Origin: an uncultured Candidatus Saccharibacteria bacterium
GTDB lineage: Bacteria > Patescibacteriota > Minisyncoccia > UBA6257 > Colwellbacteraceae
Assembly (NCBI GenBank): GCA_964609135.1
Contig: CAZSQQ010000001.1
Coordinates: forward strand, 1 to 44,665
Length of the DNA: 44,665 bases
Reading direction: 5' to 3'
A program made the position numbers and the translations under genes. Positions 1 through 44,665 of the stretch are shown in pieces. A model generated the notes under the pieces. The model saw nothing but the letters and a program-made list of their open reading frames with translations. It was not told where the DNA came from and ran no database searches. The number at the start of each line of letters is the position of its first letter. Positions within the stretch are counted from its first letter, which is position 1.

Positions 1-735
1 GAGATAGAAAAAGTAAGGCAATCTGGCAAGATTGCCGCTCGCGTTTTAAGGAGACTTAAAGACGCGGCCCGGCCCGGCATTTCGACATTTAGTTTAGATA
101 AATTGGCGAGAGAACTCATTGCCGAAGGGGGAGGGAAACCAGCTTTCCCGGGTTATCGGCCTCAAGGCGCGAGACGTCCGTATAGGTTTGCCATTTGTGC
201 TTCTCTAAACGAGGGCGTCGTTCACGGTTTGCCTTCACCCTATAGATTGAAGTCCGGAGACGTTCTAAAAATTGATTTGGGAGTTGATTTTCAAGGCGGG
301 ATAAGCGATACGGCGGTTACGATTCCCATGGGGAGTGTTCCCAAAAATGTTTTGAATCTCATTAAGGCAACCGAAAGTGCCTTAAGAGAAGGAATTAGAG
401 TTGTGAAGCGCGACAAGAGAGTAGGAGATATCGGCTTTGCGATTGAGAGGACTGTTACTGCCGGCGGCTTCAAAGTCATTAAAGGCCTCACCGGTCATGG
501 GGTGGGTCTGGAGCTCCACGAGGAGCCTACCATTTATAATTACGGTAAGCCGGGCAGTGGCATGGTTTTGAAAGAAGGAATGATTTTAGCGATTGAACCT
601 ATTACCAGCGTCTCTACCGGCGATATTATTCAGCTTAAAGACGACAGCTTTGTCACCTCTGACAAAAGTATCTCGGCCCACTTCGAGCACACGGTTCTCA
701 TAACCAAGAAGGGAGCAGAAGTTCTGACTGCTTGA
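1..735 (+). CDS. map: Methionine aminopeptidase type I (5'-truncated by window edge)
   Basis: Frame is open from base 1 (EIEKVRQSGKIAARVL...). Motifs S-x-N-EGVVHGLP, DLG...D-TA, GHGVG..LHEEP, AIEP and SAHFEHTV. Confidence 0.97.
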   Translation, partial: EIEKVRQSGKIAARVLRRLKDAARPGISTFSLDKLARELIAEGGGKPAFPGYRPQGARRPYRFAICASLNEGVVHGLPSPYRLKSGDVLKIDLGVDFQGGISDTAVTIPMGSVPKNVLNLIKATESALREGIRVVKRDKRVGDIGFAIERTVTAGGFKVIKGLTGHGVGLELHEEPTIYNYGKPGSGMVLKEGMILAIEPITSVSTGDIIQLKDDSFVTSDKSISAHFEHTVLITKKGAEVLTA

Positions 736-760
736 CACTAAAACCCATATATTATATACT
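732..760 (+). promoter_or_regulatory. sigma70-type promoter for accessory cassette 1
   Basis: TTGACA (732-737), 17-nt spacer, TATACT (755-760); the -35 overlaps the map stop codon. Confidence 0.75.
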
Positions 761-774
761 GTCTATGTATAATA

Positions 775-784
775 GTTCTTTAAC
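775..784 (+). promoter_or_regulatory. boxA-like element GTTCTTTAAC
   Basis: Close to the rrn boxA consensus (TGCTCTTTAACA), 14 nt after the -10; identical copy at 21938-21947. Confidence 0.55.
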
Positions 785-808
785 GTTGGTTCAGATGATG
801 AGGCGAGC

Positions 809-832
809 CCGCCTTCGCTAAAGCTTCGGCGG
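809..832. repeat. REP-like palindrome CCGCCTTCGCTAAAGCTTCGGCGG
   Basis: Its reverse complement matches 36082-36105 at 23/24 nt. It sits in the loop of a long hairpin (797-866). Confidence 0.75.
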
Positions 833-928
833 AAAAGCGTTTTGGCGGTGGAGGGCTCGTCTCATCGGGAGATGGGTAAATAATGGCGGGCCTTCGGGCA
901 AGCCAAAAACAAAAGGAGGGTGACCCGT

Positions 929-1804
929 ATGTCCGGGGAACCCAGGCTTCAAAACATCGAGTTTGGAGATCTTAACTCCACTCTCGAGCATCTCTCACAG
1001 CGCGGCATTACCCAGGAGCACTTCAGCCGAATCAGAAAGGATCGCGGCTTCGCGCGTCGCGTGACGAAGGCGATCCGCGATGATTCCCCGAAGAAGGGAC
1101 CGATCTCCCTTGCGGAAGCTCGTGAGCTTATGGGAGAGGCGAACATCTTCGGTCCCAAGGATTGGGAGAAGTACTTCGGTGTGAAATTCACCGAGGAAGA
1201 GCTTGCTGAACTCGGCAAGTTCCCTTGGGGAGAGGACGTCCTCGACCAGCCGTTCATCGCGCCTAAGACCGTCGCCGAAACGCATCAGGCGTTCGTGGGA
1301 CTTTCGGTTCTCGGCGGTAGGAAGCTCACCATCGCGGAGTGGTCCGCGCTGAAGCCCATCAAGACGCTCCGTTTCAGCTATAGCGATGAGGAACGCGCGA
1401 TAGCCTTAGGAAACGGCGACATGACTAAGGGAGGTCCGTTCGCTACCACTGCGGCGTGTCGTTTCGGCTGGTACCTGGTCGCTCGTGAACCGTTTCCCAA
1501 CGTTCCCGGACACCCCAAGTGGCTGGCCATCAATAGCCAGTTGAGGCAGCGAGGGTACCAAGCTCTCCGTGCTGTCGAAGAGACGACGCGCGTCATCCTC
1601 TTCGGGCTGAAGAACGGGTTGCCATACCCGGGGGGAGCTGATTCCGTGGACATCGTTTTCCCCGACAAGACACCACAAGGCAAGTGGGTCGTCATGGAGA
1701 TGCTGGGTTGGGCGAGTAGCCCCCCAACGTACGAGCTCATTTTCTACAACCGGGAGTGGATGGGCAGTACAGACGACCGCATTAGCATCTCTCGCGAGAT
1801 CTGA
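929..1804 (+). CDS. Hypothetical protein, GC-rich accessory cassette 1
   Basis: Long ORF with GC3-rich codons; SD AAGGAGG at 913-919 favours ATG 929 over GTG 920. No family recognised with confidence. Confidence 0.8.
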   Translation: MSGEPRLQNIEFGDLNSTLEHLSQRGITQEHFSRIRKDRGFARRVTKAIRDDSPKKGPISLAEARELMGEANIFGPKDWEKYFGVKFTEEELAELGKFPWGEDVLDQPFIAPKTVAETHQAFVGLSVLGGRKLTIAEWSALKPIKTLRFSYSDEERAIALGNGDMTKGGPFATTAACRFGWYLVAREPFPNVPGHPKWLAINSQLRQRGYQALRAVEETTRVILFGLKNGLPYPGGADSVDIVFPDKTPQGKWVVMEMLGWASSPPTYELIFYNREWMGSTDDRISISREI

Positions 1805-1826
1805 ACTCGTTCACGCGTCCCTCACG

Positions 1827-1870
1827 CCTTTGGCGGGAACATCTCCCGCCAGAGGTGGTGGGGGATTTTA
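1827..1870 (+). terminator. Intrinsic terminator / convergent hairpin
   Basis: TGGCGGGA-ACATC-TCCCGCCA stem (1831-1851) with extension, followed by a T-rich tract. Confidence 0.7.
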
Positions 1871-3178
1871 TATTTCTCTTTTAAACAACCCTGAAGGGTT
1901 GCTGAAGTAAACCTGATTGGTTAATTTGTCATAAACGTACTTTTTGACTTCAAGCCCAATGGGATAAATGTTTTGGGGTTTCTCTTCATCAATTTCGGCA
2001 AAAAACAAGGTTCCATTATCTTCAAGGAAAAGGTGGGCATCATCCCGGTACCAAGCTAAGTTTTTGAAATTAGCGTTAGGGACCGGGTCCATCTCAACAA
2101 GTCTGTCTGCATCCAATCTATAAATTCCAATCTTGCCGCCGACATCCAAGAAACTCAAGAATTTTGAATTGTAAGAAAAAGAAAAGTCTCTGGCATTGCC
2201 CAATTTTTTCGACTGCATCCGCTTTTTATCAAAGAAAGTCAGAGTGTCATTGTCTTCCAGGATGCCCAGCGCATCTTGCGACGGCGAGACTTCGAATTTG
2301 ATTATTGGTGAAGTTATGGGAAGCGTGATTAAAGTATCCTCCCTGTTCCTTAGGGGCAGATTGTAGCGAAAGAGGTAGTTCTTGTTATCTATCCAGAAGA
2401 GGTCGGACTTGGCCAAGGCAAAGTCTTTGACGCCTGTCGCAATTTGCTCGAGCGTCAGCCTTTCAATATCCAAACTGTAGAGAGTTGACTCCGTTTTTAC
2501 GATGAATTTTCTATCGTTATATTCTAAGGGCTCGATTTTTGAGATGTTGACCACCCCCGGAAGCTCCAGTTTTGACTCTTTTAAATTGTTGAATGTTAAG
2601 CTTAGATTCAAAGAGGAATTCAGATCGGAAAGGCTGGAGAAGTAATAATTGCCGGTCTTCACGCTTCTCGTTATGACCGATCCGCTATTCTGCAGTTTCA
2701 CCACTTCGGTTCCCAAGATCTTTTTGTCGTTGTAGGACAAGCCGCCATCATTATTTAAAACCAAATGATTGTTCTTGACATAAAAGTCCGGTGTGGATTC
2801 TCCTATCCTCTCCGGGGCTTTTAGGGGAACGAGAACGATTTTATTGAAAACTGATACTGTTTGAGGCAAGACGTCGGTCTCTTTTTGCCAGTCAAGATAG
2901 CCATTTTTGGAGACAATTATCCTATAGCGATCCGGGGACAAGTTATTTATGAAAACACCTGTTTGCAGAAGCCCGGTTCCCTTTTTTACGATCGAGCCGT
3001 TCAACTTTACCTGCACGTCAGTTGGATCGGATTCAATGTAGATCCCGCCGGTTCGAACGAAGCTCAAGGTCTTCCACTCGACTCTTACGCCGGCCGAATA
3101 TAAGATAAGAGTCGCCCCCACGATAAGGAATGAAACCGAGAGGGTGAGAAAGAGAAATCTTCTGGTTTTAAGAGTCAT
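1868..3178 (-). CDS. Membrane-anchored PEGA-domain protein with probable beta-propeller C-terminus
   Basis: N-terminal TM helix; PEGA-like segment IYIESDPTDVQVKLNG...L.P..Y.I.VSK.GY..W; repetitive beta-strand C-terminus. Confidence 0.8.
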   Translation of the reverse strand: MTLKTRRFLFLTLSVSFLIVGATLILYSAGVRVEWKTLSFVRTGGIYIESDPTDVQVKLNGSIVKKGTGLLQTGVFINNLSPDRYRIIVSKNGYLDWQKETDVLPQTVSVFNKIVLVPLKAPERIGESTPDFYVKNNHLVLNNDGGLSYNDKKILGTEVVKLQNSGSVITRSVKTGNYYFSSLSDLNSSLNLSLTFNNLKESKLELPGVVNISKIEPLEYNDRKFIVKTESTLYSLDIERLTLEQIATGVKDFALAKSDLFWIDNKNYLFRYNLPLRNREDTLITLPITSPIIKFEVSPSQDALGILEDNDTLTFFDKKRMQSKKLGNARDFSFSYNSKFLSFLDVGGKIGIYRLDADRLVEMDPVPNANFKNLAWYRDDAHLFLEDNGTLFFAEIDEEKPQNIYPIGLEVKKYVYDKLTNQVYFSNPSGLFKREI

Positions 3179-3199
3179 TGTTATCTATAATATAACCGG

Positions 3200-4471
3200 A
3201 TGAAATTTATTGTAAGCGGCGGCAGGAGACTCGATGGCGAGATTCAGGTTTTGGGATCAAAAAACTCGGCCTTGCCAATTTTAGCGGCAACTCTCCTCAC
3301 CGCCAAGCCCTGCATCTTGAAAAACATACCTCTCATCGAGGATGTTTTTACAATGCTGGATATTTTGAGGAGTATCGGCTCGGAAATTGTTTGGCTTGAA
3401 GAAAGAACTTTGAGGATCGTAAATTCGGACATTGATCCGAAGAAAATCGACAATTCATCGGTAGAGAAAATTAGGGCCTCGATCTTGGTGGTCGGTCCGC
3501 TTCTTGCGAGATTCGGATACGTGAAAATCGCCACTCCCGGAGGATGTCTTATTGGGGTTCGGCCCATTGATGCTCATCTCGACGCCTTAAAAGACCTTGG
3601 GGCCTACGTTTCCTATGATGAAAAAACGGATATTTACGAGATAAAAGCGCCTCCCAGAAAAAATTGGGGCAAAAAAGTCACTCTTAAGGAGCTTAGTGTT
3701 ACCGGCACCGAGAATCTGATGATGTTGGGAGCCATGTTGCCTGGTCTTCAAATTGAGCTCGCTGCCGCCGAGCCGCACGTCGAAGATTTAGGCAAATTTT
3801 TGAAACTCCTGGGAGTGAAAATTTCAGGGCTGCGGGGATACGAAATTTTTATGAAAGGGCTTAAATCTAATAGAGGAAAGGAGATTACTTTCACAATTAT
3901 GAATGATCCGATTGAGGCCGGCACTTTCATGGTCTTGGGAGCCGCGAGCCGGAGCAGGTTAAAGGTGAAAGGCGCGCCGCTCTCAAGCCTTCTTCTGCCG
4001 CTCCAGAAATTGAAAGAATTCGGCGTACATTTTGAGCCAATCGGGAACGATCTCGTAGTCCACGGAGGCAAATCTAATCTGAAGGGAACAAGAATCCAAA
4101 CTCAACCGTATCCCGGATTCCCAACCGACCTCCAAGCGCCATTCGCGGTCTTGGCTACACAGGCTAAGGGGGACACTCTTATTTTTGACACTCTCTACGA
4201 AGGCAGGCTAAAATACATCGGTGAGCTTGAGAAAATGGGGGCCAAGGCCAAGATTTTAGACACCCATCGGGCACTCATAACTGGACCAAGGAAGTTGAGA
4301 GGCAAAAGCGTTCAAAGCCTTGACTTGCGAGCGGGAGCAACTCTTGTCATAGCCGCCCTTATTGCCGAGGGAGAAAGCGTCTTGAACGGAATTGAACAGA
4401 TTGACCGGGGTTACGAGAAATTGGAAGAGCGCTTGAATAAATTGGGAGCGAACATCAAAAGAACAAAATAA
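3200..4471 (+). CDS. murA: UDP-N-acetylglucosamine 1-carboxyvinyltransferase
   Basis: GSKNSALPILAA, RASIL..GPLLAR, PGGC.IG.RP (active-site Cys), PGFPTDLQ and DLRAGA motifs. Confidence 0.98.
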   Translation: MKFIVSGGRRLDGEIQVLGSKNSALPILAATLLTAKPCILKNIPLIEDVFTMLDILRSIGSEIVWLEERTLRIVNSDIDPKKIDNSSVEKIRASILVVGPLLARFGYVKIATPGGCLIGVRPIDAHLDALKDLGAYVSYDEKTDIYEIKAPPRKNWGKKVTLKELSVTGTENLMMLGAMLPGLQIELAAAEPHVEDLGKFLKLLGVKISGLRGYEIFMKGLKSNRGKEITFTIMNDPIEAGTFMVLGAASRSRLKVKGAPLSSLLLPLQKLKEFGVHFEPIGNDLVVHGGKSNLKGTRIQTQPYPGFPTDLQAPFAVLATQAKGDTLIFDTLYEGRLKYIGELEKMGAKAKILDTHRALITGPRKLRGKSVQSLDLRAGATLVIAALIAEGESVLNGIEQIDRGYEKLEERLNKLGANIKRTK

Positions 4472-5485
4472 ATGCTTACTAAGAGAATCGGTATCGATCT
4501 GGGAACGACCAATACCGTTGTTTTCATTCCCGGCAAGGGCTTCGTCATTAACGAACCCACCATCGTGGCTTTGAGCTTGCCTGAAAATTCGGTTCTGGCC
4601 GTGGGCAAGGAAGCCAAGGAAATGATTGGCCGAACCCCGGGCAATATAGTAGCCTACAGGCCGTTAAAAGATGGTGTCGTCGCTGATTACTATATAACGA
4701 GAGCCATGCTCCGCTATTTCATTGGCCGGGCGGTGGGTAAATGGAATTTGGTAAAGCCCGATGTGGTTATTTCAGTTCCGGCGGGAATAATGCCTACCGA
4801 GCGAAGGGCGGTGGTGAACGCCGCTTTAGAGGCGGGCGCGAAGAACGCCTACGTCGTTCGCGAACCCTTGCTCGCCGCCTTAGGCGCCGGCATCGCCATC
4901 AATTCTTCTTCCGGAAACATGATCATCAACATCGGAGGAGGAACATCGGAGGTGGCTGTGATTTCTTTGGGGGGGATCGTTTGCTGGTCCTCCTTGCGCA
5001 CTGCCGGGAATCGATTTGACGAGGCCATAATGAATTACATTAGAAAGAAATATTCTCTTATTATCGGCGAGCAAACTGCCGAAGCCATTAAGATAGGCGC
5101 CGGCTCGGCATTGCCTTTAAAGACCAAACTCGAGTTCCAGTTCAGAGGCAGAGATGTGATTAGCGGACTTCCGAAAGACGCCATCATCACCTCGAACGAG
5201 ATTGCCGAAGCTTTAAATCCTTATTTAATGGATATCGGCGCCTCGGTCCAGGGAGTTTTTAACGAAACTCCGCCGGAGTTGGTTGCTGACGTCATGGAAA
5301 AGGGGATAATCTTGTCCGGCGGAAGCGCCGGCTTAAGAAATATTGATGAATTCTTGAGAAGACTTCTGGGGGTTCAAACTTACGCGGCGGAAGATGCCAT
5401 TTTATGCGTCGCTAAGGGATCGGGTATTATTCTTGAACATCTCGATATTTATAAGAGGACTCTTCTCAATAAAAAGCAGATATGA
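4472..5485 (+). CDS. mreB: Rod shape-determining actin MreB/Mbl paralog 1
   Basis: IGIDLGTTNT, RPLKDGV, GGGTSEVAVISLGG and LSGG motifs. Confidence 0.95.
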   Translation: MLTKRIGIDLGTTNTVVFIPGKGFVINEPTIVALSLPENSVLAVGKEAKEMIGRTPGNIVAYRPLKDGVVADYYITRAMLRYFIGRAVGKWNLVKPDVVISVPAGIMPTERRAVVNAALEAGAKNAYVVREPLLAALGAGIAINSSSGNMIINIGGGTSEVAVISLGGIVCWSSLRTAGNRFDEAIMNYIRKKYSLIIGEQTAEAIKIGAGSALPLKTKLEFQFRGRDVISGLPKDAIITSNEIAEALNPYLMDIGASVQGVFNETPPELVADVMEKGIILSGGSAGLRNIDEFLRRLLGVQTYAAEDAILCVAKGSGIILEHLDIYKRTLLNKKQI

Positions 5486-6309
5486 TTTTGGGTCACGACG
5501 ATTTAATAAGAATTTTCAAGCGCTTGGTAAAGGAGAACAGTTTGTCTCACAGTTATATATTTTTCGGGGAGCCGCAGGTCGGTAAATTCACTTTTGCGAG
5601 AAGCCTGGCCAATTTCCTTGAAACTGGGGAGTTCTCTCCGCCGACGCGGTATTTAAATGAAGCTTTGGATATTCAACCCGACCTGGGTGGCAACATAGGA
5701 ATCGATACCGTGAGAGAAATGAAATATTTCCTGTCTCAAAAACCGGTCCATTCCGTGAGAAGAATTGTTCTCATTAACGGCGCCGAGACCTTGACTCCTC
5801 AAGCCGAGAGCGCCATATTGAAAATTTCCGAGGAACCGCCGGAGAGCGCTCTCATACTTCTCGTTGTTTCCAACCCCGAAGTGCTCTTGCCGACACTTCA
5901 GTCGCGTTTTATTAAGATCTATTTCAAGCGAGTTCCGAAAGAGGCGGTGGAAAAATTTGTGATGAGGAGGTTCGCGCTTACTTCGGTTCAGGCGAGGCGA
6001 GTCGCCCTTAGTTCCTTTGGCCGTCCGGGAAGAGCGGTTGAAATCGTCCAAAATAAGAAGTTGAAAGAAATAAGGGCTGAAGTTTTAAGACTCATGAAAA
6101 GCCGAGCCCTGCGTTCAACGTTTATTCGCGACAACTATAACGACAGAGAAAAGATAAACGCCTTTATGTCGGAGCTCATTTCGGAGTTATCGGGAGATTT
6201 GGAATCAAACTGGCAAACTTTGAAGCTAATTTACCAAAGACTGACAGTGATGTCCCAATTTAACACTAACCGTCGCCTCCAACTGGAGGCAGCGCTATGG
6301 AATATCTGA
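5482..6309 (+). CDS. holB: DNA polymerase III delta-prime-like clamp-loader subunit (short form)
   Basis: SHSYIFFG...GK, IGIDTVRE, LK..EEPP and LLPTLQSR motifs. Confidence 0.85.
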   Translation: MILGHDDLIRIFKRLVKENSLSHSYIFFGEPQVGKFTFARSLANFLETGEFSPPTRYLNEALDIQPDLGGNIGIDTVREMKYFLSQKPVHSVRRIVLINGAETLTPQAESAILKISEEPPESALILLVVSNPEVLLPTLQSRFIKIYFKRVPKEAVEKFVMRRFALTSVQARRVALSSFGRPGRAVEIVQNKKLKEIRAEVLRLMKSRALRSTFIRDNYNDREKINAFMSELISELSGDLESNWQTLKLIYQRLTVMSQFNTNRRLQLEAALWNI

Positions 6310-6830
6310 AGGAACTGGAAACTAAGTTTGGAGGCCTTTTGGATTCCTTGAGAGAAGAGTTTTCGTCTCTAAGAACCAATCGGCCGACGCCGAAACTTGT
6401 CGAAAATATTAAAGTTGATTACCTGGGAAGCGAGCTTACGATTAAGCAGCTGGGGACGACCGGCATCGAGCCTCCCAGGGACATTTTGATCACTGTCTGG
6501 GACAAGAACGCCGTTTCTCCCATCGTCAAAGCCATCGAGGCTGCCAATATCGGTTTAAGTCTTTCCAATGAAGGTGAGGTTATCCGAGCCAAGCTGCCGG
6601 AATTAACCGAAGAGAGGAGAGCCGAGCTTTTGAAGACGGTTAGAGCTTCGGCCGAAAAAACGAGAATCAAAATGAGAACTTTGAGGGATGAAGTCAATCG
6701 CCTGGCCGGTGGGGAGCCGGATAAGGACCAGAAATTCCGGGCTAAAGAAGAGCTTCAAAAGATAGTTGATTCTTTCAACAGCGAAGTTGATTCCTTGGTC
6801 GAATCGAAAACCAGAGAAATCGAAGAATAA
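6297..6830 (+). CDS. frr: Ribosome recycling factor
   Basis: LRTNRPTP.LVE.I.VDY.G, PELTEERR.EL.K and ELQK motifs. Confidence 0.95.
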   Translation: MEYLKELETKFGGLLDSLREEFSSLRTNRPTPKLVENIKVDYLGSELTIKQLGTTGIEPPRDILITVWDKNAVSPIVKAIEAANIGLSLSNEGEVIRAKLPELTEERRAELLKTVRASAEKTRIKMRTLRDEVNRLAGGEPDKDQKFRAKEELQKIVDSFNSEVDSLVESKTREIEE

Positions 6831-7804
6831 TGGTTTCCGCCGTAATTATCGCGCTTGTTTTCTTTACTATTCTCATTCTCGGCCACGAGTTCGGGCATTA
6901 TTTCTCCGCCAAGCTCTTCGGCCTCAAAGTGGAGGAATTCGCTTTTGGATTCCCGCCGAGGATTTTCTCTCGCACTTGGAGAGGAACAAAATACAGTTTT
7001 AACCTGATTCCCTTCGGAGGATACGTGAAGATTTATGGAGAGGACAGCCGTGAACCAGTGGTTATAGCCTCGGGCGTTATAATGAATCTGCTTATCGGCT
7101 ACGCGGCCTTTGTCCTGGTTTTTATGATAGGCATTCCCGCCTCGACCTTTGTGAGCGGTGTTTTGCCCGGAAGTCCGGCCGAGATGGCGGGTTTCAAACC
7201 CGGCGACGAGCTTACCGATTTCAAAAAACCGAAAGATTTTGTTGATTTCATAAACAGGCATGAAGGAGAAGCCATTGCCGTTAATGTTTTAAGGGGAGAG
7301 AAAAAACTGATTTTTGAAACGATCCCCAGAGTAAATCCGCCATCTGGCGAAGGCCGTCTTGGAGTCTCGATTACCGAAGGCGGCATTCCGAAGCAGAATT
7401 TTCCCGAAGCTCTAATTGAGGCGGGCTTTGCAACCCTTGAAGCTACCAAGCTCATATTTAATGGCTTTATTTCGCTCTTCGGGGGACTATTGGGGGCTGA
7501 TTTAGGGGTGCTCGACAATGTTACCGGTCCAGTCGGCATTTTTGGAGTCTTGGGAACGGCCAGCCGTCTGGGAATTCAGTATCTCCTGCAACTCCTGGCT
7601 TTAATTTCCTTGAACCTGGCGGTTCTAAATCTCTTGCCTTTCCCGGCCTTGGACGGCGGCCGGCTCACCTTTCTCGCCATCGAAAAAATAACGGGACGAA
7701 GAGTACATTATAAATTTGAAGCCATCGCTCACACCATAGGCTTCGCCTTTCTATTTCTTTTAATGACAATTGTAACCCTCCACGATATAATTAAGATACT
7801 TTAA
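6830..7804 (+). CDS. rseP: Site-2 (M50) intramembrane metalloprotease with PDZ domain
   Basis: HEFGH, GFPPR, SPAEMAG (PDZ) and NLLPFPALDGG motifs. Confidence 0.93.
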   Translation: MVSAVIIALVFFTILILGHEFGHYFSAKLFGLKVEEFAFGFPPRIFSRTWRGTKYSFNLIPFGGYVKIYGEDSREPVVIASGVIMNLLIGYAAFVLVFMIGIPASTFVSGVLPGSPAEMAGFKPGDELTDFKKPKDFVDFINRHEGEAIAVNVLRGEKKLIFETIPRVNPPSGEGRLGVSITEGGIPKQNFPEALIEAGFATLEATKLIFNGFISLFGGLLGADLGVLDNVTGPVGIFGVLGTASRLGIQYLLQLLALISLNLAVLNLLPFPALDGGRLTFLAIEKITGRRVHYKFEAIAHTIGFAFLFLLMTIVTLHDIIKIL

Positions 7805-7824
7805 TGGTTCGACAAGCTCACCAT
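7804..7824. repeat. REP-like palindrome ATGGTTCGACAAGCTCACCAT
   Basis: Imperfect hairpin between rseP and proS; near reverse-complement copy at 22720-22741. Confidence 0.7.
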
Positions 7825-7829
7825 CATAT

Positions 7830-9044
7830 ATGAGACAATCTGACCTATTTTCCAAAACTCTGCGCGAGCCGCCCCGTGACGAAGAGGCGGTAAACGCCAA
7901 ACTTTTAACCAGAGCCGGTTTCGTTGCTAAAGAAATGGCTGGCGTTTATTCTTATTTGCCCTTGGGGCTAAGAGTTATAAATAAAATTGCAAACATTGTA
8001 AGGGAAGAAATGAATGCCATAGGCGGGCAGGAAGTATTTTTGTCGAGCCTACAGCCCAAAGAAAATTGGGAGAAGACCGGAAGATGGCAGACTTTCGACG
8101 CGCTTTTTAAAGTCAGAGATCGTGAAGGCCGTGAGGAAGCGTTGGGCCCCACCCATGACGAGATTGTTACGCCGATTGTGAGGAGTAATGTCGGCTCCTA
8201 TAAGGATTTGCCAGTCTACGTCTATCAGATTCAAACAAAATTTAGGGATGAACCACGTCCCAAATCCGGGCTTCTTCGAGGAAGGGAATTTCTAATGAAA
8301 GATTTATATTCTTTCCACACCGACCAAAAAGATTTAGATAGATACTACGAAGTTGTAAAGAAGGCCTATTTCAATGTTTATAAGCGTCTGGGAATTGGTC
8401 ATTTAACCTATCTCACTTTTGCTTCCGGCGCCACTTTCGCCAAATATTCGGATGAATTTCAGACACTTTCGGAAACCGGCGAAGACACCATTCATCTGTG
8501 TCTCAAGTGTAAGATTGCAGTTAATCATGAGATTTTTGGGGATCAAAAATCTTGTCCCAAGTGCGGCAATCTAAAACTCGAGACCAAACGAGCCATTGAA
8601 GTCGGCAACATTTTCAAGCAGGGGACTCGATTTCCCAAGGCTTTCGGATTAACCTATAAAGATGCCTCGGGCACTGAAAGAGATATCTATATGGGCGCCT
8701 ATGGGATCGGTATCAGTCGCAACATGGGAGCGATTGTCGAAGTAAGTCACGATGAAGATGGCTTGATTTGGCCGGAGAGTGTAGCCCCATTTAGAGTACA
8801 TCTCTTAGAGTTGGAGAAGGGGAAAGGCAATAAGCTCTATCAACAATTAACTAAGATGGGCGGAGATGTGCTCTATGATGATAGAGAGGCAACACCGGGA
8901 GAGAAATTTTCTGACGCTGATTTAATCGGCATTCCCTATCGGGCGGTGGTGAGCGAAAAGACCGGGACCAAAGTCGAATTAAAGAAACGGGGAGATAAAA
9001 AAGTAAAATTGGTAAAAAATGAATTTCTGGCAAAACTTTTATAA
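7830..9044 (+). CDS. proS: Proline--tRNA ligase (short form, no INS editing domain)
   Basis: GVYSYLPLG, LGPTHDE, FRDEPRP..GLLRGREF.MKD, YGIGISR and GEKFSDADLIGIP motifs. Confidence 0.97.
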   Translation: MRQSDLFSKTLREPPRDEEAVNAKLLTRAGFVAKEMAGVYSYLPLGLRVINKIANIVREEMNAIGGQEVFLSSLQPKENWEKTGRWQTFDALFKVRDREGREEALGPTHDEIVTPIVRSNVGSYKDLPVYVYQIQTKFRDEPRPKSGLLRGREFLMKDLYSFHTDQKDLDRYYEVVKKAYFNVYKRLGIGHLTYLTFASGATFAKYSDEFQTLSETGEDTIHLCLKCKIAVNHEIFGDQKSCPKCGNLKLETKRAIEVGNIFKQGTRFPKAFGLTYKDASGTERDIYMGAYGIGISRNMGAIVEVSHDEDGLIWPESVAPFRVHLLELEKGKGNKLYQQLTKMGGDVLYDDREATPGEKFSDADLIGIPYRAVVSEKTGTKVELKKRGDKKVKLVKNEFLAKLL

Positions 9045-10065
9045 AAGCGTCGGCATTGACTTAGGGACAACCAATACGCTTGTGTATCAAAAGGGGAAGG
9101 GGATTGTTGTCGGCGAGCCGACCCTGATTGCCCTAAACAACCGAACCGGACAAATTCTTTTCATCGGCCATGAGGCGAAGAAAATGCTTGATCGAACTCC
9201 GTCTCATATAACACTGGTTAAGCCTCTCATCAACGGCATCGTTTCCGATTTTGAGATGACCGAAGAGATATTGAAATACTTCTTAAGGAAAATAAACGGC
9301 AAAAATCTTTTTTCTCGGTATCACATGGCGGCGGTAAGCATCCCCAGTAATCTCACGGAGGTTGAGAGGAAATCCGTCGAGGATGCGGTTGTTTCAGCCG
9401 GCGTGGGCAAGGTGCTCTTGGTCGAAGAGACCATCGCTTCAGCTGTGGGAGCGAGATTGCCCATCGAAGAGCCGGGAGCCAATATGATTATTGACATAGG
9501 GGGAGGAACGACCGATATTGCCATTATTTCCGTGGGAGGAGTGGTCATCTCGAAAAGCCTGAAGATCGCCGGCCAAAAATTCAACGACGACATAATTCGC
9601 TTCATTAAAGATGAATTTAAAGTTTTGATCGGGGAACCAACCGCCGAAGAGCTGAAGGTCGGCATCGGCTCGGCCGTCGCCTTGGATGAGCGTTTGGAGA
9701 TGCCGGTCCGCGGCCGAGACATGTCAACCGGACTGCCTCGCGAATTAATGATCAAGAGTTCTCACGTCAGGGCAGCGCTCCAGAAATCATTAAGACTTAT
9801 CGGCGAGGAAATTAAAAAACTGGTTGAGGAAGCTCCGCCGGAACTTGTGGGAGACGTCTTAAAAAAGGGGATTTATTTGTCCGGCGGCGGGAGCCTCTTG
9901 AAAGGCTTAGATCGCTATATTGAAAATGAAATAACGGTGACCACGATTGTGGTTGACGATCCCCTAACCTGCGTGGTGCGGGGTTTAGGGATAATCATCG
10001 AGGACGGCAGGAAATTCGAAGCCATTCTTTCAAATCAAGCGCGGCCAAGGCAAATCAACGCCTAA
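9019..10065 (+). CDS. mreB: Rod shape-determining actin MreB paralog 2
   Basis: GIDLGTTNTL, DIGGGTTD, AGQKFND and LSGGGSLL motifs; directly upstream of mreC. Confidence 0.95.
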   Translation: MNFWQNFYKSVGIDLGTTNTLVYQKGKGIVVGEPTLIALNNRTGQILFIGHEAKKMLDRTPSHITLVKPLINGIVSDFEMTEEILKYFLRKINGKNLFSRYHMAAVSIPSNLTEVERKSVEDAVVSAGVGKVLLVEETIASAVGARLPIEEPGANMIIDIGGGTTDIAIISVGGVVISKSLKIAGQKFNDDIIRFIKDEFKVLIGEPTAEELKVGIGSAVALDERLEMPVRGRDMSTGLPRELMIKSSHVRAALQKSLRLIGEEIKKLVEEAPPELVGDVLKKGIYLSGGGSLLKGLDRYIENEITVTTIVVDDPLTCVVRGLGIIIEDGRKFEAILSNQARPRQINA

Positions 10066-10066
10066 G

Positions 10067-10741
10067 ATGTTCAGCCGGCCAAAAGTTTTATTGATCCTCT
10101 CGATACTTTTGGGAGCAGTGGTTTATGACCGCTTTTTTCATGATTCTAAGTTTTTCACCGCCGCTTTCGTTTCCGATTTTCTCACTGGCCTCGCGCCCTC
10201 ATCCGAGCTAAAAGAGAGGATTGCCGCTCTCGAGGAAGAAAACGAAAATCTGCGTCTCCAGATTTTTAATCAGACTATTTTTGAGAAAGGTAAAATTAGA
10301 GTTTACTCAAGCTATCCATTCAACAACAAAAAAGAAATTCTTATCGCCGCCGGAGCTCTTCAAAACTTGAAAGAAGGCGATGTCGTTACTTACGGAGACG
10401 GGATTCTGGTCGGAGAGATAACGCAGGTCACGGCGTCATCAAGCATTGTCAAAACCGTTTTTGATCCGGCGTTTCGGCTGGCGGTGAGAATCGGCAAGAG
10501 CGAGACCGACGCGCTCTTCACCGGCGGCAACGAACTGATCTTGAGTTTGATACCGAAAAAAGCTCAAATTTCTCCCGGTGACCCCGTCATAACCGTGAGC
10601 CGGGATCTGCCTTACGGCCTTGAAATCGGGCGAATCGGGACGATAGAAGACGTTGAGAGCACTCAATTCAAAAGAGCCGTCGTCGAGCCAAGCTTTAATC
10701 TTCAAAGTTTGAGGAATGTCACCGTTAGGCCGTCTCATTAG
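10067..10741 (+). CDS. mreC: Rod shape-determining protein MreC
   Basis: TM helix, coiled coil (LEEENENLR), GILVGEI and GD.VIT...P.GL.IG.I motifs; operon position. Confidence 0.9.
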   Translation: MFSRPKVLLILSILLGAVVYDRFFHDSKFFTAAFVSDFLTGLAPSSELKERIAALEEENENLRLQIFNQTIFEKGKIRVYSSYPFNNKKEILIAAGALQNLKEGDVVTYGDGILVGEITQVTASSSIVKTVFDPAFRLAVRIGKSETDALFTGGNELILSLIPKKAQISPGDPVITVSRDLPYGLEIGRIGTIEDVESTQFKRAVVEPSFNLQSLRNVTVRPSH

Positions 10742-11153
10742 CGTTTTTTTGGTCTTGGGCGCCGCTTTGCTCCAGCTTACCAGTTTCACTTTTCTCTGGG
10801 GAGTAAAACCTAATTTAACGCTGATTTTGATTCTCCTCTTTTCGGTCGCCGTTCGCTCCTGGACCTACAGACTCATCTTACTTGTCGTCGGGGGAACATT
10901 TTTAAAATTTTATGCCGGGAAAGACATCAGCACTTTTATTTTTCCCCTCATAACGATGCTCGCGATTTTGCTTACGGATTATCTTCCGTGGCAGAGCGCC
11001 ATTAATTACTCTCTGGCAGTAATAACGGCAACAGTTATTCTTAATATCCCCGGATCTTCATTGGGGATTGTATTTCTGGAAGCGGTTTATAATTTGGTAT
11101 TATTCTGGACGGGTCATTACATTCTTTCTAAAGTCAATGCCAAGAAGATCTAA
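10716..11153 (+). CDS. mreD: MreD-like membrane protein
   Basis: Highly hydrophobic; KPNLTLIL motif; lies between mreC and mrdA. Confidence 0.65.
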   Translation: MSPLGRLISVFLVLGAALLQLTSFTFLWGVKPNLTLILILLFSVAVRSWTYRLILLVVGGTFLKFYAGKDISTFIFPLITMLAILLTDYLPWQSAINYSLAVITATVILNIPGSSLGIVFLEAVYNLVLFWTGHYILSKVNAKKI

Positions 11154-12966
11154 AGATTTTCATTTTGATGAGGCGGTGGCCGACAGTTTGGCGCCGAGTG
11201 AAAAAATAAAAGAGGAGCCGATTAAATCCCTAATCTTCAAGGCTGTCTGGGTTTCCAGTCTCCTTATTTCAATCTTGGCGCTTATAAGAATTTTCTTTTT
11301 AGGCGGTCTCCAGGGTTCCTATTACGCGGAAAGAGCTTTAGGAAACGTGAGACAGGAACTCCCGATCATCGCTCCCCGGGGAGTTATCTTAGACAGACGA
11401 GGAATTCCCTTGGTTGAAAATAAGACCATCTTCAGTGTTTTTCTTAGAGTTGATGAAATGATTAACCGGGGCGAGCGGGACAAAGTATCGAAAGCCACAG
11501 AGGAAATTTTAGGCATCAATCTGGACGAGAAATTGGCTAATCTTGAAGCTTCGGACTTGGAAAATTATTTAGATTATCTCATAGCCGAGGACATTTCTCC
11601 AAAACAGGCAATTGATCTAAAAAGCCTGAATCTTGGTTCACTGCGCGTGGAAGACGATTATAAGCGCAGCTATCGGTCCAATGCTTTTGCCCACGTTGTC
11701 GGCTATGTCGGTCGGCCCAACAAGGACGACCTTTCCAAAAATAAAAAACTAAACGTGAGCGACAGCTTAGGAAAAGCGGGACTTGAGGCATACTACGACG
11801 GCATTTTAAGGGGAGAAAATGGCAAGAAGCTCGTTTATAAAAATACCAAAGGTGAGGTGCAGAAAATTGAGAAAAGCAAAGATATAAAGATTGGACAGAT
11901 TTTTAAAACGACTATTGACGCCGATTTCCAGGAATATTTTTACAATCGCCTGCGTGAGGGATTGCAATCTTTGGGACGAACATCCGGAGTCGGTATCGCC
12001 ATAAATCCCGGAAACGGCGAGGTTTTAGCTTTAGTCAGTTCTCCCACTTTTGATCCGACCAAAGTCTCCGAATTTTTAAATGATCCTACTGAACCCCTTT
12101 TCAATCGCGCGGTCTCCGGCGTCTATAATCCCGGCTCAACCATAAAACCCATTCACGCGGTTGCAGCCCTGAAGGAAAGAGTTATTGATACCAAAAAGCA
12201 AATCTTTTCTGCAGGCTTCATTGAACTCCCCAATCCTTTTGATCCCTCTCAACCCAGCCGCTTTTTGGACTGGCGTCCTCACGGCTGGGTTGACTTGTAT
12301 TCCGCCATTGCCAGATCCTCGAACGTTTACTTTTATGAAGTGGGTGGGGGATTTGAAGGCTTAAAAGGTTTAGGCATCGACCGCTTGCTAACTTACTGGC
12401 AAAAATTTAGTTTGGATAAAAAGACCGGCATTGATTTGCCGGGTGAATCATCGGGATTTCTTCCCAACCCCGATGAGAAAGAAAAAAGAACCGGCACCAT
12501 CTGGAGAATTGGTGACACTTATAACGTTTCCATCGGTCAGGGAGATATAGCGGTAACTCCGCTCGAACTTCTAAACGGTATTATCGCTATTGGGAATGGG
12601 GGCAAGGTTTTTGAACCGCATATCGCTGAATCCAGAGAAGTCAAAGTGATTTTTGATCTTAGTGAATTAGAGCCATACTTGAAAGAGGTGCGTAAAGGAA
12701 TGGAAGATGCGGTCTCTAAATCCTATGGCACTGCGAGACTCCTCTCCGATCTGCCGGTTAAGGTGGCTGCGAAAACCGGAAGCGCTCAGACATCGAATAA
12801 CACCAAGACTAACGCACTTTTCGTTGGCTACTCCCCGCGAGAACACCCCCAGATTGCTATTCTGGTCTTAATTGAGAACGCCAGGGAGGGGAGTTTGAAC
12901 GCCGTCCCGATAGCTAAGGATGTTTTAGGGTGGTATTATAAAAATAGAATGATTTCTAATCGGTAA
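11137..12966 (+). CDS. mrdA: Penicillin-binding protein 2
   Basis: APRG.I.DR, SxxK (GSTIK), SxN (SSN) and KTG motifs. ATG 11137 is more likely than the track start at 11068. Confidence 0.95.
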   Translation: MPRRSKDFHFDEAVADSLAPSEKIKEEPIKSLIFKAVWVSSLLISILALIRIFFLGGLQGSYYAERALGNVRQELPIIAPRGVILDRRGIPLVENKTIFSVFLRVDEMINRGERDKVSKATEEILGINLDEKLANLEASDLENYLDYLIAEDISPKQAIDLKSLNLGSLRVEDDYKRSYRSNAFAHVVGYVGRPNKDDLSKNKKLNVSDSLGKAGLEAYYDGILRGENGKKLVYKNTKGEVQKIEKSKDIKIGQIFKTTIDADFQEYFYNRLREGLQSLGRTSGVGIAINPGNGEVLALVSSPTFDPTKVSEFLNDPTEPLFNRAVSGVYNPGSTIKPIHAVAALKERVIDTKKQIFSAGFIELPNPFDPSQPSRFLDWRPHGWVDLYSAIARSSNVYFYEVGGGFEGLKGLGIDRLLTYWQKFSLDKKTGIDLPGESSGFLPNPDEKEKRTGTIWRIGDTYNVSIGQGDIAVTPLELLNGIIAIGNGGKVFEPHIAESREVKVIFDLSELEPYLKEVRKGMEDAVSKSYGTARLLSDLPVKVAAKTGSAQTSNNTKTNALFVGYSPREHPQIAILVLIENAREGSLNAVPIAKDVLGWYYKNRMISNR

Positions 12967-12971
12967 GATCT

Positions 12972-13961
12972 ATGAAGGGAAGTGAACTGCGACAAGATCT
13001 CGTTTCCAGCGATTGGATTTTGATTGCGCCGGGGCGAGGCAAAAGACCGGATCAGTTTGTGAGTAGAGGAAAATCAAAAAAGGCGCCTTTAAAGGGCTGC
13101 CTTTTTGAAAACCCGGAGAAAGCAGCAGGCGGTAAGCCAATCGTAGTTTATCCCAAGGGCAACGCCTGGCGTCTTATGATTATACCCAACAAGTTTCCGG
13201 CAGTCGTTTATAAAGAAATTAAGGTTTTAGCAAAAAGGGTTGGCCCCTATTCGGTAATTCCGGGGATTGGCTATCACGATCTCTTAATTACCAGAGACCA
13301 CGATAGAAATTTTGCCAAACTCGCCTTATCTGAAGCTAATTTAGTTTGGCGCTATTTTCAGAATCGCTATTTGATGTTTCTGCCAAAAAAGAACTTATCT
13401 TATGTGGCCGTATTTCACAACTGGGGAGCCAAAGCCGGAGCTTCGGTTTATCACCCTCATTACCAAATAGTTGCCATTCCTGTTGTCCCGCCGGATGTCG
13501 AGCATTCTCTTCAGGGCGCTAAAAGTTATTTTCAGAAATATAAAAAATGCGTTCATTGTGAGATGATTGCTTGGGAGAAAAAACAAAAGAAGCGGGTAAT
13601 TTTTGAAAACAAGGGGGCAATTGCTTTTGCTCCTTTTGCCTCAAGTTCGCCTTTTGAGATAAGGGTTTTCCCGAAGAAACATCTGCCGTTTTTCGAAGAT
13701 ACTTCAAAAGAAGATTTAGCTTATGCCGTCGGCGCTCTCCAAACATCACTAAAGAAGATTGAAAAAGCCCTTAAAGAACCTGATTACAATTTCTTTTTGC
13801 ACACTGCGCCCTTAAAAAACAAGCGGCAGTATCTCTATTATCATTGGCATATTGAAGTTACGCCGAAAGTAACCATTGATGCCGGGTTTGAACTGGAAAC
13901 GGGGATGAAAATTAATGTCGTTGACCCTGATTTGGCAGCCAAATTCCTAAAACATGCTTGA
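12972..13961 (+). CDS. galT: Galactose-1-phosphate uridylyltransferase (GalT/HIT-like)
   Basis: ELRQD.VS..W..IA..R..RP, NKFPA, GASVYHPHYQ (HxH) and HWHIE motifs. Confidence 0.9.
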   Translation: MKGSELRQDLVSSDWILIAPGRGKRPDQFVSRGKSKKAPLKGCLFENPEKAAGGKPIVVYPKGNAWRLMIIPNKFPAVVYKEIKVLAKRVGPYSVIPGIGYHDLLITRDHDRNFAKLALSEANLVWRYFQNRYLMFLPKKNLSYVAVFHNWGAKAGASVYHPHYQIVAIPVVPPDVEHSLQGAKSYFQKYKKCVHCEMIAWEKKQKKRVIFENKGAIAFAPFASSSPFEIRVFPKKHLPFFEDTSKEDLAYAVGALQTSLKKIEKALKEPDYNFFLHTAPLKNKRQYLYYHWHIEVTPKVTIDAGFELETGMKINVVDPDLAAKFLKHA

Positions 13962-14550
13962 AAGCATCTCCCATTTTATCTTAAGTTCAATTGAGTCTCT
14001 GGGATATGTCGGCATTTTCCTTTTGATGGCGACAGAGAGCGCTAATATCCCCGTGCCATCGGAAATTATCATGCCTTTTTCCGGTTTTTTGGTTTCAGCC
14101 GGGAAACTGGATTTTCTTCTGGTCGCGATCGTGGGCGCTTTGGGCAATCTCTTCGGTTCCTTGATTAGTTATGGTTTGGGATATTTTTACGGAGAAAGGG
14201 CCATTACAGTGCTCTCCAAATTATTTCTGGTGAATGAGCGGGAACTGGAGAGCGCTAAAAATTTGTTCCGGAGAATGGGAGTGCTTTCAATATTTTTAAC
14301 CAGGCTCATGCCCGTTGTGAGAACTTTCATTTCATTTCCGGCAGGAATGTTCAAAGTCAATATAATCCAATTTTCGGTTTTGACTTTCCTGGGTTCTTTC
14401 CTGTGGGCGCTGTTTCTCACTTATATAGGAGTGTTTTTAGGAGAAAATTGGATGCAGTTCTCGGACTACTTTCGTCAATTCGATTATCTTATAATTATTG
14501 CGGCTATAGCTATCATTGTTTGGCGCCTGCGCCATCATTTTAAGAAATAA
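13954..14550 (+). CDS. DedA family membrane protein
   Basis: ESANIPVPSEIIMPFSG and R..PVVRTFISFPAG motifs. Confidence 0.93.
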   Translation: MLESISHFILSSIESLGYVGIFLLMATESANIPVPSEIIMPFSGFLVSAGKLDFLLVAIVGALGNLFGSLISYGLGYFYGERAITVLSKLFLVNERELESAKNLFRRMGVLSIFLTRLMPVVRTFISFPAGMFKVNIIQFSVLTFLGSFLWALFLTYIGVFLGENWMQFSDYFRQFDYLIIIAAIAIIVWRLRHHFKK

Positions 14551-15269
14551 TGGATAAAATTATTGTCGCCAACTGGAAGGCAAATCCAAACACCACCAAG
14601 CAAGCCGTAGCTCTCGCCAAAGCCCTTGATAAAAGGGGAGTAGTTGTCGCTCCGCCTTATCCATTTTTGGAACAGGTGGGGAGAGTCTTGAAAAAAGCAA
14701 CTTTGGGTGCCCAGGATGTTTTCTGGGCCGACTCCGGTCCTTATACCGGCGAGGTATCGTTGAAACAATTAAAGAGTCTCAAAGTTAAGTATGTAATCTT
14801 AGGCCACAGCGAACGCCGCAAGTATCTCGGGGAAACCGATGAGTTAATTAACAAGAAAGTTAAAGCCGCCTTAAAAATGGGTTTCAAAGTTATCCTTTGT
14901 GTGGGCGAATGGAAGCGGAAAAGCTTATCTTCTGCTAAGAGTTTTGTTAAAAACCAGCTTAGGAGAGATTTAAGAGGAACTAATAAGCTAGGTAGCTATC
15001 CAGCTAACAAGCTAATCATCGCTTACGAACCAGTCTGGGCAATTAGCACAGGCCGTGCTGGCGCTGACAAGCCAGAAGATGCTGTCGAAATGGCAAAATT
15101 CATCAAGCAGTTATTAGTCGTAAGTCATAAGTTATCAGTCAAGGTTCTATATGGCGGCTCTGTCAACGCCAAAAACGCTTATAGTTTTTTGAAACACAAA
15201 GAGATAGAGGGCGCTTTGGTTGGCGGCGCCAGTTTGAAACCAAAGGAGTTTAGGAAGGTAATTAAGTAA
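14550..15269 (+). CDS. tpiA: Triosephosphate isomerase
   Basis: ANWK, GPYTGEVS, GHSERR, AYEPVWAI, YGGSV and LVGGASL motifs. Confidence 0.97.
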   Translation: MDKIIVANWKANPNTTKQAVALAKALDKRGVVVAPPYPFLEQVGRVLKKATLGAQDVFWADSGPYTGEVSLKQLKSLKVKYVILGHSERRKYLGETDELINKKVKAALKMGFKVILCVGEWKRKSLSSAKSFVKNQLRRDLRGTNKLGSYPANKLIIAYEPVWAISTGRAGADKPEDAVEMAKFIKQLLVVSHKLSVKVLYGGSVNAKNAYSFLKHKEIEGALVGGASLKPKEFRKVIK

Positions 15270-15400
15270 TAACCCACCGCGAGCCAAAGGAGATTTTGAA
15301 AACCATAATACCAAGAAAATTAGGTTAATTGGGGTGAGGGTGGAGAAGTTGGGGTAAAATGAGTGCAGGGTTAGAATATATCTAAGGAGTTTTACTGATT

Positions 15401-17383
15401 ATGAATCAAGAAGATAAACAAACAATCGAAAGACTTATTAGAAAATATGAGTCTCTAACTCCTGTGCAACGTAGGAACTATAACGAGTCTATGGCATGTA
15501 AGGATTTCATTTTGCCACTTTTCAAAGCGTTAGGGTGGGATGTTTTTAATAGCAGCACAGAAGACGAAGTCACATCAGAGACACAGATAGCGAGAAAAAG
15601 AGTGGATTATGCATTTCATATAAGTGGCGTAACCCACTTCTTCCTGGAAGCAAAAAGGCTATCGGCAGATCTTCGAGAAGAAAAGTGGGCTGAACAAGCA
15701 GTAATGTACGCTTGGTATAAGGGAGCGGCTTGGGCTGTCTTAACTAATTTTGAGTCAATTAAAGTGTTCAATGCTGAATGGGATGAGCCGGATCCAGAGA
15801 GAAGCCTTCTCTTTGAAATTTCCTATAAAGATTATCTCACTGATGAGCGTTTATTATGGCTATCAAGGGGTGCTTTCAGAAAAGGACTTTTAGATAAATA
15901 TGCTAGTGAAAGCTTTAAAAAGCCAAAACGTGAACCAGTTGATAAGCAATTAGCCAACGATCTAATTCGATGGAGGAATATTCTTTTTACTAACTTGAGA
16001 AAATGGAATAGTGAAAGGCGTTTAACACCTAAACATATTGCCGAGTCAGTACAACGGATATTAGACCGCCTTATTTTTATAAGGACTACAGAGGATAGGG
16101 GTATAGAAGATAATCATCTTCAAGAACTGGTTAGAAGTTATCGGGAGAATAAAAAGGGATTTGATCTTATCGAGGAAATTAAAAAACTCTTTCTCAATTA
16201 TGATGGATGGTATAACAGTAAATTATTTGAAAAACATGCCTGCGACACTCTCGAGTACGAAAGTAGCTTCCTCGCCGATGTTATTGATGAGTTATATAAA
16301 AATAAGAAAGGCATCCGTTACGATTTTTCCTTTATTAATGCGGATGTTCTTGGGAGTATATACGAACAATATCTCGGTCATGTTCAACAAGTTGATGTCG
16401 ATGAAAAGAAAAGCAAGAGAAAAGAGCAAGGTATTTTCTATACACCTCGTTATATTGTTGAATACATTGTGGGAAATACTCTCGGTGAAGCTTTAAAAGG
16501 TAAACAAGCTCACGAGGCGTTAAAAGTAAAAGTCCTTGATCCAGCTTGCGGCTCCGGTTCGTTCTTATTGAATGCATTTGGGCTACTTGATGACTATATC
16601 GCTCGGAAGAGTGGGCATACAGATTCTAGTTCTGTGAATGCTTACATTCGTAGGTCATCTATTCTAACTTCGAACATATACGGAGTTGATTTAGATCCAG
16701 AGGCGGTGGAGATTGCACAATTGAATCTTCTTTTGAAAGTTGTAAGTAAACAAGAAAGGCTGCCGAATCTTGCCCATAATATCGAGTGTGGCAATTCGTT
16801 AGTTGACGGCAGTGCAGAGCTTAAAAGATATTTCGGTGTAGACTGGAGAGGGAAGAGACCCTTTAATTGGAAAGAGGTTTTCCCGGAAGTTTTCGAACAC
16901 GGTGGTTTTGATGTTGTTATCGGGAACCCGCCATACATCGATTCCGAAGAGATGGTTAAAAGTGATAAGAGTCTCCGGAATTATTGTGTCGAAAAATATG
17001 AGAGCGCAAAAGGAAACTGGGACATTTTTTGTATATTTCTAGAACGTGCACTTAATTTAACTAAGGAAGGTGGCTACGTGGGGATGATTGTTCCAAACAA
17101 GTTGCTTTCTGCAGACTACGCTGAGTCTATTAGGGAATTAATAAAACGTTTCTCGATTATTTCTTTAAGCGACTACTCAAGTATCAAAGTTTTTGGAGCG
17201 AGTGTTTATCCTATTGTAATAGTCATTAAAAAAGAGAAACCTTCTAAAAATCACTTAGTAACTATAAAACTATTCAAGGAAGAAGGGGAGAAGATTAAGC
17301 TTTTTGAAAGCGGCCGTTGCTCAGTCGATTTTACCTCGTACCCGGGGTTGGTCTTTAGTTTTTGGCCAGTCACATGGAGGTGA
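15401..17383 (+). CDS. Type IIG restriction-modification enzyme, N-terminal endonuclease plus N6-adenine methyltransferase part (frameshift-split)
   Basis: PD-(D/E)xK-like RVDY...LEAK, GIFYTP, DPACGSGSFL (motif I) and GNPPY (motif IV). The ORF ends in non-conserved residues overlapping the next ORF. Confidence 0.88.
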   Translation: MNQEDKQTIERLIRKYESLTPVQRRNYNESMACKDFILPLFKALGWDVFNSSTEDEVTSETQIARKRVDYAFHISGVTHFFLEAKRLSADLREEKWAEQAVMYAWYKGAAWAVLTNFESIKVFNAEWDEPDPERSLLFEISYKDYLTDERLLWLSRGAFRKGLLDKYASESFKKPKREPVDKQLANDLIRWRNILFTNLRKWNSERRLTPKHIAESVQRILDRLIFIRTTEDRGIEDNHLQELVRSYRENKKGFDLIEEIKKLFLNYDGWYNSKLFEKHACDTLEYESSFLADVIDELYKNKKGIRYDFSFINADVLGSIYEQYLGHVQQVDVDEKKSKRKEQGIFYTPRYIVEYIVGNTLGEALKGKQAHEALKVKVLDPACGSGSFLLNAFGLLDDYIARKSGHTDSSSVNAYIRRSSILTSNIYGVDLDPEAVEIAQLNLLLKVVSKQERLPNLAHNIECGNSLVDGSAELKRYFGVDWRGKRPFNWKEVFPEVFEHGGFDVVIGNPPYIDSEEMVKSDKSLRNYCVEKYESAKGNWDIFCIFLERALNLTKEGGYVGMIVPNKLLSADYAESIRELIKRFSIISLSDYSSIKVFGASVYPIVIVIKKEKPSKNHLVTIKLFKEEGEKIKLFESGRCSVDFTSYPGLVFSFWPVTWR

Positions 17384-18140
17384 CTTTATAGAACGTCTTT
17401 ATCAACACAGTCGCCAATTGCAACAAGTTTGCGATATTCATGGAGCGGCAACTGTCGAAGAAGCTTATAAGATAAAAAAGATTGTAGAAGAATTAGAACA
17501 TAAATTAGGAGAGAACTATTTCAAGTTTATAAATACAGGGACTATTAATAGATATATGTTTTTGTGGGGTAAGATAAAAACGAGATATATTAAATCAAGT
17601 TACTTACAACCCGTAGTTTCAAAAGCCGAATTTTTAAAAAGTTTTCCTAAACGGTACGCAGATGCTAAAGAAAAGAAAATAATTGTTGCTGGAATGACAA
17701 AAAGGATTGAAGCCTTTCTTGATGGGAACGGTGAATATATCCCAGGAAAATCAACCATTGTGATCAAAAAAAATACGAACGCCGATTTGAAATTTATTCT
17801 AGGAATTCTAAATAGTAAATTATTAACGTTTATTTATAAAAATACTTTTAGATCTTTAGCTTTGCAAGGCGGTTATCTAAGGTTTGGTGCGCGTCAATTA
17901 GAGAAACTACCAATTCCCCCTGATACAAAAGTCCTTGGGCCACTTGTCGATAAAATGCTGAATTTAAGTAAAGAATTACAAAAACTAGATTCCACCTTTG
18001 ATAAAGAGAAATATCTTGAAAAAATGGTAGAAATTGAGAAGGTTGATAAGAAAATTGATGAGATTGTGTATAAACTCTACGGCCTCACCCCGGAGGAAAT
18101 TAAGATTGTTGAGCAAAATTATGGTACGAAAAACAATTGA
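17304..18140 (+). CDS. C-terminal target-recognition (TaqI_C-like) part of the type IIG enzyme, +1 frame
   Basis: KIIVAG, LKFILGILNSKL..F.Y, L.GGYL.F....LEKLPIP and IDEIVYKLYGLTPEEI motifs, typical of IIG C-termini. This frame is open from 17268. Confidence 0.82.
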   Translation: MKAAVAQSILPRTRGWSLVFGQSHGGDFIERLYQHSRQLQQVCDIHGAATVEEAYKIKKIVEELEHKLGENYFKFINTGTINRYMFLWGKIKTRYIKSSYLQPVVSKAEFLKSFPKRYADAKEKKIIVAGMTKRIEAFLDGNGEYIPGKSTIVIKKNTNADLKFILGILNSKLLTFIYKNTFRSLALQGGYLRFGARQLEKLPIPPDTKVLGPLVDKMLNLSKELQKLDSTFDKEKYLEKMVEIEKVDKKIDEIVYKLYGLTPEEIKIVEQNYGTKNN

Positions 18141-19899
18141 AAATTTATCAAAAAATAGCCTTATAAAGGTTTTTAGGCGCCTAAAAAAAGATACGAAGGG
18201 TTTTTCTACACTACTTGTACGAGACCCGATTGATTTTGTCGATTTCGAATCAAATTTGGATGAATCGCTTGATTCTTTATTATTGGAAATTAATAAAAAT
18301 CATTATCATCCACAGAAACCCTGCTTACATCCCTCGCCGAAAAGTAAGGGTATCAATCGATCAACGGTTGTCTTTGATGTGAAAGATGCGCTGGTTTATC
18401 GCTTTTGTGTTGAACAAATCGAAGATGTACTTTTCAAAAAAGCCCGGCAGAAAAATATCCGCGGTGGAGTAAAAATTACTCTAAATCGTGCGAGCGGGGG
18501 CGAGGATTTTTATGAAAAATGGTTTAAGGATTGGACAGACCACCTAAACAGCATTGAGGAAAGCCTGAAAACAAAAAAATATTTAGTTAACACGGATATT
18601 GCTTCCTACTTTGAAAACATAAATATTTTAGTGCTCAAAGATTTGGTCCGAAGCGATGTGAAAGAGAAAAAGGGCGTTATGAATTTACTTTTTTATTTTT
18701 TGGAAAACACGAGGTTTAGAATCGACTATGAGGTCAATACTTTTACAGGCCTTCTTCAAGAAGATATCGATTGTTCTCGTGTGCTGGCATATTACTTTTT
18801 ACACTTACACGATGGCGAAATGCGAACTTTTTGCCGAATGCATGATGCTGAGTTTTATCGCTTTGTAGATGATATGTCTATTGCAGTGAATTCAGAGGTT
18901 ACTGGTAAGAAGGCATTAAGGTGCATTACAGAATCCTTAAGGCGTTTAAACCTGGTATCCAGTATTGAGAAAACTACAATTTTTAATCGTAAGGTCGCAA
19001 AGCAGCAACTCTTCTTTGCGGAAAATAAAAAACTGTCAAAATTAGAACAAAAAGTTTTGATTAAATTAGGCAAAGGACAAAAAGTTTCCGGAGATATTCA
19101 AGCGATCCAAAAATACTATCAAAAGCTTTTAAGAGAAAGGAAAGATGAATATAAAAATTGGATAAAAATACTCAAACGATTTTATTCTCTCGCAGCATAT
19201 ACAAAATCTAACTTTCTTTTTTCAGAAATAAAAAAACATATTATTGATCATCCTATCCTTTTTACGGGAAGCAACACAAAACTAAGTAAATATCTTCTCA
19301 GGACTCAAGCGGAGAAAAAATTTAATAGTGTAATTAGTGGCATTATTGAGTATCTCTATTCAGAAGAGAATCTTTATCCCGCTACCGAGACGAGTTTACT
19401 CGAACTTTTATTAATTATCGACCCCCAGAACTATTCTCCAAATGTAAAAAATAAGATAAAAATATTAGCGGATAATATTCTGTTTAAGAAAAACGACTAC
19501 AAACCCCTTTCGGATTATGCTCGAGCGTTGGCTTGTTTACTTTTTTATCGTTATAGGCACGATGATATCGATAAAGTAGCAAATCACTATTTGCAATCAA
19601 ACGAAGAAAATCGTCTTATAAGAAAATATTTGATTTTTGTTTCGTTAATAACACAGAATAATGATTTAAGAGCTAAGGTGTTAAATAAAGCTAGGAAAGA
19701 GCAGGACCTGTCAATTAACCGTCTTGTGAATCTCATTGATAACATAAATGAGTATAAAAAATTGTCGACAATCAAACATTATCTTAAAGAAAAAGAAATT
19801 TACTATACCTATAAAAATCCGTCGGTTCAGATAACTGAAAAGTATGAAGCAGTACGCGCAGAAATACTTAACAAACTTATCGATATCTATTCAACCTGA
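18121..19899 (+). CDS. Reverse transcriptase, probably UG/Abi (defence-associated) type, with alpha-helical C-terminal extension
   Basis: RT motifs in order: Y.P...PKSKG..R, DALVY, TDIASYFENI, GLLQ...S..LA, YRFVDD and EKT. About 300 aa of helical C-terminus. ATG 18121 overlaps the last 20 nt of the R-M gene. Confidence 0.88.
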   Translation: MVRKTIENLSKNSLIKVFRRLKKDTKGFSTLLVRDPIDFVDFESNLDESLDSLLLEINKNHYHPQKPCLHPSPKSKGINRSTVVFDVKDALVYRFCVEQIEDVLFKKARQKNIRGGVKITLNRASGGEDFYEKWFKDWTDHLNSIEESLKTKKYLVNTDIASYFENINILVLKDLVRSDVKEKKGVMNLLFYFLENTRFRIDYEVNTFTGLLQEDIDCSRVLAYYFLHLHDGEMRTFCRMHDAEFYRFVDDMSIAVNSEVTGKKALRCITESLRRLNLVSSIEKTTIFNRKVAKQQLFFAENKKLSKLEQKVLIKLGKGQKVSGDIQAIQKYYQKLLRERKDEYKNWIKILKRFYSLAAYTKSNFLFSEIKKHIIDHPILFTGSNTKLSKYLLRTQAEKKFNSVISGIIEYLYSEENLYPATETSLLELLLIIDPQNYSPNVKNKIKILADNILFKKNDYKPLSDYARALACLLFYRYRHDDIDKVANHYLQSNEENRLIRKYLIFVSLITQNNDLRAKVLNKARKEQDLSINRLVNLIDNINEYKKLSTIKHYLKEKEIYYTYKNPSVQITEKYEAVRAEILNKLIDIYST

Positions 19900-19910
19900 G
19901 GAATTAAAAT

Positions 19911-20126
19911 ATGAAAAAGGAAGTAATGAGAAGCATTGTGAATATGGAACTTAAAACTCTAATGCCACCAGGTTTGAATGAGATTCAACAAAAACTTTGG
20001 AGGTTTCTGTTCAATATGCTGAGGCAGAATGACTTATCGCAGATAAATCCGAAAGGTGGTTCGGTTATATCTATTGAATGTATTGAACAGTTAAAAAGGA
20101 GTAATCCAGAAGAATTTCCAAACTAA
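19911..20126 (+). CDS. Small hypothetical protein (71 aa) downstream of the RT
   Basis: ATG 11 nt after the RT stop with a GAGGA SD; same strand. Confidence 0.6.
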   Translation: MKKEVMRSIVNMELKTLMPPGLNEIQQKLWRFLFNMLRQNDLSQINPKGGSVISIECIEQLKRSNPEEFPN

Positions 20127-20161
20127 ACAAAAGGCCGAAGAAATGATTGGATAATAAGTAA

Positions 20162-20338
20162 ATGAGTTTCTTCACTCCGGTCCCCGATAGCCCTGATAAC
20201 GAAGCTATTCGAGAATTAAGAGATTCTGTTAAGGATTTAAACAAATCCACCAGATTTTCTAGTATAGTTATGGCCGTTTTGACTTTAGCACTAGTTATTC
20301 TTACAGGAGTTTTAATTTGGCAAGGGTTTGGGCAATGA
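20162..20338 (+). CDS. Small single-pass membrane protein (58 aa; not in ORF track)
   Basis: MSFFTPVPDSPDNEAIRELRDSVKDLNKSTRFSSIVMAVLTLALVILTGVLIWQGFGQ*: amphipathic helix followed by a TM segment. Confidence 0.6.
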   Translation: MSFFTPVPDSPDNEAIRELRDSVKDLNKSTRFSSIVMAVLTLALVILTGVLIWQGFGQ

Positions 20339-20402
20339 CCAACTTTAATTTTCAGAAAAAGCTAAATTCCTAAAACCGGGAATCTACAAGCCCCAATTCA
20401 TA

Positions 20403-20431
20403 TCTCTAATTCGCGCGAATTGGCGAATAGT
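20403..20431. repeat. Dispersed 29-bp repeat TCTCTAATTCGCGCGAATWGGCGAATAGT, copy 1
   Basis: 28/29 identical to 25205-25233; palindromic core ATTCGCGCGAAT. Confidence 0.8.
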
Positions 20432-20474
20432 ACGAAAAGTATACAGAATTCAATAAATAAGGTAAAATTTTGAT

Positions 20475-21212
20475 ATGGAAATATATCAAAAACTAAAGGA
20501 AATTTTCTTGGTCGTTTTAATTTTGGTCGGTTTGGTTTCCTTGTCGGCCATTAACAAGTGGAGTGGTTCGGTTTATCCAGTGAGGTCGTTTACGGTCTCG
20601 GCCGACGGCAAGGCAACGGTTGTGCCGGACATTGCCAATGTTTCTTTCTCGGTAGTTTCCGAAGGTTCTGATCCGGAGAGGCTTCAAGTCGATAATAACG
20701 ACAAAATGACTAAAGCCATTGATTTCGTTAAATCCTTGGGGGTGGATGCGAAAGACATAAAGACCACCAATTATAATCTTTCGCCCCGCTACGAATATGA
20801 TGAAAAAACCCGTAAGTCTTACATTACTGGCTACACTTTAACTCAAACCGCCTCGGTTAAAATCCGAGATTTAAGCAAAGTCGCCAAAATCTTGGGCGGA
20901 CTTTCCAATTCAGGCGTGAATCAAATAACCGGTCCCTCTTTTGGCATCGAAGATCCTGAAAAATATTTGGGAGAAGCAAGAAAGCAGGCTTTCGAAAAAG
21001 CCAAGGCTAAAGCCAATGTTATGGCCCTTGAAAATGGAGTACGGATTAAGAGGTTAGTTAATTTCTCTGAATTTCAAGGCGGCCCAGTTCCTTATTATCG
21101 AGCTGAAGCGTTGGGCGGAGGAGGGGATTTTGCTAAAACACCGCTCCCGACAATCGAGCTGGGCACCCAGGAAGTAACCGTACAAGTCAGTGTCACCTAT
21201 GAAATTGAATAA
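20475..21212 (+). CDS. SIMPL (DUF541) domain protein
   Basis: TM anchor; TVSADGKATVVPDIA, DIKTTNYNL.P.Y and V.V.VSVTYEI motifs. Confidence 0.9.
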   Translation: MEIYQKLKEIFLVVLILVGLVSLSAINKWSGSVYPVRSFTVSADGKATVVPDIANVSFSVVSEGSDPERLQVDNNDKMTKAIDFVKSLGVDAKDIKTTNYNLSPRYEYDEKTRKSYITGYTLTQTASVKIRDLSKVAKILGGLSNSGVNQITGPSFGIEDPEKYLGEARKQAFEKAKAKANVMALENGVRIKRLVNFSEFQGGPVPYYRAEALGGGGDFAKTPLPTIELGTQEVTVQVSVTYEIE

Positions 21213-21294
21213 ACTTATTCCCAAAATCTTTGCAAGTGCAATAATCTTGATGGTCATTTTCGGATTAGTTTACGGATCAATCGGCACTCTATAG
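21199..21294 (+). CDS. Putative 31-aa hydrophobic peptide (not in ORF track)
   Basis: MKLNKLIPKIFASAIILMVIFGLVYGSIGTL*; overlaps the SIMPL end and its stop abuts the GtrA ATG. Confidence 0.4.
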   Translation: MKLNKLIPKIFASAIILMVIFGLVYGSIGTL

Positions 21295-21891
21295 ATGACG
21301 AGAAGAGACTTTGTTGTCGGCGCCTTGGCTGGAGTTCTTATCGGGATTTTGTCACTGCCCATAACAAGCAATCTTTCTCTTGGAGGAGGTTTACCTTTTC
21401 AGCTTGGTGTTGTCGTGCTTCTGCCGATTCTCACTTTAATCGGCCTTTTGGCGGCAAACTTCCTGGCTAAATTCTTTCCCATTTTCTGGCAATTAGCCAA
21501 GTTTGCGGTCATCGGCGGACTTAACACCTTTTTGGACTTTGCCGCATTAAACAGTCTTATATTTCTAAGCGGCGTCTCGAGCGGTTCCGGATATTCGCTT
21601 TTCAAAGGAATTTCTTTTACCGTTGCGGTTGTTAATAGTTATTTTTGGAATAAAAAATGGACCTTTGACTCTCAAGAAAGAGAGGGCGGGAAAGAGTTTG
21701 TCCAATTCTTGGTCGTCAGTCTCGTCGGCTTCGGAATAAATGTCGGCAGCGCTTCTTTTATTGTGAATGTCTTGGGCGGGGGGTGGGATATATCTCCTAA
21801 TCTGCTTGCCAATCTTGGGGCTTTGACCGCAACCTTGCTCTCGCTTGCTTGGAATTTCGTCGGCTATAAGTTTGTGGTCTTTAAGAAATGA
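21295..21891 (+). CDS. GtrA-family membrane protein
   Basis: QLAKFAVIGGLNT.LDF, NSYFWNKKWTF and WNFVGYKFVVF motifs. Confidence 0.92.
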   Translation: MTRRDFVVGALAGVLIGILSLPITSNLSLGGGLPFQLGVVVLLPILTLIGLLAANFLAKFFPIFWQLAKFAVIGGLNTFLDFAALNSLIFLSGVSSGSGYSLFKGISFTVAVVNSYFWNKKWTFDSQEREGGKEFVQFLVVSLVGFGINVGSASFIVNVLGGGWDISPNLLANLGALTATLLSLAWNFVGYKFVVFKK

Positions 21892-21892
21892 T

Positions 21893-21947
21893 TTGACAAA
21901 ACCCAAGTTTTTATTATACTTCTAGGCTAATTACACTGTTCTTTAAC
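21893..21947 (+). promoter_or_regulatory. sigma70 promoter plus boxA-like element of cassette 2
   Basis: TTGACA (21893-98), 16-nt spacer, TATACT (21915-20), GTTCTTTAAC (21938-47). Confidence 0.7.
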
Positions 21948-22052
21948 GTCTCTGGATGTGACGCTAACTGCTGGGCAGGAAAGGGTTTGTGCAATTACAG
22001 AAATCTTTTCTTGCCTAGCAGAAAAGTGTTGAAAGAGAGGGGGCGAACCGCC

Positions 22053-22325
22053 ATGGCGATCCAGACGACAAAGCGGGGCGCCTCCGAGCGCCTCTGTCAG
22101 AGCTGCGGGGACAATCTCCGGTTCCCAGTACTGCCACCTCTTCTGATTCTTCAAGGACCGGATGGGAAATAGGAGGTGTTAGGACCTCTCTGCGACAACT
22201 GTCACAGTGAGAGATTCGGAACTGCGGAAGCCTGCTACACGAGAGATAAGGCGGACAAGCGAGTCTCTGCGCTGAACAGAGGTCTGATTACCGGGTATCG
22301 CAACTGGTACTCAGACCGCGACTAG
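22053..22325 (+). pseudogene. Zinc-ribbon-like small protein interrupted by an in-frame TAG (cassette 2)
   Basis: MAIQTTKRGASERLCQSCGDNLRFPVLPPLLILQGPDGK*EVLGPLCDNCHSERF...SDRD*: two CxxC motifs in one frame either side of TAG 22170-72. Confidence 0.6.
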
Positions 22326-22523
22326 CGTGTCACATCCTGCACTGCAAGGCGTTGAGGTGAACAACGTCCCAAGAAGCACTGATGACCAAAGACGAGAAAG
22401 GGGCCTTCCTCCCAGACTCTCTAGGCCTAGGTGCGTGCAAAACCGGGGATGAGCTGGAGGGTAGAGGTGATCTGCAATTGAGTGCGGGACCACCGACCCT
22501 CCTGCCTCTCCGGCTCACATCCA

Positions 22524-22569
22524 TGCCCAAGGAGGGAGTGGGCCCGCCACAAGCCCACTCCCTCGGGCA
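22524..22569 (+). terminator. Strong hairpin closing the cassette 2 region
   Basis: GAGGGAGTGGGC (22532-43) / GCCCACTCCCTC (22553-64), 12-bp stem. Confidence 0.65.
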
Positions 22570-22589
22570 CCAGATTTTGAAAATTTCTC

Positions 22590-22719
22590 TTGACTTTTAT
22601 TTAAAAAACCGTATAATGTTGGCAGAGTGAGTGTTATGGCAATCCTTAGCGACGATATCGACTGAGGATTCCCTCCAATTTGTTGGCTCGAGCCCCGCCG
22701 TAAGGCGGGGTTTGGGTTT
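22590..22719 (+). ncRNA. Candidate ~95-nt sRNA or mini-ORF transcript
   Basis: TTGACT (22590-95), 16-nt spacer, TATAAT (22612-17); internal AATCCTTAG/CTGAGGATT stem; CCCCGCC-GTAA-GGCGGGG terminator with T tail. Confidence 0.4.
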
Positions 22720-22741
22720 ATGGTGAGCTTAGCCGAACCAT
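22720..22741. repeat. REP-like palindrome ATGGTGAGCTTAGCCGAACCAT
   Basis: Near reverse complement of 7804-7824. Confidence 0.7.
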
Positions 22742-22764
22742 TCTTTTGGTGTATAATTTAGCGA

Positions 22765-23826
22765 ATGACGATTTATCTTTTGCGAGTCAGCTTGGATATC
22801 GAGGGGGAGAATTTAGAAGCTTCACCGAGACTCCAAGCCGCAGTTCAGACCATAAAGTCTCTCACAAAAAAGAACAACAAAATTGTCCTTCTTAGCCATA
22901 GAGGAAGACCAAAAAAATTTGAAAAGAACCTAAGCCTTAAACCATTTCAGGCGATTTTATCTAAAAAACTTAACAAGAAAGTTATCTTTTTACCCAAATT
23001 CAACTTCCAAGCGATTCGACAGGAAATATCTTCTGCACCCCTAGGCAGTATTTTTTTGCTTGAAAATCTAAGATTCCTGCCGGGCGAGATTAGAAACAGC
23101 GAGAAACTGGCCAGAGAGCTATCAAGTTTGGGAAACATTTACGTGAACGACGATTTCGCAACCAGTCACAGAGAGAACGCTTCCACTGTCGGCGTCTCAA
23201 AACTCTTGCCCAGCCGTTTGGGACCGACTTTCAAGAAAGAGATCAAAAACTTAAACAAGGTTCTTAAAAAGCCTAAAAAACCAGTGGTCTTGATAATAGG
23301 AGGCTTAAAGATGACCGATAAGATCGGTGTCATTAAAAACCTGTTGCCGAAAGTGGAGTCGGTTCTTTTAGGCGGCGGGCCGGCCAATACCTTTCTTAAG
23401 GCCCGAGGATTCCCCATCGGCAAATCGATATTTGAGAAAGAGCTTGTAAGAACCGCGAAAGCGCTTAGTCGGAACAGCAAGGTTATCCTGCCAATGGATT
23501 TCAAGATAGACCAGAGCCGAATCTTGGATATCGGCTCCAACACTTTGGAAAATTATGAAAGAATTATAAATAACGCGAAAACAATCGTCTGGGGCGGTCC
23601 GGTCGGGTTATTCGAAAAGCCCGGCTTTGAAGAGGGAACCTACGGCATAGCGAGAGCGGTTGCGGAATCAAGGGGCTTCTCGGTTGTGGGAGGTGGGGAG
23701 ACCACCGAAGTTATTGTTAAACTCGGTTTAGAGAAAAAAATCAATTTTATCTCAACCGGCGGGGGAGCGATGTTAGAATACTTGGCCGGCAAGAAACTGC
23801 CAGCCCTAAAATACCTAAGGAAATGA
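22765..23826 (+). CDS. pgk: Phosphoglycerate kinase
   Basis: LSHRGRP, LENLRF, YVNDDF.TSHR, IIGGLK..DKI, GPVGLFE, GGGET and STGGGA.LEYL.G..LP motifs. Confidence 0.95.
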   Translation: MTIYLLRVSLDIEGENLEASPRLQAAVQTIKSLTKKNNKIVLLSHRGRPKKFEKNLSLKPFQAILSKKLNKKVIFLPKFNFQAIRQEISSAPLGSIFLLENLRFLPGEIRNSEKLARELSSLGNIYVNDDFATSHRENASTVGVSKLLPSRLGPTFKKEIKNLNKVLKKPKKPVVLIIGGLKMTDKIGVIKNLLPKVESVLLGGGPANTFLKARGFPIGKSIFEKELVRTAKALSRNSKVILPMDFKIDQSRILDIGSNTLENYERIINNAKTIVWGGPVGLFEKPGFEEGTYGIARAVAESRGFSVVGGGETTEVIVKLGLEKKINFISTGGGAMLEYLAGKKLPALKYLRK

Positions 23827-24671
23827 AGAAAATAGTTGTCTTATACCACGGCGATTGCTGGGACGGCTTTGGCGGCGCTTGGGCGGCCTGGAAAAAGTTT
23901 GGCAAAAGAGCTTCATACATTGGGTTAAATCATGACGGAACTGCTGACAAAGTAGTTTCGGGGCTTAGAAACCGCGAGATTTATGTAATTGATTTCAGTT
24001 TCCCGGAGAACGAATACCCAGAAGTCATGGAAAAACTTGTGACTTATAACAAAGTGGTTGCCCTCGACCATCATATAAGCGGAGAGAAAGCGACAAAATT
24101 AGCTCATGAATACCGTTATGCCCTAAACCATTCTGGCGCAACTATCGCTTGGAAGTACTTCCACCCAAAGAAAAAAACGCCAAAGTTACTATTATATATC
24201 GAGGATAATGATCTCTGGAAATTCAAATTGCGAGGAGCCAAAGAAATCTCTTCCTATATGCAGATGTTTAACTACAACTTTAAGCTTTTCAGTAAGCTAT
24301 TGAAGACGATTGAACGCCCAGCTTCAAGGAAAAAGTTTATAGAAAAAGGTTTGGAAATTCTGAAATATCAAGACGAACTCATAAGTCGGTTACTGGAAAA
24401 TGCCACTCTAGTTAAATTTGCTGGCTATCGCACGCTGGCGGTTAATGCGCCGATATTCCGATCAGAAATCGGTCATCTCTTGGCAAAAAAGGAACCACCG
24501 ATTGGAATCGTCTGGTATCTCCAAAGCAACAATATCATGATTTCTCTTCGCTCTAACGGCAAAGTTGATGTCTCTAAAATCGCTGAAAGGTTCGGCGGTG
24601 GAGGCCACAAGGGCGCCGCTGGTTTTGCGATTCCCCTTGGTCAAAAATTGCCTTGGAAAATAATAAAATGA
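23823..24671 (+). CDS. DHH/DHHA1-family phosphoesterase (NrnB-like)
   Basis: YH.DC.DG, DHH, SGA..AW, D.DLW and GGGHKGAAGF motifs. Confidence 0.9.
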   Translation: MKKIVVLYHGDCWDGFGGAWAAWKKFGKRASYIGLNHDGTADKVVSGLRNREIYVIDFSFPENEYPEVMEKLVTYNKVVALDHHISGEKATKLAHEYRYALNHSGATIAWKYFHPKKKTPKLLLYIEDNDLWKFKLRGAKEISSYMQMFNYNFKLFSKLLKTIERPASRKKFIEKGLEILKYQDELISRLLENATLVKFAGYRTLAVNAPIFRSEIGHLLAKKEPPIGIVWYLQSNNIMISLRSNGKVDVSKIAERFGGGGHKGAAGFAIPLGQKLPWKIIK

Positions 24672-25189
24672 AGCTTTTAAACATTGCTGTCGGTACGACT
24701 TATGACCAGAAAATTAATTACTTGAAAGAGATATTGACTGAACTCGGACTGGAAGCCAATATTCTTGCCGCAAAAGTTGAAAGTGGAGTTGCTGACCAAC
24801 CGATGACATCTCTCGAGACTAAGCGAGGCTCAATTAATCGCGCTAAGGAGGCGCTTCTAAAAAATCCAGAAGCAGATTTTGCAATCGGCGTTGAAGTAGG
24901 CTATGATCTTAATGAAGATAAGAAATACGAAGTGTTTTGCTGGGCTTCAATAGTTGATAAACAAGGCAATACTATTTCGCACACATCAGACCGCTTTCTC
25001 TTGCCTAAATTCCACCAGGAGGTTCTGAAGAAAAATCTAAATCTTAGTGATTACGTACGGGAGTACTTTAAACTTAGTAATGATAATCTCACCAAATATG
25101 TCGGCGAGATTATCCAATGGAGAAAACCTTTTATTACCACTGCGATTCGTCATGCTCTAATCCATTACTTAAAGCGGGAAGAATTCTAA
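24668..25189 (+). CDS. yjjX: Non-canonical purine NTP phosphatase (inosine/xanthosine triphosphatase, DUF84)
   Basis: VESGVADQPM...ET..G..NRA and A..AIGVE.G motifs; ATGA overlap with the DHH gene stop. Confidence 0.8.
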   Translation: MKLLNIAVGTTYDQKINYLKEILTELGLEANILAAKVESGVADQPMTSLETKRGSINRAKEALLKNPEADFAIGVEVGYDLNEDKKYEVFCWASIVDKQGNTISHTSDRFLLPKFHQEVLKKNLNLSDYVREYFKLSNDNLTKYVGEIIQWRKPFITTAIRHALIHYLKREEF

Positions 25190-25204
25190 AGACTATTTTA
25201 TCCT

Positions 25205-25233
25205 TCTCTAATTCGCGCGAATAGGCGAATAGT
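25205..25233. repeat. Dispersed 29-bp repeat, copy 2
   Basis: 28/29 identical to 20403-20431; ends 6 nt before the rnhA ATG. Confidence 0.8.
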
Positions 25234-25239
25234 TAAATT

Positions 25240-25662
25240 ATGATTAAATCAGCTCAAGACAAAAAACTAATAATTTATACCGATGGGGGAGCCAGAGGTA
25301 ACCCGGGGCCGGCGGCTATCGGCGTAGTCGTTGGTGAAAAGATGTACGGCGAGCAAATCGGTAGGACTACCAATAATGTGGCCGAGTATAAAGCGGTGAT
25401 TTTTGCTCTGAAAAAAGCTAAGCAGCTCTTAGGGAAGAAGAAAACCAAAGAAATGGAAGTTGAGGTAAGAAGTGATAGTGAGCTTTTATCTCGACAATTA
25501 AATGGCTTATACAAAATCGAGGGAAAAGAACTCCAGCCGCTTTTTATAGAAATCTGGAACTTGAAGCAGGATTTTAAGAAAGTTAATTTTATCCACGTCA
25601 CCAGGGATAAAAACAGGGAAGCGGATAGGTTGGTGAATAGGACGTTGGATACATTGTTTTAA
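25240..25662 (+). CDS. rnhA: Ribonuclease HI
   Basis: YTDGGARGNPGPA, TNNVAEY, SDSEL and NREAD.L catalytic motifs. Confidence 0.93.
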   Translation: MIKSAQDKKLIIYTDGGARGNPGPAAIGVVVGEKMYGEQIGRTTNNVAEYKAVIFALKKAKQLLGKKKTKEMEVEVRSDSELLSRQLNGLYKIEGKELQPLFIEIWNLKQDFKKVNFIHVTRDKNREADRLVNRTLDTLF

Positions 25663-25665
25663 AAA

Positions 25666-25715
25666 TTGACAATTTTTCCCGCCTCGCTATTGTGAAACTA
25701 GCGCCGTTCTTTCAG
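25666..25715 (+). promoter_or_regulatory. sigma70 promoter plus boxA-like element of cassette 3
   Basis: TTGACA (25666-71), 16-nt spacer, TATTGT (25688-93), GTTCTTTCAG (25706-15). Confidence 0.6.
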
Positions 25716-25737
25716 AGGTTTTGGCAAGGTGGGGGAG

Positions 25738-25851
25738 GTGAATCCAATATCGCAATTTTGGCGCTATCTCCAGGTCGTCGGCTGTTTCGTCATCTTCACG
25801 CTCGTGCTCTTCGCCGTGGCGATAGTCTCAGCCTACTGCGCGAGCCGCTGA
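25738..25851 (+). CDS. Small hydrophobic single-TM peptide (37 aa from GTG; cassette 3; not in ORF track)
   Basis: MNPISQFWRYLQVVGCFVIFTLVLFAVAIVSAYCASR*; GC3-rich codons; purine-rich SD region upstream; followed by hairpins. Confidence 0.55.
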   Translation: MNPISQFWRYLQVVGCFVIFTLVLFAVAIVSAYCASR

Positions 25852-25911
25852 AACACCTTGTCATTTCCTCATCCCATCTGGGAGACGGCTTTGGCCGTCT
25901 CATCATCACGC

Positions 25912-25943
25912 GAGGGAGGCTCTGTCCCCACAGAGCCTCCCTC
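25912..25943 (+). terminator. 14-bp hairpin ending cassette 3
   Basis: GAGGGAGGCTCTGT-CCCC-ACAGAGCCTCCCTC. Confidence 0.65.
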
Positions 25944-25983
25944 AACGCATTCCCTTAGAGGGACTTTTAAATTCTGGAAATGC

Positions 25984-26044
25984 TTGACTTTTTAGAAAAA
26001 CTGTGCTAACTTTTAATCAGCAGTAAAAGTCTCGCACCTTGACA
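25984..26044 (+). promoter_or_regulatory. sigma70 promoter plus boxA-like element of cassette 4
   Basis: TTGACT (25984-89), 17-nt spacer, TGn-TAACTT (26007-12); GCACCTTGACA (26034-44); SD AAGGAGGTGA. Confidence 0.55.
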
Positions 26045-26068
26045 TAGCATAGGAAGGAGGTGAGTAGC

Positions 26069-26818
26069 ATGGCTACCACCCGCACCGAGCACACTACACA
26101 CGCTCCCGCCGCGATCGTTTTCCCGTGGCAGTTGCCGCGGCTGGCACTCTTCACTCTTACCATCTTCACGATCGTGGCCATTAGTGTGGTCTCGCTCGTG
26201 GTGGTGGCAGTGCTCCCAGTGTTCCCGAAGAGTTCTGGAGACGCATCTGCAGTCGTCGCCGCACCGACACCGACCGCAACCCCCGTGACCACGGCAATCC
26301 CGACTGCGACGCCGGCTCCGACGGCAGTTCCTACTCCGTCGCCGACGCCCACGCCGAGCCCAACACCAGCACCGAGTCCCACTCCCGAGAACCGACCCGG
26401 ACAGGCAGGCACCTGCCTCGTCCTGGAACAGCAATACTGCGGAACTGGCGACACCGTCCTCGGTTTCCTTGCAGGCTTTAAGCTTCCCGCTGGGACACCG
26501 TTGTTCGCACCGTTTGATGGTTATGTCGCAAGCTCTTCTGTGAAATATTCGAAGAGCGGCGACGGATATCGTCAGATGGTCGTCTACGTATCTCCGGACG
26601 GGGATTACCTGCACAAGACGCTTCTCGTAGCTATGTCTCCAGTCGAGCTTACCGTCTCTTCTGGTCCAGTCAAGAAGGGCCAGTTGGTCGGCAGGACCAC
26701 TGGAGCCATCGTTGCAGAAGCCGGTGACTACAACTTCGTTGCCGTCGCTTCAAAGCAGTTCGGCTCTCCGGACACTGGGTTCGTGGATCGCTTCTCCGCA
26801 GAGCTCCTTCGCAAGTAG
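26069..26818 (+). CDS. Membrane-anchored protein with Pro/Thr linker and degenerate M23-peptidase-like domain (GC-rich cassette 4)
   Basis: TM helix, PTPT repeats, GTPLFAPFDGYV and VKKGQLVG (M23-like fold motifs); no HxxxD/HxH zinc ligands. ATG follows the SD; the track start is 26060. Confidence 0.75.
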   Translation: MATTRTEHTTHAPAAIVFPWQLPRLALFTLTIFTIVAISVVSLVVVAVLPVFPKSSGDASAVVAAPTPTATPVTTAIPTATPAPTAVPTPSPTPTPSPTPAPSPTPENRPGQAGTCLVLEQQYCGTGDTVLGFLAGFKLPAGTPLFAPFDGYVASSSVKYSKSGDGYRQMVVYVSPDGDYLHKTLLVAMSPVELTVSSGPVKKGQLVGRTTGAIVAEAGDYNFVAVASKQFGSPDTGFVDRFSAELLRK

Positions 26819-27436
26819 GGCTAAGCCGAAAGGCGAAGCTTTTTCCTCGCGTAACAATCGCGCGAGGAGGCCCCAGCGCGTTTGCTGGGGCCTCTTCATT
26901 TGTGTTATTATGTGTTACAATCATTCAAAAGTGAATCTTTCTGGGATAAGAAAATATTCAATATTTTTTTTGGCGATTTTTATTTTTGGGGTAATCTTCT
27001 TTTTATTAAGAAATCCAATCAGAAGTGAGATTTCAAATCTTTTTGCTAAAAAGCCCGGCACCTGTTTGGTGCTGGAACAGCAATACTGCGGAACTGGCGA
27101 CACCGTCCTCGGTTTCCTTGCAGGCTTTAAGCTTCCCGCTGGGACACCGTTGTTCGCACCGTTTGATGGTTATGTCGCAAGCTCTTCTGTGAAATATTCG
27201 AAGAGCGGCGACGGATATCGTCAGATGGTCGTCTACGTATCTCCGGACGGGGATTACCTGCACAAGACGCTTCTCGTAGCTATGTCTCCAGTCGAGCTTA
27301 CCGTCTCTTCTGGTCCAGTCAAGAAGGGCCAGTTGGTCGGCAGGACCACTGGAGCCATCGTTGCAGAAGCCGGTGACTACAACTTCGTTGCCGTCGCTTC
27401 AAAGCAGTTCGGCTCTCCGGACACTGGGTTCGTGGA
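26423..27436 (+). repeat. 365-bp perfect direct repeat (26423-26787 = 27072-27436)
   Basis: Compared base by base; offset 649 nt; both copies lie in frame inside genes. Confidence 0.95.
26867..26900 (+). terminator. Terminator hairpin of cassette 4
   Basis: GAGGCCCCAGC-GCGTTT-GCTGGGGCCTC followed by TTCATTT. Confidence 0.7.
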
Positions 27437-27464
27437 AAACTTTTTTAAAATGCTACTTAAGTAA
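26931..27464 (+). CDS. AT-rich paralog of the preceding gene (TM anchor plus the same M23-like domain)
   Basis: GTG 26931 lies 9 nt after TACAAT. TM segment YSIFFLAIFIFGVIFFLL. The track's upstream extension runs through the terminator of the previous gene. Confidence 0.75.
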   Translation: MNLSGIRKYSIFFLAIFIFGVIFFLLRNPIRSEISNLFAKKPGTCLVLEQQYCGTGDTVLGFLAGFKLPAGTPLFAPFDGYVASSSVKYSKSGDGYRQMVVYVSPDGDYLHKTLLVAMSPVELTVSSGPVKKGQLVGRTTGAIVAEAGDYNFVAVASKQFGSPDTGFVENFFKMLLK

Positions 27465-27472
27465 AGTATAAG

Positions 27473-29233
27473 ATGAATTATTTATATAAAATAGTAATTA
27501 CCTTTTTCTTTATATTGGCTACTTTCGGTTTTGTTAATCTTGCTAATGCTGATACTTATACATTGCCTCCTAAGAATATAGGTCAGTGTAATACAACCGA
27601 TACGATCTATAATGCCGGGGGATGTTATTCTAATAAAGATTGCGGTTTTTATTATGATACTGGCAATACTATAAAGCCTGATCTATGGTCAAGGTACGAT
27701 GTTGAAGAAATAATTGAATGGACATTTGAACCCAACCCGCTTTTCGATCCAAGGAGTTGGGAATGTGATACTACCAGTCTATGTATTATCACAACCTCCT
27801 ATTCCTTCATAAGACTTTCCAATATTTACTCTACTGCTGATAAATACAATGGCCCACCTTATGGGAACGATGCATCAAAATTAAATTTTGGCTATTGTGA
27901 CGGCAGTGTCGGCAATCCCTACAAGGTTTGTTGTAATGGCAGTCAGCCGGTTCCTGCTTATCAGGTGAACTTAGACCCGTATTCTCCTCCTGAAGGTGGA
28001 TGTGGGAACAACCAAGTCTATAGCAATGATCCAGCCACTGGTTTGCCGGCCGCCGGACCGGGATTAACTTGCCCTCAACCCACAACTTGTCCGGCTGGAC
28101 AGACAGGTACTCCGCCTAATTGTGTAACTCCACCACCGCCCACAACTCCTCGACCAACCACTGGCTGGTGTTCGCCTTGCCTCGGTGGGTTACAAACCTG
28201 CGTAACTTTTAGTGGTCTTGTACCTCAATTTACTACCACATCCTGTGGCGCCCCTCCACCGCCTCCACTTCCACCACCTCCCGCCTCTCCTGCCTCTCCT
28301 TCCTCCGGCCCTGCTATTTTTAAAGATTACCGGTGTCCCACTTCGTGCCAGGGAGGAGGCACCTACTGGCCAGCGGGAACATGCATCGAAAGAGATGAGA
28401 TAGAACTGCCCAACGGATCAGTAAGATTTGTCTGCAGCCAGACATCTGGCATAGAGGGCTGTTACGACCAAAGTAACAATTACTGTGGACCGGTAACCAT
28501 AACCAGCCGCGCCTGTGGGACCAGCCAGTCTCAAGCTTGCAACTCGACCTGGTTTCAGCCGCTAGGCGGCAATAAATGCGGAAACGAAAGATGGGGATGT
28601 TACTCGTCTTCCTACATTCCGGGTTTTGGTTATGCGGCCATTCTACAGAATTGCTCCGCGTCTAACTTTCCCGATTACTGCCACAGCAGTCCCGGCGACG
28701 ATGATACTTGCGGGCCCTGGACAGGTCCTTCTTGCGGCACTCAAACCAGAACTTGTAAGACCACCAATTGCAGCCCTTGCCAGGCTACCCGATACGAAGC
28801 TTGTAATGCTCCAGGCGTGACTGGTCCCGGTGGCGCTGGTGGAGGTGGCGGTGGACCAGCAACGACTCCACCAGCTCCACCGCCTCCACCTCCGCCAATA
28901 TGCAGCGGCGGTCTCTCTGCCAATCCTCAAAATGTCTTTAACCCAGGCGACAAATCAACTTTGAGCTGGTCATGCTCATCGCCATCGAGCTGTCTAATTG
29001 ATAAGAAAGAGGGAACAGGTTCCTTCACTTTCGTCTCTGATGTTTCGAACTCCGGGACTAAAGAGGTCTTCCCGACAACGGGGACTACTTACAGACTCAC
29101 CTGCACCAATGCCGGAGGTCCCAGTTCTTACCAAGCCACCATTCAAGTGATTAAGATTCAATTCCAGGAAGTAAACCCGACATCACTCTTCAAATCAATG
29201 TTCAACTTCTTCGGGTTGGCCGTTGCTTTCTAA
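27473..29233 (+). CDS. Secreted Cys/Pro/Gly-rich surface protein with C-terminal Ig/PKD-like module
   Basis: Signal peptide; dozens of Cys; poly-Pro linkers; TLSWSC...TTYRLTC module; FQEVNP near the C-terminus. Confidence 0.8.
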   Translation: MNYLYKIVITFFFILATFGFVNLANADTYTLPPKNIGQCNTTDTIYNAGGCYSNKDCGFYYDTGNTIKPDLWSRYDVEEIIEWTFEPNPLFDPRSWECDTTSLCIITTSYSFIRLSNIYSTADKYNGPPYGNDASKLNFGYCDGSVGNPYKVCCNGSQPVPAYQVNLDPYSPPEGGCGNNQVYSNDPATGLPAAGPGLTCPQPTTCPAGQTGTPPNCVTPPPPTTPRPTTGWCSPCLGGLQTCVTFSGLVPQFTTTSCGAPPPPPLPPPPASPASPSSGPAIFKDYRCPTSCQGGGTYWPAGTCIERDEIELPNGSVRFVCSQTSGIEGCYDQSNNYCGPVTITSRACGTSQSQACNSTWFQPLGGNKCGNERWGCYSSSYIPGFGYAAILQNCSASNFPDYCHSSPGDDDTCGPWTGPSCGTQTRTCKTTNCSPCQATRYEACNAPGVTGPGGAGGGGGGPATTPPAPPPPPPPICSGGLSANPQNVFNPGDKSTLSWSCSSPSSCLIDKKEGTGSFTFVSDVSNSGTKEVFPTTGTTYRLTCTNAGGPSSYQATIQVIKIQFQEVNPTSLFKSMFNFFGLAVAF

Positions 29234-29241
29234 ACCAGGGC

Positions 29242-29298
29242 TTGAAAAAGTCTTAACTCTGTGGTATAAAAGCTCTGGTTGGTAATTCAGAATAGTAG
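29242..29298 (+). repeat. Duplicate of the rnpB promoter and 5' end
   Basis: GCTCTGGTTGGTAATTCAGA(A)TAGTAG (29272-29298) matches 30570-30595 with a single indel; both copies are preceded by TTGAAA-17-(-10). Confidence 0.8.
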
Positions 29299-29315
29299 TT
29301 TTTCTGGGTTTTGTT

Positions 29316-29882
29316 ATGACGAAATTTAAATGGGGGTGGAAACCCGCACCGACACTTAAAGAGTTAGTTCCTAATCTAAAAAGAAGCGGAGTGATATTGG
29401 ACCTTGGTTGCGGTTGCGGTGGCAATAGCATTTTTCTTGCCAAGCATAATTTCCAGGTAGTAGCCTTAGACCGGAGAAAAGAAGCCATTAATTGTCTTAA
29501 AGGAAGAATTAAGAATCTTAAAATAAGAAGAAAAATTTCTTCCGGGGTTGTAGATTTGAGTATCTCGAGTTGGCCGAAAAAGAAATATGTTCTAATTATT
29601 GCTTTGAATACTTTTCATTTTCTGCCCCCTAAAAGGGCGGTCTTGTTAATAAATCGGATAAAGAATTCTTTAGCTGATGATGGCGTAATATTCCTTAGAC
29701 TCTTCAGCAACAGGAATGCTCATCGCGGAAAAGGCTATCATCCAACACCAACAGCCTTAAAAAATAAATTCTCTAATTTTCAGATTATCCAATTTAGTCA
29801 TTATAAAGTAAAGGACAATCATCCGCCAATTGGACTACACCAGCATTGGGTCCTTGATTTAATAGCCAAGAAGAGTGATTAA
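29316..29882 (+). CDS. Class I SAM-dependent methyltransferase (TehB-like)
   Basis: ILDLGCGCG.NS.FLA....V.ALD and FHFL motifs; C-terminal H.H.H. Confidence 0.85.
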   Translation: MTKFKWGWKPAPTLKELVPNLKRSGVILDLGCGCGGNSIFLAKHNFQVVALDRRKEAINCLKGRIKNLKIRRKISSGVVDLSISSWPKKKYVLIIALNTFHFLPPKRAVLLINRIKNSLADDGVIFLRLFSNRNAHRGKGYHPTPTALKNKFSNFQIIQFSHYKVKDNHPPIGLHQHWVLDLIAKKSD

Positions 29883-29889
29883 AAGTGGA

Positions 29890-29924
29890 GAAGGTCTCGG
29901 CGGCAGTTTACCGCCGAGACCTTC
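29890..29924. terminator. Bidirectional terminator hairpin
   Basis: GAAGGTCTCGGCGG-CAGTTTA-CCGCCGAGACCTTC, 14-bp stem between convergent genes. Confidence 0.75.
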
Positions 29925-29970
29925 CGCTAAGATGGGATTGATGGGGATCTTATGTCCGCTGGACTGCTTG

Positions 29971-30444
29971 TCAGTTCTTGGGGTCTGGGTTCGGTGCGTC
30001 GCTGCAGTAGTTCTCGCAGGTTCCGCCGTCGCAGTCGGCCGCCGAGCGGACCTTCCACCACTTGGAGTTGATGCCACCGAACATCTTTGGCATCACTTCC
30101 AAGGTGTTGGCGTAGCTGTCGTGCATCACCTCGCGGGTCGGCCGGTGGTGGATGTATCCGCCGATCATGCCGCAGAAGCGGAAGTAGTCCGAGGTGAAAA
30201 GCACGAAAGCGTGCCACATGTCATCCAGATGCTTGCTCGGGGCGAAGCTGCGTGAGCGGTTACTGGCGCAGATCGCTAGGAACTTCTTGACCTCATCGAA
30301 CTGCTCTCGAGCATCTGCCTCAGAGATGTCATGCTCCTTGGCGAAACGCTCGATGAGCAATTCCGGTGGCGCGAAACGCATCACCCCTTCGAGGTCAAAG
30401 GGGAGCACAACGCGAGTACCTTGCTCTAGGACAACAACCGTCAT
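29971..30444 (-). CDS. GRDP-like (glycine-rich domain/DUF1399-type) protein with Cys-rich tail (GC-rich cassette 5)
   Basis: E.KKFL..., PS..LD.MWH.F.L.T..Y..FC....IHH.P pattern; SD AGGAGG. Confidence 0.7.
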   Translation of the reverse strand: MTVVVLEQGTRVVLPFDLEGVMRFAPPELLIERFAKEHDISEADAREQFDEVKKFLAICASNRSRSFAPSKHLDDMWHAFVLFTSDYFRFCGMIGGYIHHRPTREVMHDSYANTLEVMPKMFGGINSKWWKVRSAADCDGGTCENYCSDAPNPDPKN

Positions 30445-30573
30445 GTCGATCTCCTCCTAGACTTCAGAAACCCCACAATCCCTAAGGAACTACCATAAAG
30501 ATAGCAAATAAATGATATAAAGCAATCCTTGGCAATATCTTGAAAATACACTAAAGTTGTGATACAATGGCTC

Positions 30574-31064
30574 TGGTTGGTAATTCAGATAGTAGCTCCA
30601 AATCCCGCTTCTTATACGCCAATTTACGACAGCTCTTTTTATTGAAGCAGGACTGGAGAGGAAAGTCCGGACACCCGCCAATTTTGTCCGCCGCAGACGT
30701 TTACAAAATTGAGCGTCCCGAGTTTGTCGAGGGACATCCTTCGACGCTGCTCAGGATGCACGATTTTGCGACACCTGCGGTGGGCAAAATCGGCATTTGT
30801 AGCGGCTAACGGCCGTCGTCCGAAAGGACAGAGGTGCGAACAGTAACGTCCCGAACCGAAAGGTGAGGGAGAGCCCGATCCCAAGCTAGAAGGCTTAGCT
30901 CCGCTATAGGGATAAGAAAGCGGAGATGAAACGGCTAAATCCTTACTGGGTGCAAGGTCGCGCTCCGACCTCGGTCGGAGAGTACCGCTTGACTCCGAGA
31001 GTAATCGAGGAGCTTAGATAAATTACTATCGAGATACAGAATCCGGCTTACGAATTACCAACCA
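30574..31064 (+). ncRNA. rnpB: RNase P RNA
   Basis: GAGGAAAGTCCGGACAC, GGGTGCAAGG and ACAGAATCCGGCTTAC signatures; P1 pairing TGGTTGGTAATTC/GAATTACCAACCA; promoter TTGAAA-17-TACAAT; terminator 31067-31095. Confidence 0.96.
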
Positions 31065-31148
31065 CTAAAAGAATCATCCTTGCGATGGTTCTTTTGGTTT
31101 TACAATTGGCAGGATGCCGACGGTGTTCAGCATCAGATTTACCCATTT

Positions 31149-31814
31149 TTATGCCGCAGCCGGTTCAAGGATTCTTCTTTCTTCTCTTGCAAGAACCTCT
31201 TGATATTGTTTTAAGATAGCCGCCAAATCTGGCCTCAATTTTTTTATCTGATCAAGGCTCATCATTATACTAGAGAGCACACCTGCTAAGTATTTTGGAT
31301 TATTGGGTATGGCGGAGGATGCCTCTTCCGCAACTTTTCTTTTTTCTTCAGCTCTTCCCAGTTTGCCCGAAGTGTTTTCCCATGCATTATTCACGTCAGC
31401 TGCATTCATATGGAAGAAAACAGTGGGAATTTTGTCGCCCTTGTGAGCGCCCAGATCTTCAGCCTCGCCGTCAATCTCGTATATGGGATGTGCCATCCAG
31501 TTTCTAAACTCCCTGTGAAGCCTTTCCCGAACCTCAGGGTTCTGAAGATCGGCGCAGGAAATCTGAATACCTAAGAAAAGCTTATCGCCGGAGGGCGAGT
31601 GAAGTTCAAGGAACCCGTCAATGCCTCGCTTCTGATCAAGTTCCTTGCCTTTATCTCCTAAGTCGCCCTCTGACCACCAGACGTGAGCGACGCTGGGGAC
31701 ATTTCTGTGCAGATATTCGAGCGCCATCGGTTCGCCGCACTCGCGGTAAAAATCGGGACCGAAATTCCTGACTTCGCTTTGCTCTCTCCTAAAAGAATCT
31801 GGAGATTCCTGCAT
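31149..31814 (-). CDS. Hypothetical protein, possible PD-(D/E)xK-like fold
   Basis: Long ORF; LDQKRGIDGFL...LGIQIS pattern. Confidence 0.65.
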   Translation of the reverse strand: MQESPDSFRREQSEVRNFGPDFYRECGEPMALEYLHRNVPSVAHVWWSEGDLGDKGKELDQKRGIDGFLELHSPSGDKLFLGIQISCADLQNPEVRERLHREFRNWMAHPIYEIDGEAEDLGAHKGDKIPTVFFHMNAADVNNAWENTSGKLGRAEEKRKVAEEASSAIPNNPKYLAGVLSSIMMSLDQIKKLRPDLAAILKQYQEVLAREERRILEPAAA

Positions 31815-31829
31815 TATTTAACATTGTAG

Positions 31830-32426
31830 TTACTTATCCGCGATTAGTCCACCCGTATAATCACCAGTAAAAACTTCCTCGCCTTTGTAGAGAACTCGGT
31901 CGGTGCCCCTGAAACGAGCGACGTTTCCTTCGACACTGTTCCTATATTCAAAGTCGTCCTTCCTGTAATTATCGGGGCCTCTCATAGGCTTTTGCAGCTG
32001 AATCTTTGTCAGCGCTTCCTTAAGGAAAACAATGGTTTTGCCGGTGAACTCCAGGCTGCCCTCATATTTATCGGCCATCCGTCCTTGATAGGACATAACC
32101 CAGAAAGGTTTTTCACGAAATCTTACTACTTCCTGGCCGGCCAGTTTATAGAATCCAGTCTGACTGTCGCGATAATTAAAGTCACCCTGAATAAATTCGA
32201 ACTCCCGGAATCCAGGTCTCTGCGGAATGGCTTCCTTCATGGCGGGGAGATTATTTTGAATTTTCGCAACCACCAAAAACTTCGTCAATCTTTGGACATC
32301 GGTTTCGTGAGGAACAGGCTCCGTAAACAGAGAAAAAATCTTCCAAAGAAAAACCGCCCAGATAATTACGAGCGGGATTACTCCCCATTCTTTCTTGTTG
32401 TCAACCTTTGGTGCTGGAGCGGGCAT
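31830..32426 (-). CDS. DUF5680-like protein with N-terminal TM
   Basis: GQEVV.F..KPFW.MSY.G, FLKEAL, P.RGP and F.G....LYKG..VF...Y.GGLI pattern. Confidence 0.75.
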   Translation of the reverse strand: MPAPAPKVDNKKEWGVIPLVIIWAVFLWKIFSLFTEPVPHETDVQRLTKFLVVAKIQNNLPAMKEAIPQRPGFREFEFIQGDFNYRDSQTGFYKLAGQEVVRFREKPFWVMSYQGRMADKYEGSLEFTGKTIVFLKEALTKIQLQKPMRGPDNYRKDDFEYRNSVEGNVARFRGTDRVLYKGEEVFTGDYTGGLIADK

Positions 32427-32436
32427 AAATTTGCTG

Positions 32437-32510
32437 TGGCTGCCGGGCAGGGACTCGAACCCCGGTTTTCGCTTCCAGAGAGCGACGTGCTACCACTACA
32501 CTACCCGGCA
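32437..32510 (-). tRNA. trnQ: tRNA-Gln (anticodon CTG), CCA encoded
   Basis: Cloverleaf TGCCGGG/CCCGGCA, anticodon arm TCGCT-CTCTGGA-AGCGA, TTCGAGT T-loop, 74 nt. Confidence 0.96.
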
Positions 32511-32512
32511 AT

Positions 32513-33349
32513 CTATGTTAACAAAACAGGCTTTTTGCCTGCCTCCTGAATTTTAGTTAATTTCAGCCGATTATCAACTATTTTCGTCTCCAAGATTTTT
32601 GTCCTTATCCCGTCTCTATCCGTCCACACGCCTGGTTCGGGATTTAGTGCTCTCACCTTGCGGTCAATCTCCAAGGCTTTCTCATAATCGCCATTCAAGG
32701 CCTTTTCTAAATCATTCGGCTCAATATAGGCGTCTTGAATTTCAAATTTCTTCGTGTAAGTGGCTTCGTTATCATTCTGCGGCTTTGCCTCAACCCCGCC
32801 TTCGGCCAATTGCGGCAAAGTCGTGACAAGCAAATCGCCGGCAAGAAGGGCCAGTTTTTCCTCCAAGACTTCATAATTATCATTGCTAATCTCTATTTTC
32901 CATTGGGAAAGGACGGGGCCATTGTCAATTTTCTTATTCAATAGAAACAAGGATACGCCCGTTTCTTTTTCACCAGACAAGATTGCCGACTGGATAGGGG
33001 ATGGGCCTCTGAATTTGGGCAAGAGGGAGGGATGGACTCCGATAACCCCAAGTTTCGGCATTTTCAGCAAACTTTCGGGCAGTATTTTCGCGTAAGCGGC
33101 GACAACATAAAAATCGGCATTGATTCCCTTCAGCTTGTTTAGAAACTCATCGTCAATCTTTTCGGGCTGGAGAACTTCTATATCGGATTCTCCGGCTAAA
33201 ACCTTAACCGGCGGGGGAGTGATAACTTGCTTTCTACCGAACGGCCTATCCGGCGAACAAACTACGGCTCTGGGAATGAGCCCGGCTTTAATTAGTTTCC
33301 CTAAAGTTATTGAGGCGAACCTCGGAGTTCCAAAAAAAATGTAATTCAT
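32513..33349 (-). CDS. fmt: Methionyl-tRNA formyltransferase
   Basis: FFGTP.FA, VAAYAKILP and GVHPSLLPKFRGPSPIQ motifs. Confidence 0.95.
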   Translation of the reverse strand: MNYIFFGTPRFASITLGKLIKAGLIPRAVVCSPDRPFGRKQVITPPPVKVLAGESDIEVLQPEKIDDEFLNKLKGINADFYVVAAYAKILPESLLKMPKLGVIGVHPSLLPKFRGPSPIQSAILSGEKETGVSLFLLNKKIDNGPVLSQWKIEISNDNYEVLEEKLALLAGDLLVTTLPQLAEGGVEAKPQNDNEATYTKKFEIQDAYIEPNDLEKALNGDYEKALEIDRKVRALNPEPGVWTDRDGIRTKILETKIVDNRLKLTKIQEAGKKPVLLT

Positions 33350-33358
33350 AATAATTTA

Positions 33359-33823
33359 TCATTTTTCCCTTTTTACTCTGTCGATAAATAACTTGCCGTT
33401 CAGATGGTCCACTTCGTGCTGAAAGACTCTCGCCAGCACTCCCCAGGCCTTGATCTTAATCTTCCTGCCGTTACGGTCATAACCCTCCAGAGTAACTTTC
33501 TCGGGACGTAAGACGTCTCCTGCAACATTGGGAACGCTTAAACATCCCTCTTCGGCGCTTATCGCTTCCTTTGAGTATTTTGTTATCTTGGGATTAAAGA
33601 CAGCGTAGAATTTTCTCTCCACCCTCGCAACAAAAATCCGGAAATCAAATCCAATCTGATTAGCGGCGAGACCGATACCGCTCTCCTCGACCATGGCGCG
33701 ATTCATCATCTTTATCAGTTCTTGAATATCCTTTTTCCTGAACTTTTCGAAATCAAAGGTTTTGGCTTTGCCTCTCAAGAACTTTTCTTCCTTCTTATTT
33801 TGAACCGTTAAAATCTTTACCAT
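33359..33823 (-). CDS. def: Peptide deformylase
   Basis: GIGLAANQIG, EGCLSVP and QHEVDHL motifs. Confidence 0.97.
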   Translation of the reverse strand: MVKILTVQNKKEEKFLRGKAKTFDFEKFRKKDIQELIKMMNRAMVEESGIGLAANQIGFDFRIFVARVERKFYAVFNPKITKYSKEAISAEEGCLSVPNVAGDVLRPEKVTLEGYDRNGRKIKIKAWGVLARVFQHEVDHLNGKLFIDRVKREK

Positions 33824-34055
33824 CGTAGAGCAATCTCATAAAATAAGCGCCTTTGTTTTTGACATTTTTTCTCCCGGCAACCGATTTCGCGAGCGTTAAG
33901 AGTTTATCCGCCTGGTATTTTTTGGCCAACTTGATATAAAGCGACTTATGCTTTTCGTCGCCCAGTATCTCGGCCAACATCAGGCCGGTCATCTGGTGAG
34001 GCGAGTAGACCTTGGACTTCTTGGCCCTTTCCTTAAGCATTTCAAGATAGTCCAT
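33795..34055 (-). CDS. Small conserved-looking hypothetical protein
   Basis: Apparent leaderless start 9 nt after TATAAT; overlaps the def start; pattern LAE.L.D..H..LYIKLAK. Confidence 0.7.
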   Translation of the reverse strand: MDYLEMLKERAKKSKVYSPHQMTGLMLAEILGDEKHKSLYIKLAKKYQADKLLTLAKSVAGRKNVKNKGAYFMRLLYDGKDFNGSK

Positions 34056-34096
34056 ACTATTGCCATTATATCAGAATTTCATTAAAATTCAGCTTA

Positions 34097-35335
34097 ATGC
34101 GAAAATTTCTGAAAAAATCCGCCCTTATCTCAATAGCCGCCGTTCTATCCTTCTTCGTAGCCGCGGGAGCCGCAGCCGGCGCTTACTACTTCGGTTATCA
34201 AAAAGGATTCAGCCAAACCAAGAATATCCTGATTGGAGGAGTAACAAGCATCGACCAACCCGGAGAGGTGAGGGGCGACTTTAACATTTTTTGGCAGGCT
34301 TGGAATAAATTAAAAGAAAACTATGTTGACGGCAATAAATCCGATAACCAAAAACTCATCTACGGCGCCATTAGGGGGCTCACTAATTCATTGGGCGATC
34401 CCAACACTTCATTTTTCACCCCCGATGAGGCAAAAAAATTCAGTCAGGATGTGGGCGGCAGCTTCGGCGGCATTGGAGCTGAAATCGGGATGGAAAAAGG
34501 ACAGCTGATAGTGATCGCGCCCTTGAAGAACACTCCCGCCGAAAGGGCCGGCCTTTTGCCGAAAGACAAAATCCTGAAGATTAATGATGATTTAACGATC
34601 GATTTAAGCGTTGATGAGGCAGTTCAAAAAATAAGAGGTGAAATTGGCACCAAAGTAACACTTACAATTTTTAGAGACAGTTACGATAAGCCAAAGAAAG
34701 TGGAAATCGTCAGGGACAAGATACAAACTCCAACCTTAGACTGGAGAATGATGGACAAGGGCATACTTCATATCCAGCTTTACGGCTTTAACAACAATTC
34801 TGAAAGGCTTTTTTATAACGCCGTATCGGACGGCATGAATAGGGGAATGAAGGGCGTAATTCTAGATTTGAGAAACGACCCGGGCGGGTTCTTCGACGTG
34901 GCCGTCAATTTAGCCGGCTGGTTTTTGAAGAGAGACGAGGTGATAGTAAAACAGAAATCGGCTGACGGCCAGATCCAGCTTTTTAGAGCCCGAGGCAATG
35001 AGTTGCTTCAAGATACGCCAGTCGTCATTCTCATAAACGGCGGTTCGGCTTCAGCCTCCGAAATCTTAGCCGGAGCCCTGAAAGTCAATCGGGGAATTAA
35101 ACTTGTCGGCGAGAAAAGTTTCGGCAAGGGAACCGTGCAAGACATTGAATCGTTGAGCGACGGCTCCACGCTCAAAATAACCATCGCTCACTGGCTTTTG
35201 CCCGACGGAAAACTGATAGACAAAAACGGCTTGAAACCGGATTATGAAATCAAGCTTACGGAAGAAGATATAAAAGCCGATAGAGACCCGCAACTTGATA
35301 AGGCGGTAGAGGTCATTACGCCTCTCTTAAAATAA
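34097..35335 (+). CDS. Carboxy-terminal processing protease (S41, PDZ)
   Basis: GGIGAEI, PLKNTPAERAG, LDLRNDPGG, GSASASEI and GEKSFGKGTVQ motifs. Confidence 0.95.
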   Translation: MRKFLKKSALISIAAVLSFFVAAGAAAGAYYFGYQKGFSQTKNILIGGVTSIDQPGEVRGDFNIFWQAWNKLKENYVDGNKSDNQKLIYGAIRGLTNSLGDPNTSFFTPDEAKKFSQDVGGSFGGIGAEIGMEKGQLIVIAPLKNTPAERAGLLPKDKILKINDDLTIDLSVDEAVQKIRGEIGTKVTLTIFRDSYDKPKKVEIVRDKIQTPTLDWRMMDKGILHIQLYGFNNNSERLFYNAVSDGMNRGMKGVILDLRNDPGGFFDVAVNLAGWFLKRDEVIVKQKSADGQIQLFRARGNELLQDTPVVILINGGSASASEILAGALKVNRGIKLVGEKSFGKGTVQDIESLSDGSTLKITIAHWLLPDGKLIDKNGLKPDYEIKLTEEDIKADRDPQLDKAVEVITPLLK

Positions 35336-35336
35336 T

Positions 35337-35780
35337 ATGAAGATTGTCTTGCTACAAGACATAAAGAAACTTGGACACAAGTACGACGTTAAAAACGTCG
35401 CCGACGGTTACGCCAGAAATTTTCTGATTCCGAAGGGGTTAGTCAAAATTGCCACCGAAAAAATCCTCAATGAGCTTGAAACCGAGAAAAAGACCTATCA
35501 AGCTCACACCGAAGCGTTGAAAGTCCACGCCAAAGAACTGGAAGATTATTTCAGCTCAAACCCGATTGTTTTCAGTCTTAAGACAGATGTGAAGGGGACT
35601 GCTTTCGGGTCAGTAAAGGCAGGGGATATTGAGGAGAAACTAAAATCTCTGGGCTACGAAGGTAAAATTGAATTGGAAAGACCCTTAAAGATCTTAGGAA
35701 CCACACAAGTTCTATTAGACTTGGGCAGGGGAGTGACAGCCAATATTAAAATCTCAATCCTGAGCTCCCCGAAGGATTGA
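35337..35780 (+). CDS. rplI: 50S ribosomal protein L9
   Basis: MKIVLLQDIKKLG....VKNVADGYARNFLIP and FGSV motifs. Confidence 0.96.
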   Translation: MKIVLLQDIKKLGHKYDVKNVADGYARNFLIPKGLVKIATEKILNELETEKKTYQAHTEALKVHAKELEDYFSSNPIVFSLKTDVKGTAFGSVKAGDIEEKLKSLGYEGKIELERPLKILGTTQVLLDLGRGVTANIKISILSSPKD

Positions 35781-36041
35781 CACGACTTTCACGTATCTTG
35801 GTTTCCCGTCAAAGCGAATTTTTTTTCTGGACAGAAATTTTACGACTCCGGCTTTGCCGGCATATAGTGTGTCGTCGCCCGCGACTTTGACGTTCGCTCC
35901 CGCCAGATACTGACTGCCTCTTTGGCGAATGATAATTTGGCCGGGGTTAACGGTTTGGCCGTCCTGGAGTTTAACTCCCAGCCGCTGGGAGGCCGATTCT
36001 CGGCCTAATTTGGTTGAACTGCCTGATTTGGTATGTGCCAT
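35754..36041 (-). CDS. rpmA: 50S ribosomal protein L27
   Basis: MAHTKSGSSTKLGRES..QRLGVK and IIRQRG motifs; true start at 36041; 3' end overlaps rplI convergently. Confidence 0.96.
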   Translation of the reverse strand: MAHTKSGSSTKLGRESASQRLGVKLQDGQTVNPGQIIIRQRGSQYLAGANVKVAGDDTLYAGKAGVVKFLSRKKIRFDGKPRYVKVVSILRGAQD

Positions 36042-36081
36042 TTTTATATAAAGCGAAGCTTTATCTATAAAAATGAGCACC

Positions 36082-36105
36082 CCGCCGAAGCTTTAGCGCA
36101 GGCGG
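36082..36105. repeat. REP-like palindrome CCGCCGAAGCTTTAGCGCAGGCGG
   Basis: Reverse complement of 809-832 at 23/24 nt. Confidence 0.75.
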
Positions 36106-36155
36106 GGGCCATAACTTCGCTAACTAAAATAACAATGATAGAATAAAGCAAACAT

Positions 36156-36314
36156 ATGGCTTTGTCAACTTGGAAGAAAAAATTAAGTGAACCGGCTGTC
36201 AAAATAGGTATTTTGATCTTCTTAGTGACTTCTTTAGCCTTTGGCTTAGGTTACTTGTCAGCCAAGAACTGGAATCCGGCGCCGATTGTTATAGAGAAAA
36301 ACTCAAGTAATTGA
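36156..36314 (+). CDS. Small membrane protein (52 aa; not in ORF track)
   Basis: MALSTWKKKLSEPAVKIGILIFLVTSLAFGLGYLSAKNWNPAPIVIEKNSSN*. Confidence 0.6.
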   Translation: MALSTWKKKLSEPAVKIGILIFLVTSLAFGLGYLSAKNWNPAPIVIEKNSSN

Positions 36315-36362
36315 CGTTTCCCGGATAAAATTGTATAGTGAATCTCTACGCTGTTCTTCACA
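36311..36362 (+). promoter_or_regulatory. sigma70 promoter plus boxA-like element of cassette 6
   Basis: TTGACG (36311-16), 17-nt spacer, TATAGT (36334-39), GTTCTTCACA (36353-62). Confidence 0.6.
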
Positions 36363-36399
36363 ACCGCGGACGCGCTAAGGCGTCAGAAAGAGACTAAAG

Positions 36400-36846
36400 A
36401 TGACGATTTTCGTGCAAGAAGAAGGGGAGCGTTGGCACGAGTCAGCTCTCGGGGAGGCTCTAGCCATGCTTCTCTCTCAAGATGGAGAAGAAATCACGAT
36501 TGCCATCTCCAACCCCACTTTCTACAGACGCCCCCATGAGCCAGCCATTCTTATTCGAAGGAGTGGCGATCGGCTCGTGACCGAGCTCAGTGCGCCTAGG
36601 GCTGGAGTAATTCCTGTTCCGAACCGGCTGGTCATCTCAACTCCTCATCCTGATCCAGGAGAGCGAGAGTGGGGTCTCCTGCGTTTCACTACCGATCTCC
36701 CAGTCCACAACAGGGAGGACATACAGGAGGCAGAAGCACTCCTCGATGACCTCGGCTTGCCGAGAGGGGAACTGCTAACTGTCCTCAGGGTCGTGAACGA
36801 ACTCCAAGCCCGCCGCGAAGCCAAAGAAGCGGCCGTACCTCGATGA
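36400..36846 (+). CDS. Hypothetical protein, GC-rich cassette 6
   Basis: 148-aa ORF between its own promoter and a UUCG-capped hairpin (36845-36879). Confidence 0.7.
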   Translation: MTIFVQEEGERWHESALGEALAMLLSQDGEEITIAISNPTFYRRPHEPAILIRRSGDRLVTELSAPRAGVIPVPNRLVISTPHPDPGEREWGLLRFTTDLPVHNREDIQEAEALLDDLGLPRGELLTVLRVVNELQARREAKEAAVPR

Positions 36847-36886
36847 CCCCGAGCAGGACTTCGGTCTTGCGCCGGGGTCTTGCTAT

Positions 36887-37654
36887 TTATAAGTAGCCGA
36901 CTTTCTTCAGCCAATAATCGTTTTCCCACTCCCATAGCTTCTTGGCACCCAAGAAGGCGGCATAATCATCCTGCCAGTAGGGCATTTCCTTCAACTCAAC
37001 TTCGCCTCGGAGAGGGGACCATTCGTGATCGCAGTCATCGGCAATCTTCTTCCCGTTCCTATAGGGCAGCTTGATTTTCTCTCTTCCGCCCTTGATTCTC
37101 AAAGTCGCACCGCACTTTAGGCAAACCTGATTCTGATCAATTCTTAAAATCCACCTTGTTTGCAAATTTTTAAACTGGTCCAAGAGTGATGCAAAATAAG
37201 CCGCCGTCTGCAAATCGTAATCGCGGTATATGGCCTGCGAAGTTTTAATATCGAGAACTCCAAATTTCCCGTCAATTAAGGCTAATGAATCGATCGTGCC
37301 GGCGTAGCGCTCCGAAAAATGAACAATTCTTTTCTCAACCCAATCCGGATCAACTTGAACGTTATTTTCTTCCAAGAACTTTTTCAGACCCTCTATGGCC
37401 GGCATAATTGAAGGATCAACTTCAGGTTCTTTTCCAATAAGAACCGCTTCGGCCGCTTCATGAACGGCGGTTCCCTCATCGGCAGACTGCTTTTTTATAG
37501 ATTCCCCTTGGGCAAAATTATCAAGGTCGGCATAATACTTGTAAAGAGCCGGTTTGGCCTTGATGTTCACGATGCTTGTGACCCTGGGGTACCAAACTCC
37601 ATCGATGGTATAGCCGTTAGTGCCTTTAAAATGTTCATCATCGTTGTAATACAT
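36887..37654 (-). CDS. PD-(D/E)xK exonuclease (phage/MGME1-like) with a Zn-finger insertion
   Basis: YPRVTSI, GT.VH, EKR, YAGTID...D.KTS and Q.AAY motifs; CLKC...CDH insertion. Confidence 0.8.
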   Translation of the reverse strand: MYYNDDEHFKGTNGYTIDGVWYPRVTSIVNIKAKPALYKYYADLDNFAQGESIKKQSADEGTAVHEAAEAVLIGKEPEVDPSIMPAIEGLKKFLEENNVQVDPDWVEKRIVHFSERYAGTIDSLALIDGKFGVLDIKTSQAIYRDYDLQTAAYFASLLDQFKNLQTRWILRIDQNQVCLKCGATLRIKGGREKIKLPYRNGKKIADDCDHEWSPLRGEVELKEMPYWQDDYAAFLGAKKLWEWENDYWLKKVGYL

Positions 37655-37715
37655 AAAAAGGGTTTACCTACTAGTATATCTAGTATATGACGTAAAAGGT
37701 ATATTATACGTCAGG

Positions 37716-37862
37716 TTAAAACTTGGACAGCCCTTCCCTGATCAATTTGATAGTGAAGTCCATGATTAGAATCATCAGGTTTCCCAACGCTTTTACGAGC
37801 GGTAACGCAGAATTTGAGAGATTTTTTAGTTGCTCGAGGATTTGAGTGGGGTCTGTGTTCAT
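37716..37862 (-). CDS. Small amphipathic protein (48 aa; not in ORF track)
   Basis: MNTDPTQILEQLKNLSNSALPLVKALGNLMILIMDFTIKLIREGLSKF*, starting 12 nt after the M23 gene stop. Confidence 0.55.
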   Translation of the reverse strand: MNTDPTQILEQLKNLSNSALPLVKALGNLMILIMDFTIKLIREGLSKF

Positions 37863-37874
37863 AAAGACATCATA

Positions 37875-39116
37875 CTACAAATAGCTCTCCGGGTTAAGGG
37901 TCACCCCGATAGGCACAAGTCCGGCGGCGGCCCCTATCACCTGATAGGTCAAGGTACTGCTAAGATAGGTTCCCAAGTGAAGATGGGGGCCGGTGGCGTA
38001 ACCAGTACTGCCGGAATAACCGATAATGTCCCCTCTTTTCACCGTATCGCCCTCCCTGACTAATTGCCTTGAAAGATGCGCGTAGAGGGTGCTTATGTTA
38101 TTCGAATGTTCGATTAAAATATATTTTCCATATTGATATTTTCTCCATGAATTTCTGTCATTATTATCAACTCTCATCACTCGCCCGTCGGCTGCGGCAT
38201 ATACTAAAGTTCCGACTGGCGCTCCGATGTCTAAACCGTTGTGCGGCTTGCCTCGATAGAGATACGACCTCTCACCATAATGCTGTGTAATGCGTCCCGC
38301 TCCGCCAAATTGAGTGAGAAGGACAGGCCAGCTGAAAAATCCGGTGATTCGCGGCGGCACAAATCCGGGCCCCAACTGCCTTCGCAGTTCATCTTCAATC
38401 GCGTCAATCTGGTCGGCAATTAAGTTTTGCTGGTTTACAAGATCCTTTAACTGTTTTTGATAAAGACTTTCCTGATCTTTCGTCTGTTTCAGGAGACTGG
38501 CTTTGTCTTCTTTCTCGTCTGACGCTATGCCTTTGCGGTTCTTCAGATTCCGATTCTCAATCTCAAGTTCTGCTTTTTTTCTCGTAGATTCATCTATGTT
38601 TTCTCCAAGATCCGAACTCAATTTATGAAGCTCCGCGGAATTGACTGTCAGACTCCCCTGCAAGTTGTTTAGTGTCTGAATTTCCAGAAATCCTTCGGCT
38701 AAAGTGGAATTTTTGAGAAAAATCTCGATTATACTCCTATTCTCCTTCTGCTGCAGTTCTCTAAGAACCCGCGCAATAGCTTCTTTAGTAATGTCGATGT
38801 TTTTTTCGGTTTTTGCCTTTTTGCCTTTTAAGGATTCGAGTTCCAGCGTCAATTTCTCAATATTTACTTGGCTCAAGCGGATTCCCAAATTTAACTGGTT
38901 TAAGGCGTAATCCAGTTTTTGAATTTCTTTATTCAAGGTGCGGCTTTGACCGGAGATCAGGTACAGCTTGTCCTGGGTCTGCTCTATCTGGTTTCTAATA
39001 TTGGCCAATTCGTTATTCTTATCTTCAATGGCTTTTTGCAAGTCAACCGGAGTCGCGCCAAGCGCCGGTAGAGACGTAAAAGCCGCCATTATGACTATTA
39101 AAACCAGTTTAAGCAT
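37875..39116 (-). CDS. Coiled-coil M23 metallopeptidase (EnvC/MepM-like)
   Basis: Signal peptide, long coiled coil, HNGLD (HxxxD) and GPHLH (HxH) zinc ligands intact. Confidence 0.92.
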   Translation of the reverse strand: MLKLVLIVIMAAFTSLPALGATPVDLQKAIEDKNNELANIRNQIEQTQDKLYLISGQSRTLNKEIQKLDYALNQLNLGIRLSQVNIEKLTLELESLKGKKAKTEKNIDITKEAIARVLRELQQKENRSIIEIFLKNSTLAEGFLEIQTLNNLQGSLTVNSAELHKLSSDLGENIDESTRKKAELEIENRNLKNRKGIASDEKEDKASLLKQTKDQESLYQKQLKDLVNQQNLIADQIDAIEDELRRQLGPGFVPPRITGFFSWPVLLTQFGGAGRITQHYGERSYLYRGKPHNGLDIGAPVGTLVYAAADGRVMRVDNNDRNSWRKYQYGKYILIEHSNNISTLYAHLSRQLVREGDTVKRGDIIGYSGSTGYATGPHLHLGTYLSSTLTYQVIGAAAGLVPIGVTLNPESYL

Positions 39117-40500
39117 TTTTGGTTTTAAGAATGGCCGTCCTAATCCTTTTCAAAACTTCTTCTTTTCCCAAGGCTTCCATGATTTCAAAAGGTCCCGGCG
39201 AAGCTGTTTTTCCCGATAAAGCAACTCTAAGCGGCCAGAGCATCTCTCCCCTCGTTGGCTGGGTCTCCAGGCTAAATGCCTTTTCCAAAGATTCCCTGTC
39301 GAAATCCTTCAGTTCTCCCACTATACTTGACGCTTTTTCCAGATTGGCGATTACGCTTTCGGAGGTCATTTCTTTAAATGACAATGTTTTAGGATGATAG
39401 TCCGGCAGTTCGAAATAGAAATCCACCAGATCCTTGAGCTCGCTTAGAGTTCTAATTCTTCCCCTCACGGAAGAAATCATCGGCTCGGTCGGTTTCCAGT
39501 TCTTGGGGAGGAAAGGTTTGGACATTTCCATGATTTCTTTGGCTTCCAGCTTGTTCAAGTAATAACCGTTTAGCCAGTTAAGTTTTTCGACATTGAAGAC
39601 GGCTCCGCCCTTCTGGACTCTCTTCAGGTCAAATTCTTTAATGAGTTCGCCAATTGTCATTACTTCCGTGTCATCCTTGGGATGCCAGCCTAAGAACGCG
39701 AGGAAGTTCACTAGAGCCTCTTTCAAATAGCCATTCCCAATATAGTCCTTGAGAGCCGTATCGGAAAATCTCTTGGACATTTTGCTCCTGTCTGGATTCA
39801 GTATTATCGGCAGATGAGCGAATTCCGGTAGTTCAAATCCTAAGGCCTCCGCAACGAGAATCTGCTTAGGAGTGTTTGATAAATGGTCTTCGCCTCGAAT
39901 CACATGAGTGATTTTCGTAAGGGCGTCATCTACCACAACTGCAAAATTGTAGAGGGGTTGTTCGATGTCTTTGGCAATAACCATATCCCCCGCTAACCCC
40001 ATGTCAAAATGGATATTGCCGCGGACAATATCTTTGAAACTTACTTTGGTTTCCGGAACTTTGAATCGAATGACGTGAGACCCGCCTTTGTTTAATTTCT
40101 CCTTTACTTGACTTTCACTGAGCACTCGGCAGCGTCCGGAGTACTTCGGTGCGATGCCTTGAGCGAGTAAAGATTGTCTTTCCGCTTCCAATTCTTCTTC
40201 GGTACAAAAGCAGTAGTAGGCTTTTTTCTCTGCGAGCAGTTTCTTTAAATACTCGGTGTAAATTGGGATCCTTTCACTCTGACGGTAAAGCTCGTCCCAA
40301 TCGAGCCCCAACCACTTCAAACCGGTTAAAATATCCTCCTCGAATTCAGGTTTCGATCTCTCCTTATCGGTGTCTTCAATGCGGACAATAAACTCTCCGC
40401 CGCCCTGTTTGGCGTAAAGCCAATTAAAAAGCGCTACTCGAGCGCTCCCTATATGCATCGGTCCTGTGGGTGATGGCGCAAAGCGCACTCTAGGAGGCAT
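39109..40500 (-). CDS. gltX: Glutamate--tRNA ligase
   Basis: RFAPSPTG.MHIG, LRIEDTD-like FIVRIEDTD, HVIRGEDH and KMSKR motifs. Confidence 0.98.
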   Translation of the reverse strand: MPPRVRFAPSPTGPMHIGSARVALFNWLYAKQGGGEFIVRIEDTDKERSKPEFEEDILTGLKWLGLDWDELYRQSERIPIYTEYLKKLLAEKKAYYCFCTEEELEAERQSLLAQGIAPKYSGRCRVLSESQVKEKLNKGGSHVIRFKVPETKVSFKDIVRGNIHFDMGLAGDMVIAKDIEQPLYNFAVVVDDALTKITHVIRGEDHLSNTPKQILVAEALGFELPEFAHLPIILNPDRSKMSKRFSDTALKDYIGNGYLKEALVNFLAFLGWHPKDDTEVMTIGELIKEFDLKRVQKGGAVFNVEKLNWLNGYYLNKLEAKEIMEMSKPFLPKNWKPTEPMISSVRGRIRTLSELKDLVDFYFELPDYHPKTLSFKEMTSESVIANLEKASSIVGELKDFDRESLEKAFSLETQPTRGEMLWPLRVALSGKTASPGPFEIMEALGKEEVLKRIRTAILKTKNA

Positions 40501-41632
40501 AACCCCCTAATTTTAGGATAATTTTGGCCAAATTTGAAGCTGAATCGGGCTTAGAAAAGGCAATGGCTGCCTGACTCATTTCACTTAATCTATTCTGGTT
40601 TCCCAACAAGCCCTTGAGTTCGTGAAGTAACAATTCGGGCGTGAGGTTCGATTCCTCGATTACTATGGCTGCTCCCGAGGCGGCATAGTCGTAGGCATTG
40701 GCCGCCTGATGGCCGCTCGCAGCTTCCGGAAGCGGAATCAAAATTGAAGGCTTGCCGAAGGCAGCCGTTTCGAAAATCCCTCCTGCGCCGGCTCGGCTTA
40801 AAACAACATCTGCGGCCATAAGGGCGGTTCGAATATCTTTTTCGAAGTAGTCAATCGGACGGTATCTTTTTATTGTTTCTTCGGGGAGCTTACTCAAGAC
40901 AAAATCGACTTCGTTTACAACCGGCTGGTAGTTCTTCTTTCCCGTCTGGTGAAAAATTTGAGTTACGTTAAGAAGATCGGGCAAGTTATCCAAAATAAAT
41001 TCGTTCAAACGCACTGCCCCTTGGGAACCTCCCAGCACCAGCATGAGGGGCAATTCAGGATTAAATTCCAAGAAACCTTTGGCTTTCTTGGGAGTTATGA
41101 CATCTGAAAAAAGATATCGTCGTATGGGGTTACCGACCACAATCACTTCTTTCCCTGGAAAATATTTTGCGGCGCCGCTAAAAGCGACCGTTACAATCTT
41201 AGCAAAGCGGCCGCAGATTAAATTCGTCGTCCCTGGAATGGCATCGGACTCGTGAATGATAACCGGTATTCCATAGAATCTGGCGGCTAAAACCACGGCC
41301 ATCGCGCCCGGGCCCCCTTTCGAGAAAACCGCGTCCGGCATAAACCAAAACAGCCTTGAGAGAGCTTGGAGGAAACCCACAATAAACTTTGGACCATCGA
41401 TGAAATTTTCCAAGGAGAAATAACGCCGCAACTTGCTCTCAACTATCCCCTGCGCTTTGATGTCATTATCCCGAAGCAAGTCGCGGTAGGGGCCGAATGA
41501 TCCGAGATAACGGATCTCGGCATCGATACGCATGGTCGAGGCGAGGATCTGAAGTTCAGAAACAACGGCCACCAGCGGATAAATATGCCCTCCGGTGCCG
41601 CCTCCCGTAACCAAAACTCTAAACTTAGGCAT
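40490..41632 (-). CDS. murG: Undecaprenyl-PP-MurNAc-pentapeptide GlcNAc transferase
   Basis: TGGGTGGHIYP, HESD..PG..N, GNP.R, GGSQGA and SRAGA motifs. Confidence 0.97.
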   Translation of the reverse strand: MPKFRVLVTGGGTGGHIYPLVAVVSELQILASTMRIDAEIRYLGSFGPYRDLLRDNDIKAQGIVESKLRRYFSLENFIDGPKFIVGFLQALSRLFWFMPDAVFSKGGPGAMAVVLAARFYGIPVIIHESDAIPGTTNLICGRFAKIVTVAFSGAAKYFPGKEVIVVGNPIRRYLFSDVITPKKAKGFLEFNPELPLMLVLGGSQGAVRLNEFILDNLPDLLNVTQIFHQTGKKNYQPVVNEVDFVLSKLPEETIKRYRPIDYFEKDIRTALMAADVVLSRAGAGGIFETAAFGKPSILIPLPEAASGHQAANAYDYAASGAAIVIEESNLTPELLLHELKGLLGNQNRLSEMSQAAIAFSKPDSASNLAKIILKLGGYAS

Positions 41633-42719
41633 GCTTGCTTATATTTAGCATAACGCCCGCCATGGTCAAATAAACCGCGAGAGCGGTGCCTCCATAGCTT
41701 ATAAAGGGCAGTGGAACGCCGGTTAGGGGCACGATCCCGGAATTGGAACCTATGTGAATGAATGCCTGAAGCCCGATAACGGTACTGAACCCCACCAGCA
41801 TAAGTTTTCCGAAGCGGTCGGTGGCGTTTTTGGCGAGCAGATAGCCCCGGGCTACCAGCGCAAAGAAAACGGCAATCAAAATCACGGATCCGATAAATCC
41901 GAATTCTTCGGCAATGATGGCAAAAATCGAATCTCCGATCCTCTCCGGCAGGTAATTCTTTGAATGAGACTGTCCATAACCTACCCCGGTCAGTCCCCCC
42001 GATCCTATGGTGATAAGCGCTTGATTGATTTGGTATCCCGCGCCTTGCGCGTCGGCTTGGGGATTTAAGAAAGTTATAAACCTTTGAAACCGATAAGGCG
42101 TGAAAAGCACCAGAGCCGTAAAGCCCAGGGCGATTATTATCCCCAGATAGAAGACGTACCGTTTTTTAGCGCCGCTTACGAAATAAGTTGCCATGGCTGA
42201 AACGAAAACTATGGCGGCGGTACTGGTAGATTTCTGAAAAAGAAATATAAATTCCAAAAAACCAAGAATTGAAATGAAGGGCAGAAAACCTTCAAAGAAA
42301 TTATGAGATCTTATGGAGCCCCTCACGCTCGAGAGCCAGGCAGCCAGATAAATGATAAAAGTAATCTTTAGAATTTCTCCCGGCTGGAAAACTATTGAGC
42401 CGAACTGAAGCCAGCGTTTGGCGCCGCCGGAACTGAATCCCAAGGGAGTGAGCGTAAGAAAAAGCGCCATAAGAGTGATAAAGAGCAAGATTGGCGCCCA
42501 TTTCTTATACCTGTTGTAGGGAATAAAAAAACCCGCCAGGAGTCCCGCTATTCCCAGGGAAAGCCCGTAGAGAACTTGGTGGCGCAAATAATAATAAGTG
42601 TCATTGAATTTAAGTTTACCCAAGTCTGACGAGGCAGATGCCAAGGCGACAATTCCAAAAACGGTGAGCAAAAGAACCGAAACAAGAATTACATAATCAA
42701 TTCTTTCACTCCTAGCCAT
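41625..42719 (-). CDS. ftsW: SEDS peptidoglycan polymerase FtsW
   Basis: GAKRW, QPGE.LK, YQINQALI.IGSGG, LPE...D.IFA and PLTGVPLPFISYGG motifs; adjacent to murG. Confidence 0.93.
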   Translation of the reverse strand: MARSERIDYVILVSVLLLTVFGIVALASASSDLGKLKFNDTYYYLRHQVLYGLSLGIAGLLAGFFIPYNRYKKWAPILLFITLMALFLTLTPLGFSSGGAKRWLQFGSIVFQPGEILKITFIIYLAAWLSSVRGSIRSHNFFEGFLPFISILGFLEFIFLFQKSTSTAAIVFVSAMATYFVSGAKKRYVFYLGIIIALGFTALVLFTPYRFQRFITFLNPQADAQGAGYQINQALITIGSGGLTGVGYGQSHSKNYLPERIGDSIFAIIAEEFGFIGSVILIAVFFALVARGYLLAKNATDRFGKLMLVGFSTVIGLQAFIHIGSNSGIVPLTGVPLPFISYGGTALAVYLTMAGVMLNISKHA

Positions 42720-42725
42720 GACTTG

Positions 42726-44210
42726 TCACTTACGCCTCAATACCTCTCCTCTTCCGCCTAATTCCATTCTTTTGCCGCCGAGCACGGTTTCTTTCACTTG
42801 GTAGTCGGTTTTGCCGAGAAGGACCAAATCGGCCACCTTGCCTTCCTTCACCACTCCCCTGCCCTTCAGATCAAGGAAACTCGCGGGAACCGAAGTGATT
42901 TTCTTCACAGCCGTTTCTATCGGAAAAAGCTTATTGCCCATAACTATTTCCAGGAATTTGGGAAAGGTATTGGTGGAGCGGTCGTGCTTAAGACATTTCG
43001 GAGTATCGGGCAACGAGTTGCCGTTAGAACTGATGAAAGCCCTATCCTCTTTCATCGTTTGAAGCAACATTTCGGAATTGATGTTTCGATAAAAAACTGT
43101 GGCTTTCATTTTTGTTATAGCCATCACTTTTAAGAGCCCCTCGGCGGGAGAGAGATCTGTGCCTGCGATTATTTGAGACAAAGTCTTGCCGATAAAATAG
43201 TCGGCTTTATCAGCAGTTGCAATTTTTAAATCTTCCGGATTTAAGTCTTTTAATTCTTTTACTATCTTCTTCACGTTTTCTTTATGTCTCAAGTTCTCAA
43301 GAGTTTTTTCCAGATTTTCTTCCTGTACCCACTTGGGTAAAATCATGTATATGGGAAGTACACTTGTATCATAGGGGTAAACGTCAAAGTGGAGGTTAGC
43401 TGTCGCCGAATTATTTTTGATTACTTCCAGCGCTTGGCTGAATTGATTTTCAAAACCGTTAATCGGACGAAAGTGGCTGACAACAGTTTTAATCCCCGTG
43501 TCCTTGGCAATTTTCAGAGTTTCCTCAATCGAGCCCAATATTCCCTCGGTTTCGCTTCGGAGATGCGTCGTATAAATACCATGAACTTTCTTCAGGAGCC
43601 CTACCAATTCTCTAATTTCTCTTATTGAAGTAGAACGACTGTGGAGATATTCAAGTCCGGTAGATAGCCCGAAGGCACCTTCATCCAGGGCGCGGCTTAA
43701 AACTTTTTTGAAAACCCATAATTCCTTTAAAGTTAAATCCCTATCCTCATCGCCGACAAGGGCTCTTTTCACGGTTCCGTGACCCGCTAAAGTGCCGAAA
43801 TTAACTCCCAGCGGCAGCTTATCCAATGATGAGAGAAATTCTCGAGTCGTATGCCAGTTCACGTTAATCGAATGCGGGTCAGCCCATTTTCTTATTGATT
43901 CCAGGGTCCCGTACAAAAGCGGTGCCAAGGATGATCCGCAGTGTCCTCCCAAAATTGTCGTCACTCCTTGGGCGGTGAAATCAGTCTGTCGAGGATTCGT
44001 AAAAAGCGTAAGATAGTGATCGGAGGTGGCATTAACGTCAATAAAGCCGGGGGTAAGGTAGTTTCCCAAGCCGTCAATCACCAGGTCGGCGTCTTTGCCT
44101 TTAAGATTGCCGATGGCGGAGATCAGATTTTTCTGCACCAAGACATCCGCTTTGTACGGAGCCAGGCCCTCACCATCAACAATCTGGACTTCCTTGATTA
44201 GGAGACTCAT
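42726..44210 (-). CDS. N-acyl-D-amino-acid deacylase (D-aminoacylase)-like amidohydrolase with degenerate metal site
   Basis: ADVLV...I.AIG, PGFID, QGVTT..G.CG.S, GAFGLSTGLEY, THLRSE and G..ADLV motifs. Confidence 0.85.
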   Translation of the reverse strand: MSLLIKEVQIVDGEGLAPYKADVLVQKNLISAIGNLKGKDADLVIDGLGNYLTPGFIDVNATSDHYLTLFTNPRQTDFTAQGVTTILGGHCGSSLAPLLYGTLESIRKWADPHSINVNWHTTREFLSSLDKLPLGVNFGTLAGHGTVKRALVGDEDRDLTLKELWVFKKVLSRALDEGAFGLSTGLEYLHSRSTSIREIRELVGLLKKVHGIYTTHLRSETEGILGSIEETLKIAKDTGIKTVVSHFRPINGFENQFSQALEVIKNNSATANLHFDVYPYDTSVLPIYMILPKWVQEENLEKTLENLRHKENVKKIVKELKDLNPEDLKIATADKADYFIGKTLSQIIAGTDLSPAEGLLKVMAITKMKATVFYRNINSEMLLQTMKEDRAFISSNGNSLPDTPKCLKHDRSTNTFPKFLEIVMGNKLFPIETAVKKITSVPASFLDLKGRGVVKEGKVADLVLLGKTDYQVKETVLGGKRMELGGRGEVLRRK

Positions 44211-44286
44211 ACCAAAGTCTATTATATATTGAAAGCCAGATTTACAGCAGTAAGGTGGAGATTAAAGCGCGCCAGACCACGGGGGC

Positions 44287-44603
44287 TTGACTTATTTTTA
44301 TGATTGTAGTAAGGTGATAGTATCGCGTGGAGAGGGGACGTGAAAAGTATGCCGATTTGATCGGCAAGAAGCGGCCTCTGAACGCAGAGGGTCCGCACAA
44401 CTTCAGTCGCGTCCGCCTCGTCGCGAGCACGCGACCCAGCACCTCGAAAAAAGGAGGGCACGGAATTGGAGAACTTCCAGCTCATCGACACGACGTAGCG
44501 GAAGAAGACGCCAGACCGAAGCAAGCTGATGGGGCAGCCTCTGCTCCGGTCCGCCAAAACAAGTCCCTTCCCATCAGGCCGGCTCCCCCCATGGAGCCGG
44601 CCT
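44287..44603 (+). other. Probable decayed GC-rich cassette 7 (promoter, coding-like remnant, terminator)
   Basis: TTGACT-17-TAAGGT; GC-rich coding-like sequence without a clean ORF; AGGCCGGCTCC/GGAGCCGGCCT hairpin at 44576-44603. Confidence 0.4.
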
Positions 44604-44665
44604 TCCCTAAATTAATTTGTCCAAAAAGAAAATTACGAGCCCCAGTCCCGCGAAGATCACTGAAA

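What the first reader, a model, noticed from the sequence alone, without database searches (positions are those of the whole stretch)
732..44603. Recurrent 'boxA + closed-loop' GC-rich single-gene cassettes: a pre-rRNA-like architecture wrapped around mRNAs
Seen in sequence: six or seven GC-rich islands sit between AT-richer host genes, each with its own sigma70 promoter and terminator. Six carry a boxA-like element just after the -10: GTTCTTTAAC at 775 and 21938, GTTCTTTCAG at 25706, GCACCTTGAC at 26034, GTTCCTTAG on minus at 30490-30482, and GTTCTTCACA at 36353. In four, the segment right after boxA is complementary to the segment at or just after the ORF stop codon: 782-796 with 1799-1811 (13 bp, 2-nt bulge); 21954-21966 with 22323-22337 (13 bp, 2-nt bulge); 25715-25731 with 25854-25870 (10+4 bp); 30466-30482 with 29934-29950 (7+5+3 bp). 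A fifth, lacking boxA, pairs 44327-44339 with 44563-44574. Most cassette genes have strong SDs, whereas several host genes look leaderless. Established knowledge: rrn boxA binds NusB-NusE, and pre-rRNA leader/trailer stems are RNase III substrates. Inference: a dedicated expression or processing format for acquired genes, through Nus-assisted looping, stem processing or stabilisation, SD sequestration, or even an RNA-level mobile unit. I do not know of a description of this architecture for mRNAs.
Basis: partly seen in the sequence, partly recalled or inferred. Interest (0 to 1): 0.85.

Follow-up and report, generated by a model that had tools for sequence, protein, structure and literature searches.

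The report
BoxA-like closed-loop mRNA of hypervariable-protein gene

Summary
Partly confirmed.

**What holds up**
- All motifs and complementary arms are at the stated coordinates.
- The islands are real. I1, I2, I3, I4 and I7 have GC3 of 0.65-0.78 against about 0.5 in host genes. They have strong Shine-Dalgarno sites, while host genes have almost none.
- A boxA-like motif (one mismatch or fewer to GYTCTTTAANA) lies 13-18 nt after a strong -10 in I1, I2 and I3. I8 has a weaker form.

**What is weak**
- In single-sequence shuffle tests the leader/trailer pairing is marginal: I2 and I7 give p about 0.015-0.03, the others are not significant.
- The I7 pairing is absent from its homologues.
- I2 has no homologues, so it cannot be tested.

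**Island I1 (732-1875)**
- More than 27 distant relatives keep the same layout: promoter, boxA-like motif, 5' arm, a covarying leader hairpin, SD, ORF, and a 3' arm at the stop codon.
- The 8-15 bp leader-trailer helix covaries, and its wobble pairs favour the sense RNA.
- These relatives are target genes of diversity-generating retroelements (DGRs). 112 of 119 differences between the template repeat (TR) and variable repeat (VR) fall at TR adenines, and bAvd and RT genes lie next to them.
- The window's copy has no TR and looks like an orphan.

**Reading**
"A format for acquired genes" is not supported. A Nus-assisted, rRNA-like closed mRNA is plausible but untested.

The parts
732..760 (+). 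I1 promoter: TTGACA (732-737), 17-nt spacer, TATACT (755-760)
   Evidence: Promoter scan gives 11 of 12 matches. The sequence was read.
775..785 (+). I1 boxA-like motif GTTCTTTAACG, about 8 nt into the predicted transcript
   Evidence: One mismatch to GYTCTTTAANA. The homologous motif is kept in about 20 relatives, as GTTCTTTGAAAA, GCTCTTTGATAA or GTTCATTGAAAA.
782..796 (+). I1 5' arm of the leader-trailer helix (core GGTTCAGAT at 788-796, plus AACG at 782-785)
   Evidence: Pairs with 1799-1811. The homologous helix covaries in 15 loci.
797..866 (+). I1 leader hairpin P1 (GATGAGGCGAGC ... GCTCGTCTCATC). Its tip carries a 25-nt inserted hairpin element at 808-832.
   Evidence: RNAalifold on 19 leaders predicts 23 pairs, 13 of them with compensatory changes. 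The element also occurs at 36082-36106 and in L019.
867..931 (+). Rest of the I1 5' UTR: conserved GGGAGATGGGTAAA segment, SD AAGGAGG (913-919) and the ATG at 929, which sits in the loop of a small stem
   Evidence: Alignment A3. Anti-SD duplex -12.3 kcal/mol. The 200-nt window 801-1000 folds with z=-5.2.
929..1804 (+). I1 ORF, 291 aa. Divergent member of a family of DGR variable (target) proteins. GC3 is 0.71.
   Evidence: Homologues. TR/VR pairs and bAvd plus RT in the relatives. No Pfam, PHROG, NCBIfam, PADLOC or PDB match.
1799..1811 (+). I1 3' arm ATCTGAACTCGTT, containing the stop codon TGA (1802-1804)
1826..1875 (+). I1 terminator-like hairpin (GGCGGGA at 1832-1838 with TCCCGCC at 1844-1850), followed by a T-rich stretch
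   Evidence: Sequence. The 200-nt window 1701-1900 folds with z=-5.6. The hairpin is conserved in L005.
21893..22575 (+). I2. Promoter at 21893-21920; boxA-like motif at 21938-21948; 5' arm at 21954-21966; long hairpin at 21968-22021; SD and ATG at 22053; ORF to 22325 with an in-frame TAG at 22170; 3' arm at 22323-22337; GC-rich tail and terminator hairpin at about 22533-22565.
   Evidence: The helix is in the MFE fold of the whole transcript, z=-6.5. Shuffle p is 0.015-0.03. No homologues.
25666..25965 (+). I3. Promoter at 25666-25693; boxA-like GTTCTTTCAGA at 25706-25716; 5' arm at 25715-25731 abutting the SD; possible 37-aa hydrophobic ORF at 25738-25851; 3' arm at 25854-25870; two strong hairpins and a terminator.
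   Evidence: The helix is in the MFE fold, z=-5.6. Shuffle p is 0.06-0.24.
25984..26900 (+). I4. M23-peptidase-like secreted protein (ORF 26069-26818) with its own promoter, a strong SD and a terminator at 26864-26897. No credible boxA and no closing helix.
29889..30545 (-). I7. Weak boxA-like GTTCCTTAG at 30490-30482; 5' arm at 30482-30466; SD; ORF 30444-29971 (family PF27765, UCP032817-like); 3' arm at 29950-29934; terminator hairpin at 29889-29927, shared with the convergent methyltransferase gene.
   Evidence: Shuffle p is 0.015-0.025. The pairing is not conserved in L012, L013 or L015.
36311..36885 (+). I8. Promoter at 36311-36339; degenerate boxA-like GTTCTTCACAA at 36353-36363; small leader hairpin; weak SD; ORF 36400-36846; terminator. 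No closing helix.
44288..44610 (+). I9. Promoter-like site, then a roughly 250-nt highly structured RNA closed by 44327-44339 with 44563-44574, then a terminator hairpin. No ORF of 20 aa or more on this strand and no boxA.
   Evidence: The fold has z=-5.9 with the closing helix in the MFE structure. No Rfam match.

Best explanation
The window comes from a small-genome bacterium, probably of the Candidate Phyla Radiation (CPR, Patescibacteria-like). Its ordinary genes are AT-richer and mostly lack a Shine-Dalgarno site or any leader. A minority of genes use a different format: own sigma-70 promoter, long structured 5' UTR, strong SD, GC-rich third codon positions and a strong terminator.

**Island I1 is the informative case.** It is a divergent, apparently orphan member of a family of variable (target) protein genes of diversity-generating retroelements (DGRs). 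Across that family the transcript begins with a boxA-like sequence (G[T/C]TCTTT[G/A]A[A/T]AA). A short 5' arm follows, then a covarying leader hairpin, further structure, the SD and the ORF. In two of the three subgroups, the 5' arm pairs over 8-15 bp with the sequence at or just after the stop codon. That sequence is also the 3' edge of the DGR variable repeat.

**Shown:** the elements, their order, their conservation, the covariation of both helices, the sense-strand bias of the wobble pairs, and the DGR context.

**Inferred mechanism.** NusB-NusE and the other Nus factors load on the boxA-like RNA just after initiation. They protect the long untranslated, structured leader from Rho. As in rRNA operons, they hold the 5' end near RNA polymerase until the 3' arm is made. 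The mRNA then closes into a loop, which would stabilise it or gate its translation or processing.

**Other islands.** I2 and I3 have the same layout in this genome, but only single-sequence support. I3 also looks like a type I toxin mRNA. The I7 pairing is probably chance. I4 and I8 do not have the closing helix. I9 is a separate structured non-coding RNA.
For: **Gene classes.** GC3 and SD strength separate the island genes from host genes.

**boxA-like motif.** It sits 13-18 nt after the -10 at 4 of 15 strong promoters, all of them islands. I1, I2 and I3 are within one mismatch of the published consensus GYTCTTTAANA (PMC5725501).

**I1 family.** It has 27 metagenome loci plus L005-L011. Promoter, boxA-like motif, arm, hairpin and 3' UTR are conserved.

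**Leader hairpin.** 23 pairs, 13 with compensatory changes.

**Leader-trailer helix.**
- 79.5% of cells pair, against 70.5% in shuffles (0 of 500 reach it).
- The covariation score is 0.343 against 0.191 (0 of 500).
- Sliding the register drops pairing to 55% or less. Eight of 14 pairs have double changes.
- L034 carries an A-U to U-A swap.
- There are 23 G.U cells against 7 A.C cells, which favours the sense RNA.
- An unanchored 40 x 54 nt scan returns the same helix as the best duplex in 14 of 14 loci, with p of 0.11 or less in 12.

**DGR identity of the family.** 112 of 119 TR/VR mismatches fall at TR adenines in six loci. bAvd and RVT_1 genes lie alongside, and synteny is conserved.

**Format is gene-specific, not element-wide.** In the same cassettes avd and RT are AT-rich and leaderless, while the target gene is GC-rich and SD-led.

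**rRNA precedent.** A boxA followed by a leader-trailer helix is documented in PMC10250234.

**Folds.** The helices are in the MFE folds of I2, I3 and I9, with z of -5.6 to -6.5.
Against: - No binding or transcript data exist. NusB/NusE, Rho, RNase III and the organism's own rrn boxA could not be examined.
- The motif could be a DNA operator rather than an RNA site.
- One subgroup of the I1 family (six loci) lacks the 5' arm and shows no significant helix, although it keeps the 3' sequence. So the helix is dispensable, and the 3' sequence is conserved for other reasons too: it codes, it lies in the IMH (initiation of mutagenic homing) region, and it belongs to the CTTGA repeats.
- I anchored alignment A4 by eye on the complementary cores, which favours pairing in the four core columns.
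- In the I2 MFE fold the boxA itself is paired.
- 8-15 bp is much shorter than rRNA leader-trailer helices.
- In the window itself the I1 helix is not significant against shuffles (p=0.08-0.46).
- The I7 helix is not conserved.
- The window's I1 has no TR, and its closest orthologue is frameshifted. The local copy may therefore be decaying.
Confidence: 0.5

Rival explanations
1. Apart from I1, the leader/trailer complementarities are chance matches between GC-rich UTRs. The islands are simply unrelated orphan or accessory genes with ordinary promoters and terminators, and there is no shared format.
For: - Shuffle p-values are only 0.015-0.7 per cassette. Non-cognate leader x trailer pairs often score as well as cognate ones (matrix).
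- The I7 helix is absent in homologues at 50-65% identity.
- I4 and I8 have none.
- The arms differ in length, bulges and distance from the stop codon.
Against: - The combined p is about 0.01-0.02.
- In I2 and I3 the 3' arm starts within 3 nt of the stop codon, and the 5' arm follows the boxA-like motif directly, as in the I1 family where the helix is proven.
- The helices are in the MFE folds of whole transcripts that fold 5.6-6.5 sd better than shuffles.
- The motif is positionally enriched.
Confidence: 0.3
2. The I1-family arms act on DNA, not RNA. They would be inverted repeats or repeated operator sites recognised by a protein, for example part of DGR target recognition or a recombination site. 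On this reading the boxA-like motif is a promoter-proximal operator.
For: - The 3' arm straddles the point where VR/TR homology ends, beside the conserved hairpin downstream of VR. From my own knowledge, in the Bordetella phage DGR an IMH and a downstream DNA hairpin define the target.
- In one subgroup the arm GGTTCAGAA / TTCTGAACC is nearly palindromic, so it could equally be a repeated dimer-binding site.
- The 3' sequence stays conserved where the 5' arm is missing.
Against: - Mismatches in the helix are 23 G.U against 7 A.C. This asymmetry is expected only for pairing of the sense RNA.
- The second subgroup uses non-palindromic arms (TTCAAGGTT / AACCTTGAA) in a shifted register.
- The distance from boxA to the -10 varies from 5 to 17 nt, which is atypical for an operator fixed to a promoter.
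- No recombinase gene is associated.
Confidence: 0.12
3. The islands are recent horizontal acquisitions from a GC-richer donor. Their promoter, SD, UTR structure and GC content are simply inherited from that donor.
For: - GC3 of 0.65-0.78 and strong SDs stand out in a genome of low GC3 that lacks SDs.
- The proteins are orphans.
- I4 has an actinobacterial-style Pro/Thr linker.
- A 51-nt direct repeat (29241-29291 and 30539-30589) flanks the methyltransferase + I7 pair.
Against: - I1-family genes are GC-rich relative to their flanks in many different genomes, yet sit in conserved synteny with an AT-rich, leaderless avd and RT.
- I1 is at the same locus in L005 at only 48% protein identity.
- I7 keeps its neighbour and its excess GC in L012 and L013.
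- There were no hits in viral contigs.
- Long persistence without amelioration argues for selection on composition, not recent transfer.
Confidence: 0.15
4. I3 specifically is a type I toxin-like module. A small hydrophobic peptide mRNA is kept translationally inert by a 5'-3' long-distance interaction, as in hok and AapA1. It has nothing to do with Nus factors.
For: - A 37-aa hydrophobic ORF lies at 25738-25851 (read).
- The 5' arm abuts the SD and the 3' arm starts 3 nt after the stop codon.
- In the MFE fold the helix closes the mRNA and the SD is paired locally.
- Closed toxin mRNAs are documented in PMC6733600 and PMC9841398.
Against: - No antisense promoter or antitoxin RNA was found.
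- The start codon (GTG) directly abuts the SD, so translation is uncertain.
- There are no homologues to test.
- Shuffle p is only 0.06-0.24.
Confidence: 0.25

Closest known systems
rRNA operon leader: boxA (with boxB and boxC) plus the leader-trailer helix flanking 16S rRNA, transcribed by the Nus-factor antitermination complex
   Same: - A boxA-type sequence lies at the very 5' end of the transcript.
- Within a few nucleotides comes a strand that pairs with a sequence just past the 3' end of the functional unit, closing about 1 kb of RNA.
- The leader also holds hairpins.
- The unit is GC-richer than the genome, as stable RNA genes are in AT-rich genomes.
   Different: - The enclosed unit is a protein-coding ORF with an SD.
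- The helix is 8-15 bp, not tens of bp.
- The 3' arm overlaps the stop codon.
- A third of the family lacks the helix.
- There is no evidence for RNase III cleavage or Nus binding.
BoxA-regulated mRNAs and non-coding transcripts (E. coli suhB and other genes, PMC5725501; boxA upstream of CRISPR arrays, from my own knowledge)
   Same: A boxA consensus sits in the 5' UTR of a non-rRNA transcript, and a long untranslated stretch is exposed to Rho.
   Different: - Those boxAs lie within about 50 nt of the start codon and act by translational repression, or they protect untranslated arrays.
- None is described with a leader-trailer helix.
- None is described in a CPR-like lineage or on a DGR target gene.
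Phage lambda nut sites (boxA, spacer, boxB hairpin)
   Same: The order is boxA, then a short spacer, then a conserved hairpin near the 5' end of the transcript.
   Different: - The hairpin here is long (about 60-110 nt) and has no N-like partner.
- There is no phage context.
Diversity-generating retroelements (target gene with a 3' variable repeat, IMH, downstream hairpin, TR RNA, Avd and RT), known to be common in CPR genomes (PMC8144416, PMC11661182)
   Same: - The I1 family carries a VR at its 3' end.
- A downstream TR differs almost only at adenines.
- bAvd and RT genes lie alongside, and a conserved hairpin follows the VR.
   Different: - The window's I1 has no TR, Avd or DGR-type RT within 44.6 kb, and it lacks the post-VR hairpin.
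- The variable protein matches no Pfam C-type-lectin model.
- As far as I could find, the conserved boxA-like leader and the leader-trailer helix are not part of any described DGR.
Type I toxin mRNAs closed by a 5'-3' long-distance interaction (hok fbi/tac, H. pylori AapA1); other 5'-3' UTR pairings such as S. aureus icaR and B. subtilis hbs (the last two from my own knowledge)
   Same: A long-range helix joins the 5' UTR to the region just past the stop codon, closing the mRNA and potentially controlling translation and stability. I3 also encodes a small hydrophobic peptide.
   Different: - I1 encodes a 291-aa protein.
- No antitoxin RNA was found.
- No boxA is known in those systems.

Membership tests
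rrn-type boxA (NusB-NusE binding site) | Sequence matches the boxA consensus (GYTCTTTAANA in gamma-proteobacteria, PMC5725501) | tested here: met
   I1 at 775 and I2 at 21938 (GTTCTTTAACG) and I3 at 25706 (GTTCTTTCAGA) each have one mismatch. I8 has about two mismatches. The I7 match is weak. I4 does not match. Family members carry GTTCTTTGAAAA or GCTCTTTGATAA.
rrn-type boxA (NusB-NusE binding site) | Lies in the transcribed leader, on the sense strand, shortly after the start site | tested here: inconclusive
   The motif lies 13-18 nt after the predicted -10 hexamers in the window and 5-12 nt after them in relatives. The start sites are predicted, not mapped.
rrn-type boxA (NusB-NusE binding site) | Bound by NusB-NusE; the same motif is present in the organism's own rrn leader; nusB is present | not testable with these tools
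   The window contains no rRNA operon, nusB, nusE or rho. The one genome-contig scan found no close relative.
pre-rRNA-type leader-trailer helix | Leader strand just after boxA pairs with a strand just past the 3' end of the enclosed unit, with covariation | tested here: met
   Met for the I1 family, subgroups A and B, in 15 loci. Not met in subgroup C or in the I7 family. Untestable for I2, I3 and I9.
pre-rRNA-type leader-trailer helix | Long duplex (about 20 bp or more) that serves as an RNase III substrate | tested here: not met
   The contiguous helices are 8-15 bp. Cleavage could not be tested.
Diversity-generating retroelement target gene | 3' variable repeat with a cognate template repeat that differs at adenines | tested here: not met
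   In the window no TR exists for 1600-1815 on either strand. In relatives the feature is met: 112 of 119 mismatches fall at TR adenines in L018, L020, L023, L025, L034 and L035. So the window's I1 is a homologue of DGR targets, not a demonstrable active target.
Diversity-generating retroelement target gene | Adjacent DGR reverse transcriptase and accessory protein (Avd) | tested here: not met
   The window's only RT (18034-19899) is a UG13a defence-type RT, E=7.7e-65. Among the window ORFs scanned, none matched an Avd family. Relatives carry bAvd (E=1.7e-15 and 7.9e-18) and RVT_1.
Type I toxin-antitoxin (I3 only) | Small hydrophobic toxin ORF, an mRNA closed by a 5'-3' interaction, and an antisense RNA antitoxin | tested here: inconclusive
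   A 37-aa hydrophobic ORF and a closing helix are present. No antisense promoter was found. There are no homologues.
Known RNA families (Rfam 15) | Covariance-model match to the leader or to I9 | tested here: not met
   The window and 14 related loci gave no match, apart from tRNA-Gln and a sub-threshold RNase P hit.

The most novel reading that the evidence does not exclude
In SD-less, largely leaderless CPR-like bacteria, a special class of genes is expressed through an rRNA-like pathway. DGR variable proteins are the clearest example. A boxA at the 5' end would recruit the Nus antitermination complex. That complex would carry the 5' end along with RNA polymerase and close the mRNA through a leader-trailer helix placed exactly at the 3' boundary of the DGR variable repeat. 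If so, Nus-mediated RNA looping is not restricted to ribosome biogenesis. The closed target transcript, or the transcription complex held at the IMH boundary, might even take part in DGR retrohoming, whose cDNA integration step remains unexplained.
Probability: 0.15. Interest if true: 0.85.

Novelty: new variant of a known kind. Interest (0 to 1): 0.6.

Why it matters
- **Wider role for boxA and the leader-trailer helix.** If the boxA-like element and the helix work as in rRNA operons, this is the first protein-coding transcript family using that architecture. It would extend Nus-factor RNA looping beyond ribosome assembly.
- **New element in DGR cassettes.** It adds a conserved cis-RNA layer to the target genes of CPR-type DGRs: a roughly 150-200 nt structured leader and a helix ending at the VR boundary. 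The step by which DGR cDNA replaces the VR is still unknown.
- **Two gene formats in one genome.** The split is sharp. One class is AT-rich, leaderless and SD-less. The other is GC3-rich, SD-led and has structured UTRs. The split holds even inside a single DGR cassette. It is a testable clue to how translation initiation and mRNA stability are organised in these reduced genomes.
- **Practical use.** The leader can be turned into a covariance model to find DGR target genes, including orphan ones.

Tried and rejected
**Statistics that did not work**
- RNAduplex on whole 60 x 76 nt windows, and a lenient Smith-Waterman score, were both uninformative. Shuffles scored as high because long, loopy alignments dominate. 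I replaced them with short-window duplex scans.

**Searches that found nothing useful**
- The genome-contig scan with PGK returned only a Streptococcus.
- Exact look-up of the I1 protein returned only the same organism in three samples.
- The viral-contig scan for the I1 family had no hits.
- The homologue search for the I2 ORF found none.
- Pfam, PHROGs, NCBIfam, PADLOC and a PDB profile search gave no family for I1, I2, I3, I7 or I8 in the local libraries.
- The literature search for boxA in Patescibacteria returned only unrelated BOX-PCR papers.

**Unusable result**
- The AlphaFold model of I1, built from a 4-sequence alignment, had pLDDT 36.8. No fold search was run on it.

**Ideas rejected**
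- *The I4/I5 repeat as a TR/VR pair.* The copies are 100% identical over about 364 nt.
- *The window RT as a DGR RT.* It is UG13a defence-type.
- *rRNA downstream of I1-family genes.* It is the DGR TR RNA.
- *A common ancestry of all island promoters.* The MAFFT alignment was uninformative.

Full report
**Setting**

The window averages about 44-47% GC. It carries housekeeping genes of a small-genome bacterium: map, murA, two mreB, mreC, PBP2, rodA, murG, pgk, tpi, frr, proS, gltX, fmt, def, rplI and rpmA. It also holds one tRNA-Gln and an RNase P RNA that scores below the Rfam gathering threshold (30740-31058, E=1.3e-9). The gene upstream of the window is the secY-adk-map end of the ribosomal-protein cluster. 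A CPR/Patescibacteria origin is an inference. It rests on gene content, on the near absence of SD sites, and on relatives coming from 0.1-um groundwater filtrates.

**Check of the observation**

The GC-rich islands are real but heterogeneous:
- I1, I2, I3, I4 and I7 have GC3 of 0.65-0.78, against 0.44-0.57 in host genes.
- I6 is GC-rich only at codon position 2.
- I8 is GC-rich mainly at position 1.
- One GC peak is the RNase P RNA gene.
- I9 has no ORF on its strand.
- The I2 ORF contains an in-frame TAG.

Anti-SD duplexes are -10 to -13.6 kcal/mol for I1, I2, I4 and I7. Nearly all host genes are weaker than about -6, and several have a -10 box directly before the ATG.

**The boxA-like motif**

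The published consensus is GYTCTTTAANA (PMC5725501). With up to one mismatch the window has 16 hits, against 12.2 +/- 3.6 expected, so there is no global enrichment.

Three of those 16 hits (775, 21938, 25706) lie 13-18 nt after the -10 of strong promoter-like sites. The degenerate I8 motif does the same. That makes 4 of 15 strong sites, and all four are islands. My binomial estimate from the window's own motif density is about 4e-5.

The I4 string is not a boxA, and the I7 string is weak. BoxA elements on mRNAs are already known from suhB and others (PMC5725501).

**Leader/trailer pairing from this window alone**

I used unbiased scans: the best duplex between any short windows of a 60-nt leader and a 76-nt trailer, against 200 dinucleotide shuffles.
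- I1 p=0.42, I2 0.03, I3 0.06, I4 0.70, I7 0.025, I8 0.53, I9 0.29.
- With a tighter 40 x 54 nt geometry, I2 and I7 give 0.015 and the rest exceed 0.2. Fisher combined p=0.011.

A sliding z-score map shows that island UTRs, the RNase P gene and the rpmA leader are the most structured parts of the + strand. From the window alone the closing helices are therefore suggestive, not established.

**Comparative evidence for I7 and I2**

I7 belongs to family PF27765. In L012 and L013 it keeps the same convergent TehB-like methyltransferase neighbour. It also stays GC-richer than its flanks: 0.60 against 0.39 in L012. None of L012, L013 or L015 has a leader-trailer helix. The I7 pairing is therefore probably chance, and the gene is not a recent single-gene acquisition.

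The I2 ORF has no homologues among 5.8 billion clusters.

**Comparative evidence for I1**

The protein is an orphan to Pfam, PHROGs, NCBIfam, PADLOC and PDB. It has an orthologue at the same map | I1 | PEGA locus in L005, at 48% identity and frameshifted. It also has more than 27 relatives at 28-37% identity in metagenome contigs.

Almost all of these relatives carry the same non-coding layout:
- a promoter, often TTGACTTTTTTTGACAGTTTGCTATAAT;
- a boxA-like motif 5-12 nt after the -10 (GTTCTTTGAAAA, GCTCTTTGATAA or GTTCATTGAAAA);
- a short 5' arm;
- a long hairpin, (A)TGAGACGAGC...GCTCGTCTCAT;
- further conserved structure;
- AGGAGG, and an ATG in the loop of a small stem;
- the ORF;
- a conserved 3' UTR with repeated CTTGA motifs, a small hairpin and a terminator.

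The long hairpin has 23 predicted pairs, 13 of them with compensatory changes. No Rfam family matches.

**The leader-trailer helix in the I1 family**

The segment between boxA and the hairpin pairs with the sequence at or just after the stop codon, around an invariant GGTT:AACC core.
- Subgroup A, which includes the window and L005, extends the helix to GGTTCAGAA:TTCTGAACC.
- Subgroup B extends it the other way, to TTCAAGGTT(T..):(..A)AACCTTGAA, reaching 10-15 bp.
- L034 has a double change, TTCTAGGTT:AACCTAGAA.
- L016, L019, L033, L035 and L039 differ by wobble-compatible transitions.

On an alignment anchored on the cores:
- 79.5% of cells pair, against 70.5% in column shuffles (0 of 500 reach it).
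- The covariation score is 0.343 against 0.191 (0 of 500).
- Eight of 14 pairs show double changes.
- Sliding the partner by one column drops pairing to 46-55%.

G.U cells outnumber A.C cells 23 to 7, as expected for pairing in the sense RNA and not for a DNA inverted repeat. Without any anchoring, the best duplex between the 40 nt before the hairpin and the 54 nt around the stop codon is this same helix in 14 of 14 loci, with p of 0.11 or less in 12.

There are caveats. I chose the anchoring. The sequences are related. Subgroup C (six loci) lacks the 5' arm and has no significant helix, although it keeps the 3' sequence.

It is therefore real, although it is not significant on its own.

**What the I1 family is**

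In seven loci a roughly 420-nt conserved non-coding block follows the gene. Its 3' part copies the 3' end of the ORF but is rich in AAC codons.

In the 115-nt core, 112 of 119 differences lie at adenines of the downstream copy (L018 21/21, L023 14/14, L025 21/21, L034 22/23, L035 15/16, L020 19/24). The C-termini of the proteins are hypervariable at exactly those positions.

A bAvd-like gene (E=1.7e-15 and 7.9e-18) and an RVT_1 gene follow, in synteny conserved across subgroups.

This is a diversity-generating retroelement, and the I1 family is its variable protein. DGRs are known to be common in CPR genomes (PMC8144416, PMC11661182).

Two further points:
- The 3' arm of the helix straddles the point where VR/TR homology ends.
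- Within the same cassettes avd and RT are AT-rich and leaderless, while the target gene is GC3-rich and SD-led with the structured leader. The unusual format therefore belongs to the gene, not to a foreign element.

**The window's own I1**

- No template repeat for 1600-1815 exists anywhere in the window on either strand.
- The post-VR hairpin of the family is missing (one search compared).
- Among the window ORFs scanned none matched an Avd family, and the only RT (18034-19899) is a UG13a defence-type enzyme next to a type IIG restriction-modification gene.
- The identical 291-aa protein occurs in three sequencing runs, and the closest orthologue is frameshifted.

I1 is best described as an orphan, possibly decaying, homologue of DGR targets that still keeps promoter, boxA-like motif, leader hairpin, closing helix, SD and terminator.

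**Mechanism**

*Shown:* the order, conservation and covariation of the elements, the RNA-strand bias, and the DGR context.

*Established knowledge:* in rRNA operons boxA recruits NusB-NusE and the other Nus factors. The strand just downstream (boxC) forms the leader-trailer helix with sequence past the 3' end of 16S, and that helix is essential (PMC10250234). BoxA complexes can also block or promote Rho and affect translation on mRNAs (PMC5725501).

*Inference:* in these genomes ordinary mRNAs are leaderless and translated from their 5' end. A 150-200 nt untranslated structured leader would be exposed to Rho. A boxA would protect it and keep the 5' end at the polymerase until the 3' arm emerges, closing the mRNA. 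The closed form could stabilise the message, gate translation (the start codon and SD sit in local structure) or mark a processing site.

I put about 0.5 on this overall picture.

**The other cassettes**

I2 and I3 follow the same order as I1: promoter, boxA-like motif, 5' arm, then a hairpin in I2, SD, ORF, and a 3' arm at the stop codon. They rest on one sequence each. I3 could equally be a type I toxin-like mRNA (PMC6733600, PMC9841398). I4 and I8 have no helix. I9 is a separate structured RNA of unknown kind.

One more promoter + AGTTCTTTAAC + SD + GC-rich ORF turned up by chance in L013. This hints that the format recurs in related genomes.

**Novelty and verdict**

DGRs, boxA on mRNAs and 5'-3' closed mRNAs are each known. 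I did not find their combination described: a conserved boxA-like 5' end, a covarying leader, and a leader-trailer helix at the VR boundary of DGR target genes. The same goes for the sharp two-format split of genes in one genome.

Its core idea holds for one family. Interest 0.6. Novelty: new variant of a known kind.

Noticed in passing
L018, L020, L023, L025, L034, L035, L037 (e.g. L023:2170-3422): These loci hold complete DGR cassettes. The order is target gene (VR), terminator, a roughly 250-nt conserved non-coding block, the TR, then divergent leaderless bAvd and RT genes. The conserved block upstream of the TR is presumably the DGR RNA scaffold and has no Rfam match.
   Followed up: partly
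window 808-832 and 36082-36106 (minus strand); L019:1290-1315: A 25-nt hairpin element, CCCGCCT(T/G/C)CGCTAAAGCT(T/A)CGGCGG, occurs in three places: the tip of the I1 leader hairpin, the leader of rpmA (L27), and the I1-family leader of an unrelated contig. It may be a small mobile hairpin or a protein-binding module.
   Followed up: partly
window 29241-29291 and 30539-30589: The promoter and first 20 nt of the RNase P RNA gene are duplicated (51 nt, 76% identity). The two copies flank exactly the methyltransferase + I7 gene pair, as if that pair had inserted at the 5' end of the RNase P gene.
   Followed up: no
window 30569-31058 (+): The RNase P RNA gene scores only 40.5 bits against bacterial class A (gathering score 100), and the match starts at 30740. 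This suggests an atypical or insertion-bearing RNase P RNA.
   Followed up: no
window 26424-26787 and 27073-27436: A 364-nt stretch is duplicated at 100% identity. It encodes an M23-peptidase-like C-terminal domain. One copy is fused to a GC-rich Pro/Thr-linker N-terminus (I4). The other is fused to an AT-rich membrane-anchor N-terminus (I5). This points to recent duplication or gene conversion. Both copies also fold unusually well (z of -4 to -5.5).
   Followed up: partly
window 15401-20340: An AT-rich island (30-39% GC) carries a type IIG restriction-modification gene, apparently split at about 17304-17383, and a 621-aa UG13a-class defence reverse transcriptase (E=7.7e-65).
   Followed up: partly
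window, many gene starts (e.g. murA 3200, pgk 22765, amidohydrolase 44210 on the minus strand, ctpA 34097): Host genes almost universally lack an SD. Many have a TATAAT-like box within about 10 nt of the ATG, which implies widespread leaderless translation.
   Followed up: partly
window 22590-22735 (+): A near-consensus promoter (TTGACT, 16-nt spacer, TATAAT) is followed by about 100 nt with no ORF and a strong terminator hairpin (AGCCCCGCCGTAAGGCGGGGTTT). This is a candidate small RNA with no Rfam match.
   Followed up: no
window 44325-44575 (+): I9 is a multi-branched RNA of about 250 nt with a closing helix. It folds at z=-5.9, has its own promoter and terminator, and contains only a 10-codon ORF after an AGGAGG. 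Its class is unknown.
   Followed up: partly
I1-family 3' UTRs (e.g. L029:2302-2360): Four or five CTTGA(A/G) repeats, spaced 8-9 nt apart, lie between the stop codon and the terminator, around the small hairpin GAGGG-CTTGA-CCCTC. They are conserved even where the 5' arm is absent. They could be a protein-binding array or part of DGR target recognition.
   Followed up: no
L013:140-240 (minus strand): A different gene in a related genome has a promoter, then AGTTCTTTAAC presented in the loop of a GGGCA/TGCCC stem, then a strong SD and a GC-rich ORF. This is an independent example of the boxA-like format.
   Followed up: no
window 36887-37654 (-): A 255-aa protein with no Pfam family gives a weak Cas4-like (PD-(D/E)xK nuclease) match in PADLOC (E=5e-5).
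   Followed up: no

Follow-up and report, generated by a model that had tools for sequence, protein, structure and literature searches.

The rnpB locus described here lies in a window of 44,665 nucleotides (the whole stretch of DNA analyzed, to which all coordinates refer) from a very small member of the candidate phyla radiation (CPR) living in groundwater, whose metagenome-assembled genome comprises 508 kb in 19 contigs and is 99.4% complete. The window harbors a direct repeat, with copy 1 at about 29242–29298 and copy 2 at about 30540–30595, in each of which GCTCTGGTTGGTAATTCAGA(A)TAGTAG comes after a promoter of the form TTGAAA-N14-TGnTAnAA (Table 1). Between the copies are found a methyltransferase ORF on the plus strand, a GC-rich hairpin, and a GC-rich 157-residue ORF on the minus strand. 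The original prediction, that the promoter and 5′ end of rnpB are duplicated around a methyltransferase gene and an opposite-strand GC-rich cassette, is borne out on each count: both copies were located, the two ORFs (29316–29882, plus strand; 29971–30444, minus strand) lie between them, and a search of all 508 kb returned exactly two occurrences of the 20-nt core GCTCTGGTTGGTAATTCAGA and none of a reversed control pattern.

Table 1. Features of the RNase HI–rnpB region in window coordinates
Feature	Coordinates	Strand	Remarks
RNase HI gene	25240..25662	+	conserved 5′ neighbor of rnpB in the family; NCBIfam RNase H/HI
Rest of gap filling	25663..29240		small TM ORF, GC-rich 252-aa ORF, chimeric ORF, 586-aa secreted-type protein
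Copy 1 promoter-like site	29242..29270	+	−35 TTGAAA 29242–29247, 14 nt, extended −10 TGGTATAAA 29262–29270; putative activity
Copy 1 core, orphan rnpB 5′ end	29272..29298	+	P1-like strand 29276–29288, extra A 29292, TAGTAG 29293–29298
Class I SAM-dependent methyltransferase, TehB-like, 188 aa	29316..29882	+	Pfam TehB/Methyltransf_25, E 3e-11
Perfect GC-rich hairpin, 14 bp, between convergent genes	29890..29924		inverted repeat; T-run 3′ on minus strand only
UCP032817-like/GRDP-like protein (PF27765), 157 aa	29971..30444	−	Cys-rich acidic tail, strong Shine-Dalgarno site
AT-rich spacer (36% GC)	30445..30539	−	back to back with copy 2
Copy 2 promoter (predicted)	30540..30568	+	−35 TTGAAA, spacing 17 nt, TG-extended −10 TACAAT
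rnpB, RNase P RNA class A, about 491 nt	30574..31064	+	RF00010 E 1e-10
rnpB 5′ parts	P1 5′ 30574–30586; P2 5′ 30588–30595; P4 motif about 30656–30672	+	
rnpB 3′ parts	P2 3′ 31023–31030; P1 3′ 31052–31064	+	
Terminator-like hairpin (8 bp, loop 5) and T-run 3′ of rnpB	31071..31101	+	read from sequence; not called by pattern scan

The rnpB gene is present as a single copy in the genome. It matches RF00010 with 40.5 bits, under the gathering score of 100, and orthologues in relatives score 107 to 125 bits, above that threshold; the low score is due to about 121 additional, lineage-specific nucleotides at 30677–30799 and a long P3. Helices P1 and P2 pair at 13 of 13 and 8 of 8 positions, respectively, with compensatory changes in both among 16 relatives, and the P4 motifs GAGGAAAGTCCGGAC and ACAGAATCCGGCTTA are found. 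With its predicted closing helices and P4 motifs intact, rnpB is to all appearances left whole by the insertion. The repeat core corresponds to the P1 and P2 5′ strands of rnpB, and the upstream copy holds not just the P1 5′ strand, as predicted, but that of P2 as well, as judged by covariation. Copy 1 shares the window-specific P1 sequence GGTTGG, at which the relatives have GGAGG.

The 20-nt core is identical at 29272–29291 and 30570–30589 and is followed in both copies by TAGTAG, with one extra A in copy 1, such that the 26-nt core differs by no substitution and a single indel. In the 31 nt 5′ of the core, 19 positions match and 12 do not; the promoter positions common to both copies comprise CTTGAAAA, TGTG, TA, AA, and a few others, and the two spacers are similar at chance level, that is, randomized outside the consensus boxes. 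The architecture itself is rare, with TTGAAA-N14-TGnTAnAAn occurring three times on both strands of the genome, two of these being copies 1 and 2. The copy 2 promoter scores 10 of 12 matches plus the TG in a promoter scan. The context of copy 1, TGTGGTATAAA(A), is that of the rnpB promoters of four relatives (L005, L010, L013, and L019), which makes copy 1 a promoter-like site of the relatives' rnpB type, with putative activity; the TGTGGTATAAAA context is the only argument for taking it as the resident rnpB promoter. The core of copy 1 forms the beginning of the predicted methyltransferase leader, and copy 1 may drive that mRNA, as originally predicted.

In 14 relatives, all from other genera (the closest being G011), the RNase HI gene is located 56 to 830 nt 5′ of a single rnpB 5′ end, and each of the 17 other genomes of the family with a detectable rnpB 5′ motif has this motif once; G053 gives a second match, which falls within a protein gene and is due to chance. 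This compact RNase HI–rnpB arrangement is the ancestral one. The corresponding gap in the window spans 4.9 kb and is filled by lineage-specific genes. The ORFs between 25663 and 29240 have no homologues at the relatives' rnpB loci; the chimeric ORF carries a 380-nt duplicate (99% identical), and the 586-residue protein gives weak C-terminal matches only, in 6 of 52 family genomes. A 29-nt repeat at 20403 and 25205, considered as a second bracketing pair, is a multicopy motif. The sister-genome comparison proposed in the original prediction finds relatives with one rnpB 5′ end, not two, and without the bracketed genes, and an upstream copy that sits amid lineage-specific genes in a variable region.

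Both genes of the insert, which are compositional outliers in opposite directions, are all but missing from about 850 related genomes. The methyltransferase matches the NCBIfam TehB model under its cut-off, has a GC3 of 0.34 (genome median 0.52), and is 52 to 56% identical to its nearest homologues. It was not found in 52 family genomes or in 400 genomes of the order, and within the class was found in 2 of 400 genomes at 34 to 35% identity; a metagenome scan with the methyltransferase alignment returned, among the matches listed, relatives at 24 to 48% identity only, and a plasmid search only methyltransferases of ≤27.5% identity. A 25-nt similarity between methyltransferase positions 29807–29831 and the rnpB P4 region is put down to chance, since this stretch codes for a conserved motif of the methyltransferase family. 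The GRDP-like gene has a GC3 of 0.78, higher than that of any long ORF in the genome; its top species-representative matches are from Acidobacteriota (46%), and it occurs in 2 of 52 family genomes with 40% identity and at other genome positions. The hairpin at 29890–29924 is probably its terminator, judging from the minus-strand T-run, and the spacer at 30445–30539, in which promoter candidates were picked by eye only, should be the place of its promoter.

This strong difference in composition points to more than one event or to a mosaic donor; the insert, with one very low-GC3 and one very high-GC3 gene, does not look like a single coherent element. For each of the two genes, a homologue (65% and 56% identity) is listed on a contig of 2184 nt from one and the same collection, which hints at an old gene pair and is hard to square with the GC3 gap. 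The association of a class I methyltransferase with GRDP as a partner, seen within 5 kb in 7 of about 80 loci, is too near background to be retained. A search of viral contigs found no member of the two cargo families and no occurrence of the 20-nt core.

The arrangement is not an assembly artifact: Logan contigs 29099–30057 and 30028–30946 of run X1, which may be the source sample, span both copies and agree with the window at every position. Depth is 37.5 in the contig that covers the insert, compared with 41 to 73 elsewhere; this is within scatter and was left out of account. A chance similarity or assembly chimera is scarcely conceivable. The metagenomic origin of the 19-contig assembly is all that favors it, and against it stand an exact 20-nt repeat plus 6 nt in register with two promoters of one rare type, independent contigs spanning all junctions at even depth, and a repeat shorter than the assembly k-mers. 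In run X3, which may likewise be the source sample, contigs begin or stop exactly at 29291, 29262, 30599, and 30570. A graph simulation at k=31 that combined the occupied allele with an allele lacking 29292–30589 gave exactly the two branch nodes of X3, and none of the nodes expected from the A-indel, a SNP, or a circle junction is found among the X3 contig ends. These contig ends by themselves, the empty-site sequence being unseen, suggest that an insert-free allele exists in the population; identical nodes would arise from a strain in which these cores enclose another insert.

We searched the genome for recombinases. There is one match to PF00589, an Xer-type tyrosine recombinase on another contig, and no match to the serine recombinase family PF00239 in the 99.4%-complete genome; the cognate integrase anticipated in the original prediction was found neither in the insert nor elsewhere in the genome, and no circle junction is visible in the run contigs. 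An Xer/dif-like site in the core was rejected, as it lacks inverted arms. These results bear on the explanation that the rnpB 5′ end served as attB for a site-specific element, its integrase acting in trans or since lost and the 1.3 kb being a remnant, to which we give little weight. The sharp block of identity, the unrelated flanks on both sides, and the restored target gene are those of an attL/attR pair, but apart from the Xer-type gene there is no integrase to act on them, inverted arm-type binding sites of more than 4 nt cannot be read in the core, neither the core nor the two cargo genes occur in a viral contig, the cargo is a compositional mosaic, and circle-junction nodes are not seen. 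Of the proposed integration at the rnpB 5′ end, the variable site and foreign cargo stand, and a classical att site with its integrase is not supported. RecA, ComEC, and DprA are present, with scores above cut-offs.

We consider it about an even chance that the locus is a scar left when a segment was recently inserted at the start of rnpB by recombination, without an integrase and with a promoter swap. Recombination at the first 20 to 26 transcribed bases of rnpB would have placed the methyltransferase and the GRDP-like segment there. Copy 1 would be the resident rnpB promoter, which with its orphan P1 and P2 5′ strands would now head the methyltransferase mRNA, and copy 2, another promoter of the rnpB type joined to the same 5′ end, would have arrived with the segment and kept the ribozyme gene whole, its simplest source being the rnpB locus of a related donor. 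Two routes can be envisioned. After DNA uptake, recombination could have been anchored by homology in rnpB, with the other end joined illegitimately or through microhomology at CAGA/ATAGTAG; alternatively, a Campbell-type crossover could have taken place within the core. We infer both the direction of the promoter swap and the recombination mechanism from the scar; a donor locus, an empty-site sequence, and a junction read were not seen in the sequences and contigs searched.

The divergence pattern of the two copies, randomized promoter halves next to a near-intact core, argues against an old neutral in-place duplication, since a core that was neutral after such an event should have decayed in copy 1 as well. 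A conserved core with a freely varying promoter of the same architecture is also the pattern among the relatives' orthologous rnpB loci. The same pattern is expected if selection acts on both copies. We also weighed a promoter capture, in which the rnpB promoter and leader were duplicated in place long ago and the 26-nt leader identity was kept by selection. The selected function could be the properties of an initial transcribed sequence, co-regulation with rnpB, or pairing with the P1 and P2 3′ strands. Duplication of the promoter as well would be the simplest account of the rare architecture of both copies, and the methyltransferase ATG lies 17 nt past the copy 1 core. Such a capture is nonetheless quite improbable: a leader of this kind has no known function, and its folding is unremarkable (z −0.5), which lends no support to the pairing with RNase P RNA suggested in the original prediction. 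In any P2-like pairing the extra A would be bulged out, a second copy, which would be a sign of age, is found in none of the relatives, and the X3 contig ends suggest that the segment is still polymorphic. Moreover, the relatives' rnpB promoters have this same architecture, and a pair of promoters of the rnpB type can exist without one having been copied from the other.

Two further runs cover parts of rnpB, and stretches without cover in either were left out of use. In run X5, from another study, identity with the window begins at 30571, which fits a conserved core beside a free promoter; a 105-nt rnpB tract identical to the window was considered as a recent exchange and is equally explained by the stronger constraint on P1–P4 compared with the insert that comes next. 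Run X6 carries G>A at 30570, the first core base, which is uninformative on the origin of the copies.

The proposed scar of recombinational insertion resembles islands at tRNA and tmRNA genes and prophages integrated by tyrosine integrases, where attL and attR likewise form a direct repeat derived from an essential small-RNA gene around foreign genes. There, too, the gene is kept whole by a replacement end from the incoming DNA, and relatives retain the uninterrupted site, to which the compact RNase HI–rnpB arrangement of other genera may correspond here. The present case differs in that the target is the 5′ end of rnpB, so that the replacement must include a promoter, and in that the 1.3-kb insert has no integrase, no arm-type sites, and a mosaic cargo. 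A search of the accessible literature found no paper naming rnpB as an attachment site. Integron gene cassettes are similarly small, mostly single-gene units of foreign composition beside a promoter. However, the sole tyrosine recombinase here is far under integron-integrase cut-offs, no attC-like imperfect palindrome is present, the only border inverted repeat being a perfect terminator-like hairpin, and the gene of the cassette comes with a promoter region and a terminator of its own. For Acinetobacter baylyi and Streptococcus pneumoniae, homology-facilitated illegitimate recombination has been described in the course of natural transformation. It needs no site-specific recombinase, and RecA, the uptake protein ComEC, and DprA are encoded here; rnpB, with its nearly invariant P4 region, could provide the single homologous anchor, and the other end could join at microhomology, TAGTAG after CAGA. 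Unlike in those species, the mechanism here is deduced from the scar, and transformation of the host is putative.

CPR genomes of about 0.5 Mb contain few classical mobile elements, yet have gained foreign genes. The scar, for which the aquifer population is probably still polymorphic, would show one non-disruptive route of gain, at an essential ribozyme gene, in which the cargo obtains a strong (predicted) promoter at once. It is rather unlikely, in our view, that the ends of CPR rnpB genes are a regular docking place for small integrase-less modules, with promoters swapped by design; under this reading, each module would supply an rnpB-type promoter and 5′ end and have its cargo transcribed in return from the housekeeping promoter already in place. 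If true, docking of this kind would give ultra-small genomes a general, recombinase-independent means of gene gain. Should the pattern hold in general for rnpB and for the ends of other genes in these lineages, it would provide a usable marker for recent acquisitions and a testable model of integrase-free gene gain by DNA uptake.

The window DNA is present in groundwater metagenome runs, as found by a search of sequencing runs, and the genome behind it (508 kb in 19 contigs, 99.4% complete) places the window on a contig of 133.9 kb (C1). The duplication of the rnpB promoter and 5′ end described in the original prediction is confirmed, with copy 1 upstream and copy 2 downstream of the bracketed insert. 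The 20-mer GCTCTGGTTGGTAATTCAGA is identical at 29272–29291 and 30570–30589, occurs only at these two sites in the 508-kb genome and is followed in both by TAGTAG, in copy 1 after one added A (29292). The promoter halves differ at 12 of 31 positions, and agreement is confined to CTTGAAAA, TGTG, TA, AA and three or four positions of the spacer; the genome nevertheless contains only three instances of the TTGAAA-N14-TGnTAnAAn architecture.

Features of the rnpB region and associated repeats
Feature	Position	Strand	Remark
Copy 1	29241-29298	+	Promoter half, core, TAGTAG
Copy 2	30539-30595	+	Promoter half, core, TAGTAG
Additional rnpB segment	30677-30799	+	~121 nt, directly 3′ of the P4 5′ strand
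RNase HI gene	25240-25662		Conserved upstream neighbor of rnpB in relatives
29-nt motif, window	20403-20431, 25205-25233		
29-nt motif, source genome (G000)	C1:105751, 106256, 106560; C8:20321		

Copy 2 begins the sole rnpB of this genome. In the encoded RNA, the P1 strand TGGTTGGTAATTC (30574–30586) pairs with 31052–31064 at 13 of 13 positions and the P2 strand GATAGTAG (30588–30595) with 31023–31030 at 8 of 8, and comparison with 16 relatives reveals compensatory changes in both helices (e.g., GGAGG/CCTCC, GCAGG/CCTGC, AACTT/AAGTT, GACGATTG/TAATCGTC and AACAACAG/TTGTTGTT). Because the core matches these covarying strands, the repeated unit is, as judged from sequence, a promoter with its start site plus the P1 and P2 5′ strands; the proposed P1 strand in the upstream copy is thus borne out and is joined by that of P2. 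Copy 1 bears the P1 variant GGTTGG, which is particular to the window lineage, and so derives from the rnpB of this lineage or of a very close relative. Against the Rfam class A model, the window rnpB scores only 40.5 bits (E = 1e-10) and orthologs in relatives 107 to 125 bits; this low, subthreshold score reflects the additional segment together with a long P3. In contigs of other organisms from metagenome runs X3 and X6, precisely this segment is missing, with 24 to 32 other nucleotides in its place.

In 14 relatives of other genera, including the closest (G011), the RNase HI gene (rnhA) lies immediately upstream of rnpB at a distance of 56 to 830 nt, in some with one small membrane ORF between them, compared with a gap of 4.9 kb in the window that is occupied by lineage-specific genes. 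In the loci retrieved, no relative repeats its own rnpB 5′ end, and in a family-wide motif search each of the 17 other genomes with a detectable motif has a single copy; a second match in genome G053 sits within a protein gene and is not a real copy. The single 5′ end and compact gap of the relatives support the predicted insertion at the rnpB 5′ end.

The rnhA–rnpB gap gathers accessory genes in this family. In another genus (genome G003, locus L019), a small GC-rich gene on the opposite strand, equipped with a strong Shine–Dalgarno sequence, separates RNase HI from the rnpB promoter, and GC-rich foreign-looking cassettes at this position are thus not exclusive to the window. In three further relatives (loci L005, L008 and L015 of G023, G010 and G006), a near-consensus promoter lies immediately after the RNase HI stop, ahead of a small hydrophobic ORF; the window has a comparable promoter at this place (25666–25860), together with a hydrophobic ORF of 37 codons. 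The window gap also harbors a direct duplicate of 380 nt (26408–26787 and 27057–27436, 99% identical), suggestive of recent gene conversion or of a chimeric gene: it corresponds to the GC-rich C-terminal domain of a GC-rich 252-aa ORF, a domain that matches Peptidase_M23 weakly, and recurs in the next ORF, the N-terminal part of which is AT-rich (GC3 0.31). Finally, a motif of ~29 nt, TCTCTAATTCGCGCGAATAGGCGAATAGT, has at least six genomic copies (93–100% identity), lies directly upstream of start codons at least twice (ORF 20475 and rnhA) and could act as an operator or a shared regulatory element.

The bracketed genes are rare among relatives. Homologs of the first, a TehB-like class I SAM methyltransferase, are found in 0 of 52 genomes of the family and 0 of 400 of the order, and only twice in 400 of the class (34–35% identity); the minus-strand gene, encoding a UCP032817-like/GRDP-like protein (PF27765), has relatives in just two of the 52 genomes of the family (40% identity), at other genome positions. 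Their GC3 values (0.34 and 0.78, respectively) lie at or past opposite ends of the genome range (0.29–0.71, median 0.52, 207 long ORFs), and the GC-rich GRDP-like gene has a strong Shine–Dalgarno sequence of a kind absent from native neighbors. GRDP-like genes are also ~11 GC points above their surroundings in three CPR loci. Each of the two genes has a homolog listed on a contig of 2184 nt in the same collection, a hint of an older pairing that sits poorly with the model below. A Saccharibacteria MAG (locus L058, 5001–6004) has a GRDP-like (PF27765) gene with a class I methyltransferase, 30% identical to that of the window, downstream on the same strand; such neighbors are too common to weigh. 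The methyltransferase ATG lies 17 nt downstream of the orphan rnpB 5′ end, a few residues downstream of the start aligned in homologs. Its leader has no significant fold in a fold test, leaving a regulatory mimic unsupported. Within 29233–29316, no terminator separates the stop of a 586-aa gene (29233) from copy 1 (29241), and read-through from that gene could thus reach the methyltransferase as well.

The 26-nt cores differ by no substitutions and one indel, and the copy 1 core has no pairing partner and, to our knowledge, no role. Had the whole 57 nt been duplicated in place long ago, this core should have decayed like the randomized promoter spacer, and gene conversion is implausible over a 26-nt island. 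Two readings remain: selection has kept the copy 1 leader, or the event is recent, with promoters of different histories. The second reading is favored on three grounds. First, orthologous rnpB loci of relatives show the same pattern, with a shared TTGnnn-N14-TGGTATAAA architecture, free spacers and a conserved 5′ end; the family-typical TGTGGTATAAAA is present in copy 1. Second, a contig from another study (run X5) that is identical to the window begins at 30571, the core edge, and no X5 sequence aligns to the promoter. Third, contigs of run X3 begin or end exactly at 29291, 29262, 30599 and 30570. A repeat of 20 nt cannot by itself branch a graph built with k = 31; in a graph simulation, these two nodes, and only these, arise when an allele is added that joins copy 1 upstream sequence and core to copy 2 downstream sequence. 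Other nodes would result from a SNP at 30569, from a circle junction or from gain or loss of the extra A, and none of them is seen in X3. This indirectly suggests that some cells in the X3 sample lack the segment or carry other content between the same cores.

An integrase att site is not supported: profile searches of the contigs reveal one Xer-type tyrosine recombinase and, in this 99.4%-complete genome, no serine recombinase, and none of the viral contigs searched carries core or cargo. The same type of search identifies RecA, ComEC and DprA. The most economical model would have DNA taken up from a related donor whose cargo adjoined its own rnpB promoter and 5′ end, a plausible donor given the accessory genes gathered in this gap across the family. 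One end would recombine homologously within rnpB and the other would join at CAGA/ATAGTAG in the recipient, with TAGTAG as possible microhomology, which would also account for the inserted A; a circle crossing over inside the core in Campbell fashion would give the same product. Either way, the resident promoter and orphan 5′ end would come to lie ahead of the methyltransferase ATG, and rnpB would be driven by the imported promoter. The strong GC3 contrast between the two cargo genes fits this model poorly and implies multiple events or a donor of mosaic makeup.

The literature searched contains no paper naming rnpB as an attachment site. In anatomy the segment resembles islands in tRNA and tmRNA genes; the integrase that defines those islands is missing here, however, and we therefore do not class the segment with them. 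In the window, the whole promoter is duplicated together with the rnpB 5′ end, accompanied by a population-level hint of polymorphism.
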